Shown piece by piece: positions 1 through 64,000 of a DNA stretch of 64,000 nucleotides. Below the pieces are notes generated by a model. It was given only the letters and a program-made list of their open reading frames with translations. It was not told where the DNA came from and ran no database searches. Position 1 is the first letter of the stretch. Each line of letters opens with the position of its first letter. The DNA is from an uncultured Desulfobacter sp. (GTDB lineage: Bacteria; Desulfobacterota; Desulfobacteria; Desulfobacterales; Desulfobacteraceae): positions 768,001-832,000 of the forward strand of contig OY762069.1 in NCBI GenBank assembly GCA_963665095.1, written 5' to 3'. Position numbers and translations under genes: made by a program.

Positions 1-441
1 CTGGCCTCTCCCATGCATGATGTGGGTAAAATTGGGATACCTGAAGCTATTTTAAATAAACCGGGCAAGCTCACGAAGCAGGAATTTGAGATGATGAAAA
101 ACCATGCCCGGATCGGATGGGAGATTTTGCATAAATCTGACCGCCCGATTATGAAAAGTGCCGCCATAACAGCGTTACAGCACCACGAACGCTGGGACGG
201 AAAAGGATATCCCCAAGGTCTTGCAGGTGAGAATATTCATATCTATGGTAGAATCGCGGCCATTGCTGATGTGTTTGATGCCTTAAGTCACAGCCGCTGT
301 TATAAAGACGCCTGGCCCAGGGAAAAAATTATCGAAATTTTTAAAAAGGATGCCGGGTCTCACTTTGATCCCAACCTTGCCGAGCTATTCTTAGTCCATC
401 TCGATGAGTTTTACGAAGTGAACTTCCGCTTCCCTGAATAA
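1..441 (+). CDS. HD-GYP domain c-di-GMP phosphodiesterase, C-terminal part (5' truncated by window)
   Basis: Frame open from base 1 (LASPMHDVGKIGIP); HD motif, HHERWDGKGYP and IADVFDAL motifs. Confidence 0.92.
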   Translation: MASPMHDVGKIGIPEAILNKPGKLTKQEFEMMKNHARIGWEILHKSDRPIMKSAAITALQHHERWDGKGYPQGLAGENIHIYGRIAAIADVFDALSHSRCYKDAWPREKIIEIFKKDAGSHFDPNLAELFLVHLDEFYEVNFRFPE

Positions 442-532
442 CCTACTAACAGTTAACAGTCATTTCTTTAATACTGAAAAAATTTGTTACGAAGCGTTTT
501 TTTGAGGAGCGAAAGGCCGTTCAAACAATTGT

Positions 533-697
533 TAAGGACCGCAGATGAAATAAAGTGGGCTAAATTGCGCCGAACTTTGGCTTATATACAAGGCGTATTA
601 AAGGTCTAATAGCAGGCCTATTCGGCCATTAATGCAACGAAGTAGATGAGCCAAAGGGCAAGTAATTTTGTTCACTTTATAAAATTTGTGGTCCTAA
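533..697. repeat. ~165-bp imperfect palindromic element (MITE/REP-like)
   Basis: Left end aggaccgcagatgaaataaagtgggctaaatt matches the reverse complement of the right end (aggaccacaaattttataaagtgaacaaaatt). Inner arms ctttggcttatatac/gtagatgagccaaag and attaaaggtctaatag/ctattcggccattaat nest into one long hairpin. TAA at both ends. Confidence 0.7.
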
Positions 698-993
698 GAG
701 ATTGCTGGGGACTGTTTGGCGTTAAAACTTGAAATATACCAGGGTGCAGATTTATATTTAAGACGGTTCAACCCTTTGGTTTCAAGAGCGTTAACAGCAA
801 GCGAAAAGGTGTGGTAATCAATGTCAATATCTTCCCAACCCAAATATTTAAGACGTTTGCGGGCCTGGCAGTACGACATATTCGGATTGACCAGGAAGGC
901 ATTGGCAAGGCTGCGGATAAATCCGGGAATCAATGCAGGATCAACCCCGTTTTCCATCAGTTTTTTTACCAGTTTCTGATCAATAATTGTCAT
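694..993 (-). CDS. Hypothetical protein (~99 aa; ORF track extends it to 1071)
   Basis: Protein-like sequence from MTIIDQKL; the upstream extension is AT-rich and probably non-coding. Confidence 0.6.
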   Translation of the reverse strand: MTIIDQKLVKKLMENGVDPALIPGFIRSLANAFLVNPNMSYCQARKRLKYLGWEDIDIDYHTFSLAVNALETKGLNRLKYKSAPWYISSFNAKQSPAIS

Positions 994-1381
994 ATATTTG
1001 CCGTTAAATACCCTGTTGTTAATGTGATTGATTATAACCCTGAATAGGTGTTTAATTTTCACATCTATCAATCCAATTAGAACCCACGATAGTTTAGAAA
1101 GATATCCAAGTCAAACCGGATGAGTCATAATTAAGAAATTTTTTTGTAATTTTGTTTCCGAAATTCAATAGTTCCACGGATTGATAAAATTATGAAATAA
1201 AATTTCCGTTCATTTCCATCGTATTCTTTTGATATTCTTCCGTTATGGTATAAAACCTCTCTTTTTCTTCGTGGAATACTTTATTGGTCAAGTTTCGCTT
1301 TCTTTATGATTTTGGTGATGTTAATTTATTAAAAAGTTTAATAAGGTTTAGAAAGAAGAATTAAGTAGCAGGCGATTTATT

Positions 1382-1954
1382 ATGGTAGATACATTTTCTG
1401 ACAAACAGGGGCAGGCTCTTTTAAAAATGGCGCGTTGCAGTATTGCACAAAAGCTCGGACTTGTCTGGGATGACTTTCAAACGGATGAAAGCCAGGCTTT
1501 TCTTGAAAAGAAGCGTGGCCTGTTTGTGACGCTCCATAAACATGGGGATTTAAGAGGGTGTATTGGTATTATTGAACCGATTCAGTCCCTGAAAAAGGGT
1601 ATATGGGAAACGGCCAGGCTTGCTGCTTTCAAAGACACACGATTTTCACCGCTTATTCCCAGTGAATTTCAGCAGATTGATATAGAAGTCAGTCTGTTGT
1701 CAGTCCCTGAGAAATTGGAATATGGCAGCTCGCAGGATTTACTCCAGCGTCTCAAACCTTTCAGGGATGGCGTGATTCTAGAGAAGGGATATGCCAGAGC
1801 AACCTTTCTGCCACAGGTCTGGGCGCAGCTTCCCGATCCGTCATCTTTTCTGGAACGACTGTCCATGAAAGCCGGACTTGATGCTGATGAGTGGGCAAAA
1901 GGGGAGATCACCGTTTATACCTACGGGGTCCAGGTCTTTAGTGAAAAGACATGA
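1382..1954 (+). CDS. amrA: AMMECR1-domain protein (AmmeMemoRadiSam system protein A)
   Basis: GLFVTL..GDLRGCIG, AAFKDTRF, EVSLLS and ATFLPQVW motifs. Confidence 0.9.
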   Translation: MVDTFSDKQGQALLKMARCSIAQKLGLVWDDFQTDESQAFLEKKRGLFVTLHKHGDLRGCIGIIEPIQSLKKGIWETARLAAFKDTRFSPLIPSEFQQIDIEVSLLSVPEKLEYGSSQDLLQRLKPFRDGVILEKGYARATFLPQVWAQLPDPSSFLERLSMKAGLDADEWAKGEITVYTYGVQVFSEKT

Positions 1955-2038
1955 ACCCCCAATGCTGGGCATCATACTGACTGTCTGCAGGTCAATGACT
2001 TATCAGAAAACACCGAATATCAGGATATACATAAAGTT

Positions 2039-2305
2039 ATGGGGGTAGATCAGCAATTACTGGAAATCATCTTGTCCATTAAAAACAAGGACGATCTTAA
2101 ACATTTCTTTGAAGAGATTTTTACCCCGGCGGAACTTGCCGATCTGACTTTGCGCTGGAAGTTATTAAAGGATCTGCATGGGGGGATGACCCAGCGCAAG
2201 ATAGCTGAGAAATACAGTATCAGCCTGTGCAAAATTACAAGAGGCTCAAAGGTTCTCAAAAAGGAGGGCTCAGTGACCCTCAAGTTGTTGGGCACACTTA
2301 AATAG
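2039..2305 (+). CDS. TrpR/YerC-YecD family repressor
   Basis: FTPAEL..L..RW, TQRKIA and SLCKITRGS helix-turn-helix pattern. Confidence 0.85.
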   Translation: MGVDQQLLEIILSIKNKDDLKHFFEEIFTPAELADLTLRWKLLKDLHGGMTQRKIAEKYSISLCKITRGSKVLKKEGSVTLKLLGTLK

Positions 2306-2330
2306 TGCCTGAACGAAAACCCCTTGTTTG

Positions 2331-2384
2331 GTGTTTGAACGGCTCGAAGAGGAGCTTCAGCTCCTCTTCGAGCCGTTCAAACAC
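2331..2384. repeat. Perfect 26-bp inverted repeat with 2-nt spacer between convergent genes
   Basis: gtgtttgaacggctcgaagaggagct-tc-agctcctcttcgagccgttcaaacac. Confidence 0.95.
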
Positions 2385-2992
2385 TAAATAACAAGTAATT
2401 CCAGGGCAAGCTTTGACCATAGCTCCAGGTTCAGCTGTGCAATATTTTTAGTGGGGTGCCAGGTAAAACTGTGAAGTTCAGGGCCCGGCACATAGCTTTT
2501 GGCGGAGCCTGTTATTATTTTGAAAACAGCACCCAGATGAACGCATCCCACAGGGGTGATATCCTCGCTGATGATTCCTGCAAATTCAATGGGATCTGAC
2601 AGGGGGCGGCTGACAAGTTCTTCATCCAGTTCTCTGCTCATGCCGTTTTTTAAAATTTTTTGAAAATCGTCTGTATCTGATATTTTATCTTCAGGATTGA
2701 TGTGTCCGCCAATGCCTATGGACCAGAGATCATGAAGTCGTTTTTCACTTCCCTGTCTGTTGTAGGCGGCTGTCATGCTGCCATCCACTGTCTGAACCAG
2801 GATATAGGGAATAATCTGTTTTTTTTTATTGTCTTTCTCTGCCCTGGACCGATTTATAAAATGAAATCCGCTTTGGGTGCACGTGGCTGTGAAGGTGGAA
2901 AAATTCATGGGAAGAACGGTCCTTTGAGACACCCATTCCGGGGGGAGTGCGTTACGGTCAATGCATAGTACCTGCTCTTTATTTGCGGACAT
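2384..2992 (-). CDS. NUDIX-fold predicted phosphoesterase
   Basis: KQIIPY, EKRLHDLWSIGIGGHIN, RELDEE and VHLG motifs. Confidence 0.75.
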   Translation of the reverse strand: MSANKEQVLCIDRNALPPEWVSQRTVLPMNFSTFTATCTQSGFHFINRSRAEKDNKKKQIIPYILVQTVDGSMTAAYNRQGSEKRLHDLWSIGIGGHINPEDKISDTDDFQKILKNGMSRELDEELVSRPLSDPIEFAGIISEDITPVGCVHLGAVFKIITGSAKSYVPGPELHSFTWHPTKNIAQLNLELWSKLALELLVI

Positions 2993-3130
2993 TTGTCTAT
3001 TCCTTCTTTTTTTGTACAGCCGTTTTTTATTTCCGTTATAGTACTTGTTAAGATTATCAGCAGATTAAACCGGAGTAGTTTGTGTCTGCCCGTAACCAAG
3101 CAGCACCGGTTGTATCATAATTATCATTAA

Positions 3131-3146
3131 AGGCATACCATCTGCA
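3131..3146 (+). promoter_or_regulatory. Possible sigma-54 -24/-12 promoter
   Basis: AGGCATACCATCTGCA has GG-N10-GC spacing, ~75 bp upstream of the cyclodeaminase gene. Confidence 0.3.
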
Positions 3147-3218
3147 GTTTCCATGGCCTTTTTTTCATGCGTGTGGTATGGGAATGCAGTATTGTAAAGC
3201 GATATAAGGAGAATTAAG

Positions 3219-4193
3219 ATGCGCTATTTCAGTAAAAAAGATATTTTAACGGTTGATCTGTCAGTGGTCCTTGATGCAATCTCCAACGCCTATGAGCTGG
3301 TGCTTGATGAGAAATATAATATGCCAGACAGAAGTCATGTTCAGGATAAAGACAATACCCTGTTGCTGATGCCCTGTTTTGCCGGTGGCTATTTTGCCAC
3401 CAAGCTGGTGTCTGTTTTTCCCGATGCCCCTAAAAAAGGGGCTCCGGCAGTTAACGGCATCATGACCCTGGCCGATAATGACACAGGTATGCCGTTGGCT
3501 GTCATGGACGGTGCCGCCTTGACTGCCCTTCGCACAGGCGCTGTAGGGGGGCTTGCCGTAAAATTTTTAACCCGGGAAAATATCGAAACTGCAGGCCTTA
3601 TCGGGGCAGGGGTCCAGGGGATGTCCCAGGTGAGATATCTGCTGCATAGCCGGAAGGTGAAACAGTTGAAGATTTTCGACCATTATCCGGAAGCAGCCCG
3701 GTCCATGGCTGAAGCTCTTGGAAAGAGCTACGGGGATGTTGAGTTCACGGTGGCAGATACAGCTGACAGCTTGGTCGCGTCCAGCGAACTGGTCATTGCC
3801 ACCACCACCAGCAAAACCCCTTTATTCAGCAATGACCCGGATCTGGTAAAGGGGAAAACGTTTATTTCCATCGGTTCCTTTCGTCCCGACATGAAGGAGT
3901 TCCCAGATGCGGTTGTTGAAACTGCAGACCGGATTTTTGTCGACACTCCTTTTGCAGCGAGGGAATCCGGTGATTTAAGCCAGCCTCTGGAGCGGGGAGT
4001 TATCAAAAAGGAGAATATCCTCTCCTTTGCACATCTGGTCCGCCAGCCTCTGACGGCGCCCCGGTTGACAGATTCGGCCTATTGCACCCTGTTTTTTAAA
4101 TCTGTTGGCATGGCTTTGTTCGATCTGACTGTGGCAATTGCTGTTTATGAACTGGCAGAAAAACAGAATCTGGGCATTACACTGGATTTTTAA
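3219..4193 (+). CDS. Ornithine cyclodeaminase / mu-crystallin family protein
   Basis: LLMP, TKLVSVFP, LTALRTGA, GAGVQG and FKSVGMALFD motifs; AGGAG RBS. Confidence 0.9.
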   Translation: MRYFSKKDILTVDLSVVLDAISNAYELVLDEKYNMPDRSHVQDKDNTLLLMPCFAGGYFATKLVSVFPDAPKKGAPAVNGIMTLADNDTGMPLAVMDGAALTALRTGAVGGLAVKFLTRENIETAGLIGAGVQGMSQVRYLLHSRKVKQLKIFDHYPEAARSMAEALGKSYGDVEFTVADTADSLVASSELVIATTTSKTPLFSNDPDLVKGKTFISIGSFRPDMKEFPDAVVETADRIFVDTPFAARESGDLSQPLERGVIKKENILSFAHLVRQPLTAPRLTDSAYCTLFFKSVGMALFDLTVAIAVYELAEKQNLGITLDF

Positions 4194-4219
4194 AAGAAGT
4201 TGCACAAGGGATAAAAAAA

Positions 4220-4294
4220 TGGAGCGGGAAACGGGATTTGAACCCGCGACTTCGACCTTGGCAAGGTCGCACTCTACCACTGAGTTATTCCCGC
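4220..4294 (-). tRNA. tRNA-Gly (GCC)
   Basis: Reverse strand reads GCGGGAATAACTCAGTGGTAGAGTGCGACCTTGCCAAGGTCGAAGTCGCGGGTTCAAATCCCGTTTCCCGCTCCA: cloverleaf, GCC anticodon, encoded CCA. Confidence 0.97.
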
Positions 4295-4382
4295 TCAGCA
4301 AAAGTGGCACTACTTTTATTAAAAAAGACAAACCTTGTCAAGCAAAGAATAGACGGTTGAACACAAAATTTTTGGCAAACAA

Positions 4383-5393
4383 ATGGTAACTGAAAAAATA
4401 AACTTGGGCAGAACACTGGTTACAGGCGGCGGCGGTTTTCTGGGAAAGACGGTTGTAAAAAAACTTGTTGCCAAAGGTATCGAGGTTTTTTCCTTTTCCC
4501 GTAGCCGATATCCTGAACTGGACCGCCTTGGTGTCACCCAAATTCAGGGGGATTTGGCTGACGCGCAAACTGTGACAGACGCTTTCAAGGGAATGGATAC
4601 CGTGTTTCATACGGCAGCAAAACCTGGTATCTGGGGGACCTGGGAAGAATATTTTAAGGTCAATGTCACAGGTACAGTTCATGTCATTGAGGCCTGCCGG
4701 GAACACCAGGTCAAACAGCTGATTCACACAAGTTCTCCTTCGGTGGTGTTCGATGATAAGGACATGCATGGTGCCAATGAGTCTGTTCCCTATCCCGCCA
4801 AATACCTGGCACCCTATCCGGAAACCAAAGCCATGGCGGAAAAAGAGGTGATCAAGGCTGTCCGGTCCGGCCTTTGCGCGGTTATATTAAGGCCCCATCT
4901 GATCTGGGGACCGGAAGACAATCACCTGGTACCGGGAATTATCAGCCGGGCGTCCCGGCTTAAGGTCATCGGACCAGACACGGATCTGGTGGATACCATC
5001 TATGTGGATAATGCTGCAGACGCTCATATTCTGGCTGCAGAAAAACTGGTTATGAATCCTGATCTTTCAGGAAATGTTTATTTTATCAGCCAGGATGAGC
5101 CCATGTCAAAATGGACCCTTGCCAATGCCTTTCTGGCAGCCGCAGGCCTGCCTCCCATCAAGGGCCGGGTGTCAGCACGGACAGCCTATGCTGCCGGCTG
5201 GTTGTTTGAATTTATTTACCGCACCTTTGGCATCCGGAAAGATCCGCCCATGACCCGGTTTGCAGCTAAGGAGCTTGCCACTTCCCACTGGTTTGATATC
5301 AGCCGGGCGAAAAAGGACTTGGGCTATGTGCCTCGCATATCCACCACTGAAGGGTTAAGGCGTCTTGAGGCATGGCTGTCGGGCAGAAAATAA
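4383..5393 (+). CDS. NAD-dependent epimerase / 3-beta-HSD family reductase (OleD-like)
   Basis: TGGGGFLG, TSSPSVV, YPETKAMAE (YxxxK) and LRPHLIWGP motifs. Confidence 0.85.
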   Translation: MVTEKINLGRTLVTGGGGFLGKTVVKKLVAKGIEVFSFSRSRYPELDRLGVTQIQGDLADAQTVTDAFKGMDTVFHTAAKPGIWGTWEEYFKVNVTGTVHVIEACREHQVKQLIHTSSPSVVFDDKDMHGANESVPYPAKYLAPYPETKAMAEKEVIKAVRSGLCAVILRPHLIWGPEDNHLVPGIISRASRLKVIGPDTDLVDTIYVDNAADAHILAAEKLVMNPDLSGNVYFISQDEPMSKWTLANAFLAAAGLPPIKGRVSARTAYAAGWLFEFIYRTFGIRKDPPMTRFAAKELATSHWFDISRAKKDLGYVPRISTTEGLRRLEAWLSGRK

Positions 5394-6661
5394 AAAATTT
5401 TATAGGTTCACCATCCCAGTTGAGGGAGAAAGCGCTCAGGGTACTTTATCGTGCTGCAAAGGGGTATCAACGTGATTCCTGCGCATTGCGGGCTTCGGCA
5501 TTGAGCATGTATACCCTTTTCAGTGTGGTGCCCGTCATGGCCATGGCATTCGGTATTGCTAAGGGATTCGGGTTCCAGCAGTTTCTTGAGGCCGAAATTC
5601 TGTCACTGTTTAAAGGCCGGGAGGAGATCGCCCAGAGCATGCTTGTTTTTACCAACAACCTGCTTGAAAAAACCCAGGGCGGCCTGATGGCGGTGCTCGG
5701 CGTGATTCTGCTGTTATATTCCCTGATCAAACTGATGTTTCATATTGAGGGAACCTTTAACCGGATATGGTGGGTGAAAGACGGCCGCCCCCTGATCAGA
5801 AAACTGACCGATTATCTGACCATTGCCATTGCCGCAGGATTGTTAGGGGTTTTGTCCGGGGCTGTAAATCTGTTTATGATTCCACATCTGGAGCATTTGT
5901 GGGCTTATCTGGGTGTGCCTGTTGACTTTAACGGCGTCATTTCTATTGTTTTCAGCCTGGCACCCTTTGTGGTAACCTGGGTGCTGTTTATGTTTTTTTA
6001 TGTGATTATGCCCCACAAAAAAGTCAATTTGCAGGCAGCTGCTGTGGGGGCTGTGATGGCCGGTACCCTATTTCAGATCATCCAGACCATTTTTTTAAAA
6101 TTTCAGGTATTTGTTACCGGTTACAATGCTATTTACGGCAGCTTTGCTGCACTGCCCCTGCTTTTAATCTGGCTGCAGATCTCCTGGAGTGTACTGCTTT
6201 ATGGCGCGGAAGTGGCCTTTGAATGGGAAAATACGGATAATGCAAGGACCCCGGACTTGACCCTTGACGCCATGAGTCCGCGTGCCAGAAAACTGGCCAT
6301 GCTGGAAATCGTCAAAGGCTGTGTTCTGCGGTTTGCCGAGAAACAAAAACCTGCAACAGATACTCGGATTGCAAGAGATTTGAATCTGCCGCTGACCATT
6401 GTGCACCACCTTCTGGAAATCCTGATGGATGCCAGAGTGCTGTTTGCGGTGAATATCGGGAATAACACCATCGGCTATACCCCGGCCATGGATATTGAGT
6501 GTCTGAGCATCATGGATGTCCTTGAGGCAGTGGAACACCGGGGCAGTGCAAAAGCATACACCGCGGTAACTTTGTTGACACAGGCGTTGGAAGACAGTCT
6601 GGACCGCTTTGAATCTGCAGCCCGAACAAGTGACGGAGAACGGTTGATAAAAGACCTTTAA
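5372..6661 (+). CDS. YihY/BrkB family membrane protein with C-terminal HTH-like extension
   Basis: ASALSMYTLFSVVP, FNRIW and YNAIYGSFAALP motifs; multiple TM helices. Confidence 0.88.
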   Translation: MAVGQKIKNFIGSPSQLREKALRVLYRAAKGYQRDSCALRASALSMYTLFSVVPVMAMAFGIAKGFGFQQFLEAEILSLFKGREEIAQSMLVFTNNLLEKTQGGLMAVLGVILLLYSLIKLMFHIEGTFNRIWWVKDGRPLIRKLTDYLTIAIAAGLLGVLSGAVNLFMIPHLEHLWAYLGVPVDFNGVISIVFSLAPFVVTWVLFMFFYVIMPHKKVNLQAAAVGAVMAGTLFQIIQTIFLKFQVFVTGYNAIYGSFAALPLLLIWLQISWSVLLYGAEVAFEWENTDNARTPDLTLDAMSPRARKLAMLEIVKGCVLRFAEKQKPATDTRIARDLNLPLTIVHHLLEILMDARVLFAVNIGNNTIGYTPAMDIECLSIMDVLEAVEHRGSAKAYTAVTLLTQALEDSLDRFESAARTSDGERLIKDL

Positions 6662-6709
6662 AGCCCATTGATTAGAATTTATAACGATAGGGAAGTGATG
6701 TTGATGCCA

Positions 6710-7576
6710 TCACGCTGAAGTCGTAATTTTGAAAAATTCCTTGATCTGGGTCTCGTTGGCTTTAAGTAATTCAATAACCTGCATCATGTTTAGTGCGCTG
6801 ATACCAATTTTTTCAGGGGCGTTTTTAATGGTAACAGGTACAGGGTTCCCCGAATGCCCTAAACCCGCCTTCTGGGTGAGGTAATCAGCAAGGTTAATGA
6901 TCATAGCCTGATGCCGGTATTGTGCGGGTGATGCCTCCGGTACATGGTGAAACCGGCAGGGCAGGATAATTGAGGCGGGAAAATTCCACCGGGTCATTAA
7001 AAGGGCTGATAATGCGGCATGATCCAGTTTGAACAGGGTATTTTCACTGAAATAAAGGGGCCGTTTGTTTTCCATGGCATACTGCCGGACTTCCATGTAC
7101 TCTTCTTTAAAATAGGCGGAAAATACCACCTTTCCGATATCATGGAGCAGGGCAGGTACAAAAATTTTACCGGCAATGTCCGGCGACGTCTGTTTTGCCA
7201 GCTCCTTTGCAGCAGTAGCCACCCCAATTCCGTGAATCCATAATGCTTTCATATCCAGGCTTAAACCTGAAGCATCCGATACACTGGATAAAAGTCCCAT
7301 TCCCATGGCAATTCCGATAATTTCATCAAAGCCAATAACGGAGATGGCCCGCTTAATGGTTTCCACTTTATTTTTCTGGGCATAATAGATGGAATTCGCA
7401 AGCTTGAGCAGTTTATTGGTCATGGCCAGATCATGGGAGATGATCTGGGCCAGATCGTCTGTGGTGGCGTTTTCGTCCGAGGCCGTTTTGATCAGGTTGT
7501 CCACAACCACCGGAAGCGTGGGAAGGTCACTTTCCCGCTTCTGGATCATGTTGAGAATACGTTCTTTGATTTCCAT
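6710..7576 (-). CDS. HDOD domain protein
   Basis: LPTLP, KLLKLANS, LLHDIGK and WNFP motifs. Confidence 0.9.
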   Translation of the reverse strand: MEIKERILNMIQKRESDLPTLPVVVDNLIKTASDENATTDDLAQIISHDLAMTNKLLKLANSIYYAQKNKVETIKRAISVIGFDEIIGIAMGMGLLSSVSDASGLSLDMKALWIHGIGVATAAKELAKQTSPDIAGKIFVPALLHDIGKVVFSAYFKEEYMEVRQYAMENKRPLYFSENTLFKLDHAALSALLMTRWNFPASIILPCRFHHVPEASPAQYRHQAMIINLADYLTQKAGLGHSGNPVPVTIKNAPEKIGISALNMMQVIELLKANETQIKEFFKITTSA

Positions 7577-7593
7577 TGAAGGGTCTGTACTTG

Positions 7594-7989
7594 TTAATGA
7601 AATCGCGTGATATTAATGCTGCCGTTTTCCGTCATTTCATCAAATTTTCTTCGTAAAAACCGTTTAAACATATTCCTGGTATGGGGCCATAAAAGTAAAA
7701 GCCCGGCTGTATCTGTTAAAAGCCCGGGTGTGATCAGAACGATTCCGGCTATGAGGATGATCAAAGCATCCATAAGTTCTTCAGCGGGCATGATGCCCTG
7801 ATTCAGGTTCTGCCTTACTTTGATCATGGTGTTCAGGCCTTCCATTCTGGCGAGCCAGGCCCCTGTAAAACCGGTAATAATGACCAGCATCACGGTGTTA
7901 AACCCACCTATAATACCTCCCAAATGTATGAGAATGTATAATTCAACAACAGGGATTAGTGTAAAGCAGAAAAACAGTTTGAAAAGCAT
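7594..7989 (-). CDS. fxsA: FxsA family membrane protein
   Basis: PVVELYIL and LITPGLLTD motifs; GGAG RBS before ATG at 7989. Confidence 0.88.
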   Translation of the reverse strand: MLFKLFFCFTLIPVVELYILIHLGGIIGGFNTVMLVIITGFTGAWLARMEGLNTMIKVRQNLNQGIMPAEELMDALIILIAGIVLITPGLLTDTAGLLLLWPHTRNMFKRFLRRKFDEMTENGSINITRFH

Positions 7990-8098
7990 GGGTGCTCCTT
8001 GTTTAGATACTCTTCTATGCATAATGGCGATGAACCCGGGTTTGTCAAGTATAGATTGCTTACTCTAACATGGGATTAAATATTTATGCAACATCGGG

Positions 8099-8842
8099 TT
8101 ATACTGCGTGTGCAATCCTGCCGTTGCTGCACGGTTGACCACACTGAGGGAAAAGCTGGCGTCCGGAGGTCCATATATCATCCGAGACCTTTTCATCAAC
8201 GGACTGGTTGAGAGTATCCAGGAACAGATTTCTGGATATTTCGCGAGCACCCATTCGCAACAGGTGGCCCGAGGTAACCTGGCAATCAATCATTTTAAAT
8301 CCCTGGAATGACAACTCCTGGGACAATGCCACAAGAGCTGTTTTGGAAGCGTCCGGCTCCCGGGAAAACATACTCTCCCCAAAAAATGATGTCCCCAGGC
8401 TTATACCGTAAAGTCCACCTACGAGCTGGTTATTCCTCCATGCTTCCACGGAATGGGCCACCCCCATTTTATGCAGGGTGATATAGGCTTCGATCATCTC
8501 TTCCACAAGCCAGGTGCCGCCAGGTTCGTTGCGTCTCGGTAGTGAACAGGCAAGGATGGTCTGTTCAAAATCGGTATTAATCCGAATGGTAAAAGGGTCT
8601 TTACGAATTTTTTTCTTAAGGCTTCTTGATATTCTTATTTCGGCTGGAGGGAGGATCAGCCGGGGATCCGGAGACCACCATAGAATCGGTTCACTATGGG
8701 AAAACCAGGGGAAAATGCCGTTTCGGTAAGCAAGGATCAGGCGTTGGGGGCTAAGATCGCCCCCTATACACAACAATCCGTCTGACCGGGCCAGCCAGGC
8801 TGGCGGAAATTCAATTTGTTTAGATAACCTGAAAAGGGGCAT
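8099..8842 (-). CDS. aat: Leucyl/phenylalanyl-tRNA--protein transferase
   Basis: GGDL, AYRNGIFPW, WWSPDPR, AHSVE and FFGESMFS motifs; start overlaps clpA stop. Confidence 0.96.
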   Translation of the reverse strand: MPLFRLSKQIEFPPAWLARSDGLLCIGGDLSPQRLILAYRNGIFPWFSHSEPILWWSPDPRLILPPAEIRISRSLKKKIRKDPFTIRINTDFEQTILACSLPRRNEPGGTWLVEEMIEAYITLHKMGVAHSVEAWRNNQLVGGLYGISLGTSFFGESMFSREPDASKTALVALSQELSFQGFKMIDCQVTSGHLLRMGAREISRNLFLDTLNQSVDEKVSDDIWTSGRQLFPQCGQPCSNGRIAHAV

Positions 8843-11106
8843 CAGGCAGATTTAATCGTAAAGTTCAGTTTTCCGTTTTTCAGGCCCACAGACAATTTTC
8901 CGCCTTTTTCCAGTTTTCCGAAAAGGATTTCATCCGTCAGCCTGTCCTTGATTTCGGTCTGGATTAGCCGTGCCAGGGGCCGTGCACCGAATTTAGGATC
9001 ATGGCCTTTCCTGGCCAGATGGGTTCTTGCGCTGGCTGAATAGCTTAAAGAGATGCCCTTGACAGAGAGCATGGTCTTAAGCTCCTTCATATTTTTGTCA
9101 ACAATCAGTTCCATCACCTTTTCAGACAGATGGTTAAACTGGACAATGCCGTCCAGACGGTTGCGGAATTCAGGGCTGAAGGTGTTTTTCACCGCTTTAA
9201 TGCTGCTGGAATCCATATTGGCATTCTGGGAACCGAACCCAATGGCATTGACGCTCATTTCTCTGGCTCCGGCATTGGAGGTCATGATGATAATTACGTT
9301 TCTAAAATCAGCAGATTTTCCGTTGTTGTCCGTAAGCGTGGCATAATCCATGACCTGAAGCAGGATATTGAAAAGATCCTGATGGGCCTTTTCAATTTCA
9401 TCCAGGAGAAGTACCGAATGGGGGTGTTTACGGATGCTGTCTGTCAGAATGCCGCCCTGGTCAAATCCCACATAGCCGGGAGGGGCACCAATAAGCCTGG
9501 ATACCGCATGCTTTTCCATGTATTCGCTCATATCAAACCGTAAAAATTCAATACCCATGTTGGAGGCCAGCTGTTTGGCGACTTCTGTCTTGCCAACGCC
9601 GGTGGGTCCCATGAAGAGAAATGAGCCAATGGGGCGTTCCGGGGCTGCCAGACCTGCCCGTGACCGTTTAATGGCCGTGGTCAGGGTGTGAATAGCATCA
9701 TCCTGTCCGAAAATTACATTAAGCAGTTTGCCGGGCAGCGCCTCCAGTGAATTTTTATCAACAGCATTCACATTGGAAACAGGTACTTTAGCAATTTTGG
9801 CGACAATCTTTTCAATATCTTTGGGGCTGACGGTTTTGCGCCGTCCCTCGCCTTTAAGTCTTAAAAATGCGCCTGCCTCATCAATGACATCAATGGCCTT
9901 GTCCGGCAGAAACCGGTCATTGATGTACTTGTCCGACAGGTAGGCGGCAGCCTCTATGGTTTTATCCGGGTACTTCAGGCCGTGATGCTCTTCGTAGCAG
10001 GACCGCAGGCCCTTTAAAATTTCACAGGTTTCCTCTACACTGGGTTCGGCAACCTCTATCTTTTCAAACCGCCGGGAAAAGGCCCGGTCTTTTTCAAAAT
10101 GATTTTTATACTCTTCATATGTGGTCGTGCCAATGCATTTGATGTCTCCGGAGGAGAGCGCCGGTTTCAGAATGTTGGAGGCATCCATGGAGCCGGATGT
10201 GGTGGCACCGGCGCCAACAACCGTATGAATTTCATCAATCACCAGAAGAGCATTTTCCTTTTCTTCGAGGGCCGTGATCACATCCTTGAGCCGCTGCTCA
10301 AAATCCCCTCTGTATTTGGTGCCCGCAAGCAGCGCCCCCATATCCAGTGAATAGAGCTCACAATTCTCCAGCAGATCCGGTACGGATTTTTCATTGATCT
10401 TCAATGCCAACCCTTCGGCAATGGCTGTTTTACCAACACCCGGATCGCCCACAAGAATAGGATTGTTTTTCCGTCTTCTGCAAAGCACCTGCATCACCCG
10501 GTCAGTTTCAAGTCCCCGGCCGATCAGGGGGTCAATTTTATTTTCCTGGGCCCGTTTAATCAGGTCAGCCGTAAAGGACTCAAGAGGATCTTTTTTCTTC
10601 TGACGTTTGGGTTTGGCCGGCTCATTCTGCCGGAAAAGCTGCTGGGGTTTATCCTCCTCTGCCAGCTCTTTTTTCTCTTTATCCGGATCATGGGAGATGT
10701 GACGCAGCACATCAAGACGGGTAATGCCTTCGGATTCAAGATAGAACGCGGCATGGGAATCCTTTTCCTGAAAAATGGATGCCAGGATATCCCCGAGATT
10801 GACTTCTGATTTTTCCGCAGACCTTGCATGGTTGATGGCCCGCTGAATCATGCGCTGGAATCCGATGGTCTGCTGAAGCACATACTCTTCAGCAGAGTCT
10901 ATTTTAGTCAGTTTTTCATCAAAGAACCGCTCAAGATCCTCTTTGATATGCTCAGGGCTTCCCCCGCATTTCTCAATGGTCTCAAGGCCGGATTCATGAT
11001 TTAGAATGGCGTAAAGGACATGTTCAACACACACATACTCATGTCTTCTCTTCTTTGCTTCCCGAACAGCAAAACCAAGCGCTGTACTGAGTTCTTTGCT
11101 TATCAT
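8842..11106 (-). CDS. clpA: ATP-dependent Clp protease ATP-binding subunit ClpA
   Basis: Two AAA+ modules ([16 protein letters not shown]), IGF ClpP-docking loop, no M-domain, adjacent to clpS. Confidence 0.96.
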   Translation of the reverse strand: MISKELSTALGFAVREAKKRRHEYVCVEHVLYAILNHESGLETIEKCGGSPEHIKEDLERFFDEKLTKIDSAEEYVLQQTIGFQRMIQRAINHARSAEKSEVNLGDILASIFQEKDSHAAFYLESEGITRLDVLRHISHDPDKEKKELAEEDKPQQLFRQNEPAKPKRQKKKDPLESFTADLIKRAQENKIDPLIGRGLETDRVMQVLCRRRKNNPILVGDPGVGKTAIAEGLALKINEKSVPDLLENCELYSLDMGALLAGTKYRGDFEQRLKDVITALEEKENALLVIDEIHTVVGAGATTSGSMDASNILKPALSSGDIKCIGTTTYEEYKNHFEKDRAFSRRFEKIEVAEPSVEETCEILKGLRSCYEEHHGLKYPDKTIEAAAYLSDKYINDRFLPDKAIDVIDEAGAFLRLKGEGRRKTVSPKDIEKIVAKIAKVPVSNVNAVDKNSLEALPGKLLNVIFGQDDAIHTLTTAIKRSRAGLAAPERPIGSFLFMGPTGVGKTEVAKQLASNMGIEFLRFDMSEYMEKHAVSRLIGAPPGYVGFDQGGILTDSIRKHPHSVLLLDEIEKAHQDLFNILLQVMDYATLTDNNGKSADFRNVIIIMTSNAGAREMSVNAIGFGSQNANMDSSSIKAVKNTFSPEFRNRLDGIVQFNHLSEKVMELIVDKNMKELKTMLSVKGISLSYSASARTHLARKGHDPKFGARPLARLIQTEIKDRLTDEILFGKLEKGGKLSVGLKNGKLNFTIKSA

Positions 11107-11115
11107 AAATCCTGT

Positions 11116-11424
11116 TTACTCCTTTTCCATTGTGCTTTTTAAGGGAAATCCTTTACGGCTGGCCAGGGCGTGTACGGTTTCGACTTTTGTTTCTGCAATT
11201 TCCCTGGGGTAAATGCCGCAGACTGCTTTTCCCTTATTATGTACATTAAGCATGATTTGAGTCGCTTTTTCAAGTGATTTTCCAAACACCCTGACCAGGA
11301 TATCCACCACAAATTCCATGGTTGTATAATCGTCGTTGTGCAGCAGCACCTTATACATAGGGGGATGGTCCTCGCGGGTGTCCCGTTTTACCTTAGGCCG
11401 AGTTTTGGAATCTGTGGATGTCAT
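11116..11424 (-). CDS. clpS: Clp protease adaptor ClpS
   Basis: [17 protein letters not shown] and EIAETKV motifs. Confidence 0.97.
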
Positions 11425-11456
11425 GTCCTAACCTTTTAACGGGGATGCCGGTATGC

Positions 11457-13979
11457 TTACTGGCCGCAGCATTTTTTATATTTTTTCCCGCTGCCGCAGG
11501 GGCATGGATCATTTCTTTGCACTTTCTGGGATGCTCTGCGTACCGGTTGTTTAGGGGTAGATTCATCCGAATGGGAAAAAGTCAGGTCCTGCTCCTCCTC
11601 TTTCTGCATCTCCTCCACCTGGTCCGGAGAAGCAATCTGTATTTTAAACAGGATGTCCACAACTTCCTGCTTAACCCGGTCCATCAGGCTCTGAAACATG
11701 TCAAAACCCTCTTTTTTGTAAATCCGTAAAGGATCCTGCTGGGCATATCCCCGAAGGCCGATGCCCTCCTTGAGATGGTCCATGTTCAAGAGGTGTTCCT
11801 TCCAGCGAGTGTCCACGGTTTGAAGAATGATAAAGCGCTCTACATGGCGCATGATTTCCGGCCCGTACTTTTGTTCCTTACCCTGGTAATGGGTCTGGGC
11901 TGTCTCAAAGATAAACTGGCTCAGCTGCTCTGTGGAATAATTATCCCGGACAGGCTCGTCCAAAGACATATTCATATTAAACTGACCTTTAATGGCCGCA
12001 TTTAATCCTTCAAGATCCCACTCTTTAAGTGGTGTCTTATCCTGGGCAAACATATCCACAATGTCGTAAGACCTATCTTCCATCATATCCAGGGCTGCCT
12101 GGCGAAGATCCGCAGATGTCAGGGCCTCACGACGCTGGCGGTATATAATCTCCCGCTGCTGGTTCATGACATCATCATACTCAAGCAGATGCTTTCTGAT
12201 TTCAAAGTTATGGCCTTCCACCTTAGACTGGGCGTTTTCAATGGCTTTGGAGATGAAGCGATGTTCAATATGCTCGCCTTCCTCGATCCCTAAACGGTCC
12301 ATGACCTTATGGATACGGTCCCCGCCAAAAATTCTAAGCAGGTCGTCCTCCAGACTCAGATAGAATCTGGAGCTGCCGGGATCTCCCTGGCGGCCGGACC
12401 TGCCCCGTAGCTGGTTGTCGATACGTCGCGATTCATGGCGGGATGTACCAAGAATATGCAGGCCTCCAAGCTCCTTGACGCCTTCGCCAAGTTTAATGTC
12501 CGTGCCACGGCCGGCCATGTTGGTTGATATGGTCACTGCCCCTTTCTGGCCGGCATTGGCCACGATTTCAGCCTCTTCCTTGTGGTGTTTGGCATTCAGC
12601 ACATTGTGCCTGATACCTCTTTTCTTAAGTTTTTCGCTCAAGGATTCGGACACATCAATGGAAATGGTACCCACCAGCACCGGCTGTCCCTTTTTATGCA
12701 GCTGAATGATCTCTTTAATGGCAGCTTCATATTTTTCTTTCTGGGTTTTATAGATCAGATCAGGGCGATCATCGCGGACCATGGGCTTGTGCGTGGGGAT
12801 AACCAGTACCTCAAGGTTGTATATTTTTTTAAACTCTTCGGCCTCAGTTTCTGCCGTGCCAGTCATGCCGGACAGCTTGTCATACATCCTGAAATAGTTC
12901 TGGAAGGTAATGGATGCCAATGTCTGGTTTTCATTTTCTATTTTAACCCCTTCCTTGGCTTCCAGTGCCTGGTGCAGTCCCTCGGAATAGCGCCTGCCAC
13001 TCATCAATCGTCCGGTGAATTCATCAACAATGACCACCTGACCGTTTTTTACAATGTAATCTGTATCCCGCTTGAACAGTACATGGGCTTTCAAGGCCTG
13101 GTTGAGATGGTGCAGAACTTCAATATTGGCCGGATCATAAAGGTTTTCCACACTGAGCAGATCCTCACCTTTGGCTATGCCCTCTTCAGTCAGTGAAACG
13201 GTTTTTGACTCCTCATCCAGGGTGTAATCGGTTTCTTTTTTAAATGCCGGGATAATAGTGTTGACCTGGGTATACAGGTAGGTGGATTTTTCGGCGGGGC
13301 CAGAGATGATCAACGGGGTTCTGGCCTCATCAATAAGAATGGAGTCCACCTCGTCCACAATGGCAAAATTCAGATGGCCCTGGGCAAGTTCTTCTGGGTT
13401 GAATTTCATATTGTCCCGAAGATAGTCAAATCCGAATTCATTGTTTGTGCCGTAAGTAATGTCTGACGAATAGGCATCTTTTCGTTCCTGGGAATCCATG
13501 TCATGCAGGATGACCCCGACGGTCAGGCCCAAAAAATTATACACTTCCGCCATCCATTCAGCATCACGTTTAGCCAGATAGTCGTTGACCGTGACAATAT
13601 GCACACCTTTGCCGGAGAGCGCGTTGAGGTACGCAGGCAGTGTGGACATCAGCGTCTTGCCCTCACCAGTCTTCATTTCAGCGATTGTGCCGCGGTGCAG
13701 GGCCACACCGCCAATAAGCTGAACGTCATAGTGTCGCAAACCAAGGGTTCGTACTGCCGCCTCCCTGACAAGGGCAAAGGCTTCGGGGAGAAGATCGTCC
13801 AGGGTCTCCCCCTTTGCAAAGCGCTCCCTGAATTCAATTGTTTTTCCAGTCATATCAGTATCGGATAAAGCCTGAACGCTTGGCTCGAGTTCGTTTATCC
13901 TGTCGATAACCGGTTGAATTTTTTTTAGTATTCTATCATTACTGGAACCAAAAAGTTTAGTAAGAGAATCAATGAACAT
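11457..13979 (-). CDS. secA: Preprotein translocase subunit SecA
   Basis: [23 protein letters not shown] and C-terminal [17 protein letters not shown]. Confidence 0.98.
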
Positions 13980-14115
13980 GTATGTATTACCCGTTAAATT
14001 AGAGGTTATTCAATTTTGTCAGTACAACATATAAGCATTATTCCAAGAAATAAAAGAAAAAATTAAATATTTAAGTACCGATTTATTGAATGGAAACAAA
14101 AGACGAGAGGGGTGG

Positions 14116-15054
14116 TCAGTTGAGGATATATTTTTTAGGATTGACCGGAGCGCCGTTAACAAGTACTTCGTAGTGCAGGTGGGGGCCGGTGCTTTTGCCG
14201 GTGTTGCCTAAGGTGGCGATGGCCTCGCCACGTTTGACCTGCTGCCCCTTGTTAACAAGGATATCCCTTAAATGGGCATATTTGGTAGTTTTACCATATC
14301 CGTGGTCAATAATAACCACATTGCCGTAATTGGTTTTTCTGCCGGTGAATATAATCTTTCCGTCGGCCGTGGTAACAATTTTGGTGCCTAAACGGTTGGA
14401 AATATCCAGGCCGGAATGAAAGGTTTTTTTGCCGGTAAACGGCGATCTGCGATAGCCAAAGGGTGATGTGATTATACCGTCCACAGGCTTGATGGACGGG
14501 GTAGCTGCCAGAAGATTTCTTTTTTTTTCCAGTTTACTAATCAGATCGTTGAAATTAAGCTTTTCTTTGTCAACAACTGACTGGATATCTTTAATCTGCT
14601 GGTGCATTTCTCTGATCAACGCATTATGTTTTGTTTCAAGCGGGATTTCCTGGTCCAGATCGGTTTCCGGCACCCCACCGATTCCTAAGAGCCCTGATGA
14701 TGTCCCTTTTTTGTCAATATCGGCGATGAGACGAACCTGGTCTTCCAGCTGTCCCAGACCTTTAATCTGGTCCTTAAGTGCTTCTATTTCACAGGCAAAT
14801 GCCTGGATCTGGCGCCGCTGGTCCTTAAGTTCATTTTTTTGCGTTTCAATGGTCTGTGAAAGTTCAGCGTTTTTAAATGCCGTCTGTTTAAGCAGGTAAT
14901 AATCATACCCCAGGCAAGAGAGTGCGCCAACGCACAGAAAGAAGAAAAGCATAGAAAAAAGTAAAAACGATTTTCTTAGGGAAATTTCCCGGATACTTGA
15001 ATTATCACCGGAGTGGAACCATATTTTAATTCGATTTTTCATCTTTAATCTCAT
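14116..15054 (-). CDS. M23 family metallopeptidase with TM and coiled coil
   Basis: HSGLD, YAHL and STGPHLHYEV motifs. Confidence 0.92.
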   Translation of the reverse strand: MRLKMKNRIKIWFHSGDNSSIREISLRKSFLLFSMLFFFLCVGALSCLGYDYYLLKQTAFKNAELSQTIETQKNELKDQRRQIQAFACEIEALKDQIKGLGQLEDQVRLIADIDKKGTSSGLLGIGGVPETDLDQEIPLETKHNALIREMHQQIKDIQSVVDKEKLNFNDLISKLEKKRNLLAATPSIKPVDGIITSPFGYRRSPFTGKKTFHSGLDISNRLGTKIVTTADGKIIFTGRKTNYGNVVIIDHGYGKTTKYAHLRDILVNKGQQVKRGEAIATLGNTGKSTGPHLHYEVLVNGAPVNPKKYILN

Positions 15055-15091
15055 ACAAGGAAATTTGTGGCTCTGTCAAGCGGTAATTCGC

Positions 15092-16129
15092 TTACAACGG
15101 GCTTTGCACCAGATCCAGCCCTGCTGTTTCGTCAATGGCGAACATGATATTCATGTTCTGGATTGCCTGGCCGGCAGCACCCTTAATCAGGTTGTCAATC
15201 GCCGACACCAGTATCAGTCTGCCGGATGCCGAATCCATATGCAGCCCGATGTCACAGCAGTTGGTATTTTTTACATGGGACATGGCAGGAAAGCTGCCTT
15301 CCGGCAGAATCCTTACAAAGGGTTCCTTGCCATAGACTGTCTCAAGGGCACCACGGATATCGGTTTTAGTGACATTGGGATTCACAGTGGCATAAATAGT
15401 GGAAACCATTCCCCGGGTTACAGGTACCAGGTGGGGCACAAAGGTCAGCGCTACCGGCTGCCCGGCTGCTTGGGTGAGCACTTCCTCAATTTCAGGGATG
15501 TGCCTGTGTGTGCCGACTTTATATGCAGTGAAAGATTCGTTTACCTCACAGAAATGGGTGGTCAAAGACAGAGATCTCCCTGCACCGCTGACTCCGGATT
15601 TGGAGTCTGAAATAATCCCGCTGGGTGAAATCAGATTGCTGCTGAGCAAGGGGACCAGAGGGAGAAGAATTGATGTGGGGTAACACCCTGGATTGCCGAC
15701 AATTCTTGCAGTTCTGACCCGCTCTCTGTTCAGTTCACACAGACCGTATACACTTTCTTTAAGCAGGTTCAGCGCTGTATGCGGCTGATAAGCCGCTTCA
15801 TAGGCTGTGGGATTTTCAAACCTGAAATCAGCGGACAGGTCAATGACTTTCACTCCCCGGTCAATCAAACCAGGAGCAAAGTCCATTGACACCTTATGGG
15901 GCAGCGCCAGAAATACCACGTCTACTTTGCTGGCCAGTTCGTCGGCATCAAACGATGTGCAGACCAGGGATTGAACCCCGCGCAGGGACGGAAAAACCTG
16001 GGTCAGGGATTTCCCTTTGTATGAGTTTGACGTGACCGCTTCAAGGCTCGCCCCTGGGTGATTGGAAATAAGTTTAACCAGTTCAAGACCAGTATATCCG
16101 GATGCACCAGCAATGGCTGTCCTAATCAT
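15092..16129 (-). CDS. argC: N-acetyl-gamma-glutamyl-phosphate reductase
   Basis: GASGYTG, NPGCYPT, SGVSGAG and DNLIKGAAGQA motifs. Confidence 0.97.
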   Translation of the reverse strand: MIRTAIAGASGYTGLELVKLISNHPGASLEAVTSNSYKGKSLTQVFPSLRGVQSLVCTSFDADELASKVDVVFLALPHKVSMDFAPGLIDRGVKVIDLSADFRFENPTAYEAAYQPHTALNLLKESVYGLCELNRERVRTARIVGNPGCYPTSILLPLVPLLSSNLISPSGIISDSKSGVSGAGRSLSLTTHFCEVNESFTAYKVGTHRHIPEIEEVLTQAAGQPVALTFVPHLVPVTRGMVSTIYATVNPNVTKTDIRGALETVYGKEPFVRILPEGSFPAMSHVKNTNCCDIGLHMDSASGRLILVSAIDNLIKGAAGQAIQNMNIMFAIDETAGLDLVQSPL

Positions 16130-16323
16130 CTTTTTATCTTTCCAAATTATCTTTCCAAAAAGGGTTAATACAAATCTGAGATTAGGATTTTAAAATAAAA
16201 ATGATTATTCTGCAAACCTTAATTTAATTTAGTGGATAAGTGCGATCATATTTGGGCATTTTATCAAAATTTTCTGTGGGCTAAACGGGGGTTGGAAGAA
16301 ACAGGCGGAATCCCGTTTTTTTA

Positions 16324-16776
16324 CTAAGAGAAGATTACCAGAGTATGGTCTTCTCCTTCAAAGGCGGTGTCAATAATTTTACTGATCACCTGCCAGTCCC
16401 CACCGGCAAGGCCTGCCCCAATTTTAGGATATCCAAAACGTCTGCCAGAAAAATCTTTTTTTAATGCAGTAAAGACGTTCCCAATAGCATCATAATCTGC
16501 AAGGATGCCGTTTCCACTGTAATGAAACTGGGTGTATGCATTAATGACATAAAGATGACCTGAATCTGTGTCTATACAAGCCTTTGAATAGCTGCCTAAT
16601 TTAAACCTGTCCCCGGATATCGTTGTCTGGTCTGCCTCAAATGCCGCAGGAAAGATTTGCTTGATCTGTTTTGCAATGCCGGCCCCCATTGTACAAAAGC
16701 AGTTGCAGCCATGGATTATCACATCAAACTGTCCGGCTTGTGACAGGGCTATCAAATCCCCCCTTACGCATTTCAT
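16324..16776 (-). CDS. Macro domain protein (ADP-ribose binding/hydrolase)
   Basis: GDL, HGCNCFCTMGAGIA and PKIGAGLAGGDW motifs. Confidence 0.88.
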   Translation of the reverse strand: MKCVRGDLIALSQAGQFDVIIHGCNCFCTMGAGIAKQIKQIFPAAFEADQTTISGDRFKLGSYSKACIDTDSGHLYVINAYTQFHYSGNGILADYDAIGNVFTALKKDFSGRRFGYPKIGAGLAGGDWQVISKIIDTAFEGEDHTLVIFS

Positions 16777-16806
16777 TGATTCTGCCTTTTATATGAAGCG
16801 GATGTA

Positions 16807-17580
16807 TTAAAACAAAATCTGGCTTAAGAACAGTTTAGTCCTCTCGTTTTGGGGATTGTTGAAGAACGCATCTGGTTCGTTCTCTTCAATAATTTCCCCT
16901 TGGTCCATGAAAAGAACTCTGTGAGCCACACTTTTTGCAAATCCCATCTCGTGGGTAACAACGATCATGGTCATGCCTTCCTGGGCCAGGCTGATCATAA
17001 CATCAAGCACCTCCTTGACCATTTCCGGGTCAAGGGCGGAGGTGGGTTCGTCAAAGAGCATGATGTTGGGCTTCATGCAAAGACTTCTGGCAATGGCCAC
17101 ACGCTGCTGCTGGCCGCCGGAAAGCTGACCTGGAAATTTTTGTGCCTGCTCTGCAATCTGCACTTTTTCCAGATAGTACATGGCGGTCTCTTCGGCTTCT
17201 TTTTTCGGGGTTTTCCGAACCCAGATCGGACCTAAGGTCAGGTTCTCCAGGATGGTCAAATGGGGAAACAGGTTGAAGTGCTGGAACACCATGCCCACTT
17301 CCGAACGGACCTTTTCAATGTTTTTCAGGTTTTTTGTCAACTCAATACCATCAACAATGATCTGCCCCTTCTGATGCTCTTCCAGGCGATTGATACACCT
17401 GATTAAGGTAGACTTTCCTGATCCGGAAGGACCGCACACAACAATGCGCTCTCTTTTTTTAACATCAAGGTGGATATTCTTTAAAACGTGGAAATCCCCA
17501 TACCATTTATGCATGTCAATGATCTGGATTACGGTCTCCCCGTTTACAATCTCGGCGTTGTTTGTTTGTGTCTGACTCAT
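16807..17580 (-). CDS. aapP: Polar amino-acid ABC transporter ATP-binding protein (AapP/BztD-like)
   Basis: [17 protein letters not shown] and DEPTSALD motifs. Confidence 0.93.
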
Positions 17581-17625
17581 AGGTCTTTGCTCAAAGTTAT
17601 TTGGGTTTTTGATAAGGTTTTTCAG

Positions 17626-18717
17626 TTACAGACTTGTATCCAGCTCCCGCTCCAGCCTCCGGCTGTAATTGGACATGAAAAAACAGCAGACAAAATAGAT
17701 AATTGCCAGAAAAATGTAGGCTTCTGAAGAAAATCCCATCCACTTGGGGTCGGACAGTGTGGACTGGGTGGTTTTCAGTATGTCGTACAGCCCGATGATG
17801 ACAACCAGTGACGTATCTTTGAAAGCGGAAATCAGGATACTCACCGACGGGGGGATCACGATTTTCAGAGCCTGGGGAAGGATGATCAGGCGCATGGTCT
17901 GGGGGTAGCTTAAGCCTAGGGCATCCGCCGCCTCAAACTGTCCTTTGTTCATTCCCTGAAGGCCCCCTCTGACGACTTCTGCAATGTATGCGGCTGTAAA
18001 CAAAATGATGGCTACCTGGGCCCGTAACACAGCGTTGATGGTCACACCTTCTGGAAGCAGCAGAGGAAACACCACCGAGGACATGAACAAAAGACTGATC
18101 AGAGGAACCCCCCGGATCAGCTCGATGTAAAAAATACAGAAAGTTCGGATGACAGGCATGCTGGACTGGCGGCCCAGGGCCAGAATCACCCCGAGAGGAT
18201 AGGCTGCGGTCAGGCCGAACACCGAGAGCAGCAGGGTCAGAATAATGCCCCCCCATTTTTCAATGTCCACCGGGACAAGACCGAATATGCCTCCTTTCAG
18301 CAACACCCCCATGATCACGATGGATACAAGCCAGGTATACCCGAGAGCCGGTCTCCACAGTTTCCTGTTGCGACTGATAACCAGAAGCGTTATCAAAAGG
18401 ACAATGGCAGTCACAGGCCGCCACAGAATGTCCTGGGGATAAAATCCAAACAAAATGATCTTATAATTGGCCGTGATGACTGACCAGCAGGCCCCGGAGG
18501 CCTGTCTGCAATTGGCATTGGGATCCCAGCAGCAGTCGATAAAGGCCCATTTGACAAAAGGAATAATGGAGTAACACAGCATGCCGATGATCAGAATCGT
18601 GAGCAGCGCACTTAACGGGGTACTGAACAGGTTCTCTTTGATCCATCCGATGACACCCACACTTGCCATGGGCGGTTTTACAACATCCTGCCCGTTTTCT
18701 TCTTTTAATTGTTCCAT
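17626..18717 (-). CDS. aapM: Amino-acid ABC transporter permease (AapM/BztC-like)
   Basis: YIELIRGVPL, AYIAEVVRGG and FKDTSLV motifs. Confidence 0.92.
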   Translation of the reverse strand: MEQLKEENGQDVVKPPMASVGVIGWIKENLFSTPLSALLTILIIGMLCYSIIPFVKWAFIDCCWDPNANCRQASGACWSVITANYKIILFGFYPQDILWRPVTAIVLLITLLVISRNRKLWRPALGYTWLVSIVIMGVLLKGGIFGLVPVDIEKWGGIILTLLLSVFGLTAAYPLGVILALGRQSSMPVIRTFCIFYIELIRGVPLISLLFMSSVVFPLLLPEGVTINAVLRAQVAIILFTAAYIAEVVRGGLQGMNKGQFEAADALGLSYPQTMRLIILPQALKIVIPPSVSILISAFKDTSLVVIIGLYDILKTTQSTLSDPKWMGFSSEAYIFLAIIYFVCCFFMSNYSRRLERELDTSL

Positions 18718-18732
18718 AGCCGGGACCCTTTA

Positions 18733-19914
18733 TTACCTTTCCACCAGGGCTGATTTTTTATTATACCAGTTCATGAATGCCGAAGTTGACAGGCTGAAAA
18801 TCAGGTAGACCAGCATAATCAGCAACACCCCTTCAATGGCCTGGCCCGTCTGATTGATCGTGGTGCCGGCAACGGATACAAAATCAGGAAAACCGATGGC
18901 CACAGCCAGTGAGCTGTTTTTGGTCAGGTTCAGCATCTGGCTTGTCAGCGGTGGAATAATCACCCGCAAGGCCTGGGGCAGTATAACCAGGTTCAGCACC
19001 CTGGAAGGTTTCAGTCCGATGGCAATGGCAGCTTCTGTCTGGCCTTTTGGCACAGCCTGTATGCCGGCCCGGACAACCTCGGCCACAAAGGCGGCTGTAT
19101 AAAGGACAAGTCCTAAAAGAAGGGCGGAAAATTCAGGGCTGACAGCAACCCCGCCTTTAAAGTTAAACCCTTTGAGTGCCGGCAGGTTCATCTGGGTGGG
19201 ATGTCCGCCCAAAAGCCAGCATAAAAAGGGCATTCCCACGATCAGCCCGGTTGACACCCATAACACAGGAAAGGGTTGTCCAGTTTTGTTCTGGCGGTCT
19301 GTGGCCCATCGCTTGATGAAAAAGATGATGATAACAGCAACCACCAGTGCTCCAAACATGTACTTGTATACGGGGTGGGCCGCAGGAATGCCGAAAATAA
19401 GGCCCCTGTTGCACAGAAACAACCCGTTGAACGGGCTGAGTGCCCCCCGGGGGGAGGGGAGAATTTCGTAGAAGAAGGCATACCAGAAAAAGAGCTGAAG
19501 AAGCACCGGGATGTCCTGGAGAAGCTCAATATATATGGCGGCAACCCTGCTGATCAGCCAGTTTTTAGATAGCCGTGCCACGCCGATAACCGTCCCGAGA
19601 AGCACAGAGAGGACAATGCCGATAAACGACACAAGCAGGGTGTTTAAAAAACCTACAGCAAGTGCCCTGATATATTTGTCAGCAGCCGAATATGGTATCA
19701 GGGACTCTCCGATTTCAAAAGCGGCTTCTTTTTCCAGAAAGCCAAACCCCGTGGCAATGGACTGCCTTTCAAGGTTGGCCATGGTGTTTGAAACCAGGTA
19801 CCATGATATCAGGGCAAACATCAGGGCTGCGGTGATCTGGTAAATTATCGCCCTTTTGTCGGGGTCGTTCCAGATGGATATGGAAGCAGGTGTATTGTTC
19901 TGATCGTCAGTCAT
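18733..19914 (-). CDS. aapQ: Amino-acid ABC transporter permease (AapQ/BztB-like)
   Basis: AFVAEVVRAGI and NLTKNSSLAVAIG motifs. Confidence 0.92.
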   Translation of the reverse strand: MTDDQNNTPASISIWNDPDKRAIIYQITAALMFALISWYLVSNTMANLERQSIATGFGFLEKEAAFEIGESLIPYSAADKYIRALAVGFLNTLLVSFIGIVLSVLLGTVIGVARLSKNWLISRVAAIYIELLQDIPVLLQLFFWYAFFYEILPSPRGALSPFNGLFLCNRGLIFGIPAAHPVYKYMFGALVVAVIIIFFIKRWATDRQNKTGQPFPVLWVSTGLIVGMPFLCWLLGGHPTQMNLPALKGFNFKGGVAVSPEFSALLLGLVLYTAAFVAEVVRAGIQAVPKGQTEAAIAIGLKPSRVLNLVILPQALRVIIPPLTSQMLNLTKNSSLAVAIGFPDFVSVAGTTINQTGQAIEGVLLIMLVYLIFSLSTSAFMNWYNKKSALVER

Positions 19915-19941
19915 TAAAGCATGTTACCCGTAAAAGTTTAG

Positions 19942-19984
19942 ATGGCCGCATGACCGCGCCAAATGGACGTGGCCATGCGGTTAT
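19942..19984 (-). promoter_or_regulatory. Intercistronic stem-loop after the substrate-binding protein gene
   Basis: ccgcatgaccgcgcca / tggacgtggccatgcgg imperfect stem; typical position for an mRNA-stabilising hairpin in ABC operons. Confidence 0.5.
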
Positions 19985-20000
19985 TTACTCAAAAGAATGT

Positions 20001-21014
20001 CTATTTGAAAGGAGGAGAGTACATCAGGCCGCCGTCAGTCCACAGCGCATTCAGGCCTCTTTTAATCCCTAACGGGGTGTTCACGCCGACGTTTCTTTCA
20101 AATACTTCGCCGTAGTTCCCCACGGTTTTGATGATGTTGTATGCAAATTTTTCATCCAGCCCCAGTGCTTCTCCGTTACCCGGTGTAACACCAAGAAAGC
20201 GTTTGATTTTCGGGTTATCACTTTTCAGCATTTGATCCACATTCTTGGATGTGATTCCTAACTCTTCCGCGTTGATCAACGCCAGCATGGCGTAGTTGAC
20301 GATGTCTTTCCATTTGTTGTCGCCGTGTCTGACAGCAGGGGCCAGGGGCTCTTTGGAAATAATGGTGGGAAGAATTTCATAATCATCAGGGTTGGGTGCA
20401 ACGGATCTATTGCCGGCCAGCTGGGAGGCATCAGAGGTCAGCACGTCGCAGCGTCCGGCAAAAAAGGCTTTGTTCAGTTCTGCGGTATTTTCAATGACCA
20501 CCGGTTTCATGGTCATGCCGTTGGCGCGGAAATAGTCGGCGACATTTAACTCTGTGGTGGTTCCGGGAAGCACACAGACAGTTGCGCCGTCAAGCTCTTT
20601 GGCATCTTTGATTCCCAGCTTTTTGGGAACCAGAAATCCCTGGCCGTCATAGTAGTTGACCTGGACAAAATCCAGGCCAAGGGCGGTATCACGGCTCAGG
20701 GTCTGGGTGCAGTTTCTGTAAAGGACATCAATTTCGCCGGACTGCAGTGCGGTGAATCTGGTTTTTGCGGTCAACGGGGTGAATTTCAGTCTGTCTGGGG
20801 TGCCGAATACTGCTGCAGAAAGTGCTCTTGCACAGTCCACATCCAGACCTTTCCAGACCCCTTTGTCATCGGGCTTGCCAAATCCGAAGAGATCACCATT
20901 TATGCCAATCTGGATATATCCCTTGGCTTTAACATCTTCCAGGGTTCCTGCAAAGGCCGATGCGCTCATGGCGGTGGCAAATAAGCAAACTATTAGCATT
21001 TTAAACAATTTCAT
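20001..21014 (-). CDS. aapJ: General L-amino-acid ABC transporter substrate-binding protein (AapJ/BztA-like)
   Basis: Signal peptide; RFTALQSGEID, YYDGQGF, ISKEPL and VGNYGE motifs. Confidence 0.94.
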   Translation of the reverse strand: MKLFKMLIVCLFATAMSASAFAGTLEDVKAKGYIQIGINGDLFGFGKPDDKGVWKGLDVDCARALSAAVFGTPDRLKFTPLTAKTRFTALQSGEIDVLYRNCTQTLSRDTALGLDFVQVNYYDGQGFLVPKKLGIKDAKELDGATVCVLPGTTTELNVADYFRANGMTMKPVVIENTAELNKAFFAGRCDVLTSDASQLAGNRSVAPNPDDYEILPTIISKEPLAPAVRHGDNKWKDIVNYAMLALINAEELGITSKNVDQMLKSDNPKIKRFLGVTPGNGEALGLDEKFAYNIIKTVGNYGEVFERNVGVNTPLGIKRGLNALWTDGGLMYSPPFK

Positions 21015-21305
21015 AAACGACTCCCTCCTAAAAAATTAAAGTTGTGACATCAATTAAAAGAATTTGAAACCTCTGCCACTATTAGCATATGGGCACAAAT
21101 TTTCAAGCTCTTTCTGGGATGGCTTGAATTTTCCAGATTAAAATTCCGGTTTTCAAAATTTATTTTCATATTTGTTATAAATCGTAATGCAGGATTTGGT
21201 AAAATTTATGTAAATCTTTTCAAAAGCATTTGCCTGGCGGCTTTAAACAAAGTATTTCGGGAGCAAACTGTTTAACAACTTCTGTTTAACATAGGGACAA
21301 AAAAA

Positions 21306-21965
21306 ATGTGTGCGTGTAATAAAGTCTTGAGGGAACCTGTCAACGCCATCTCACACGGGGCCGGTGCTTTAGGGGCTGTTGCCGCACTGACCCTGATGGT
21401 GGTATATGCTGTCCTGCGTGCCGAAGTCTGGCATGTGGTGGCTTTTTCCATTTTTGGGGGCACCCTGATTCTGATGTATACCTCGAGCTGCCTCTACCAT
21501 GCATTAAAGATTTCCGACGGTGCTTTACTGGTGTTTCGTCGCATTGATCATATCATGATTTTTGTGGTCATTGCCGGTTCTTATACGCCCTTGTGTCTGG
21601 TTCCCCTGCGTGGCCCTTGGGGCTGGAGTCTTCTCGGGGCCGTGTGGGGTATTGCCGTGGCCGGTGTTTTTATCAAAATTTTCTGGATGGGGGCGCCAAG
21701 GTGGATATCTACCATGATTTACCTTATTATGGGCTGGCTGTGCCTTGTTGCCGCGTATCCTCTGGTGAAGAACCTTGAGGCAAAAGCATTGTTCTGGCTG
21801 ACAACCGGCGGCCTAATGTATACGGTGGGTGCTCTATTTTACGCCTTGAAAAAACCCAATCCTTTTCCCGGGCTTCTGGGGTTTCATGAAATATGGCACG
21901 GGTTTGTTATTTTGGGCAGTGCATCCCATGTCTGGCTTTCGTTTAAATATCTGATGTATATTTAA
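21306..21965 (+). CDS. Hemolysin III / PAQR family membrane protein
   Basis: NAISHG, SCLYH, DHIMI..IAGSYTP and HEIWH motifs. Confidence 0.92.
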   Translation: MCACNKVLREPVNAISHGAGALGAVAALTLMVVYAVLRAEVWHVVAFSIFGGTLILMYTSSCLYHALKISDGALLVFRRIDHIMIFVVIAGSYTPLCLVPLRGPWGWSLLGAVWGIAVAGVFIKIFWMGAPRWISTMIYLIMGWLCLVAAYPLVKNLEAKALFWLTTGGLMYTVGALFYALKKPNPFPGLLGFHEIWHGFVILGSASHVWLSFKYLMYI

Positions 21966-22147
21966 ATGCCCTGCTGCACGACAGCCAAATACCTTTGATT
22001 TTTAAAGCTGATTTACCGCTCAGCGTGTTTATCTGAGAGCACCGGCTGGCTTGCCATTTTAAAAAAAATCTGACACACTTTCCATTCACTAACAATATGA
22101 CTGGTGTTTTCATCTTTTATGTTTACTTTGTTTTTCAGGAGCATTTT

Positions 22148-22702
22148 GTGAAAGTATATAATAAGGAAAGAGTAACTGACTACCCCCACTTAAACCTGAT
22201 CTGTGCCCGGTATACAGACAGAGCCGGCAAGGATAAGGCCTGGATGTATGCCTCCAGACAAAACCCGGGAAGACCTGATGCCGTGGTGGTGGTCCCTTTT
22301 CATAAACAGTTGAACCGGCTCGTGCTTATTAAGGAGTTCCGGGTGCCCCTGGAGGGTTTTCAATACGGTTTCCCCGCAGGGCTTGTGGATCCTGGTGAAA
22401 GCGTGGAACAGGCTGGTGAAAGAGAACTTTTTGAAGAAACCGGTCTTACTGTGGTTAATATAATAAAAAAAAGTCCACCTGTATTCTCTTCATCCGGGAT
22501 GACCGATGAAAGCGTCTCTTTGTTGTATGTGGAATGCGACGGCAGGCCGGATACCGGTCATAATGAAGCATCCGAGCTCATCGAGGTGAAGATGATGACC
22601 CGGCAGGAGGCGGCTGCCAGCATAAATACGGAAGGGTTGCTGTTTGACGTAAAAACATGGGTGGTCCTGGATAGATTTGCTGCCACCGGCCAGGTGACCT
22701 AA
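22148..22702 (+). CDS. NUDIX hydrolase (ADP-ribose pyrophosphatase-like)
   Basis: Nudix box PAGLVDPGESVEQAGERELFEETG and SSGMTDE; GTG start at 22148 follows AGGAG. Confidence 0.88.
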   Translation: MKVYNKERVTDYPHLNLICARYTDRAGKDKAWMYASRQNPGRPDAVVVVPFHKQLNRLVLIKEFRVPLEGFQYGFPAGLVDPGESVEQAGERELFEETGLTVVNIIKKSPPVFSSSGMTDESVSLLYVECDGRPDTGHNEASELIEVKMMTRQEAAASINTEGLLFDVKTWVVLDRFAATGQVT

Positions 22703-22713
22703 GGGTATAGTGC

Positions 22714-24561
22714 ATGTTTTCAAATTTCATATATTTTCTGACGGCCCTGGTAATTTATGCCACCTCGGAACTGTTCGACAAGCCAGCGCAATTCTCTTTG
22801 TCTGTCATTGGGCTGTTTCTTGCCAACACCGTTGCTTTTGCTCTGGTCTGCCGGGTTTATTTTCGGCATCTGGCCGCTCAGGCCTTCCACACCAGGGCGG
22901 CAAGCCTTGATCTGCGTTTAAACAATGCGGTTTCCCGTCTCTCCATCCTGGCTCTGATACTTTTTGCGATCAATATTTATGGTCTCAGACTGAATGGTCT
23001 GTTGCTGGACTTTCCTTTGTTTCAATGGATGCCAACCCTTGGGGCGCTGATATTTATGGGATTGTTTCTGCTTTATCTGGTTTTGATCTGGAATGAGGCA
23101 TTTGAGGTGCAGAAACGACTTTTTACCGGAGATGTAGTAACCCGTAATAATTTCATTTTTTCAAATATTGCATTCTGTCTGCCGGCTCTGCTGCCCTGGT
23201 GCTGCCTCTCCCTGCTGGCTGATGTTTTAGCTCTTCTTCCCTTTGAGGGCGTGAACCGTTTTTTCAATTCCACTGCCGGCGAAGCGGTATATATTTTTGT
23301 TTTTGTGATTGCAGTTGCTGTGTTCGGCCCGGTATTTATTCATCGTCTGTGGCGATGCCGCCCCCTGGAACCTGGTTTTAACAGACACCGTATAGAAAGG
23401 GTCTGCGCCATGGCCGGCCTGAAATACAAAAATATCCTGAAATGGGAGTTATTCGGTGGTGGTATGATAACTGCCGGTGTCATGGGGCTTGTGGGAAAGT
23501 TTAGATATATTCTGGTGACTCCGGCACTTTTGACCGCCCTGGATGACGATGAAATCGAAGGGGTTATTCTGCATGAGATTGGCCATGTCCATAATCATCA
23601 CATGCTTTTTTACCTGTTTTTCTTTGCTGGATTTATTGCCTGTAATTTTGTGTTTTTTGACCCATTAATGCTTGTGATTTATCTGATTCGTCCTCTGTAT
23701 GACGGGGCTGAATTTTTAGGGGTCAGCCAGACATCTGCCCATGCTGCTGCAACCTGTATTGTTCTTATCGGTTTGTTTGTCTGTTATTTCAGATATATTT
23801 TCGGGTATTTTATGCGTCATTTTGAACGTCAGGCGGACCTGCACATATTTAAGTATCAGAAAACGCCGTCCGCTCTGATTTCCACCTTTTATAAAATTGC
23901 TTCTTTGAGTCGGCAGTCCATTGACAAGCCAAACTGGCACCACTTCAGTATTGGCCAGCGCATCCGGTTTCTGGAAAGCTGCAGGACGAGCCCGGGCCTG
24001 ATCCATGCACACCACAAAAAGGTAAAAAGGATGGTGGCGGGCTATATTCTCGGTATCGGGTTACTTTTTATTTTGGGTTACAGTATCAGCTACGGAAGTC
24101 TTGAAAAACCTTTTTCCAGGTATGCAGCCGGCAAAATTCTGACCCGCCAGCTGGCTCTGGATCCTGATAACTCTGATTTATATGTTCAGGTGGGTGATTA
24201 TTATTATGATGCACAACAATATATAAAAGCAAAAGTGGCGTATGAGAATGTTATAAAAATTGATCCTGGTAATGTACATGCCCTGAATAACCTTGCCTGG
24301 CTTCTGGCTACCTGTCCCAGACAGGAGCTGCAGGATCCTGTCAGATCCCTGAGTCTGGCTAAACAGGCGGTGGCCATCGATGCTGCGCCACATATTTTGG
24401 ATACCTATGCTGAGGCCCTGTTTGCGAATGATTTCAGGAAAGAGGCATTGGATACCGCCAGGCAGGCATTTCAAAAGGCAAAAGAAAAAAAGCAGTATTA
24501 TTCAGATCAAGTGGGGCGGTTTGAAAAGGCGTTACAAAAATATATGCCGGGCAGATTCTGA
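22714..24561 (+). CDS. M48 family membrane zinc peptidase with C-terminal TPR
   Basis: HEIGH zincin motif, ERQAD, many TM helices, TPR region with NNLAW and DTYAEAL. Confidence 0.88.
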   Translation: MFSNFIYFLTALVIYATSELFDKPAQFSLSVIGLFLANTVAFALVCRVYFRHLAAQAFHTRAASLDLRLNNAVSRLSILALILFAINIYGLRLNGLLLDFPLFQWMPTLGALIFMGLFLLYLVLIWNEAFEVQKRLFTGDVVTRNNFIFSNIAFCLPALLPWCCLSLLADVLALLPFEGVNRFFNSTAGEAVYIFVFVIAVAVFGPVFIHRLWRCRPLEPGFNRHRIERVCAMAGLKYKNILKWELFGGGMITAGVMGLVGKFRYILVTPALLTALDDDEIEGVILHEIGHVHNHHMLFYLFFFAGFIACNFVFFDPLMLVIYLIRPLYDGAEFLGVSQTSAHAAATCIVLIGLFVCYFRYIFGYFMRHFERQADLHIFKYQKTPSALISTFYKIASLSRQSIDKPNWHHFSIGQRIRFLESCRTSPGLIHAHHKKVKRMVAGYILGIGLLFILGYSISYGSLEKPFSRYAAGKILTRQLALDPDNSDLYVQVGDYYYDAQQYIKAKVAYENVIKIDPGNVHALNNLAWLLATCPRQELQDPVRSLSLAKQAVAIDAAPHILDTYAEALFANDFRKEALDTARQAFQKAKEKKQYYSDQVGRFEKALQKYMPGRF

Positions 24562-24592
24562 GTATTCATAGTAGATCCTGAGTATTCATAGT
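24553..24592. repeat. 20-bp tandem duplication spanning the stop codon
   Basis: agattctgagtattcatagt followed by agatcctgagtattcatagt. Confidence 0.85.
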
Positions 24593-24745
24593 ATTGATGC
24601 CGGAATTGCAGGAGGGAAGGTTCGTGTTTGGCCGGAAGAAATAGGCTTATCTGAAAACGAATTTGTCCGGGGGAATCTTCTGAGATTTGATGAAGCCCCC
24701 GGTCAATATAACAATATCAAAGTTGGGATAATGCCGGCAATGCAG

Positions 24746-25171
24746 CTATGATGTGTGTGACACCCTGTACTCTTGAAGGCCTAAATGCATGGTCTTGACT
24801 GCCAGCTGAATGCAATGGTGCTTTTTTTCCGGTATACTTTCAAGAACAGTGAAAACATCACCGTCATCAATCTCCAGGGCCTGATTTATGGTTTTGCCTT
24901 TTACCAGATCCACTGTGGCCATGGCTGCGGAAATCGCCCCTGCGCAGCCGGTGATCTCGTATTTGGCATCCTGAATAACCTGGTCTTCATCAACCTTCAG
25001 ATAGATTTTCATTGTGTCTCCGCAGGAACCTATCTTACAAGAAATCTGGTCTGCATTTTCAATGGAGCCCATATATTTTTTCCCAAGATAGTATTCAATT
25101 GCAGGTTTTCCGTAACCAGCATCTGAAAGCATCTTACGCTCTGAATCCTGTATTGTAATTTCAGTCACCAC
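24746..25171 (-). CDS. IscU/NifU-N-type Fe-S scaffold protein
   Basis: Three conserved Cys in SCGD, GCA and HCIQLA. Confidence 0.85.
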   Translation of the reverse strand: MVTEITIQDSERKMLSDAGYGKPAIEYYLGKKYMGSIENADQISCKIGSCGDTMKIYLKVDEDQVIQDAKYEITGCAGAISAAMATVDLVKGKTINQALEIDDGDVFTVLESIPEKKHHCIQLAVKTMHLGLQEYRVSHTS

Positions 25172-25682
25172 TTCATGTATCCTTATATTATACTTTTGCC
25201 AAAACCAAATATTTTACCGGGCAGCAGGATCTCTCTCCTTAAGCTTAAGCACGGCTCATTAATATAATAACCCTCCTAAAATAATGAATTCCATTTTTAT
25301 GTCAAGGAAAATGAAAGAAAGATTTATACCGGCTCGGCTCCTTTGGGTGCCAGTTTTTTGTTACAGCCCTGAATTATGGTGTTATCCAGGACCTGGTTTA
25401 ATAAAAAAATCGTTGTTATCGTGTCTTTTTCTCCGTGATTGAGTTTGCGATACCGCCTGAATTAAAAGCGACTTAAGTCTGTTTCTGTATTTTTTTTAGG
25501 AAATTATCCATGTGTTGCAAATAGGGCTTGTGATTATAGCCGGTTATGGTATCCTGTTAGGACTTAATCCAATTAGTCAACCCAATAGCGGTTAAATATT
25601 GTAGCTCTATAGTTTAAAGGCTGTATAAAGCTGTAGCTTAACTTATGTTATTCATTGTCATTTTGGCTAAAGGAGATCAGGA

Positions 25683-25913
25683 ATGAAAGAGTTGATCAAG
25701 CTTATGGCAGAGGCACTGGTTGATGCCCCTGAACAGGTTGACGTTCAAGAAATTAAAGCCCAGCAGACACTCGTATTGGAATTACGCGTGGCCAAAGAGG
25801 ATTTGGGGAAAGTAATCGGAAGAAAGGGGCGAACTGCCCAGGCTATGCGAACGATTTTAGCCTGTGCATCGGCAAAAGAGCAGAAGCGGGTTATCCTGGA
25901 AATCGTCGAATAA
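25683..25913 (+). CDS. khpA: KH-domain RNA-binding protein (KhpA family)
   Basis: DLGKVIGRKGRTAQAMRT; AAGGAG RBS. Confidence 0.9.
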   Translation: MKELIKLMAEALVDAPEQVDVQEIKAQQTLVLELRVAKEDLGKVIGRKGRTAQAMRTILACASAKEQKRVILEIVE

Positions 25914-25962
25914 CTTGTTGCCAAAGAAAATTTTAGTTTTTTCACTGGATTAACAATACCGA

Positions 25963-25992
25963 AATGACAAACATTTTCTGGTGTTTGTCATT
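25963..25992. repeat. 11-bp inverted repeat after khpA (terminator or operator)
   Basis: aatgacaaaca-N8-tgtttgtcatt. Confidence 0.5.
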
Positions 25993-26248
25993 GTCAGTTA
26001 CGGTCTGATTATCGTCGCTTCAAGGTTTTGGATGCGTTTTTAAAATTCGGGGAATAAACAGGAAGTTGAAAATAATTGCATTTTCAGTTTAACTGAAAAG
26101 GGGGCAAATTGCTCTCCAAGTGTGAAATTATTCCTGTCTTGTCATGCATTTAGCCTGAGAATTTTAGAATTAGGCTGCCTTATGTTGATTTCGGGATAAA
26201 ACTTATATCCTGGAATCACGTTTTGTGCTATGGATAGAGCCTTAAGAA

Positions 26249-26295
26249 TTTTAACTTCCTGCTACATATTTTATTTTTAACTTCCTGCTACATAT
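26249..26295. repeat. 21-bp direct repeat (period 26) just upstream of the SBP start
   Basis: ttttaacttcctgctacatat at 26249-26269 and 26275-26295. Confidence 0.85.
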
Positions 26296-26314
26296 AATGA
26301 AGGGGATAACGCTG

Positions 26315-27481
26315 ATGGAAAAGATAAAAAAAATTGTCTGTTCAACCCTGATTCTATTTTTTGTGTTTGCCTTTACGTCAGTCATGGCAGCTGACAAAGG
26401 CAATTTCAGCACCAAACCGATGACAAACAACGGGAAAAAATGGCGAATCGGTTATTTTGAAGGCGGCGAATATATAAACTATCAGCTCAACTTTTTAGGA
26501 ATAGTAAGGGGGCTGATGGATATGGGGTGGATGGAGCAAGTGAAACTTCCCCCTCAGTCTGGCGAACAGACCGCAGATTTATGGAAGTGGCTTGTGGCCA
26601 ATACCAAAAGCCAATACATAGAATTTGTAAAAGACGGTCACTATACCGGGAACTGGGATAAGGCTCTGCTGGAGAAAATGGTGCCTGAAATTATTTCTCG
26701 GCTGAATAATATAAAAGACATTGACCTGATTATTGCTGCAGGCACCAAGGCCGGCTTAAAGCTTGCCACCAACGACCACCATGTGCCGACGCTTGTTATT
26801 TCTACCACAGACCCGCTGGCTGCCGGGATTATTAAAAGTGTGGAAGATTCAGGGTTTGATCATGTGCATGCACGGGTAGATCCCTATCGCCATGAACGTC
26901 AGATCAGCCTTTTTCACGATATCATCGGGTTTGATAAACTTGGTGTTGCCTATCAGGATACTGAACAGGGTCGCAGTTACGCAGCTCTTGACAGCGTTAA
27001 AAAGGTGGCAGATGAGCGTGGTTTTGAGATTGTTCCCTGTTTCACAACAGATGAAAGTGCAGATGTGAAAAAGGATCAGGAAAGTGTAAAAAAATGCTTT
27101 GAGACTTTAGGCAAAACCTCCCAGGCCATCTATGTCACCACTCAGAATGGCGTGAGCGCTGACAGTATCCCTGAACTTGTGAAAATCGCTAATAAATACC
27201 GGATTCCCACATTTACCCAGTCTCATTCAGAACAGGTGAAATACGGATTTTTGATGAGTATCTCCCGGGCTAATTTTCAGTATGTAGGGCGCTTTTATGC
27301 CGATACCATAGCCAAGATATTTAATGGCGCCAAACCCAGGGATATAGGCCAGTTGTTTGAAGATCCGCCAAAAATTGCCATTAACTTAAAAACTGCGGAG
27401 CTGATCGGTTATGATCCGCCAGTGGATGTTTTGAGTGCTGCAGATGAAATTTTTGAGGAAATTGAAACGCCTAAAAAATAG
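26315..27481 (+). CDS. Periplasmic substrate-binding protein (ABC_sub_bind-like), no cognate permease nearby
   Basis: Signal peptide; STTDPLAAGI, IPTFTQ and IAINLKTAELIG motifs; AGGGGA RBS before ATG at 26315. Confidence 0.8.
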   Translation: MEKIKKIVCSTLILFFVFAFTSVMAADKGNFSTKPMTNNGKKWRIGYFEGGEYINYQLNFLGIVRGLMDMGWMEQVKLPPQSGEQTADLWKWLVANTKSQYIEFVKDGHYTGNWDKALLEKMVPEIISRLNNIKDIDLIIAAGTKAGLKLATNDHHVPTLVISTTDPLAAGIIKSVEDSGFDHVHARVDPYRHERQISLFHDIIGFDKLGVAYQDTEQGRSYAALDSVKKVADERGFEIVPCFTTDESADVKKDQESVKKCFETLGKTSQAIYVTTQNGVSADSIPELVKIANKYRIPTFTQSHSEQVKYGFLMSISRANFQYVGRFYADTIAKIFNGAKPRDIGQLFEDPPKIAINLKTAELIGYDPPVDVLSAADEIFEEIETPKK

Positions 27482-27534
27482 TTCTGAACCCTTAATAAAA
27501 AAACTATTGAACTGCCCCGGATCACTGGGCAGAC

Positions 27535-27562
27535 AAAAGGCCCGGGTAACACCGGGCCTTAA
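27535..27562 (-). terminator. Rho-independent terminator between convergent genes
   Basis: aaggcccgg-gtaaca-ccgggcctt stem followed by a U-tract on the minus strand. Confidence 0.65.
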
Positions 27563-27567
27563 TTATT

Positions 27568-29139
27568 TCAAGCTGGCCGGCACAGGACCACGTGGTTTGA
27601 CAATGTATTATAACATGCCCGGGCCACCTTCGACTGCCAGTCCGATGTTTTGGTAAGATCTGCATCAGCATCCTTCAAGGCACCAAAAAGCCCTGCCATG
27701 TGGGCCTGCTTAACTGTCAGGTCCAGGGCCTGAATCAAATTGGCCCTGGTAATGCCGCCGGACTGGATAATTTCAAGGGGGCCCGCAGGGATCAGTTCCT
27801 GCCCCTGGCCGGGAATCATACACGCCAGCATGCCGTCCTGGTAAAGGTTGGTGGTAATTGAGTTGATCATCCCGGCACTGTAGCTATCATCAAACGCCTG
27901 TAAGGTCTGTGATATAATGTTTTTCATCCAGGTGAGATAGCCCCCCTGAAAAACCCCTCCCACACAAGTCAGCCCTCTGGCAAAACAGAGCACCAGAAAG
28001 CAGGTAAAAAGAGAGGGCAGAAGTTTGCGTGTCTCAAGTGCCAGGCAAAGCTCTTCCCGGGTGAAGGCCACGTCATAACCGTTGCCACTGTCGGTTCTCC
28101 CGCAAAGATGAAGACAGCCTTTAACCGGTTTTAAAAAAAGGGGGATGCGCCGGCCATCTCTGTCAATGCCCCAGAAGAAAATTGTTCCCGTACTGCCGGT
28201 CGGCGGTTTTCCCGTGGCAGTATCTCTGGCCGCAAGTTTTTCAACAAGCCAGCATCCAGGGCATCCGTCCAGTCCTTTGATAATTTTGTTACAAAAATCA
28301 GAATTGAAAAAAGCCCTGTGTACAAGGGTTGCTTCATCTGCCAGGTCTTTCATAACCAGGCAGGCAGCGATCTGCTCAATTTCCAGATAAACCAGGTCCG
28401 CAGGTGCGGAACCGGTCTTAACAAGGTATTTTCCAATCATTTGATTGGCAGCAGTGGCCTGGGCTGCATAGCTGGTTTGGTGTAAAACATGATCGCTGCA
28501 GTATACCTGGTCCAGAAGCGTGATGATTGTTTCTGCCACGGGCCTGGATATCAGTTTCTGCGTGTGCCAGCTGTTTGCTGTTTTTATGGTTTTTTGAACC
28601 ATCTCCCGGGTAAAAGGCTTTGCCAGACTTGCCATGGTCCGTTTCTGGCTGTCTGCATATATTGGCAGTCTTAAGGGAAGATTGCGGGCCTGATTTTTTC
28701 CTGTTCCGTATACCAGAAGGCCCCTTGCAAAGGTGGAACTGTTCAGTGGGACATTACCAAAGGAGAGAATGGGAATAGTGGATCTTTTCAACCGGCCTGT
28801 CAGAACCCCGGACCCATAGATCAGGTTGCCCTGCACTGAGTTGGCAAAAAAATCAATGCCAAGGTGGGTGGTGGTCATCACAGTGCCTGATGCTGAAAGA
28901 TCCTCAGCTGTCCGGGCCGCTGTCTCCCTGCCTAGAACCGGGCTGACCTGTGTCATTACTGCCTGTTTGATGTCATCCCGTGATTGAATGCCAGGGAAGG
29001 GCGGCTGATCAAAGCACTTGACGTAATCGGCAAGGGGAAGATGCCCGCATGTGTCAAGAATTTTACCCACCACCGGGAGCCTGTCCACAACGATATTAAG
29101 ATAGTCAGCTGCATGATTAAAAGCTGGTGCATTCATCAT
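27568..29139 (-). CDS. Hypothetical soluble protein, 523 aa (possible enzyme)
   Basis: Long ORF starting 8 bp after the MFS gene; motif-like blocks THLGIDFFANSVQG, GNVPLNSSTFARG and GTIFFWG; no family recognised. Confidence 0.75.
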   Translation of the reverse strand: MMNAPAFNHAADYLNIVVDRLPVVGKILDTCGHLPLADYVKCFDQPPFPGIQSRDDIKQAVMTQVSPVLGRETAARTAEDLSASGTVMTTTHLGIDFFANSVQGNLIYGSGVLTGRLKRSTIPILSFGNVPLNSSTFARGLLVYGTGKNQARNLPLRLPIYADSQKRTMASLAKPFTREMVQKTIKTANSWHTQKLISRPVAETIITLLDQVYCSDHVLHQTSYAAQATAANQMIGKYLVKTGSAPADLVYLEIEQIAACLVMKDLADEATLVHRAFFNSDFCNKIIKGLDGCPGCWLVEKLAARDTATGKPPTGSTGTIFFWGIDRDGRRIPLFLKPVKGCLHLCGRTDSGNGYDVAFTREELCLALETRKLLPSLFTCFLVLCFARGLTCVGGVFQGGYLTWMKNIISQTLQAFDDSYSAGMINSITTNLYQDGMLACMIPGQGQELIPAGPLEIIQSGGITRANLIQALDLTVKQAHMAGLFGALKDADADLTKTSDWQSKVARACYNTLSNHVVLCRPA

Positions 29140-29147
29140 ACTGTTGT

Positions 29148-31664
29148 TTATCCAACCAGAACAAAAATCATAGTGAAAATCAAATAGGCTGCGGCTGTAA
29201 CAGCAATCCCTGAATCAGAGCCCATGGTGATAAAAAGCCAGCCAAAAAGGATGGGGCCTGTGACCTGTCCTAGACGAAGAACCGCGTTTAATACACCGAT
29301 GGCCTTGCCACCGCCCAGCTGCTTGGTGATATCGAAATCCAGCACATAGGCACTTCTGACAGGGATCAGGCAGGCAGACAGGCCTAATAGAAAAATGGAG
29401 ATTGTTACGGAAAGGACACCGGACATCTCTTTGAAAAAATAGAAATTGGCAATGCTCAGACTGCCGATGAAACTGCCGATGATCAGATAGCGCTTTTTAT
29501 CTTCAGTGCGGCCGATTAATTTGGACAGGAACGGAGCCAGATACATCAGACATATGCCGTAAATCATAAAAATCCGTCCGATATTGGACTGGGATGTCCC
29601 GATGCTTTTTAAGTAAATGGGACTGTAGTAGTTCATGAAACCAACCAGCACAATGTACCAGGGAAGTCCGTAAAAGACGATTAGGGTAAAAACTTTTCGG
29701 CTGAATAAAAATTTAAAAACAGAGGCCTTGGGAAGGGCATCTGTCTGACCTGCCTGTGCCGCCTGGTCGATTTTTTTATCAGATTCGGGCCGGGTCATGG
29801 CATCTTTCATCATGAGCAGGCTATACACAATGAGCAGCAACAGAATGCTCCCGCCTACCAGAAAAACCGGGGCATAGCCGATTCTGTCCGCCAGCATGGC
29901 ACCGGCAGCCCCGCCGCAGATGCTTCCTGCATATACCCCTGCCCACAACTGGGCCATTCCCTGGGCGCTGTTATTTGTTGTGGTATGGGCGATGACAAAA
30001 CCCTGGGCAGCCATCAGGGACAGACCGTAACCCATACCCACAAGCCCCAAGGCGAACAGGAAATAGATGGAAGAAGGGGCCAGCCAGGCAAAAAGGAATC
30101 CGGCTCCTGCTAAAGACAGTCCGATCAGAAAGGGTTCAGCCCAGCCACGTTTGTCACACCATGCCCCCGAGATCAAAAGAGATATGGAGGTAAACAGCAT
30201 CTGCATGGAGATGGGCAGGCCCATGATAATATTTTTGGATAGACCGAAAATGGGCTGGGCAGGATTGTATAAAGTTTCCATGTGCAGCGGCAGGAAAGAG
30301 ATGCAGATATCCACCCCAAAGAAGAACATAAATGCCACAGGCCGAATGGTGGCATAATGGATTCTTGCTTTTTTTATCTGGGGAGCTGCAGTGAGCTGGC
30401 GCTGAACCAGCTGAAGCTCAAGAATCAGGAGTTCCACAAAAAAGAAAATGGAGATCGCCAGAACCGTAAAAGAGTCCAGGGCAATTTCTTTGAGTTTGTT
30501 ATACAGGAACTCTTTTGAAATGTGGATGGTCAGGACGCCTTCCCTGATGCCGCTCTTAAATTTTCTGGTATTGATAAGATTCTGGTCGATGAAGTAGCCT
30601 GGATTCCGCTTAAGCGGTTGAATCTGATTTTCCTGTTTTTTGTTTTTTTCCGGGCTGGTCAGGTTTTCCATTCCATGTTGCGTGGCAATGTAAAGAGGCT
30701 TTTCATGATTGTCGGAGATGGTGATGCCTTCAAGTTCCGGAGATACGGCAATGACATCGGCCAGGGTTTGGTCCATTTTTACCAGACGGCGAATGCTTAT
30801 CCCCTTGGTTAAAAGGTACTCAATATCCTGTTTAAGCAGCTTTGACATCACCGCACTTTTTTCAGAGGAGATTTCCAGGTAATGGGTTCTGAATTCGATC
30901 AGGTTAAACAGACTGAAAATAATCTGGGACAGGGTGATGACACAAAACAGGGTTATGGACACCTTAAACCTGATTCGCTTAATTACTTTGTCTGACGTCT
31001 GATGGTCAAGGGTAACAGATTTGAGCAGCGCACCAATCTGCAGTATGCCGCAGATAATGATCAGGCCGATCAGTTTCAGGTTTTTTACCATGACATCACG
31101 CAAAAGGGCTTTCACTTGTGTCTGACTGAAAGCAACCGTGACCGTTGCCACCCATTTTTTTGTAAACCCGCCTTTGACAGGTAACGACAGATAATAAATC
31201 TCTTTATGTTTAACGGAATAGGTAGTGGACGCTTCGGTTTTGTCTTTGACGCCGGACAGGCGGACAGGCTCAGGAAGCTGTGTGCCAACAAGATCAGAGG
31301 CACTGCTGTACACAATAAAGCCATCGGGCCGGGTAATGGATATGACAATGTCCGACTCACTGCCTGACCGATTAGGGACTGGCTTGCCGGTGATGTCCCC
31401 GGGGTTTAAGTGCTGCCTGGCTTCCTGGATCAGCTTGTCCATGCCAATGAATTTATCAAGACTTTTTCCGAATCGTAGCGCAGTCTCCAGATTTCTTTGA
31501 AGATCTTTGGCCACAACGTTGTTTTTGGAAATAAAGGTCTCCACATACAGTTTTTCAAGGGTGGCTGAGGTTAAAAGGGCGTTAAATCCCAAAGCCAGCA
31601 GCAGCATGATAAGGGCACCGGAAAACAGGTGAATTCTTGATCTGGTTTTTTTTAGTTGGCTCAT
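29148..31664 (-). CDS. MFS transporter fused to an N-terminal region with two extracytoplasmic domains
   Basis: C-terminal ~400 aa form an MFS (GAWCDKRG, GAMLADRIG); N-terminal half is TM-soluble-TM-TM-soluble-TM; start overlaps the racemase stop. Confidence 0.82.
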   Translation of the reverse strand: MSQLKKTRSRIHLFSGALIMLLLALGFNALLTSATLEKLYVETFISKNNVVAKDLQRNLETALRFGKSLDKFIGMDKLIQEARQHLNPGDITGKPVPNRSGSESDIVISITRPDGFIVYSSASDLVGTQLPEPVRLSGVKDKTEASTTYSVKHKEIYYLSLPVKGGFTKKWVATVTVAFSQTQVKALLRDVMVKNLKLIGLIIICGILQIGALLKSVTLDHQTSDKVIKRIRFKVSITLFCVITLSQIIFSLFNLIEFRTHYLEISSEKSAVMSKLLKQDIEYLLTKGISIRRLVKMDQTLADVIAVSPELEGITISDNHEKPLYIATQHGMENLTSPEKNKKQENQIQPLKRNPGYFIDQNLINTRKFKSGIREGVLTIHISKEFLYNKLKEIALDSFTVLAISIFFFVELLILELQLVQRQLTAAPQIKKARIHYATIRPVAFMFFFGVDICISFLPLHMETLYNPAQPIFGLSKNIIMGLPISMQMLFTSISLLISGAWCDKRGWAEPFLIGLSLAGAGFLFAWLAPSSIYFLFALGLVGMGYGLSLMAAQGFVIAHTTTNNSAQGMAQLWAGVYAGSICGGAAGAMLADRIGYAPVFLVGGSILLLLIVYSLLMMKDAMTRPESDKKIDQAAQAGQTDALPKASVFKFLFSRKVFTLIVFYGLPWYIVLVGFMNYYSPIYLKSIGTSQSNIGRIFMIYGICLMYLAPFLSKLIGRTEDKKRYLIIGSFIGSLSIANFYFFKEMSGVLSVTISIFLLGLSACLIPVRSAYVLDFDITKQLGGGKAIGVLNAVLRLGQVTGPILFGWLFITMGSDSGIAVTAAAYLIFTMIFVLVG

Positions 31665-32752
31665 GAAGTCTGGGTCCTGTTGGTTTGTTCCTGGTAACGG
31701 ATCCGGGTAAAAGGAGATATAAAACTTTGGAAAAATGCCTGGTAATTCATGTTGAAATCAATAAAATCGCCGATTTTAAAGTCATTATCGCAATTTGTGA
31801 TGTCCACCAGGGTATAGTTTGAGTTGACAGAGACAATTTCCATGCCGGAGATTGTCGGGGTAAGTCCCAGGGGATAGGTATCGCAGATGCCAAAATTGAG
31901 AATGGCCCGCTTACGCAAACCCTGATGCGTAAAATCGGGCCGGATGCCCAGGGCATCATTCCCGCAGACCCTGGGCGGGGTTACATGCTTTTCCCGTATT
32001 TCAAGCACATCTGCCCTGAAAGTGACAACCTGGGTATCCAGGTCCGGATGCACTTGATTAATGGTCGGGATAGTGCCAAGGAAAACAGATTCTCCCAGCC
32101 GGATATTATTGATCCGGCCTGGAAGCTGCTTGTCCTGAAGCCATTTCAGCAAAACAGAACCGCCCACGGATATGGTTTTGACCTCTATGCCCAGTCTGGT
32201 TTCAATCCGTTCGGCAAGTTCGGCCATAAGGCATAGGTTCTGATCATCCGGGACAGTGCCGGCACAGCAGCCAAGGTTGGTACCTATACCGGCAAAATCA
32301 ATGACCCTGTGCCTGATCTGGTGAATTTTTTTTACCATGCTCAGAACCTGGTCAGGCATAACCCCCTCCCTAAGGTCTCCGGTGTCCACCATCAGCAGGA
32401 TTTGATGGGGGCAGTTCATAGAAATGGCAGTCTGGTTGATCTGTTCAATTACAGCCATTTCAGAATTGAAACTTAAGCTGAAGTTCTGAACCACGGCAGG
32501 CAGTTCGTGAATGGAAGGAAGGGCAATATAAATGGGCCGCTTGGGAAAGACAGCCTGTGTCCTGGGGCCGTCAGGCACCTTGGATATCCCTATATTGTCA
32601 AATCCTTGTTCCAGCATTTCCCTGATAATTTTGGGGTCACCAGCCGGGTCCTTGATGATACCGGTAACCCTTAACCCGTGTTCAGCGCAATGCCGGGATA
32701 AAAAACAAATGTTGTGCCGGAGTTTTTCCAGGTCAAGGATTAGTTGACTCAT
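31661..32752 (-). CDS. PLP-dependent alanine/ornithine racemase family protein (Orr/YhfX-like)
   Basis: TGIIK (PLP lysine), LMVDTGDLREG, GIGTNLGC and INNIRLGE motifs. Confidence 0.85.
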   Translation of the reverse strand: MSQLILDLEKLRHNICFLSRHCAEHGLRVTGIIKDPAGDPKIIREMLEQGFDNIGISKVPDGPRTQAVFPKRPIYIALPSIHELPAVVQNFSLSFNSEMAVIEQINQTAISMNCPHQILLMVDTGDLREGVMPDQVLSMVKKIHQIRHRVIDFAGIGTNLGCCAGTVPDDQNLCLMAELAERIETRLGIEVKTISVGGSVLLKWLQDKQLPGRINNIRLGESVFLGTIPTINQVHPDLDTQVVTFRADVLEIREKHVTPPRVCGNDALGIRPDFTHQGLRKRAILNFGICDTYPLGLTPTISGMEIVSVNSNYTLVDITNCDNDFKIGDFIDFNMNYQAFFQSFISPFTRIRYQEQTNRTQTS

Positions 32753-32764
32753 AACAGCATAAGG

Positions 32765-33240
32765 TTATTTATGAAATTTTATCATCAGCATGGCAATATC
32801 GTCCGACGGAGGGGGCTGTCCCAGCATGTTTCCTGATACTGTCCAGAAGCGTGTGAAGTAATTTTTCCGGTTCAAGTTTCCTGTCCATGGAAACCTGCTC
32901 AATCTGGCGTTCATTTGAAACCTGTTCCCCGTCTTTATATTCATGGCCTTGTTTACACCGTCCGTATATAACATAAATTCTTTATGGTTGCACAGAGTCA
33001 ATGTGCGGTCTGAATATTTAAAATGCCGATCACAAGCGCGACACACATGGATCGGGGCTATCTGAACTCAATCCATTATTGATACGGGTCATCATTTTGC
33101 CCGGAGAAGCATTCCGGCCGCCGTAATGTTGATCAGATCCTGAATATTTCTGGAAAGCTCGTGGCGCATGAGAAAGAATAATGCTGCCAGATTGCCCATG
33201 TTGTCTCTAAATTTTTTAGGCAGGTGGCTCACCAAAGCCG
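32765..33240 (-). pseudogene. Decayed remnant of a HAMP-PP2C (SpoIIE) phosphatase, paralogue of 58050-60080
   Basis: Fragments KFRDNMGNLAALFFLMRHELSRNIQDL, ASPGKMMTRINNGLSSD, YSDRTLTL..LYTDGVNKAMN and SDDIAMLMIKFH align colinearly with the intact gene, with large deletions and frameshifts. Confidence 0.85.
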
Positions 33241-33361
33241 TCTCAAGGCAGGTCAGGGCATTTAAAGGCCCTGGTTTTCAAGATTTTTCCGGGGAAATCC
33301 ATGAAAAATCGATTCACTGCAGAAAACATATAAAATGTCTCTTGTGTTGGATGGAAAATTA

Positions 33362-33811
33362 TCAGGCGAGCCAGAGCTGAATATTATTTTTATTATCTTT
33401 TCTTTTGTATTCGATTTTTTTTACAAACTTTTTTACCAGGAAAATGCCTAATCCGCCGGCTTGACGTTCATCAATATCCATGAAAATATCCGGATCTTTT
33501 TTTGCGAGGGGATTAAATTCGATGCCATTATCAGATATCTGTATAAAAAGCGTGTCATTCAAAACGCCGGCACTGACATCAATAATGCCGGTATCCAAAT
33601 CCTTGATGCCATAATTTATGGTATTTAAAACCAGTTCTTCAATAATGAGGTCAATGGCAAAGCTTTTCTTTTCGTGCAACGCTTCTGGGGGAAGTGTTGA
33701 CTTGACGAATTCTTGAATTTGATAAATGGATTCAATTTCAGGTTTAAATGTGTTTGTTTCCATTGAGCCGGCCTGTAGTTTATTGGTATTCATATTTAAG
33801 ATTTGATGCAT
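33362..33811 (-). CDS. RsbW/SpoIIAB-like anti-sigma factor Ser kinase (HATPase_c)
   Basis: IEELVLNTINYG, ISDNGIEFNP and GGLGIFLV boxes. Confidence 0.88.
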   Translation of the reverse strand: MHQILNMNTNKLQAGSMETNTFKPEIESIYQIQEFVKSTLPPEALHEKKSFAIDLIIEELVLNTINYGIKDLDTGIIDVSAGVLNDTLFIQISDNGIEFNPLAKKDPDIFMDIDERQAGGLGIFLVKKFVKKIEYKRKDNKNNIQLWLA

Positions 33812-33861
33812 TTAACCGCCTGGGATGCTCTAAGATATTGACCTTATAGTTCAGGAGGCGT

Positions 33862-34206
33862 TCAAACTTCTGTAATTTTTTGTTTTGCAGCCTCAATGCT
33901 ATCACAAATCGTCATGAATGCATGGAATCCTGCCATTTCTATTATTTCATAAACATTTTTATTGGCGTTGCATATGCATAAGTTGCCTGAACCGTGTACT
34001 TTTTTGGTTATTACTACCAGAATTCTAAGACCTGCACTGCTGATATAGTTAGTATTCTCAAGGTCGAGAATAATATTGGCCTCCCCTTGATCAATCATTC
34101 CTGAGAGCGTGGTTTCAAGTTTTCCTGATGTTGTTGCGTTAATTTTCCCACTTACGTGGACAATGGAAAAGTTGTCCTCTTTATCTGTCTGGATAGCAAT
34201 ATCCAT
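33862..34206 (-). CDS. STAS anti-anti-sigma factor
   Basis: GKINA and DLENTNYISSAGLR (phospho-Ser motif). Confidence 0.9.
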   Translation of the reverse strand: MDIAIQTDKEDNFSIVHVSGKINATTSGKLETTLSGMIDQGEANIILDLENTNYISSAGLRILVVITKKVHGSGNLCICNANKNVYEIIEMAGFHAFMTICDSIEAAKQKITEV

Positions 34207-34535
34207 TGGAAAAAGCTCCTCATGGTTTTTGGATAGGGCAGGAATTTTTTTAAATATTAACTTACCTTTTTTTAAACTGAAAGTTCAAGTGCAATTTTGA
34301 ACTGCCAAATCAAAACAGAAGGAAATTTGTATCAGTTTGTATGAAAGTCCCGGTAAATTGTGTTATAACCTTCACAACAGCTTGGTTGTGTACTCAGTTT
34401 TTTATTTATTGTGCGCTTGAAATAAGGTGCTGGGCACAGGCGTCTGGAGAATGACCTATAGACCAGGAGATAGGGCGCCGTGAAAAGTTGTAAAACAGCT
34501 CAAATACGAAACGGATCTCACAGGAGCATGAAATA

Positions 34536-34868
34536 ATGGAAATTACTATCAATGATCAACCACAGGCGCTTATTGTCTCTGCCACCGGAAATATTGATGC
34601 ATCGACTGCACCCCAGCTGGAAAAGGCAATTCGTGATTTTGTAACAAAGCCTGAAAAACCCCTGGTGTTAAATCTGGATAAACTGGATTATGTGAGCAGT
34701 GCCGGGTTAAGGGTCGTCCTGTTATCGGCAAAACAGCTTAAGGCAAAAGGCCAGGAACTGATTCTTTCCGGGTTGCACGGCGGAGTCAAGGATGTCTTTG
34801 AACTTTCCGGGTTTTATTCTATTTTTAAAATATTTGAATCCCCTGAAGATGCCCTGGCAGCGCTTTAA
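34536..34868 (+). CDS. STAS anti-anti-sigma factor
   Basis: GNIDASTA, LDYVSSAGLRV and VFELSGF motifs. Confidence 0.92.
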   Translation: MEITINDQPQALIVSATGNIDASTAPQLEKAIRDFVTKPEKPLVLNLDKLDYVSSAGLRVVLLSAKQLKAKGQELILSGLHGGVKDVFELSGFYSIFKIFESPEDALAAL

Positions 34869-35100
34869 TCCTGAACAGTGTCCATCCGTTAAAGAGAAAA
34901 AAGCCTGCTGAAACGGGCATGGTTTGGCAGGCTACTCCTTAGAAGGAGATTGTTTCCAAAATACACCCGGGCTGTTTTATTTCAAAGATCTTGTCTTTGT
35001 GTTGGCCGGGTGCTATTAGAGCATAGGTGGGGAACCTTGTTTTTCAGCCATTCTTAACTTTCTAATACCCAAGCGGGAAAATGCCAAAACGGGAGCAGCA

Positions 35101-35481
35101 ATGAGCGGTAATGCAGTCAGGCGTCATGACCCAAACGATGGCCCGGTTCAGATTCGTCACATTGATCTTGAATCAGGCGGCAGGGTCAGTGTGGTTTCAA
35201 AAAAGGACGGGGAACGTGTTCAGATCTCAGCGGGTGACGATCGGCTTTTTATGGAGATCAGGTTTACCCCGGAAGGACCGGTTGTCTCTTTAGATGGTGC
35301 CTGTCTCGAGTTGTCTGCAACCCGTGAGATATCCCTGGATGCGGAAAAGGTAAATATTCGGTCTAAAAAGAACACCGAAATTAGCAGCCACGGGACTTTA
35401 AAGATTGATATACAAGAGGATGTGGATCTTCAATCTGATCAGGAGATCCGTTTACAGGGCAAAATGATCCATTTAAATTAA
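35101..35481 (+). CDS. Small gp5-C/VgrG-needle-like beta-strand repeat protein
   Basis: C-terminal short beta-strand repeats ending IRLQGKMIHLN, like VgrG termini; directly upstream of PAAR. Confidence 0.6.
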   Translation: MSGNAVRRHDPNDGPVQIRHIDLESGGRVSVVSKKDGERVQISAGDDRLFMEIRFTPEGPVVSLDGACLELSATREISLDAEKVNIRSKKNTEISSHGTLKIDIQEDVDLQSDQEIRLQGKMIHLN

Positions 35482-35491
35482 AGGGACTGAT

Positions 35492-35875
35492 ATGCCGCCA
35501 GCTGCACGTGTGTCAGATTTAGTATTACAGGATAATCCCCATTGCCATGCCCCCATTCATCCACCGGCTCCGGTCCCGGCCACAGTACCTCATCCCGCAG
35601 TGCCGCTGGCTATTGTCAAAGGAGCCACCACGGTCTTTATCGGTGGATTACCGGCAGCCACGGCTACCAGTACAACAGCCCCGTGTACCCCGGCCGGATG
35701 TACACCTGCAGGCCCCGGTGTTGTGGCCAAGGGTTCTGCCACCGTTTTTGTGCAGAATCTGCCTGCTGCACGGGTTAATGATACCACAGCCCATGCCTCC
35801 TGTGTGGCACCGGTTCCGGGGGCGACCGGGAAGATTCTCCCTCCGGGATGTTTAACTGTGATGATCGGAGGATAA
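35492..35875 (+). CDS. PAAR domain spike-tip protein
   Basis: PAARVSD, PAATATS and PAARVND motifs; GSATVFV; C-terminal TVMIGG. Confidence 0.92.
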   Translation: MPPAARVSDLVLQDNPHCHAPIHPPAPVPATVPHPAVPLAIVKGATTVFIGGLPAATATSTTAPCTPAGCTPAGPGVVAKGSATVFVQNLPAARVNDTTAHASCVAPVPGATGKILPPGCLTVMIGG

Positions 35876-35900
35876 TGCCATCAATCCAGTCCATTTTGAC

Positions 35901-37010
35901 ATGCTTAAGCCGGTCTGCCCCCTGTGCCGGAAAGATGGACGGGGTGAAAACAGGCTTGAGATTTATCAGGTTTTAAAGCAAGATGACGGGGATATAGACC
36001 AGGGGATTCTGACCTGCACCCACCCTCAGTGCCGGTGCGAATACCCGATTATTGATGGTGTCCCGGTCATTGTGGCTGATATAAGGCACTATGTCACCCA
36101 CAGTGCCTATCCCATTATCAGACGAAACGATCTATCGGAGTCTCTGGAATCTCTTATAGGCGACTGCATGGGACCGGGGTCGGTGAATGACCTGATGCGT
36201 CAGCATTTAAGTTCCTACGGGTATGATCATTATGAAGGTATGGATTCCGGTGCCTCAGTCACTGATGACCGGGCCAAAAGAGATGGGCCGGCTGACGGTG
36301 TGCCTGGGCCGGGGGCCTGCGCAGGACTGATGCTCAGAAATCTGGAAGGGATGAACGCAGCCTCCTCGGGCCCGATAATTGACCTTGGATGTTCAGTGGG
36401 GCGGACTACTTTTGAGGTGGCACGATATTTTAAAGAGCTTACCCTTGGTATTGATTTGAATTTTAATATGATCAAAGCTGCGGCCAGTGTCTTGAAAACA
36501 GGCTTTTTTAGCTACCCTAAACGAAAAACCGGCATGGTATATGAACAAAGGTGCATCAAGACCCCGTTCAAAGCAGAGAAAAACGTTGATTTCTGGGCCT
36601 GCGATGTGTTGAATCTGCCGTTTTCCCGGAATCAATTCGGTTTCGCCGTCAGCATGAACCTGCTGGATTGTGTGTCAGAGCCGTTTTCTTATCTTCAGGA
36701 GGTGGAACGTATACTAAAGCCGGGTGGTCAGGGCCTGATGTCAACGCCCTATGACTGGAATACAAATGCCGTGCCTGTGGAAAACTGGCTGGGTGGGCAC
36801 TCACAAAGAGCTGAGTCAGGGGGGCGCAGCGAAGTGATGATCCGCTCCCTTTTTGCCGGTGGCAGTCATTCCCATGCATTAAAACAGCTTGGCCTGGTAT
36901 ATGAAAAAGAAAATCAGCCGTGGCCGGTAAGGGTTCATGAACGCAGTACCATGCAGTATCTGGTTCATGTGATGGGCATTGAGAAACACAATAAGGGGAC
37001 AGGGGAATGA
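35901..37010 (+). CDS. Class I SAM methyltransferase with N-terminal Trm112-like Zn ribbon
   Basis: CPLC..C..C-YPIIDGVP at the N-terminus; DLGCSVGR, NLLDCV, LKPGG and TPYDW..WLGG motifs. Confidence 0.85.
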   Translation: MLKPVCPLCRKDGRGENRLEIYQVLKQDDGDIDQGILTCTHPQCRCEYPIIDGVPVIVADIRHYVTHSAYPIIRRNDLSESLESLIGDCMGPGSVNDLMRQHLSSYGYDHYEGMDSGASVTDDRAKRDGPADGVPGPGACAGLMLRNLEGMNAASSGPIIDLGCSVGRTTFEVARYFKELTLGIDLNFNMIKAAASVLKTGFFSYPKRKTGMVYEQRCIKTPFKAEKNVDFWACDVLNLPFSRNQFGFAVSMNLLDCVSEPFSYLQEVERILKPGGQGLMSTPYDWNTNAVPVENWLGGHSQRAESGGRSEVMIRSLFAGGSHSHALKQLGLVYEKENQPWPVRVHERSTMQYLVHVMGIEKHNKGTGE

Positions 37011-37345
37011 CAGACAAAATAGACAAGTTGTTTTCACCGGAACGGCTTCGGGGGAAATGGTCAATGGATACAAGGGCGTCTAAAAACCCTGTTGCGTTTG
37101 ATTTACCCCGGGTGTCTGAAAAATACAGCGCCATTTTCCTGGAACTGCGGGATGTAATATTTCATAAATTTTCAGACGATATCCGCCTGCTTCTGGATAA
37201 TATGATGGAGGAACTGGAGAACAGTCTGGCTTCGCGCTTTCCTGCCACAGGTGTGCAATCACTTTCCCAGGAGGAAATTGCCGCACTTAATATTGCCATT
37301 GATCAGATTCTCACTCAAATGGAAGATTTGACGGAACATGCTTAA
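37007..37345 (+). CDS. Hypothetical small acidic helical protein
   Basis: ATGA overlap with the methyltransferase stop; 112 aa. Confidence 0.65.
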   Translation: MTDKIDKLFSPERLRGKWSMDTRASKNPVAFDLPRVSEKYSAIFLELRDVIFHKFSDDIRLLLDNMMEELENSLASRFPATGVQSLSQEEIAALNIAIDQILTQMEDLTEHA

Positions 37346-37348
37346 GTC

Positions 37349-38248
37349 ATGGATGAATTTAAAATGGCACCACAAGTAGAATCATCTGCCGGCACCCTTA
37401 GAATTCAAAAGAAAATATCAGGACGAATACATGATTTTGATTTGATCTCCTTGGTACGGGTGTTGTGCCATATCGGTTATGCCATGGAGGAGATCATATT
37501 TGAAAGTGACAACAGTCTGTGCTCCCAGGCAGGCTTGATTCAGCAGGTCCGATTTTTAAAGGACCCTACAAAACAGGTAATTATCAGCCTTAATATGGGC
37601 CTTTTAAGCGCACAATCCCCGCTGCCCAGCTATTTCCAGAAAAATATCGATAAAAGCCTGATGGATGTGACGGCATTTTACGAATTCATTGGTTACTTTG
37701 ACCATATACTGATGTTTCAGTTTTTAAAATCTGTTTATCCTGAATTGAATCTGAATCCCGCCTTTGATTTACAGTCCCTTAAAGAAACGACCCTTGGCAT
37801 GCTGGATATAAAGTGCCTGACAACTTTGGACTGGCTTTTCAGGCTGGTTTTTCCGGAGCTTGAGGTCCGTGTTGAAAAGGGGTTGGTTCTAAGGCAGGTG
37901 ACCATGGTGCCGTTGATTCTGGGTAAGGCTGTTTTAGGAGAAAACAGTGTGTTTGGGGACCAGACGAAAATAATGGTATCAGGCCGAAATGTTACGTTAT
38001 TTTCCATGGACGAATTGAGTGATTTGGGAAAGCCTTGGCCCAAAGAAATTAAAGAACGTCTTAAGTCGCATATTTTTCCAATTTTGAGGAACATGGGCGT
38101 AGATCTTCAGGTATCGTTAGTTATAGAATCCCAGAAGCAGTGGGCCCGACTCCATACTGATACGTATCTTGGGTATGATAAAATTACCGGCGGCACCGAG
38201 CAATACAAGCGGATTCGGATATTTAAGGGACATCTTTCCCCGAATTGA
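37349..38248 (+). CDS. T6SS baseplate TssG/IglJ-like protein
   Basis: LNMGLLSAQSPLPSYF..FIGYFDH resembles the TssG GL.G..GPLP..Y..F...F.H block; LGKAVLG motif; cluster context. Confidence 0.7.
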   Translation: MDEFKMAPQVESSAGTLRIQKKISGRIHDFDLISLVRVLCHIGYAMEEIIFESDNSLCSQAGLIQQVRFLKDPTKQVIISLNMGLLSAQSPLPSYFQKNIDKSLMDVTAFYEFIGYFDHILMFQFLKSVYPELNLNPAFDLQSLKETTLGMLDIKCLTTLDWLFRLVFPELEVRVEKGLVLRQVTMVPLILGKAVLGENSVFGDQTKIMVSGRNVTLFSMDELSDLGKPWPKEIKERLKSHIFPILRNMGVDLQVSLVIESQKQWARLHTDTYLGYDKITGGTEQYKRIRIFKGHLSPN

Positions 38249-38584
38249 TGGTGTGCAAGAATGCGTTTTACCTGATTCTGACCATTAGCCAACCACCGAA
38301 AATCACAAAAAAGATACCGTTTATCATCATTTTGTTGACCCAAGGACGTGTATTTAATACCTGAATTTGTACTAGGTTATTTTATAAAGTGTAAACATGA
38401 CTATTTTTATGACATTGCTATGCGGACAATACGTTGAATTAATGAAAAATTAATAATTTTCATTTTAGACATGCAATATAATGAAAAAATTATTATCAGT
38501 TTATTTTTTTTAAAGAATACGTTATGAATAACTAACCTGTATAAGGTTTATTCAATATCGCTTTTGGAGATTAATACATAAAAA

Positions 38585-39763
38585 ATGGATTGGCGTCAGT
38601 TAGATATCGAATTCCAGGTTTCTGAAGATCCGGGATTGGGAACCCTTGATCCACGGTTTGTTGAGATCGCCGGAATGATTCAGGAGAGTAATTTCTCTGC
38701 TGCGGCCCGGCAGGCCCAGGAGGTTATTGAGGAAGAAATATACGATATCAGGATTATCAGTTACTTTCTCTACGGGGTTTTCGATGAACAGGGGCCAGGC
38801 TCTCTTTACGGTATTTTAAAGGTATTATCCAATGTGCTTACCCAGAACTGGGATGCCGTCGGCCCTTTAAAAAATCGCGAAAAGCAAGTAAAAAACAGTT
38901 TAACCTGGTTTTTCAAGCAGACAAATAAAGTGCTGGAAACACAGGAGAAAAAAGAAGGCCCGGAATGGGGAAAATGGCTTAGTGAAACGGCTTCAGACGA
39001 TATACATGAAGCCATTGAAATGGGGAACGATTTCAAGGCAAATGCAGGCCGTACCCTTGAAGATCACGCCTCAGCGATTATTGATCAGGTGGCCAGGACC
39101 CTGGCATGGCTTGACAGTTTTTACCGACTGATTTACCAGGAAGAGCCTGATGCAAGTGAAGAGGAAGAGGCTGATTTTGATTCGGAGGAAGATGCCGATG
39201 ACCCTGAATCGCCGGACGCCTTCGAAGAAGATACAAGGCCTTACACCAATGAGCAGTCTGCTGCAGGGGGATCATGGCCTGGTGTTGGTCAGGCAGACAA
39301 CACAGGCGGCGGCTCATATTTGCTCCAGCAGCTTATCAGGAAGATGGCCCTGTTTGAGCGCCTTCTTGCAGAAAATAAAAATACCGGTGCGGCCCTGGTG
39401 GCTGATGACATCAATAATATTCTGGCTGATTTTGACCCCCAGGTCTATTTCCCGGAAATTTTTTCCGGTTTTGCCATGCAGTACGCATTGAATGTCGAAA
39501 AAATACTTCCCTTTCAGGGATGCCAGAATTCACCGGTGTGGCAGGCCGCAGACAACCTCTACCGGGTAGATATGGAGCGTTTTGCTGCAATGAATAATGG
39601 ATTCCACAATCAGGAACCAGACGCCTTTGCCAGGTCTGACTCATATGCACAAGAAGATGCCGGTAACCCAACTAGCTACAATCAGGATAACTATAATCAG
39701 GATCAAAACGGTTACGATGTTGAAGAGGATTATTATGGGGAAGATGAGGATGACGACTTTTAA
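38585..39763 (+). CDS. T6SS TssA/IglI-like protein with acidic linker and tail
   Basis: ImpA-N-like DPRF..I, YDIRI and NWDAVGP; Asp/Glu-rich linker; small C-terminal domain. Confidence 0.6.
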   Translation: MDWRQLDIEFQVSEDPGLGTLDPRFVEIAGMIQESNFSAAARQAQEVIEEEIYDIRIISYFLYGVFDEQGPGSLYGILKVLSNVLTQNWDAVGPLKNREKQVKNSLTWFFKQTNKVLETQEKKEGPEWGKWLSETASDDIHEAIEMGNDFKANAGRTLEDHASAIIDQVARTLAWLDSFYRLIYQEEPDASEEEEADFDSEEDADDPESPDAFEEDTRPYTNEQSAAGGSWPGVGQADNTGGGSYLLQQLIRKMALFERLLAENKNTGAALVADDINNILADFDPQVYFPEIFSGFAMQYALNVEKILPFQGCQNSPVWQAADNLYRVDMERFAAMNNGFHNQEPDAFARSDSYAQEDAGNPTSYNQDNYNQDQNGYDVEEDYYGEDEDDDF

Positions 39764-39904
39764 TCATGACATTTTTTTAAAATTTCATGGCTGCTTTTCA
39801 GTCGTGTTCTAATTTTCATGGTTGTATTTCCAATGTTATCTGCAGGTTGATCTATGGCTGACAATATCTATAGGCCTGCAATATATTAGGACGTAAGCTA
39901 TATT

Positions 39905-40414
39905 ATGAATTGTAAAGGCTGTGGTAAAGAAATTTGTGGCGATGATTTCCGGAAAGTCGCAGACTGGTATTTTTGCCAGGACTGCTTTCAGGGGCTTATG
40001 CAGCCTTCTGATTCAGACACTGAATCCGGTGCCTCTCAGGATGCCAGCGGGGCAGGGGGGCATGATGCTTTGTCCGATACTGAAAACAGCCAGATTTCGA
40101 GACAAAATGTGAAAAAAAAGAGTTGCGAAGTCTGCCAGGCTGAATTAGAGGAAGGTAGCGGGAAAAAGTTAGGCATCTGGCTGCTTTGCGATACCTGCTT
40201 CAACGATATGAATGCCTCAGTAAGACCAGATACCCCTGAGCCGGAGAGCGCTGAGGCGGATCTTGAGGAAGAGACAGATGAAACAGACAGCCGTCCCCCC
40301 GTTGATATGAATAAAACCATTCCATGCCATTCCTGCGGTCGCGTAATACTGGCGGTTGGAGCCAAAGAAGAAGATGGGCAGTATTTTTGCCCGGATTGCT
40401 ACTACAAAAAATAA
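39905..40414 (+). CDS. Hypothetical protein with three CxxC-CxxC zinc ribbons
   Basis: CKGC..FCQDC, CEVC..LCDTC and CHSC..FCPDC separated by acidic linkers. Confidence 0.75.
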   Translation: MNCKGCGKEICGDDFRKVADWYFCQDCFQGLMQPSDSDTESGASQDASGAGGHDALSDTENSQISRQNVKKKSCEVCQAELEEGSGKKLGIWLLCDTCFNDMNASVRPDTPEPESAEADLEEETDETDSRPPVDMNKTIPCHSCGRVILAVGAKEEDGQYFCPDCYYKK

Positions 40415-40514
40415 CATGTGCTTAAGATTTACCTCTTAAGTTACCTCGGTTGACCGTAATTTCATAATAGCTTGAAACAGCGGCCGGCTGTAAATTTTTA
40501 ACAGAGGACAATTT

Positions 40515-42164
40515 ATGTTTTCTGAAACCCTGGAAATAAGCCTCTCGCTGGAAATTAGTGGCAAGTTATGCGAGATCCCCGGAGGTAACGTTCAGTTGTT
40601 TGAACTTGATCTTTATCCTTATGGATTCAGGGGGCGGGTTGGATTTGGTGTTCTTTTGGATGCAACTGAGGTGGATGAGCTGTTTGAACCATTTATTACC
40701 CATGATCTGATAACCGTTCAATTTCAGGTCAACCGGACAGACGACCTGCTTGACGATTCACCCAAGCCAGTTTCCGTTAAAGGTCTTGTAACGGAAAAGT
40801 CCATGAGAGAGACGGAATATAAAGAGGTGAAAAAGGAAAAGGTCCTGTGCCGATATTATGAAGTCTGGTTCCAGGATGGCCCCAGCATGTTGTGGCGCCA
40901 GCACTATCCTGTGGCGCTTTATACAGAGAAGACCATAGCCGATGTAGTTAAGGAACAGGTTGCTGAAAATATTTTATTTGAGATTGAAAAAGGTATCCTG
41001 GAAGATATGCCGGATATGGTTTTTCTCGGGCTGGAAAAACGGATTGAGGGACCCTGTTTTTATGATTTTTTGATGTGGTTGTCATGGTTCAGAAGTGTTG
41101 TTCCGGTTTATGATTACGAAGCTCAAAAACTCAAACTGATCAAGACAAAAAAAGACGCAGACTTAACAGGGGAGGTGGACAATTTCCTTTACCCCAATGA
41201 GGTGGATGATATTTTGATTCAGTTTCCGGAGACAGTCCGGCATGATACGCGGCTTCTTAATGCATATTTCGATCCTGAGATGGCCCAGACCATAGATAAG
41301 TTCCAGGATCAGAAACTGGATTACAGCCAGGCTGCTGAGGGGATTACCCAGGATATTGTTTTAAGGACACCTCGTGAAGAGGACTTAGATAAACGAAAAG
41401 AGCTGGAAACAAATATTTTCAACCTGTTTGAAGAAAAATTGCTTTTTGAGATGGATCAGTTTCCTTCCAGAACCTGCCTGATTGGTTACATGCTGAAACT
41501 GGATGAAAATCACTGGGCCAAGGATCGGTTTATTTTTGGTAAAAAATACAGGGTGTATGAAATCCATATGTCTGGGAAAGCTGAAGATGAGAACCTGTCG
41601 GGAAACTACAACAACGAATATGCCAAATACAATATGGAAATGAGTATCCGCCTGGAACCGGAAACATGCCCTCAGATCCACTTTCCAACCTTTAAATCCC
41701 CCAATTATCCAGTTTTTGTGGAAGGAAAAATCGTCAGTGAAGTGGGGGAAGAGACAGATAAAACCTATCAGTTTTACAATAACGACACCACATCCCAGGA
41801 TGAATACACCGTTTATGTGCCATTGTGGGATTTGAATATCAAGGCACCGTTTGTTCCAGGTATTTTTACCGGCCATTTTTATTTTCCCGCATTCAGAGAT
41901 GCCCGGGTTTTACTGGCGCTCTATTTTGACCATGCCGAAATATTGCGCTTTCTAGACTGGGGCCAGGGATCCAGGCTTCCCATGGATACCCAGGGCAACC
42001 ATATTCTGTTCGGCAAAAATGCTGACAGCCAGACCTCAATGCGGCATGTGTATGATAACGGCAAGCCCGAACTGACCATTGAACGGACCAGTGACAAGGA
42101 CACGGAGCTGATTCAGATCAAGGAAGAAACCATTATCATTCAAACCAGGGATAAGGAAGAATAA
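40515..42164 (+). CDS. VgrG-hub / PdpA-like protein (gp27-like plus OB-fold, no needle)
   Basis: C-terminal VEGKIVS..GHFYFPAFRDARVLLAL resembles the VgrG OB-fold; protein ends without a long beta-helix; position upstream of TssM-like gene. Confidence 0.6.
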   Translation: MFSETLEISLSLEISGKLCEIPGGNVQLFELDLYPYGFRGRVGFGVLLDATEVDELFEPFITHDLITVQFQVNRTDDLLDDSPKPVSVKGLVTEKSMRETEYKEVKKEKVLCRYYEVWFQDGPSMLWRQHYPVALYTEKTIADVVKEQVAENILFEIEKGILEDMPDMVFLGLEKRIEGPCFYDFLMWLSWFRSVVPVYDYEAQKLKLIKTKKDADLTGEVDNFLYPNEVDDILIQFPETVRHDTRLLNAYFDPEMAQTIDKFQDQKLDYSQAAEGITQDIVLRTPREEDLDKRKELETNIFNLFEEKLLFEMDQFPSRTCLIGYMLKLDENHWAKDRFIFGKKYRVYEIHMSGKAEDENLSGNYNNEYAKYNMEMSIRLEPETCPQIHFPTFKSPNYPVFVEGKIVSEVGEETDKTYQFYNNDTTSQDEYTVYVPLWDLNIKAPFVPGIFTGHFYFPAFRDARVLLALYFDHAEILRFLDWGQGSRLPMDTQGNHILFGKNADSQTSMRHVYDNGKPELTIERTSDKDTELIQIKEETIIIQTRDKEE

Positions 42165-42259
42165 GGCTGCCTTAAGTGAAAAGGCCATGTATGCAACTAA
42201 AATTTAAGAAAATATAGAAATCATCATGTACGTTAATTAATTACAGATGGAGGAACGCC

Positions 42260-44860
42260 GTGATAATTGAAAATTTTTCAATGAAAGCCCAGGGTGCCAT
42301 TGAAAGTGCCTGTCGTCTGGCCGTTAAAAAAGAACATCAGAATGTCACCCCCTGGCACATGCTGGCCGGGATACTTGAATTTGAGCAGGGCAAGGCTGTG
42401 GCGCCCCTGTTCGAGAGTGCCGGTGTGGATGCGTCGTCCCTTGAAAACCGGATCAATTCCCATCTGTTAACCCTTGCCAAGGCCTCTTCCGACAGCCAGG
42501 AAACGCCCATGAACCGTGAGCTGGAAAAAATATTTATCCGGGCGGAAGAGGAGGTGGATGCCTCAGGGGATAAATATATCGGCATGAGCCATATCCTTCT
42601 GGCCATGCTGGAGAACAAAGACATTGCAGAGGCTTTTCAGGAAGCCGGTGCCGGCAAGGAGGCCTTTTCAAAGGCATTAAAGGAAGGTGGAAAGGGGTTT
42701 GGCAAAGGCGGCAAGCTGTCCCAGGATTTTGAATATCTCAACACCTATACCACGGATCTGACGGCCCGGGCCAGGGAAGGCGGGTTTGACCCCATTATCG
42801 GCCGGGACAATGACATCCAGCTCATTGTCCAGGTATTAAGCCGCAGAATTAAAAGCAACCCGGTGGTCATTGGCGAGCCTGGTGTGGGGAAAACAGCCAT
42901 TGTGGAGGGCCTGGCCCAGCGCATTGCAAAAAAAGAGGTGCCCAAGGATCTGGAAAATGTCACCATCCTGGCCCTGGATATGGGCCAGCTTCTGGCTGGG
43001 GCCAAATTCAGGGGCGAGTTTGAAGAGCGCTTCAAACGGGTGATCCAGGAGATCACCGATGCCGGGGATATCATTTTATATATTGACGAGCTTCACATGA
43101 TTGTCGGCGCCGGCGGTGGTTCAGAAGGGGCCATGGATGCGGCCAACCTGCTGAAACCCGCACTGTCCAGAGGCGAGATCCGGTGCATGGGCTCCACCAC
43201 CCTGGAAGAGTATCGCAAGTATATTGAAAAGGATACGGCCCTGATGCGACGGTTTCAGACGGTCATGGTGGCAGAACCCACGGTGGATGAAACCCTGACC
43301 ATTCTTCGGGGCATCAAGGAAAAATATGAAATGCACCACGGTGTCCATATCATGGATTCAGCGCTCACCGCGGCAGCCAAGCTTTCCCACCGCTATATAA
43401 CAGACCGGTTCCTGCCGGATAAAGCCATTGACCTCATCGACCAGACCGCAGCCACAGTCCGTATAGAGCTTGCCTCCAAGCCCAAAGAAATTGAGGCCCT
43501 GGACCGTAAAATTGTCCAGCACAAAATAGAGCTTCGTGCCCTGGAAAATGAGACCGATGAAAAAATGGTCGCAAAAATGGAAGAGACCCGTGCCATCCTG
43601 TCGGAACTTGAAGCGGAAAGCGGGAAACTGACTGAAAAATGGGAAAAAGAGAAAAATGCCATTACTGCCGTTCAGGAAGCTACCAGGGAACTCGAGGCTG
43701 CCAGAAAAGAGTTGGAAGTCAAGATTGCCGAAGAGGATTTCGCCCGGGTGGCCGCCCTGCAGTATAAGGTGATCCCCAAACACGAAAAGATCCTTGAAGA
43801 GTATGCAGATATTGATGTGTCCGATTCAAAATTTGCCGCCAGGGGCATCACGGACCAGGATGTGGCCGGCACCGTGGCTGAACTCACAGGTATCCCTGTC
43901 TCCAAAATGATGGGTGAGGAAAAAGACCGGCTGATTCATCTGGAGGAACATCTGCAGAAACGGGTCAAGGGCCAGGATCACATCACCGAAGTCATTGCCA
44001 AGGCCGTGCGGCGGGCAAGAGCCGGGGTCCAGGATGCCCAGCGCCCCATGGCCTCCTTTCTCATGCTCGGCCCCACCGGCGTGGGCAAAACCGAGCTTGC
44101 CAAGACACTGGCTGAGTTCATGTTCAATGACGAAGCCGCCATGATCCGTTTTGACATGAGCGAATTTATGGAAAAACACTCTGTGGCACGGCTGGTGGGA
44201 GCCCCTCCCGGATATGTGGGCTATGATGAAGGCGGCCTTCTGACCAACAAAGTTCGGCGCAAACCCTATTCCGTTATTTTGTTTGACGAGGTGGAAAAAG
44301 CCCATCCTGATGTGTTTAACCTCTTCCTTCAGCTTTTTGACGACGGAAGGCTCTCAGACAGCCAGGGTCAGGTGATTAATTTCACCAATACCATTGTGAT
44401 TATGACATCCAACCTGGGTGCAGATCATATTGCCCCGGTTGAAACCGAGGAAGAGGAAAAGGCCATGAATCAGGCGGTGATGGAGGCTGTCCGTTCCCAT
44501 TTCCGGCCAGAATTTCTGAACCGGCTGGATGATATTCTCATGTTCAAACAGCTCACCATGGAGGTGATGAAGCCCATCGTCAATATCCAGCTTGCAAGGC
44601 TTGAAAAACTTCTGGCCGATAAACAGATCAGTCTTCATGTGGCAGAGGAGGCCAAGGAGCTTCTGGCAAAGGAAGGCTATAATCCGTTATATGGTGCAAG
44701 GCCTTTGAAACGCGTGATTCAGAGCCGTCTGCAGGATCTTCTGGCAGAAAAAATTATTCAGGAGGAGATCAAAGAAGACCAGACTGTGTACGTATCAACC
44801 CAGGATGACGATCTTGTGATTAACACGGATGAACCCGCGGAATCGGAAGAAATTCAGTAA
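42260..44860 (+). CDS. clpB: ClpB-type AAA+ ATPase inside the T6SS cluster (TssH role)
   Basis: Clp-N domain, GEPGVGKT and GPTGVGKT, coiled-coil M domain ending ALQYKVIP, no IGF loop; stop overlaps the next start (TAATG). Confidence 0.85.
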
Positions 44861-47800
44861 TGAAACTGATAAAAAAAATATTTGCCAATCCTTACGTCAA
44901 AAAGGTATTGCCCTCAGATCCCTGGGTGCTGGCAGCGGTGATCGCCGTTGCCATTCTTCTGGGACTACTGATTTACCTGATTATAAAGCGCAGGAAAAAG
45001 GCAAAGGATCCGGCACCTGAAGCAAAGGAAAAGCAGGATTTTCTCAAACCCAACAGCCTGGTTCGTGTGTGGAAGAATTTTTTAAGGGATGTGCCTGTCC
45101 GTTTCAGGCGGTCCATACTCATGTACCAGCCATATATTGTCATGGGTGAGGCCGGCTCCGGTAAAAGCCAGCTCATTAACAACTATTCCGACTGGAAAAA
45201 TCAGGCCAATCAGTTCTATCCCAGCCGCACCCAGGACGATCTGCTGCAGATTTACCTGGGGTCAAGGGTGCTTGTGCAGGAGATATCTGCTGTCCTGCTC
45301 CACGATATTTCTGCCCCCACAAGAAAGGCACTTGTTAACCTGTGGAAACGGTTCAGACATAAAAACAACCTGACAGTTGTCATTACCCTGAAAGGCGAAG
45401 ATCTGATCCATAAAGACCCTGATGAATTCAAGGCCCAGGCCCAGATGCTCCGGGGTAAGGTCAATGTCTTATCTGAGATCATCAGGCAGCCTGTTAAAGT
45501 TAAAATTGCACTGACGTTTATGAACAGGGTGCAGGGGTTTTCTGAATTCTCAGCATTTATGAATAAAAACCAGGCCCCCTTTGAGTTTGATATCAAAAGC
45601 CAGGGTGATTTAAAGGGCCTGGCAAATTTAATGGCCCCCTACGACGCCTTTATTTCCAACGCCCTGGTGTCGGCACCAGCAAAGGATTACCTGAATATCC
45701 TGGCGTTTTACCGGAAGGCGCCCAAACTTTTGGCCGGACTGGAACGGTTTATTCACACGTTTACAGACCCGGAGCCTTTGTCTGTCTCCCCGCAGATCTG
45801 CGGTGTGTTTTTTACAGACGATTCCCCCCTTGAGGACAGGCCCTATTCCAATCCTTTGCAGAATCAGGTCTCCATTAAAACTGTCCGGGAATACCATCCC
45901 TTAAGAAAACATCAGTGGATTGCGGCCGGCATTGCGATTGCCGGTACCCTGTTTCTCGCGTTTTCATATACATATAAAGACCGGCAGGTTCGTGAGATGA
46001 TGGACAGCCTGGACCGTATCAGTTTTGATGCAATAAAGACCGGTGCCCCGGTCAGCAGGGATACCTGCCTGGCCCAGGCAGAACTGCTGATGTCAAATAT
46101 GGAGAAACTGTCTGCCCGGAAACTGGATGACCGGTTTATTGTTGATTTTTTCCCGGACGCCAAAGACAGGATTGATAGGCGGGTTGCCCGGACCAGGCAC
46201 TCCCTGCAGGAACAGTTGATTAAAAGAGTATTTATGCCGGAACTTGTGTTGCTTGAGAACCGGCCGGATGCCCATAACAAAAACCTGATGTTACTGGGCT
46301 TAATCTATGCGTCAGGCACCAATCAGCTCGGAAAACTTATTGAGAACAACCTTAATCTCTGGTGCCGGATCTGCAATCTGCCTGAAACGGTTATTTCCGA
46401 ATATATCCGGCTGAACCCGCGCGCATGGGACAGAAAAATAAGCATCCAGGGATTTCTCAAACCGGCAGCAGGAACAGCCGAGACCATTAAAAATCAGTCC
46501 TGGGTGCTGTTTCTTAAAAAAATTGAAAAAGTGATCAACCAGACCCATGTCAGTCCAAGAAATCTGGCCCGGCTTCAAAAACAGGCAGCGTCACACTGGA
46601 CTGAAGTTGAAGAGAGTCTGACCGCTGACTGGTTTGCCAAGGTGTCAACACTGTTATCCAGGGAAACGGTTTTAGCAGATGATATGCAGTCATTGGAATC
46701 ATCCGTCAGTAAAAACGATTTAGGGCGGTTCCAGACATTTTTAGCCTATTTCCAGGGCCTGGCCATTGTCTACCCCGATGTGGCGCATATGACCATTGCC
46801 CAGCTTTTCGAGCGGCTTGAAGGAATGATGGCGTTTAAAAGTCCGGATAAGGAAGAATTCCAGTTCCGGGTCAATGAACAGTCCTGGTATTTTAACTCGG
46901 ACGACTTCACCCTGCTTATGACCAAGAGCAGTATGGTTCAACTGTTAGGTGAATACGTCGCCACCCACGGCCGTCATCCCGGACTTGCCTTTTTCCAGGA
47001 CCGGGAGGGATATGAAGATCTTGTGGTGGATATATCATCGGATGATAATTTTTATTTTTCCAAACGCACGGTGATTGACGGGCGATATACCCGGGATGTA
47101 TATGATTCCGAAATCAAACCCATACTTTCCGAGCTGCCGGCCCTTCTGGATAAACTGCCGGTGAGCCGGGCTGATAAAGGCCATTTTTCAAGTTTTATGT
47201 CCAGGGAGGTGGCGGCCTATATTAACGCCTATCTTTCTGCCTATGAGAACTATTATAAAGGATTTCGCATCCATGCGGATTCTGTGGGAGAGCTGCGGTA
47301 TATGCTGACCCAGATGAGCCTGCCTCTATCCCAGTTCCAGGAATTTTTAATGGTTATCAATGATAATATATCCCTGGATCTCGGAGACAACTCCTATTTC
47401 AGTCTGATTAAAAACAGGATGCGTCCCTTACGGTTTATCTCTTTGCTCATGCAGGCAGACAAAGATCAATATCCTGAGTTTGAAAAGTATAAAGCCATTT
47501 TAAGACAGATCAATGAAGACCTGGTGGCCCAGGATGCACCGGAAGAGGCAACTGAAGAAAACGGGGAGGACCTTCAACTGCTGAAGTCGCGCCTGTCTGC
47601 CGTGGGAAGGATCAGCCTTGATATTTTTCTGGACAGGCCTGAATCCTATTATAAAATGGTCAGAAAATGGTCCGTAAGTGTGGGGATTCCTGAAAATTGG
47701 CTTTATCCTTTTACCGAGCCTGTGATTCAGGCATATCTCATCGGTCGGGAGCAGATCGAAAAAAGCGTTGCCGGTCAGTGGCAGACCCTGTCCCGGACCT

Positions 47801-48471
47801 ATATTGACCCGGTTTTAGCCTGCTTTCCATTTAATCCGGACAGTCCCACGCCCGTTTCTTTGGCGGCAATGACCGCCCTTGCATCGCCAAACAAGGACTT
47901 CTGGAGCAGGTTTTCAAGCGGAATTCGTCCTTTTTATAAAAAAGGGCCTGACAATAAATGGAAGGCCCGGACCTTTGACAAAGGCCGTTTGAACCTGCCC
48001 GGCGAAATTGTCCCACGGATCAATTTCATCAGCACGCTGACCCGGACCTTTTTTGATGAAAACGGCCTGCCTGCACCGCTTTATTTGTCTGTCAAACCCG
48101 AACCTCTGCCACCGGTTGAGGAAGATATGCTGTTTGTGGTGCTGTCATATCTTAGATCCGGAGAAAATACGGTTTTTGGCTTTAATCAGCAGCCTGTCTG
48201 GAACAAGCTCAAGCTTCCATGGTGGGAAGAGCTCGACGCCAGTGTCGGGGCGGAATTCATGAAGAAACTGGATAAACCGGAAAAAAGTTACGCACAGGTC
48301 AGTGTACCCCGCTCTTTTTTCAGTTTTTACAGACTGCTGCAAAAAGCGGATACGTCTGAACCCGGGAAGTGGATGTGGGCCATTGAAAGTCCGGGTGAGG
48401 TGCCCTGGAAGCGGGCCATTACATTTACCATAAAACAGGACCCATGGGCGTTTTTTAAACCGGCAGAATAA
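44860..48471 (+). CDS. tssM: TssM/IcmF/PdpB-like membrane-complex protein
   Basis: N-terminal TM, Walker A GEAGSGKS, second TM (WIAAGIAIAGTLFLAF), large periplasmic part with CFPFNPDS. Confidence 0.75.
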   Translation: MKLIKKIFANPYVKKVLPSDPWVLAAVIAVAILLGLLIYLIIKRRKKAKDPAPEAKEKQDFLKPNSLVRVWKNFLRDVPVRFRRSILMYQPYIVMGEAGSGKSQLINNYSDWKNQANQFYPSRTQDDLLQIYLGSRVLVQEISAVLLHDISAPTRKALVNLWKRFRHKNNLTVVITLKGEDLIHKDPDEFKAQAQMLRGKVNVLSEIIRQPVKVKIALTFMNRVQGFSEFSAFMNKNQAPFEFDIKSQGDLKGLANLMAPYDAFISNALVSAPAKDYLNILAFYRKAPKLLAGLERFIHTFTDPEPLSVSPQICGVFFTDDSPLEDRPYSNPLQNQVSIKTVREYHPLRKHQWIAAGIAIAGTLFLAFSYTYKDRQVREMMDSLDRISFDAIKTGAPVSRDTCLAQAELLMSNMEKLSARKLDDRFIVDFFPDAKDRIDRRVARTRHSLQEQLIKRVFMPELVLLENRPDAHNKNLMLLGLIYASGTNQLGKLIENNLNLWCRICNLPETVISEYIRLNPRAWDRKISIQGFLKPAAGTAETIKNQSWVLFLKKIEKVINQTHVSPRNLARLQKQAASHWTEVEESLTADWFAKVSTLLSRETVLADDMQSLESSVSKNDLGRFQTFLAYFQGLAIVYPDVAHMTIAQLFERLEGMMAFKSPDKEEFQFRVNEQSWYFNSDDFTLLMTKSSMVQLLGEYVATHGRHPGLAFFQDREGYEDLVVDISSDDNFYFSKRTVIDGRYTRDVYDSEIKPILSELPALLDKLPVSRADKGHFSSFMSREVAAYINAYLSAYENYYKGFRIHADSVGELRYMLTQMSLPLSQFQEFLMVINDNISLDLGDNSYFSLIKNRMRPLRFISLLMQADKDQYPEFEKYKAILRQINEDLVAQDAPEEATEENGEDLQLLKSRLSAVGRISLDIFLDRPESYYKMVRKWSVSVGIPENWLYPFTEPVIQAYLIGREQIEKSVAGQWQTLSRTYIDPVLACFPFNPDSPTPVSLAAMTALASPNKDFWSRFSSGIRPFYKKGPDNKWKARTFDKGRLNLPGEIVPRINFISTLTRTFFDENGLPAPLYLSVKPEPLPPVEEDMLFVVLSYLRSGENTVFGFNQQPVWNKLKLPWWEELDASVGAEFMKKLDKPEKSYAQVSVPRSFFSFYRLLQKADTSEPGKWMWAIESPGEVPWKRAITFTIKQDPWAFFKPAE

Positions 48472-48496
48472 ATGCCACTGGAGAGTTAAAATCTAA

Positions 48497-48958
48497 ATGA
48501 AAGTATCCACAACAGTTTACCGCTTACGATGTGCAAAGATGTTCCGGATATCAGGAGCAGTCATGGTGCTGACGTTCATGCTTTTGATAGGCATAGGGTG
48601 CGGGGCAAAGCAGCCGGTGTTGAAATTCCAGGTGAAGTCAGATGAGACAGTTAACAACGGCCAGCCTGTTTATATCGTCATCCGGACGGTTACCCCCAGT
48701 GATTTTGTCTCTCAGGATTATCAGAGTGTGGCCTCCATGGTCATGCAGAACCCTCCGGATAAAACCGTTGTATTCACGCAGCTGATCCTGCCGGACCGCA
48801 AAATTAAATTTAAAGTGAATAAGCCGGATAACCAGTCCCTGGCTGTGTACTGCATGTTTACCGAGCCTGACCCTGCGCAATGGAAGGTGTTTTTACAAAA
48901 ACCCCTTGAAAAGAAATATAAATTTATCCTGGAAGAGAACAATCTATTATTAAAATAG
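48497..48958 (+). CDS. TssJ/IglE-like lipoprotein
   Basis: Lipobox IGIGC; VNNGQPVYIVIR and LAVYCMFTEP..WK; follows the TssM-like gene. Confidence 0.65.
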   Translation: MKVSTTVYRLRCAKMFRISGAVMVLTFMLLIGIGCGAKQPVLKFQVKSDETVNNGQPVYIVIRTVTPSDFVSQDYQSVASMVMQNPPDKTVVFTQLILPDRKIKFKVNKPDNQSLAVYCMFTEPDPAQWKVFLQKPLEKKYKFILEENNLLLK

Positions 48959-48991
48959 TGCCGTTTAAGCCCCCGGAAGGTTAAAAGGACA

Positions 48992-50698
48992 ATGACCCAA
49001 CATTACACGCCCGAACAGCTTGCCAAAACCATGGACCTTGAGCAGTTTGCGGCGCCGACGCCCATTGCATGGCTGGAAGAGAGCTGGATTCATCCGGATG
49101 AATTCTGGCCGGCGTTATGGGCGTCTCACCAGGCAGCCATGGGTGTACCAGCCAAAAGCAGCCCTTTTGCCAGGTACGATTTTTTCCATGACCTGGTGGT
49201 CCGGAACCGGGAGCGGAAAAATCCGGCAATGATCTGGTATGATCCTTTAACCAAGCCTGATGACCCCTGGCAGCAGCTTTCATTTAAGGAGCTGGAAACA
49301 AAGGCCGGCCATATTGCCGCCGCATGGAAAGGGGCAGGGGTCAAGCCTGGTCAGGTGCTGTGTATTTTAGAGCACCCGGGGGATAAATTTTTAATACACC
49401 TTGCTGCCGGCTTGAAGTTAGGTGTTGTTCTGGCGTTTGTTCATCCAGGTCCCAGAACCTGGCTGGAAAAACAGATTGAGGCCCTTGATCCTGATTTTAT
49501 CTGTACTCAAGAGATCTATCTGTCCGAAGTTCAGCAATGGCAGGACAGGGTACTTGAACGATCCGGGCCAGGCATAGAAGACCATGTAAATTCCTACTCC
49601 TATTCGCGTGGAGAACCCGTGGCACTGATCTTTGACGCCATGTCCGAAGCACCGTTTGAACCCAGGCCTGTCAGTTCGGACCTGCTGTTTATGTGTGCGG
49701 TTCGTGACGGGTTCATGGGGTTGCGGCTCTTGGCCGGGGATATATTTACGGCCCCGGGATTTGAGACATGCCTGACCCAGCCCTGCTTTCTGCTGGCAGC
49801 CCTGGCCAACGGGAGTACCTATCTGCATCTGGATATGGCAGCCGTTGAAAATGATCCGTTGCTGCTCACCCGCTATCCTTTAAAAGTATTGGGAATCTGC
49901 CGGCAACTGCGTAATGTCCTTATGCAAAATCCCGTGGGCAAGGTGAAAATCTGGGATTCCTGGTTCCGGGACCCTGCCCAGGCTTCGGATATGGATGTAT
50001 GGGATCATTTTATCAAGAAACTGGCGCTGGAGGATGTACCTGCCGGTACCATGGTGTGGAATGCGGCTTTGGGCGGCTGTATCCTTTTTTCAAGACGGCG
50101 CAAGGGCCAGGCCCTGCAGAATGTGCTGCCCTGTGCCGGAAGATGCTGGCACAAAGCCATGCCGGCAAAGGCAGAGATTCCTGCGCTGGACGGTTTCGGC
50201 CTGTTATCTGTGGCAGCAACGCTGGATAACTTGGCAGAGGAATACTGTGCCAGTCCCTGTTTTCTGGCTGCCACCTATCTGGAGGATATTTTTCTGAAGC
50301 TGGATTTGCCGTCACGATATGGCTCTTTTTATCCGGGAGAGGTGGTTGAGGGGGTTGTGAAAAAAATTCCCGGATGCCGGGATTCGGTCATTGCAGAAGT
50401 GCCTGTGACCGGGAAGGGGGTGTTTTCAGAATTTCACCTGCTGGTTTTTTCAGCAAGGTTCCGGCCGGAAGACCTGGCAAAGACTGCTGAAAATTTAAGA
50501 CAGGCCATTGGGTTAGAGATAGGGAAAAAGTTTTTGCCTGACCAGATTAAATTTTTTCCCCTGGTGCCCCGCAGAGATGAGAACAATGAAGTTGACCGGG
50601 TGTGGTCTGTTGAACAGTATCTGTACGGCGGGCTTGAGCAGAAATCAAAGGATGCTGTTTTTCTGGGAATATCCAGATTAAGAGCGTTAATAACTTAA
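48992..50698 (+). CDS. Degenerate AMP-binding (acyl-CoA synthetase/ANL) fold protein
   Basis: LSFKELE..IAAAWKGAGVKPGQVL and PDQIKFFPLVPR are ANL-like, but the P-loop and catalytic Lys motifs are absent. Confidence 0.7.
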   Translation: MTQHYTPEQLAKTMDLEQFAAPTPIAWLEESWIHPDEFWPALWASHQAAMGVPAKSSPFARYDFFHDLVVRNRERKNPAMIWYDPLTKPDDPWQQLSFKELETKAGHIAAAWKGAGVKPGQVLCILEHPGDKFLIHLAAGLKLGVVLAFVHPGPRTWLEKQIEALDPDFICTQEIYLSEVQQWQDRVLERSGPGIEDHVNSYSYSRGEPVALIFDAMSEAPFEPRPVSSDLLFMCAVRDGFMGLRLLAGDIFTAPGFETCLTQPCFLLAALANGSTYLHLDMAAVENDPLLLTRYPLKVLGICRQLRNVLMQNPVGKVKIWDSWFRDPAQASDMDVWDHFIKKLALEDVPAGTMVWNAALGGCILFSRRRKGQALQNVLPCAGRCWHKAMPAKAEIPALDGFGLLSVAATLDNLAEEYCASPCFLAATYLEDIFLKLDLPSRYGSFYPGEVVEGVVKKIPGCRDSVIAEVPVTGKGVFSEFHLLVFSARFRPEDLAKTAENLRQAIGLEIGKKFLPDQIKFFPLVPRRDENNEVDRVWSVEQYLYGGLEQKSKDAVFLGISRLRALIT

Positions 50699-50738
50699 GA
50701 AAATGGACATGTTATAAACATAACTCAAAGGAGGTAGT

Positions 50739-51266
50739 ATGGCGATTCAGGATGAAATACCAAAATCCAGGTTAACCTTAAGGTACAAAACAGAGGTGAA
50801 CGGCCAGCCCGAAGACTTGACCCTGCCCATGCGGTTTCTGGTTACAGGTGATTTCTCCCAGGGCTCTTCCAAAGACCGCAAGGTGGATCTCGATGAGAGA
50901 AGTACCCGTAACATGAATGGGAAAAACACCGATGCCATAATGAAAGATATGGGAATTCGCCTTAATTACGCGGTTTCCAATAAAATCAATCCGGACCAGG
51001 AGGAGGATCTCCAGGTGGATCTGCCCTTTACCGGCATGAGATCTTTTTCTCCGGATGAGGTGGCCAAGAATGTGCCCAAAATCAAGGGACTGCTCAAGCT
51101 CAAGGAGCTTTTGGAAGAGGTGGTGTCCAATGTGGACAACCGCAAAGGGTATCGCAAACTGCTTGGTGAACTGATGGCGGATGAAGAGGCCTTGAAAAAG
51201 ATGATGGAAGAGCTCAAAGAGTTTGAGAGCTTTAAACTGCCTTCTGCAGGCGCAAAAACTGAATAA
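50739..51266 (+). CDS. tssB: Contractile sheath small subunit TssB (IglA-like)
   Basis: IPKSRLTLRY, LPMRFLVTGDFS and SFSPDEVAKNVP motifs; GGAGG RBS. Confidence 0.92.
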   Translation: MAIQDEIPKSRLTLRYKTEVNGQPEDLTLPMRFLVTGDFSQGSSKDRKVDLDERSTRNMNGKNTDAIMKDMGIRLNYAVSNKINPDQEEDLQVDLPFTGMRSFSPDEVAKNVPKIKGLLKLKELLEEVVSNVDNRKGYRKLLGELMADEEALKKMMEELKEFESFKLPSAGAKTE

Positions 51267-51292
51267 CGGATAAACAATTAAGGAGAAATAAT

Positions 51293-52789
51293 ATGGCTGA
51301 TACAGATCAGACAACCGAAACCCAGGAAGCCATAGATCTGAAACGGTTTCTGTCCAGCATGCGCCTCAATACGGAGGTGGCTGATCCTACCCCCATGATT
51401 ACAGACAACCTTGAAACTATTATTGAGGATGTCAGTGAGGAAAACCGGTTTATCTCCGGGATGGCGGCATTCCTGTTCAATGTGGACACCTCTTCCGGAC
51501 GTTTGGACAAGGGGGCTATTTTTGAAGTCATTGCCCGCATTGACACCATGGTCAATGACCAGGTCAATGAGATCATTCAGAACGACCAGTTCAAGGCCCT
51601 GGAGTCCAACTGGCGCTCTTTGAACGATCTGATCCTCAACACCAACTTCAAGGCCGATGTCATGATCGATATTCTGGACGTGACCAAGGAGGAGCTGTTT
51701 GAGGATTTTGAAAGCAATGCCGTGGACATCACCGGCAGCGCCCTGTTTCAAAAGGTTTACATTGCAGAGTATGACCAGTACGGTGGAAAACCCATGGGCT
51801 CCATTCTCGGGCTGTATGAATTTGAACATACCCCGGATGATGAGTTCTGGCTTAGAATCATGGGCAAAGTTGCCGCAGCAAGCCATGCGCCTTTTGTGGG
51901 ATCGGTCTCCCCGAAATTTTTCGGCTGCGATTCCGTAAAGGAACTGGACGCGATCAAGGATCTTGAAGGTCTGATGAACCATCCAAAATACGGCTCCTGG
52001 AATAAGCTTCGGGAATCCGAAGAGGCGGCTTATATCGGGTTGACGCTTCCCCGGTATATTGCCCGGCTCCCCTATGATCCGGAAAGCAACCCCTGCCGGG
52101 AAATTAATTTCACTGAAAAGGTGACCGGAGATAACGACAAAGATTACCTGTGGGGCAGCGCAGCTGTCCTGTTTGCCCAGAACATGGTCAGGTCCTTTGA
52201 AACCTCGGGCTGGTGCCAGTATCTCAGAGGCCCCAAAGGCGGCGGCCTGGTCAGCGGGCTGCCGGTTCACATGTTTAACATCCGGGGTGAAGACGAGATG
52301 AAGGTACCTGTGGAGATGGTGATCCCGGATTACAGGGAACTGGAGTTTGCCAACAGCGGATTTATTCCTTTGATTTACCGCAAGGGCACCGCTGATGCCT
52401 GCTTTTTTTCCTGCCAGTCCATAAAGAAACCCAAAAAGTTCAAAGATCCCAAGGACAGTGAGAATTCCCAGCTGGTTACCAACCTGTCCTACACCTTTTC
52501 CATCACAAGAATTGCCCATTATCTCAAATGCATCATGCGTGATAACATCGGCAGCTCTGCAGATGCGGCATACATTAAAAACAGCATTGAAAACTGGATT
52601 TCAAAGTATGTCACCACCGTGGTAAATCCTGATGATCTGACCCTGAAATACTATCCGTTCAAGGCATACTCCGTAAATGTTGAGGAACGCGAAGGCATGA
52701 TCGGCTGGTATGACTGCTCGGTTGGTATTCTGCCCCATATCCAGTTTGAAGGCATGGACGTGGAGCTGCGACTGGATGCCAGATTGTAA
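51293..52789 (+). CDS. tssC: Contractile sheath large subunit TssC (IglB-like)
   Basis: LESNWRSL, EYDQYGGKP, AASHAPF, RLPY, RIAHYLK and PHIQFEG motifs. Confidence 0.95.
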   Translation: MADTDQTTETQEAIDLKRFLSSMRLNTEVADPTPMITDNLETIIEDVSEENRFISGMAAFLFNVDTSSGRLDKGAIFEVIARIDTMVNDQVNEIIQNDQFKALESNWRSLNDLILNTNFKADVMIDILDVTKEELFEDFESNAVDITGSALFQKVYIAEYDQYGGKPMGSILGLYEFEHTPDDEFWLRIMGKVAAASHAPFVGSVSPKFFGCDSVKELDAIKDLEGLMNHPKYGSWNKLRESEEAAYIGLTLPRYIARLPYDPESNPCREINFTEKVTGDNDKDYLWGSAAVLFAQNMVRSFETSGWCQYLRGPKGGGLVSGLPVHMFNIRGEDEMKVPVEMVIPDYRELEFANSGFIPLIYRKGTADACFFSCQSIKKPKKFKDPKDSENSQLVTNLSYTFSITRIAHYLKCIMRDNIGSSADAAYIKNSIENWISKYVTTVVNPDDLTLKYYPFKAYSVNVEEREGMIGWYDCSVGILPHIQFEGMDVELRLDARL

Positions 52790-52911
52790 CAGGCAATTAA
52801 TAAAAATACCGGGGCGATATCATTCGTCTCGCACCGTTTTCAAACTTAGCACAATGTTCCGGATAAACTTTTGGATTTTAAACAAAATATGCTTTTAAAA
52901 AGGAGAGAATC

Positions 52912-53484
52912 ATGGCAGATTTGAGTTTTAGTTGCAGTATTGACCAGGGATTTAACTTTCATCCCGATGCCCAGGATTACGTAGGACATCTGACCACCCT
53001 TAAAATCGGAGGGGTAGAAATTAAGGCCAACCTTGAGGTGACCAATCCCGCAGAGAGCACCGGGGATAATGTGCCTGTGGTCGGCGTGCTCAGCGACATT
53101 TTCTGGGGCGGTGGATTTGCAGAGGGTATTAATTTCAGCGCCCAGGTAAATGTGAACAATAAAACCGAACTTGCAAAACTTCAGCATTCTGATTTGAGCA
53201 ACACCGAAGTGACGTTCTCATTTAACGTTTATGCCTATGATCAGGCCGCCAAAAAGTTTTACCTGGCATTCCATTCCAACGAGACGGACCTTGAAGGGCT
53301 GGTGGAAAAACACGGTTCGGAGCTTAATTTTAATATAGAGATGGATCCATCGCCTGAAGTTGCCAACCCGCTTAACTTTACGCTGACGCTTGGGGTTATG
53401 CCCAAGGAACTTGCCCAGGAGGTTCATGTGGCGGTTTCTGATACGGATAAGTTTGTCAAACAATGGGGTGTTACCGTATCATAA
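52912..53484 (+). CDS. Putative tube protein, non-canonical Hcp (IglC-like)
   Basis: 190-aa beta-rich protein with strong AGGAG RBS between tssC and tssK; no classical Hcp motif; no other tube candidate in the cluster. Confidence 0.65.
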   Translation: MADLSFSCSIDQGFNFHPDAQDYVGHLTTLKIGGVEIKANLEVTNPAESTGDNVPVVGVLSDIFWGGGFAEGINFSAQVNVNNKTELAKLQHSDLSNTEVTFSFNVYAYDQAAKKFYLAFHSNETDLEGLVEKHGSELNFNIEMDPSPEVANPLNFTLTLGVMPKELAQEVHVAVSDTDKFVKQWGVTVS

Positions 53485-53524
53485 TTTTTTATTTACCAAG
53501 AAAACCGCAGAAGGGAATTGATTT

Positions 53525-54766
53525 ATGACAGATAATCTTGCTCGGGTAAAATGGGAAATGGGGCAAACCCTTCTGCCTGTTCACTTCAGGGCCCAGGAAG
53601 ACGCCCTGCTTGCGGAATCCGTATTGCGGTTCCGGATGCAGGGCCTTCCGGCCTATGGTGTGGCTGAGCTGGTATGGAGTCCCACCCTGATTAAGGACGG
53701 GGTGGTTTCCGTCCAGTCTCTGACGGCTGTTTTTCCCTCGGGGTTGATGGCTCAGGTGCCGGGAAATGCCAAAGTCTCCCCTTTCAACCTCAATGTGCCG
53801 GGTGATGTAACCGTTGGGCTCTACTGCCATCTGATGGTGGACAAAGGCCAGGAAGAGAATGTGGATGAAACCTGGGACACCGGGGAGGAAAAGGATGTTA
53901 CCAGACACCATTACACCTTGGCTTTAACCTCGGAGCAAAGCACGTCAGGGGCACTTGAGACGCTGAAACTGGCCCAGTTCAAAAAAATGCCGGACAATAC
54001 CTGGCAGCTTTCCAAAGAGTATATCCCCCCGCTGCTTCAGGTGGGACTTTCTCCGTTTTTGCAGGATGCTTTGGAGGCGCTCAGCCAGGCCCTGGAACTG
54101 TTTCATTACAATCTGGCCCTGGATGCATCCGGATTCCTGTCCGGAGAAAGCCTTCAAAATGTTAAACAATGTATGAAAAGCAGCCTGAAAATGCAGCGGA
54201 CCATTGCCAATATCAATGGGCAGATTCACTGTCATCCCTATTTTCTTTATGAAATTCTGGCTGAGTTTTATACCGAGGTGAGCTATTACCGGAAAGTGGT
54301 GCCGGAAAATGTCACAGAACCCTACCGGCATGAACAGCTGGCAGCCTGTTTTGACCGGTTGCTTACGCCGTTGATGAAACAAATGCAGATGATGGAGGAA
54401 AAATCTCCCTATCTTGCGTTTGAATTCAAAGACGGGGTGTTCCGTCTGGATCTGCCTTCGGAAATCCGGGAAGCCAGGGATGTCTATTTTCTGGCCCAGA
54501 AAGGTCATGTTACAGACAAGGTGGACGTGTCCGGCATCAAGCTTGGCAGTTTTGCCCGCATCGGGTTAATCCACAAAATGGCCCTGCCGGGGGTGCCGTT
54601 GAAAAAAACGGAAAAACCGCCTTTTCAGCACTCATTTGGTTCCGAGGTGGATTTTTTCAGGGTTGTGGAGGGTGAGGAGTGGGACCAGGCACTGAAGGCG
54701 CTCTCCCTGGCCTTTTACCACCAGGATATGTATACCGGGATTGAGTTCTTCCTGTACTGGAGATAA
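53525..54766 (+). CDS. tssK: Baseplate TssK (IglD-like)
   Basis: RVKWEMGQTLLPVHF, YGV..L, YIPPLL, HPY and ALPGVPL motifs. Confidence 0.85.
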   Translation: MTDNLARVKWEMGQTLLPVHFRAQEDALLAESVLRFRMQGLPAYGVAELVWSPTLIKDGVVSVQSLTAVFPSGLMAQVPGNAKVSPFNLNVPGDVTVGLYCHLMVDKGQEENVDETWDTGEEKDVTRHHYTLALTSEQSTSGALETLKLAQFKKMPDNTWQLSKEYIPPLLQVGLSPFLQDALEALSQALELFHYNLALDASGFLSGESLQNVKQCMKSSLKMQRTIANINGQIHCHPYFLYEILAEFYTEVSYYRKVVPENVTEPYRHEQLAACFDRLLTPLMKQMQMMEEKSPYLAFEFKDGVFRLDLPSEIREARDVYFLAQKGHVTDKVDVSGIKLGSFARIGLIHKMALPGVPLKKTEKPPFQHSFGSEVDFFRVVEGEEWDQALKALSLAFYHQDMYTGIEFFLYWR

Positions 54767-54777
54767 GTCGTTCATCC

Positions 54778-55155
54778 ATGGCATTGTTTAAAAAATTTAT
54801 GATCAAAGAGGACCCTACCTGGGACGGGAGCAGAGATATTGTGGATAATTTGAACAATATCCTGAACACCAAAAAAGGGTACGGATCCATCCTTGACGAT
54901 TATGGCATCAGGGATTTGAACGAGTTCAGGGACAAGGAGGGTATCACTGATGTCATCGTGGAGGAAGTGATCCGGTGCGTTGCCAAATATGAGCCCCGGG
55001 TTAAAATTATCCAGGTGGACAAAGAGAAAGGCAGCGGACTCTTTCAGCTTTCATTCAATATTCAGTGCATGATCAGGGAGACCCGTCAGAGCATGAATAT
55101 GGTATTTGATACCGTGGGCAGCCAATTTACGATAAAAAAAGGGAAAAACAGGTGA
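54778..55155 (+). CDS. tssE: gp25-like baseplate TssE
   Basis: NLNNILNT..DYGIRD and KYEPRV motifs. Confidence 0.85.
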   Translation: MALFKKFMIKEDPTWDGSRDIVDNLNNILNTKKGYGSILDDYGIRDLNEFRDKEGITDVIVEEVIRCVAKYEPRVKIIQVDKEKGSGLFQLSFNIQCMIRETRQSMNMVFDTVGSQFTIKKGKNR

Positions 55156-55158
55156 TAC

Positions 55159-55734
55159 ATGGGATCTCTGGTCTGCCGCATTGAACTGCATAAACAGGAC
55201 GGGATTACCGTTACCGTTGAAAACGGGGATGATGGCATTACCCAGACCATCGTCATGGACGGGCAGACCATCACCACTACCTGCAAAGGGTCTGACGACA
55301 CCAGTACCATTACCCAGGCCCCGGACAGCATTACCATCAAATGCAAGGACTTCAAGGTTGATGCAGACACCATCACCTGCGAGTCTTCTGCGGAAACCAC
55401 GCATAAAAGCGGCAAGGACTATACCGTGGAAAGTTCTGCGACAATGGATTTGTCCGCCTCAAAGACCTTGGATGCCACTGCTTCCTCAGCCATGACACTG
55501 ACAGGCAAAAGTGTGGATGTAAAGGCATCGTCAACCGGGGACGTGGCCATTTCAGGTAAAAATGTGGCATCAACCGCCAGCATGAAAGCGTCCCTTTCCG
55601 GCAAGCAGTTTGAGGCAAGCGGCTCAATTTCAGCCAAAGTATCAGGTGGCAAGGTGGATGTTGACGGGAAAATGACCACAGTGAACGGATCCACTGCCAC
55701 TGTAATAAAGGGCACTGCTATTAAAATCGGATAA
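55159..55734 (+). CDS. Short stand-alone VgrG needle (gp5-C beta-helix), similar in architecture to Francisella VgrG
   Basis: 191 aa, Ser/Thr/Lys-rich 7-8-residue beta-strand repeats ending VIKGTAIKIG. Confidence 0.7.
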   Translation: MGSLVCRIELHKQDGITVTVENGDDGITQTIVMDGQTITTTCKGSDDTSTITQAPDSITIKCKDFKVDADTITCESSAETTHKSGKDYTVESSATMDLSASKTLDATASSAMTLTGKSVDVKASSTGDVAISGKNVASTASMKASLSGKQFEASGSISAKVSGGKVDVDGKMTTVNGSTATVIKGTAIKIG

Positions 55735-55752
55735 AGGGGCACAATACCCAGC

Positions 55753-57363
55753 ATGGAAATGGATGAACAGTTATACCGGGCATTTCTTGAGCAGATGCAT
55801 GAACTTGATAATTTTCGTATGGAATACGCGTCCCGGCATCCGTCTGCCCCTCTGGACCGGGATGACCCCGATGTCAAACGCCTGGTGGAGGCCATGGCCT
55901 TTTTTTCCGCCCGGACCCACATGGCTGGTCTGGATAATATTGTAGCGTCCCGGCTCAGAATTTTTCAGCAGTTTTTCCCTTTTCTGCTCTCACCCTTGCC
56001 TGCCATGGGAATGGTTCAGGCACAGCCGACAGGCCAGTTTTCAGAAACTGCGCTGCTACCCAGAGAGACCCGGTTCCTGGTCTCTTCGCCCAAAGGTGAC
56101 GGGTGGGTCTGCCGTACCATGAAAGATCTTAGAATCCTTCCTGTTTTTTTAACGGAGACAAAACTTCTGATGCGCCCCAATAAGGGGTACCGCATGATAA
56201 TGGCCTTTGAATCCGGATATGAAAGGGCAGACACCATAGGGAAGATAGCGGTTTACCTGGATCATTTAAACAGTTACCAGGCCTCTTTAATGTTGTTTGA
56301 TGCCTTGAAAACCAACTTGGTCCGCGCTTCTGTGGTATTTGATAAAAAAACGGATGAGCAGATTATCGGCATGCCCTGTGAGGTATCGTTCGGCACCTTG
56401 CCGGATGAAGAGGCCCTTGATCAAAGAAAGATGCATCCGCTTCAGCAGGCAAGAACTTTTTTTCATTTTCCCTGGCAGGAACTGGTCATGACCATTGATG
56501 TGCCCCAGACAAACCTGGCCTGGAAAAAATTTTATGTTTGTCTGGATCTGTCTGATAAATGGCCGCGTAAACTGCCTGTTAATAAAGATGTATTCCGGCT
56601 GCACACAGTGCCTGTGGAAAATATAAGCCGGGAATCCACAACACCGATTGTATATGAAGGCACAAAAGAGCGGTTTCTGATCCGCCATCCTGATCCGACA
56701 CTGGGGTTTGAGCTTCAGACTATTCTTGGGGTATATAAAATCAGGGATGGGGGTATGGTGCCGGTTAAGCCGGGTATTTTGTCCGGGGGTGAGGGCACAT
56801 ATGAGATTTCACAGAAAACAGATTCGGTCAAAGGCAGCCGTTACTGGCTGTGCATGCACGACCCTTCTGCGTTTGTTGAACCGGTTACAGTGGTCCTTGA
56901 CGGATTGTGGCACCAGCCTGACTTTTCTCGGAATTTTTCACAGATGCTTAAAACACGGCCATACAGCCGGACCATTGCAGGCGTGAATTGGGATTTGTGC
57001 GAAAATATGGTCAGATCCCTGCAAAACCGGTTTCAGGAAAATATGGATGAATATATTCACCTGCTTACCATTAAAAATAAATCTGCCTTGAATTTTGATG
57101 ATATCTGTGCCCTTATTCAAATGCTGGGCACCGTGTGGCAGGGAGATTATAAACCGGTAAAAGACCTGTTTTACGCAGTGAGGGTGGAGCAGGCTCCGAG
57201 AGCCGGCGGTTTGCTTAAACAGATTTACCATCTTCGGTTCAGACATTGTGAACCCGTCACCCTTCCGCTGGTCAGCACGTTTACCCAAAAGCTTGGACGG
57301 ATTCTGGATGTGTGGATTTCAGAAGTGGTTGTTGAAACCCGTATGGAGATGGATAGGGCATAA
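55753..57363 (+). CDS. tssF: Baseplate TssF (IglH-like)
   Basis: DDPDVKRLVEAMAFFSAR, PLPAMGMVQ, FFHFP and LHTVPVEN motifs. Confidence 0.85.
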   Translation: MEMDEQLYRAFLEQMHELDNFRMEYASRHPSAPLDRDDPDVKRLVEAMAFFSARTHMAGLDNIVASRLRIFQQFFPFLLSPLPAMGMVQAQPTGQFSETALLPRETRFLVSSPKGDGWVCRTMKDLRILPVFLTETKLLMRPNKGYRMIMAFESGYERADTIGKIAVYLDHLNSYQASLMLFDALKTNLVRASVVFDKKTDEQIIGMPCEVSFGTLPDEEALDQRKMHPLQQARTFFHFPWQELVMTIDVPQTNLAWKKFYVCLDLSDKWPRKLPVNKDVFRLHTVPVENISRESTTPIVYEGTKERFLIRHPDPTLGFELQTILGVYKIRDGGMVPVKPGILSGGEGTYEISQKTDSVKGSRYWLCMHDPSAFVEPVTVVLDGLWHQPDFSRNFSQMLKTRPYSRTIAGVNWDLCENMVRSLQNRFQENMDEYIHLLTIKNKSALNFDDICALIQMLGTVWQGDYKPVKDLFYAVRVEQAPRAGGLLKQIYHLRFRHCEPVTLPLVSTFTQKLGRILDVWISEVVVETRMEMDRA

Positions 57364-57393
57364 ACAGTGCCCCTCAGGAAATAAGGAAAAAAT

Positions 57394-58026
57394 ATGGAAC
57401 CCGAACTTTGGAAAGCCATTCAAGTCCTGTTTGCCACCATGGAGAGAGCCTTTGGCTTTAGAGAGGCAGATTGGGATTCTGACAATCCGTCTGATATCCA
57501 GATAGACCCGGAAAACCTTATCAAAGCCCGCTCCGAGATCCGGAAGGGGTTTGATGATCTCAGGATTACTTTATTGGGGAGCCTGTCCGAGCAGGAGACC
57601 TATCAGGTTCTTTTCCCTTTGGTTGTCTATGTGGATGAACTGGTTCAGGCCAGGTATTTTGGAAACAGACAGGTCTCATGGCCCCTGCTTCAAATGGAGC
57701 TTTATGAGGTGGATGACGGTGGCCGCCTGTTCTATGACACCCTGGATTCCATCCTGAAAAAACCCCAGACCTCCCAGTTTGTGTATGAAGTTCATTATTT
57801 TTGTCTGAAACACGGCTTTGAGGGAAAATATGTGGCAGACCCTGTCCGGATCAACAAATACCTGGAGCAGCTTAAGGAAAAGATTGCCATCTCTGACATG
57901 GACAGGATAGAAATTATGGCTGAAGAGACCGGGGAGATGAAATATTTTGCTTCTCCCGTATGGCTCTATGCCGGAGTGCTGATCTGTTTAATCCCGGTAT
58001 ACTGTCTGTTTAAGTTTCTGGCATGA
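57394..58026 (+). CDS. tssL: DotU/TssL
   Basis: VYVDELV, WPLLQ, GGRLFY and CLKHGFEGKY motifs; C-terminal TM. Confidence 0.88.
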   Translation: MEPELWKAIQVLFATMERAFGFREADWDSDNPSDIQIDPENLIKARSEIRKGFDDLRITLLGSLSEQETYQVLFPLVVYVDELVQARYFGNRQVSWPLLQMELYEVDDGGRLFYDTLDSILKKPQTSQFVYEVHYFCLKHGFEGKYVADPVRINKYLEQLKEKIAISDMDRIEIMAEETGEMKYFASPVWLYAGVLICLIPVYCLFKFLA

Positions 58027-58049
58027 TATTGAGTTAGAGGATTTCGTAT

Positions 58050-60080
58050 ATGGCGCGTTGGATACTATCAACCATCAAGGGTAAAATTATCGTTTGCGTG
58101 ACGCTGGTCATGGTTGTTTCAACCGTCGTCAACCTCTACTTTACCAAAAGGGATGTCGGGTCTGCCATCATGGTGGCCCAGGAAAAGTCCGCCAAAAATA
58201 TTCTGCACTCCTTTTATCTGGTAATCCGGGAAGATTATCATACACTTCTTTCTTCCAAGCGGACCATGACTTTGGAAAAAAGAAATCATCTGAAAAAGAC
58301 CGCACAGATGATTCACTCCGTATTTGCAGGGTTTTACAAGTCGGTTCCCATCGGTTCAGACCCTTCTGCGGCCATTCGAAGTGCCCTTGACTGGATGGAT
58401 GGTGCGCCTTTCGAGAAAACGCATTTCTACATTCTGGACAAAAATTTTCATCTGCTTTCAACCTCTAATAAGAACATCACCAGGAATGCCTTGGAGGTAA
58501 TTAAAGACCTTAAGGGCAGGCAGATATCTGATGCCATGTGTTTTGACAGGTTAAGATCATCCGGGGATTATGCAATTTTTAATATGCCGGGTGAGAACGG
58601 AGAAGAGAACCGGCTGGTCCTCTCCTTTTTTCTGCCCTTTTCTTCCTGGGAATTCACCATTGCCGTCTCCGTGGATATCAGTGATATTGAGGCCGAAGCA
58701 GAAGCGGCAAAAAAAAGGTATATCAAATCCCTCAAAGATTATGCCAGTCAGGTGACTGTCACGGAAAGCGGGTTTGTCTGCATGGTTGATGCAGACGATC
58801 AGGTGTTGATTGCACCACCGGACCATGTCAGCGTAACTATGGAGGGGATTTCACGCCGGATCAAAGAAGAGATTGATCCTGACAAACTTCCCACGTCAGA
58901 TACCACACAGGTGTCGGAAATCAGGTATATGACCCGGGAGAATGACGGCAGCCGGCCAATGATCATCTACTGCACCTATTTTAAACCGCTGAAATGGTAT
59001 ACCGGTGTTGTCATTCCCTTAAATGAAATCAATGAACCTGCCAGAAATCTGGTTATCCGTCAGAGTCTGATCATTGCGTTTATGTTCATGGCAGGCCTTA
59101 TTGCGGTTTTTATCCTGGTCTCCCGGATATCAAAGCCCCTGCATCTGTTATCCCTTCATGCAAGGAAACTGCCCCAGCTGGATCTGTCCAAACCGCTGCC
59201 TGATTTTCCAGCCATTGATGCGCTGACCCGGAAACATAAAGATGAAGTGGGCACGCTGGCCTCCTCTTTTGTGATCATGCGGCGGGAGTTAAATAAAAAT
59301 ATCCAGGATCTTCTTCAGGTCATTGCCGCCCGGCACCGGATTGAAAGCGAGTTGAATATTGCCAGAGAGATTCAGCTGGGCATGGTCCCCAAAACCTTTC
59401 CGTTTCTTCCGGAGATCCCTGAATTTGATCTCTATGCCACGTTGCAGCCGGCTAAAGAGGTGGGCGGTGACCTCTATGATTTTTTTCTAATTGATGAGGA
59501 TCATTTATGTTTTACCCTGGGCGATGTGTCTGAGAAAGGGGTGCCGTCTGCCCTGTTCATGGTGGTTACCCGAACCTTGATCCGCACCCTGAGTGAAAAA
59601 ATGGCATCCCCGAGTCAGGTCATGGAGAAGATCAATGATATTTTAAGTTCAGATAATCCCAGATCTATGTTTGTTACACTGGTCATCGGCCTGCTCAATA
59701 TCCGTACCGGTGAAATAAAATATGCCAACGGCGGGCACAATCCGCCTGTGGTCATACCCCATGATTCAGACTGCTATTATCAAAAGGGAAAGAACCAGCC
59801 TCTTGTAGGGGCCATGGAGGGAATTCCCTATTCAGATATAACACTGACCCTGTCTGCCAAAGATAGTTTTTTCCTTTATACGGATGGTGTTAACGAGGCC
59901 ATGAATGCCGATTCCGAACAGTTTTCCAGTGAGCGGCTGCTTGCCTGTCTGCAGAAAAACAAGACAAAAAATTCAGATCAGGTGATTGACGCCATGCTGA
60001 AAGATGTCAGGGATCATGCCAAAGACGCGCCCCAGTCTGACGATATTGCCATGCTGATGATCAAATACCATGGGAAATGA
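58050..60080 (+). CDS. Cache-HAMP-PP2C (SpoIIE/RsbU-like) sensor phosphatase
   Basis: Two TM around a periplasmic region, HAMP (DEVGTLA), VGGDLYD, GDVSEKG, YTDGV and DDIA motifs. Confidence 0.92.
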   Translation: MARWILSTIKGKIIVCVTLVMVVSTVVNLYFTKRDVGSAIMVAQEKSAKNILHSFYLVIREDYHTLLSSKRTMTLEKRNHLKKTAQMIHSVFAGFYKSVPIGSDPSAAIRSALDWMDGAPFEKTHFYILDKNFHLLSTSNKNITRNALEVIKDLKGRQISDAMCFDRLRSSGDYAIFNMPGENGEENRLVLSFFLPFSSWEFTIAVSVDISDIEAEAEAAKKRYIKSLKDYASQVTVTESGFVCMVDADDQVLIAPPDHVSVTMEGISRRIKEEIDPDKLPTSDTTQVSEIRYMTRENDGSRPMIIYCTYFKPLKWYTGVVIPLNEINEPARNLVIRQSLIIAFMFMAGLIAVFILVSRISKPLHLLSLHARKLPQLDLSKPLPDFPAIDALTRKHKDEVGTLASSFVIMRRELNKNIQDLLQVIAARHRIESELNIAREIQLGMVPKTFPFLPEIPEFDLYATLQPAKEVGGDLYDFFLIDEDHLCFTLGDVSEKGVPSALFMVVTRTLIRTLSEKMASPSQVMEKINDILSSDNPRSMFVTLVIGLLNIRTGEIKYANGGHNPPVVIPHDSDCYYQKGKNQPLVGAMEGIPYSDITLTLSAKDSFFLYTDGVNEAMNADSEQFSSERLLACLQKNKTKNSDQVIDAMLKDVRDHAKDAPQSDDIAMLMIKYHGK

Positions 60081-60096
60081 TCACGTTCCAACGATT

Positions 60097-60567
60097 TCAA
60101 TCTGAAGGAATAATCGCCTGTCCCCTGGAAGTGAACGAAGACCGCGAACCGATCATTACGGTTTCAACGATGGGTGCATTTACCGGAGTAGCCGCAGTCC
60201 ACTCAACAAGAAAATTTGCCCCGGAGCCCCCGGATTTGTCATTATGTGCAATAACATAGTTGGCAGTTCCAAGGGGCGGCAGAGAAACAGCTGATGTCTG
60301 ATATCTTTTTAACCGGTTGCCGCCCGTATCGTAATAATCCACACAGACTATCTCAATGGCATGAGCCGGGTCTGTATTACGGACACTGAGGGTGATGGTT
60401 AAAAGGGACTGGATTTGTCTGTTTCCGGAGTAAATGTGGGAATATGCCGGTACATACACTTTTTGCCCCGTGGATAAACCGCTGGTGTTTCCCGCCATGC
60501 TGATGCCGGCACCGGAAACTATCAGGGCAACACACAGAATAGTTCCGTACATTATATTTTTTTTCAT
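60097..60567 (-). CDS. DUF3124-family secreted protein
   Basis: Signal peptide; YVPAYSHIY, LSVRNTD and GGSGANFLVEW motifs. Confidence 0.8.
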   Translation of the reverse strand: MKKNIMYGTILCVALIVSGAGISMAGNTSGLSTGQKVYVPAYSHIYSGNRQIQSLLTITLSVRNTDPAHAIEIVCVDYYDTGGNRLKRYQTSAVSLPPLGTANYVIAHNDKSGGSGANFLVEWTAATPVNAPIVETVMIGSRSSFTSRGQAIIPSD

Positions 60568-60980
60568 AGAAAAGTTTTCCGTTTCCTGTTTTACCATGGG
60601 TGTCAGGCCGCTTCCATTTATTTTATACCGCTTAACACTAACCTGACAGCCAGTATTTTTGCAAGGGCGGAGCAAAAAATCTGCGAGGTGTCAGCCGGGA
60701 AACCGGCCCTGTGGTAGTGAGTATAACATGGTTGCCAATTGAGACTTTCTGAAATTTTCTTGAGATAACTTTTTTGCGATCAAACTTCACCCATGATATA
60801 TAGTGGGGCGATGCATGGTTGATGGAAGGCAACTGCCGGTGATATAAGCCTTTTTTGCCATGAGACCTTGTCAAAAAAGGGGCGGACGGCAGATGGGTAA
60901 AAGCTGTGCCCAGAAACAGGAAACGTAACTTAGAGAGCCCGGGTGGCTGTCGTTGGAAATTTGAGTTCGGGGAAAAGTGA

Positions 60981-63900
60981 ATGAAGAAATATTTTAATAT
61001 AAAAATAATAGGTTTGGGCATTGTGATTATTTATGCCCTTTATTTAATGTTAACCGGTCTTGTGGCACCTTATGCCGGAAAACGTATTGCACAGAAATCG
61101 CTAACTGATGTACTGGGACGTAACACACAGATTGGTGCCATTACCTTCAATCCCTTTACCCTGGAAGCCAGGGTGAAAAATTTTAATATCCAAAGCAAGG
61201 TTCAAGGCGAAAATCTGGCCTCAATCCAACTGATCTATGTGAACCTGTCTGCCGCCTCCCTGTTTCATCTTGCCCCGATTATCTCGGGGGTGCAGATAAC
61301 CTCCCCGCATTTCAGCCTTCACCTGAACAAGGATAACACCCTTAACATTTCAGACCTGCTTGGCAAAGACAAAGAGGGGGAAACGGCACCTGAAAAAAAA
61401 AAGACATCCTCTTTGTTTGAATTTAAAGTGGCAAATGTCAAAATCGAAGACGGGGCCCTGATTTTTACCGACCATCTTCATTCTGTCACCCACATTGTGG
61501 AACAGCTCAATCTGGACCTGCCCCTGGTCAGCACCATGAAAAAAGATTTGCCTGTCCCGATTACGGCTGTGCTGAACTGTCTGGTAAATAAAGCCGGGCT
61601 GGAATTGAATCTGTCGGGAACCCCCTTTGATATCAGTCGTAAGATGGCCGTATCCTTGAAAACTCAACCGCTGGATTTGAATCCTCTGGCTGCCTATGTT
61701 GACCTGCCCAGACCTTATAAAATAAAGTCCGCCGGCAACCTGGCCCTGTCCCTGTCCGGAGCGTATGAGATTCCGGCAGGAAAAAATGCAGCTGACCAGA
61801 CGCTGTCAGTCAGCCTGAACACCCAGATTCGCAATATGGACATGGAAAGTGTGGCAGGTGCACCCCTTTTGTCCTGTCCCAGGATTTTAGTGGATGCCTC
61901 GTCAGATAATGTTTTTACAAAAAAATTTCTGGTAAACCAGATAGCACTCGATCACATCTCTTTATTTGTTGAGCGCGATGAACAGGGCCGGATCAACCTG
62001 GTTCCCCAAGGGACGTCCGATAAGACACCCGAATCACCATCGAGCCAGTCAGACAACCCCCAGACAAAAGAAACCCGGATGTCAGTTGCAACAGATGCCT
62101 CCCAAGCAGCAGCCGCCATAGAGGATACCACGGCAATGGCCACTCAGGCAAATGCTGTATCTGAAGCCGAAGCCAATACAATTTCAAACCAAACTGCCGG
62201 TTCAGATGCTGCCCAGACTCAACCGGGTCCAGTCCAAAATCAGGCACAAAATCAGGTCCAGAGCCAGGATCCTAACGCCGCACCGGACCAGAACCCGGAA
62301 CATTCCCCGGCACCGCTGATTTCATTTACATTACCGGTTAGTGTTAAGATCCGTCAGGCTGCGGTGAATGACATGCATATCCGGTTTAATGACAGGGCGG
62401 TTTCCCCTGAGGTTGTCAAGGAGATATCTGATCTTGATGTTATTCTCACAGACGTTGAAATCGGGCCTGAAATCGCCGGAACTCTGGATTTGCATATCCT
62501 GACAGGCGATGCAGAAGAAGTAAAAGCAGCCGCTGGTTTCACCCTTGACAATGCCCTGTCTGTGGACGGCAGCTTTGCCCTGTCAGGGCTTGCCATGGAA
62601 AAATACCGTTCCTATCTGACCGCCTATCTTGGCGACAATATAACCCTTGAAAATCTGGGTACCTCTTTGAATTTCAAGGTGGGTCTCAGTGGGAACAGTC
62701 TGGATGTGAAAGTGACAGACGGCAGCATAACCCTGGATAAATTCAATTTAACAGAGCAGGGGAAAGAGACGCCTGTGGTCCGGTTCGAACAGCTGGGTCT
62801 CTCACAAATATCCTGCGATCTTTCAGGGAAGCAGGCGGGTGTGGGGCTTGTAGCGCTTCGTAACGCTGAGGTACGTATAAGCCGGGACAAATCCGGAACA
62901 ATGGATCTGCTCACGGCCATTGAGCAGGCTGTAAAGAAAAGCGAAAATTCACCGGATCCCGACTCAGCTGAAAAGAGTTCCCATGCCAATGGCAAGAATC
63001 AGGAGAGTGAGGCTGCGTCGTCATCCCCCTGGACAGCTGTTGTGAATAAAACGGTTCTGGAACAGTGCCGGGTCGAGTTTATTGACAATGTTGCCAAGGA
63101 ACCTGTGGATATCATCCTTGCTGATATGGGCGTGACAGTGGAGAACATATCCACTAAAGAGGGTGAGAACGCCAATTTCACAGCGTCTATGACCAATAAG
63201 AACAAAGGCAAGATAAATCTTGACGGCTCCTTTGATATCTCAGGCCCCTCAGCCACGGTGAATGTGGATATTAACCGGATAGATGTGAATACGGCTGAAC
63301 CCTATTTCACCGATTTTTTAAAGATTTCTATATCAAAGGGATATCTGAACACCAAAGGCGCGGTGGCTTTAATTCCGGCCAAAGACAAAGATGCCCCGCC
63401 GACTATCACCTTTAAAGGCAGTGTTTCGCTCAACGATTTTTTATCCAAAAACAAAGTGGATGATACCGAGTTTTTCTCCTGTAAATCCCTTTATGCAGAT
63501 GGCATGGATATTTCTGTTAATCCCATGAAAGTGGCTATCAGGGAGGTGGCGCTGACAGATTTTTACCAGCGGGCCATTCTGAATAATAAAGGAGAGTTGA
63601 ATTTTAAACAGGTCATGGTTGAAAAGCCTGCGGATGATAAAGCCGCTGCCGGTAAAACGGATAAGAACAAAACGGCCTCACAGAAAACGGCTGAGAATGT
63701 GCCTGACATCCGCATTGATTCCATCACGCTGCAGGGGGGGCACATCAATTTTAGCGATTATTTTACCAAGCCTAATTTTACATCCAATATGACCCAGATT
63801 GCCGGCAGCCTGACAGGGCTGTCATCCCGGGGTAAGGAACATGCCAGACTGGCACTTAAAGGCGTCCATGGCGGCCATGCCCCCTTAGATATTACAGGAC

Positions 63901-64000
63901 AGCTGGATCCTTTAAAAAACAGCCAGTTTGTTGATCTGACAGTTTCTTTTAAAAATATAGAACTGCCCCGGTTCAGTGCCTATTCCGGTAAATATCTGGG
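60981..64000 (+). CDS. DUF748 / AsmA-like large envelope protein (3' truncated by window)
   Basis: Missing from the ORF track because it has no stop. Frame reads MKKYFNIK..ITFNPFTLE..FEFKVANVKIEDGALIFTD..ELPRFSAYSGKYL, with an N-terminal TM. Confidence 0.82.
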   Translation, partial: MKKYFNIKIIGLGIVIIYALYLMLTGLVAPYAGKRIAQKSLTDVLGRNTQIGAITFNPFTLEARVKNFNIQSKVQGENLASIQLIYVNLSAASLFHLAPIISGVQITSPHFSLHLNKDNTLNISDLLGKDKEGETAPEKKKTSSLFEFKVANVKIEDGALIFTDHLHSVTHIVEQLNLDLPLVSTMKKDLPVPITAVLNCLVNKAGLELNLSGTPFDISRKMAVSLKTQPLDLNPLAAYVDLPRPYKIKSAGNLALSLSGAYEIPAGKNAADQTLSVSLNTQIRNMDMESVAGAPLLSCPRILVDASSDNVFTKKFLVNQIALDHISLFVERDEQGRINLVPQGTSDKTPESPSSQSDNPQTKETRMSVATDASQAAAAIEDTTAMATQANAVSEAEANTISNQTAGSDAAQTQPGPVQNQAQNQVQSQDPNAAPDQNPEHSPAPLISFTLPVSVKIRQAAVNDMHIRFNDRAVSPEVVKEISDLDVILTDVEIGPEIAGTLDLHILTGDAEEVKAAAGFTLDNALSVDGSFALSGLAMEKYRSYLTAYLGDNITLENLGTSLNFKVGLSGNSLDVKVTDGSITLDKFNLTEQGKETPVVRFEQLGLSQISCDLSGKQAGVGLVALRNAEVRISRDKSGTMDLLTAIEQAVKKSENSPDPDSAEKSSHANGKNQESEAASSSPWTAVVNKTVLEQCRVEFIDNVAKEPVDIILADMGVTVENISTKEGENANFTASMTNKNKGKINLDGSFDISGPSATVNVDINRIDVNTAEPYFTDFLKISISKGYLNTKGAVALIPAKDKDAPPTITFKGSVSLNDFLSKNKVDDTEFFSCKSLYADGMDISVNPMKVAIREVALTDFYQRAILNNKGELNFKQVMVEKPADDKAAAGKTDKNKTASQKTAENVPDIRIDSITLQGGHINFSDYFTKPNFTSNMTQIAGSLTGLSSRGKEHARLALKGVHGGHAPLDITGQLDPLKNSQFVDLTVSFKNIELPRFSAYSGKYL

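What the first reader, a model, noticed from the sequence alone, without database searches (positions are those of the whole stretch)
35101..58026. Francisella-pathogenicity-island-like (T6SSii-like) secretion system in an apparent sulfate reducer
Seen: one + strand cluster with sheath, baseplate (TssE/F/G/K), membrane complex (TssM/J/L), PAAR and a Clp ATPase, but no classical Hcp and no full-length VgrG. Known: the FPI has iglA-iglB-iglC-iglD (sheath, sheath, tube, TssK) and pdpA-pdpB-iglE-vgrG-iglF-iglG-iglH-dotU-iglI-iglJ. Here the order is hub, clpB, tssM, lipoprotein, unknown, tssB, tssC, tube, tssK, tssE, short vgrG, tssF, dotU, which keeps both FPI blocks colinear. TssB begins IPKSRLTLRY..V.G, like IglA. 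Unlike the FPI it also has a clear gp25/TssE, a canonical PAAR and its own ClpB. Inference: an intermediate T6SS lineage between T6SSi and T6SSii. Related loci may already be annotated in other deltaproteobacteria or myxobacteria; I cannot check this.
Basis: partly seen in the sequence, partly recalled or inferred. Interest (0 to 1): 0.92.

Follow-up and report, generated by a model that had tools for sequence, protein, structure and literature searches.

The report
Francisella-type secretion machine outside Francisella
A sulfate-reducing bacterium carries a complete injection nanomachine built like the one Francisella uses to infect cells, a design that reviews still call Francisella-specific, and the same gene set is common in harmless soil myxobacteria and scattered through other environmental bacteria.

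Summary
The cluster is real and intact. Its parts are of the Francisella (T6SSii) kind. The tube folds like IglC (Z 14.7, best Hcp 8.8). VgrG is split into a PdpA-like hub (Z 24.0) and a short spike. The lipoprotein is IglE-like, and an IglI-family protein is present. The sheath groups with IglB across a long 100/100 branch from T6SSi; placing it with T6SSi is rejected (AU p=0.009). So it is a sister or basal branch of T6SSii rather than a halfway form; the root is unresolved. It keeps features the FPI lacks: TssE, a canonical PAAR and its own ClpB paralogue. It adds a conserved dead acyl-CoA-ligase-like protein and a second mini-spike predicted to carry the PAAR. The IglI marker passes its cut-off in 54 of 301 Myxococcota, 2 of 401 own-phylum and 5 of 400 Gammaproteobacteria genomes; 12 of 12 myxobacterial loci checked hold the same machine. 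IglI-family proteins begin with a TssA-like domain, pointing to Francisella's unidentified TssA. Ten paper searches found no description, only a 2012 remark on DotU relatives; family models already catch two parts. Cargo, target and expression are not shown.

The parts
35101..35481 (+). Second short gp5-like spike protein (126 aa, DUF3540-like, ends G-x-x-I-H-L-N); predicted trimer that carries the PAAR
   Evidence: Weak DUF3540 and Francisella-VgrG hits, under cut-off; conserved C-terminus in 16 aligned rows; trimer-PAAR model 0.80 vs best control 0.00, contacts at residues 120-126 (135)
35492..35875 (+). Canonical PAAR tip protein, 127 aa, no effector extension
   Evidence: PF05488 43.9 bits, cut-off 27
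35901..37010 (+). Class I SAM methyltransferase with N-terminal Cys-rich (Trm112-like) domain; travels with this PAAR; candidate cargo or tip-modifying enzyme
   Evidence: Methyltransf_11; present in 62 of 80 metagenome loci of this PAAR, also beside canonical T6SSi genes; role inferred
37007..37345 (+). Conserved 112-aa protein of no known family, usually between tssL and tssG
   Evidence: No Pfam or NCBIfam hit; found in 29 of 58 related loci
37349..38248 (+). TssG (functional counterpart of IglJ, inferred)
   Evidence: PF06996 23.6 bits, just under cut-off; family profile hits a canonical-locus protein at 1.6e-7 (123) and the protein in the iglJ-like position of L137 at 1e-8 (94); not FPI IglJ itself
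38585..39763 (+). IglI-family protein with an N-terminal TssA (ImpA_N-like) domain; likely the tube/sheath assembly cap
   Evidence: NF041244 280.5 bits; ImpA_N sub-cut-off hits in 10 of 24 aligned members; profile hits PDB 6RJU at E 8e-5 (that 6RJU is E. coli TssA is recalled)
39905..40414 (+). Cys-rich zinc-ribbon protein with acidic linkers
   Evidence: Weak LIM-type hit; in 20 of 58 related loci
40515..42164 (+). PdpA-like hub (gp27 + OB fold + short beta-helix), without the PdpA N-terminal lid
   Evidence: Model pLDDT 81; Foldseek top hits 6U9E/G/F at E 1e-25 (65); VIA Z 24.0, rmsd 8.5, 489 aligned, chain range 179-817 (66); hhalign to PdpA set P 97.6 (95)
42260..44860 (+). Dedicated ClpB-like AAA+ unfoldase (not ClpV)
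   Evidence: Scores; own clade 100/100, apart from the ClpV clade (119); a separate ClpB-like gene lies at G000:5807214 (98)
44860..48471 (+). TssM/PdpB inner-membrane protein with N-terminal TM helix and a P-loop-like motif
   Evidence: PF14331; family profile hits PdpB at 1e-13 (94); TM 24-42 (144)
48497..48958 (+). IglE-like outer-membrane lipoprotein (TssJ role)
   Evidence: IglE_N 78.5 bits vs SciN 22.4; NF041245 60.1, under its cut-off of 75 (6); hydrophobic leader 18-36 (144) ending in a Cys lipobox
48992..50698 (+). ANL-superfamily (acyl-CoA-ligase-like) pseudoenzyme; conserved part of the system
   Evidence: AMP-binding hits; catalytic motifs absent in 14 of 14 aligned members, kept in most of 5 genome ANL controls; P-loop motif in 0 of 45 rows; in 39 of 58 loci and next to DUF4280 in 12 of 12 myxobacterial loci
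50739..51266 (+). TssB/IglA sheath small subunit
   Evidence: PF05591, TIGR03358
51293..52789 (+). TssC/IglB sheath large subunit
   Evidence: Best PDB hit IglB 3J9O 432 bits vs 379 for the next; trees
52912..53484 (+). IglC-like tube protein
   Evidence: Model pLDDT 87.6; VIA top 2QWU Z 14.7, rmsd 3.1, 177 aligned, next Hcp Z 8.8 (28); Foldseek E 3e-6, the only hit under 1e-3 (29)
53525..54766 (+). TssK/IglD
   Evidence: TIGR03353 329.6 bits; groups with IglD against T6SSi, 100/99 (134)
54778..55155 (+). TssE/gp25 sheath initiator
   Evidence: PF04965 and TIGR03357 over cut-off
55159..55734 (+). Short Francisella-type VgrG spike (gp5 C-terminal beta-helix only)
   Evidence: 25 of 29 aligned members hit NF041249, best E 2.7e-9; the window protein itself does not; profile hits 6U9E VgrG E 2e-4 over positions 13-165 (41); hhalign P 95.6 (95)
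55753..57363 (+). TssF baseplate wedge (IglH counterpart, inferred)
   Evidence: PF05947 96.3 bits; IglH model only 14.9 bits
57394..58026 (+). TssL/DotU, short form with C-terminal TM helix
   Evidence: PF09850 66.5 bits; TM 191-209 (144); family profile hits FPI DotU at 7e-22 (94)
33362..34868 (.). Partner-switching genes: RsbW-like anti-sigma kinase and two STAS proteins; probable regulators
   Evidence: homologues beside the Syntrophus cluster L097 (123); link to the T6SS inferred
58050..60080 (+). Cache-HAMP-SpoIIE (PP2C) sensor phosphatase directly after dotU; probable regulator
   Evidence: homologues beside related clusters L006 and L097 (123); link inferred

Best explanation
A complete, envelope-anchored contractile injection system of the Francisella (T6SSii) lineage in the wide sense: a slowly evolving sister or basal branch found in Myxococcota, Desulfobacterota, some Gammaproteobacteria and Planctomycetota. 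Mechanism, by analogy with T6SS biology (established knowledge) on parts identified here: the IglE-like lipoprotein, TssM/PdpB and DotU form the membrane complex. TssE-F-G-K wedges assemble round a trimer of the PdpA-like hub, which is extended by a separate short VgrG. The IglI/TssA-type protein caps growth of an IglC-type tube inside the TssB/C sheath. Contraction drives tube and spike into a neighbouring cell, and the cluster's own ClpB paralogue strips the contracted sheath. The tip is modular: here a second mini-spike (35101) trimer carries a canonical PAAR; myxobacterial and Methylobacter relatives use an IglG-like DUF4280 tip. The dead ANL protein is most likely a tip-associated adaptor or cargo, and the methyltransferase is the best cargo candidate in this genome. 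A flanking STAS/RsbW/SpoIIE switch probably controls expression. Shown: identity of the parts, folds of tube and hub models, phylogenetic side, spread. Modelled: 35101-PAAR binding. Inferred: assembly, firing, ClpB role, regulation, cargo. Target, my estimate: other bacteria about 55%, protists about 35%, other about 10%.
For: Tube fold nearest IglC by a wide margin. Hub nearest PdpA. Family profiles hit 9 of the 14 structural-block genes of an FPI locus (PdpA 4e-11, PdpB 1e-13, IglE 2e-5, VgrG 9e-7, DotU 7e-22, IglI 2e-24, IglD 3e-11, IglA, IglB; six gene names confirmed by NCBIfam in 96). TssC tree: family plus known T6SSii against T6SSi 100/100 (82, 142); window with T6SSi rejected, p 0.009; TssK 100/99 and TssL 93/90 agree. 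In a reciprocal IglB search, named hits of this family (Methylococcales, Desulfobacterales, Microbulbifer) appear right after and among the Francisellaceae, Piscirickettsia and Dongshaea hits, with no named T6SSi in the best 120. All genes intact and single-copy. 12 of 12 myxobacterial IglI loci hold hub, TssE, TssG, TssK, DUF4280 and the pseudo-ANL. A lipase gene lies within the Methylobacter cluster and a phospholipase D gene beside the Aliikangiella one, typical T6SS cargo classes (recalled). 35101 trimer with PAAR: score 0.80, best control 0.00; the mark was reached by 116 of 157 solved and 2 of 215 mismatched pairs; runs agree in 100% of contacts; partner pLDDT at least 83. VgrG-PAAR complexes are solved, so the pass may reflect likeness.
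Against: No sequence similarity of the tube to IglC (hhalign P 0.2-0.8); the match rests on a predicted model. IglF, IglG, IglH, IglJ and IglC of the FPI were not hit by family profiles. The hub also resembles ordinary VgrG hubs (Z 20.7 and below), and the PdpA match has rmsd 8.5. Monophyly of the family is unresolved (61/78) and the root is open. No toxin-immunity pair was recognised in the window cluster. TssF and TssE score better on T6SSi models than on FPI ones. Only one T6SSiii outgroup and 17 T6SSi sequences were sampled.
Confidence: 0.82

Rival explanations
1. A true intermediate or separate subtype: the family is an outgroup to both T6SSi and T6SSii (or the root lies on the T6SSii side), and IglC, PdpA and IglE-type parts are ancestral states kept by two lineages.
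For: With the T6SSiii outgroup, a tree holding the family with T6SSi is not rejected (p-AU 0.445). It has TssE, canonical PAAR and a cluster-encoded Clp, as T6SSi does.
Against: The best tree puts the root among T6SSi with family plus T6SSii on one side (82/90). The internal branch to T6SSi is about five times that to T6SSii. PMC13098142 reports T6SSii nested within the T6SSi lineage (passage).
Confidence: 0.1
2. A divergent T6SSi clade whose likeness to the FPI is convergent or an artefact of long branches.
For: Generic T6SSi models pass for TssB, TssC, TssK and TssE.
Against: The family has short TssC branches; AU p 0.009; separate fold matches to IglC and PdpA; no Hcp, full VgrG or ClpV.
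Confidence: 0.03
3. The machine is intact but not mainly a weapon: it exports or displays proteins for cell contact, adhesion or partner exchange in syntrophic or symbiotic life.
For: No clear toxin or immunity gene in the window cluster. Carriers include syntrophs (Syntrophus, Smithella, Syntrophobacter). Many tube homologues carry signal-peptide-like leaders and surface domains. PMC10553843 suggests a partnership role for T6SS in some sulfate reducers, with no subtype given (passage).
Against: Sharp PAAR tip and contractile sheath with a recycling ATPase; lipase and phospholipase D genes at related clusters; most frequent in predatory Myxococcota (predatory habit recalled).
Confidence: 0.15

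Closest known systems
Francisella pathogenicity island T6SS (T6SSii; IglA-J, PdpA/B, VgrG, DotU)
   Same: IglC-type tube, split VgrG (PdpA hub plus short spike), IglE-type lipoprotein, IglI, short DotU, iglA-B-C-D block, sheath clade, no Hcp, no ClpV
   Different: Has TssE, canonical PAAR plus a second mini-spike in place of IglG, its own ClpB paralogue (the FPI uses general ClpB, PMC5924787 table), lidless 549-aa hub, TssF/TssG closer to canonical, a pseudo-ANL protein; IglF not detected; environmental hosts
FPI-like loci of Piscirickettsia-type and second Francisella islands (L132, L137, L138, L140)
   Same: Lidless hub of 561-626 aa, short VgrG, DUF4280-type tip in some, shuffled gene order; same side of the tree
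   Different: These form their own clade with the FPI (99/95, 100/99 in 142); no TssE, pseudo-ANL or family-type Clp was hit in these stretches
Canonical T6SSi (Vibrio, Pseudomonas, Myxococcus type)
   Same: TssB, C, E, F, G, K, L, M, PAAR and a cluster-encoded AAA+ ATPase; the PAAR-methyltransferase pair also occurs beside T6SSi genes
   Different: No Hcp, no fused VgrG, no ClpV, lipoprotein of IglE type; long separating branch; Pyxidicoccus carries both kinds separately
Burkholderia T6SS-5 TagC (DUF3540) with TagD (PAAR-like)
   Same: A DUF3540-like small protein paired with a PAAR-like tip gene; TagC is required for sheath assembly, mechanism unknown (PMC13584744 table)
   Different: The DUF3540 hit here is weak (E 0.0013); TagD is DUF4150; that system is T6SSi

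Membership tests
T6SSii (FPI type) | Sheath in the IglA/IglB lineage, outside T6SSi | tested here: met
   TssC trees 100/100; AU p 0.009 (133). It lies next to, not inside, the clade of known T6SSii. TssB tree not built.
T6SSii (FPI type) | IglC-type tube instead of Hcp | tested here: met
   Z 14.7 vs 8.8; Foldseek; no Hcp in the genome. By fold of a model only.
T6SSii (FPI type) | VgrG split into PdpA hub and short VgrG | tested here: met
T6SSii (FPI type) | IglE-type lipoprotein | tested here: met
   Pfam IglE_N over cut-off; NCBIfam IglE under cut-off, 60.1 of 75 (6)
T6SSii (FPI type) | IglI | tested here: met
   NF041244 280.5 bits, cut-off 100
T6SSii (FPI type) | IglG/DUF4280 tip instead of canonical PAAR | tested here: not met
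   Window has canonical PAAR; tblastn with two DUF4280 relatives found nothing in the genome (the family search 102 had no ringing control). Met in relatives: 12 of 12 myxobacterial loci.
T6SSii (FPI type) | No recognisable TssE | tested here: not met
   TssE over cut-off; found in 43 of 58 loci
T6SSii (FPI type) | No ClpV; sheath recycled by ClpB | tested here: inconclusive
   Not ClpV, but the ClpB-like gene is cluster-encoded and separate from the housekeeping one; recycling itself not testable
T6SSii (FPI type) | IglF | tested here: inconclusive
   No similarity of the pseudo-ANL to IglF, yet similar size and same position before the DUF4280 gene; the same profile test also misses tube vs IglC
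T6SSii (FPI type) | IglH and IglJ baseplate proteins | tested here: inconclusive
   TssF vs IglH P 1.1, TssG vs IglJ P 3.6; TssG profile hits the L137 counterpart at 1e-8 (94)
T6SSii (FPI type) | PdpA N-terminal lid | tested here: not met
   Alignment starts at PdpA residue 179; also short in L132, L137, L140 hubs
T6SSii (FPI type) | PdpC/PdpD/PdpE effectors | not tested
   Not searched
T6SSii (FPI type) | Phagosome escape in eukaryotic cells | not testable with these tools
   Needs experiments
T6SSi | Hcp tube | tested here: not met
   control rang
T6SSi | Full-length VgrG | tested here: not met
   control rang
T6SSi | ClpV/TssH | tested here: not met
T6SSi | TssE, TssF, TssG, TssK baseplate | tested here: met
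   (TssG just under cut-off)
T6SSi | TssA | tested here: inconclusive
   ImpA_N 25 bits vs cut-off 26.9; 10 of 24 members hit; only the N-terminal domain matches

The most novel reading that the evidence does not exclude
T6SSii is not a Francisella speciality but one derived twig of an old, multi-phylum T6SS lineage whose main home is myxobacteria and anaerobic Desulfobacterota. The FPI arose from it by losing TssE and the dedicated ClpB. The slowly evolving relatives decode the orphan FPI genes: IglI is the missing TssA, and IglF may be an eroded version of the ANL pseudoenzyme that sits before the IglG-type tip gene. The lineage uses exchangeable mini-spike and tip modules, and a marine branch may work without its own membrane complex.
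Probability: 0.5. Interest if true: 0.88.

Novelty: new variant of a known kind. Interest (0 to 1): 0.74.

Why it matters
Two 2026 reviews still place T6SSii in Francisella (PMC13584744; PMC13577199), and the first says TssA is absent there; a 2018 review lists TssA, TssE, TssF and TssG counterparts as unidentified (PMC5924787). If this reading holds, the subtype spans at least four phyla and its marker is in about one in six Myxococcota genomes sampled (54 of 301). Harmless, culturable carriers (Pyxidicoccus, Methylobacter, Syntrophus, Desulfobotulus, Pseudoalteromonas rubra) would let the assembly of an IglC/PdpA-type machine be studied outside a dangerous pathogen. It makes 'IglI is TssA' directly testable. 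It also explains why such clusters look incomplete to annotation: tube and hub have no Pfam or NCBIfam hit.

Tried and rejected
Tube in viral contigs: no relative. Sequence or profile search of tube and hub against PDB sequences: nothing; only folds gave the match. Tube vs IglC by hhalign: no signal. Vibrio proteolyticus T6SS3 as a known equivalent (a recalled lead): the passages read show no link. Pseudo-ANL as active ligase: rejected, motifs lost. Pseudo-ANL as IglF: no support, kept only as an open lead. Cluster Clp as ClpV: rejected. Colinearity as proof of FPI kinship: rejected. Rooting with one T6SSiii sheath: unresolved. Sigma-54-type site (consensus recalled) near the cluster: 2 matches in the window, fewer than chance, neither in the cluster. 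The second stretch of the Francisella plasmid record held no T6SS genes. A metagenome search with the 35101 alignment could not run. DUF4280 and IglE_N family searches had no ringing control. Earlier scan findings: none on this system. One genome was not scored, so 5 of 400 is a floor. Trees used subsets: 43 of 102 TssC rows, 26 in 133, 23 plus 10 new in 142.

Full report
Observation. G+C is like the rest of the window, 0.42-0.51. Family scans name TssB, TssC, TssK, TssE, TssF, DotU, TssM, PAAR and a Clp ATPase; TssG is just under its cut-off. Two hits are Francisella-type models: IglE_N for 48497 (78.5 bits, against 22.4 for the TssJ model) and the IglI family for 38585 (280.5 bits). The genome has dsrA, one copy of each T6SS part, and no Hcp or full-length VgrG where the control genome rang.

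The three unnamed core genes. The 190-aa protein after tssC was folded on 14 sequences (pLDDT 87.6). Against 48,161 chains its best match is IglC (2QWU, Z 14.7, rmsd 3.1, 177 residues aligned from residue 1); Hcp proteins follow at Z 8.8 or less and align only from about residue 22. Foldseek gives IglC as the only hit under E 1e-3. There is no detectable sequence likeness. The 549-aa protein (pLDDT 81) matches PdpA first in both searches (E 1e-25; Z 24.0, rmsd 8.5, 489 aligned), including the C-terminal beta-helix stub; ordinary VgrG and phage hubs follow at Z 20.7 and below. PdpA residues 1-178 have no counterpart. The 191-aa protein is a lone gp5-like spike: 25 of 29 aligned members hit the Francisella VgrG model and hhalign gives P 95.6.

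Phylogeny. In a 43-row TssC tree (LG+C20, 487 columns) the 12 T6SSi rows fall on one side of a 100/100 branch about 1.04 long. The 16 family rows and 15 known T6SSii-type rows fall on the other; the latter form a group of their own (99/95) on a 0.18 branch, and the family's own monophyly is unsupported (61/78). With ten further myxobacterial rows the known T6SSii group sits among family branches (86/82). Holding the window with T6SSi is rejected (p-AU 0.009). With a single T6SSiii outgroup the best tree roots among T6SSi, but family plus T6SSi is not rejected (p-AU 0.445). TssK (100/99) and TssL (93/90) give the same split, with long-branch warnings. The cluster Clp forms its own clade (100/100) apart from ClpV (100/100) and from housekeeping ClpB (13 rows).

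Spread. The tube alignment found 58 loci in GTDB genomes: Desulfobacterota, Methylococcales, marine Gammaproteobacteria, Pyxidicoccus and a planctomycete; these are not independent and reach only 10 kb each way. tssB-tssC-tube-tssK stand in a row in 45 of 58; hub 40, short VgrG 42, TssE 43, IglI 33, pseudo-ANL 39. The tube profile has 831 clusters at 50% identity with E up to 0.001, not all from T6SS loci. The IglI model passes its cut-off in 54 of 301 Myxococcota genomes, 2 of 401 of the window's phylum, counting the window's genome, and 5 of 400 Gammaproteobacteria (a floor). The tube is in 4 of 24 other genomes of the window's genus. I fetched 12 loci from 10 of the 54 myxobacterial genomes, chosen among strong hits on long contigs: all 12 hold IglI, TssG, TssE, TssK, hub, DUF4280 and the pseudo-ANL; 11 the tube. 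Pyxidicoccus has this system and a canonical T6SSi. The patchy spread suggests transfer and loss (inference).

IglI as TssA. The window protein hits ImpA_N just under cut-off and TssA models weakly; 10 of 24 aligned members hit ImpA_N, none of the four Francisella- or Piscirickettsia-type rows among them; the family profile hits 6RJU over positions 22-112 at E 8e-5. The IglI model also gives many sub-cut-off hits over its first 200 positions in 500-800-aa proteins, one inside the canonical Pyxidicoccus locus; these are probably ordinary TssA (inference). The family thus bridges IglI and TssA. This is homology, not function.

Accessory genes. The 568-aa protein has an ANL-like sequence but lacks the P-loop, the A5 Glu, the A7 Asp and the A10 Lys in 14 of 14 aligned members, while four of five control ANL enzymes of the genome keep the P-loop (motif names recalled); 0 of 45 rows carry the P-loop motif. 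In myxobacteria and Methylobacter it lies next to the DUF4280 gene, as iglF lies before iglG, and it has IglF's size; profile tests found no likeness. 35101 ends in a conserved G-x-x-I-H-L-N; its trimer was predicted to bind the PAAR through residues 120-126 (0.80, best control 0.00; 116 of 157 solved and 2 of 215 mismatched pairs reach the mark; contacts agree 100%; partner pLDDT at least 83). Like complexes are solved, so this shows likeness. Whether it stacks on 55159 or replaces it on the hub is open. Of 80 metagenome loci with this PAAR, 62 hold the methyltransferase and 25 the 35101 gene; several lie beside canonical T6SSi genes, so the pair is a portable tip module. STAS, RsbW-like and SpoIIE genes flank the cluster here and in L097, a SpoIIE also in L006.

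Mechanism. See Best explanation. Parts and lineage are shown; assembly and firing follow from T6SS knowledge; cargo and target are inferred. No toxin-immunity pair was recognised in the window.

What is in print. Ten searches of an open-access library found no description of this system; subscription journals are mostly missing. Passages read: PMC13584744 and PMC13577199 place T6SSii in Francisella; PMC13098142 counts 148 chromosomal T6SSii clusters and names Francisella and Dongshaea (its one held supplement file had none of six search terms); PMC5924787 lists missing counterparts. PMC3326028 noted in 2012 that the closest DotU relatives are in Stigmatella, Desulfonatronospira and Haliangium, echoed by PMC4230796: a hint at this lineage, one gene only. 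PMC11550330, PMC10553843 and bioRxiv 10.64898/2026.06.16.732483 mention T6SS in Desulfobacterota or Myxococcota without a subtype. PMC5349215 was read whole; PMC8651086, PMC5626337 and PMC9545535 in passages; a term search of PMC5014421 gave no passage. Figures such as S1 of PMC3326028 and S14 of PMC11550330 were not seen and may bear on priority. The IglI model scores this family higher (280-306 bits) than FPI IglI (200), so its curators probably included such proteins (inference): the parts are partly on record, the system is not described in what I could search.

Verdict. It works like a T6SSii and shares its ancestry, but it fails three FPI-defining tests (TssE present, canonical PAAR, no PdpA lid), so I file it as a new variant beside T6SSii, not as an FPI member. 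Interest 0.74.

Noticed in passing
P0011, P0016, P0017, P0018, P0022, P0023, P0026, P0027, P0076, P0096, P0106, P0121, P0126, P0162: Many IglC-like tube homologues carry signal-peptide-like or lipoprotein leaders, several with C-terminal surface-protein-like domains (domain kinds judged by eye); P0015 and P0046 hold three tube domains. The tube fold seems reused as an exported domain.
   Followed up: no
L021, L022, L024, L025, L028, L040; L090-L091, L098-L099: A marine gammaproteobacterial branch (Pseudoalteromonas rubra, Aliikangiella, Kangiella, Shewanella) has a 630-663-aa TssC and no full TssM, IglE or Clp near the cluster. The window's TssM found no convincing match in 5 genomes (89); IcmF hits in G403 lie on the contigs of its canonical T6SSi, in G402 only a fragment at a contig end, none in G807 (92). 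Possibly a form without its own membrane complex; draft genomes, not shown.
   Followed up: partly
L014:3-578, L017:1318-1893; G1127, G1134, G1137: Tube genes away from any cluster (Desulfobotulus, Marinomonas), and 3-7 tube matches per genome in three members of the window's genus, like orphan hcp islands.
   Followed up: no
L151-L230: A PAAR plus methyltransferase gene pair is shared between this system and canonical T6SSi loci (62 of 80 loci); no function found in the papers searched.
   Followed up: partly
L086, L088 (G401:C133): Pyxidicoccus has a third, very divergent TssC-like ORF of 565 aa.
   Followed up: no
L057:116-9035: A planctomycete locus has two tssC-tube pairs with a 35101-like gene between them.
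   Followed up: no
L093:7662-9647: A second, 661-aa hub-like gene on the opposite strand just beyond the Pyxidicoccus cluster.
   Followed up: no
window 27568-33046: Minus-strand operon upstream: SpoIIE fragment, alanine-racemase-like protein, sensor-MFS fusion (838 aa) and a 523-aa protein without Pfam hit. The 93-aa SpoIIE piece at 32765 looks like a remnant.
   Followed up: no
NZ_CP010448.1 (L064): A record filed as a plasmid holds iglA-C and chromosomal-type genes; probably a chromosomal piece.
   Followed up: no
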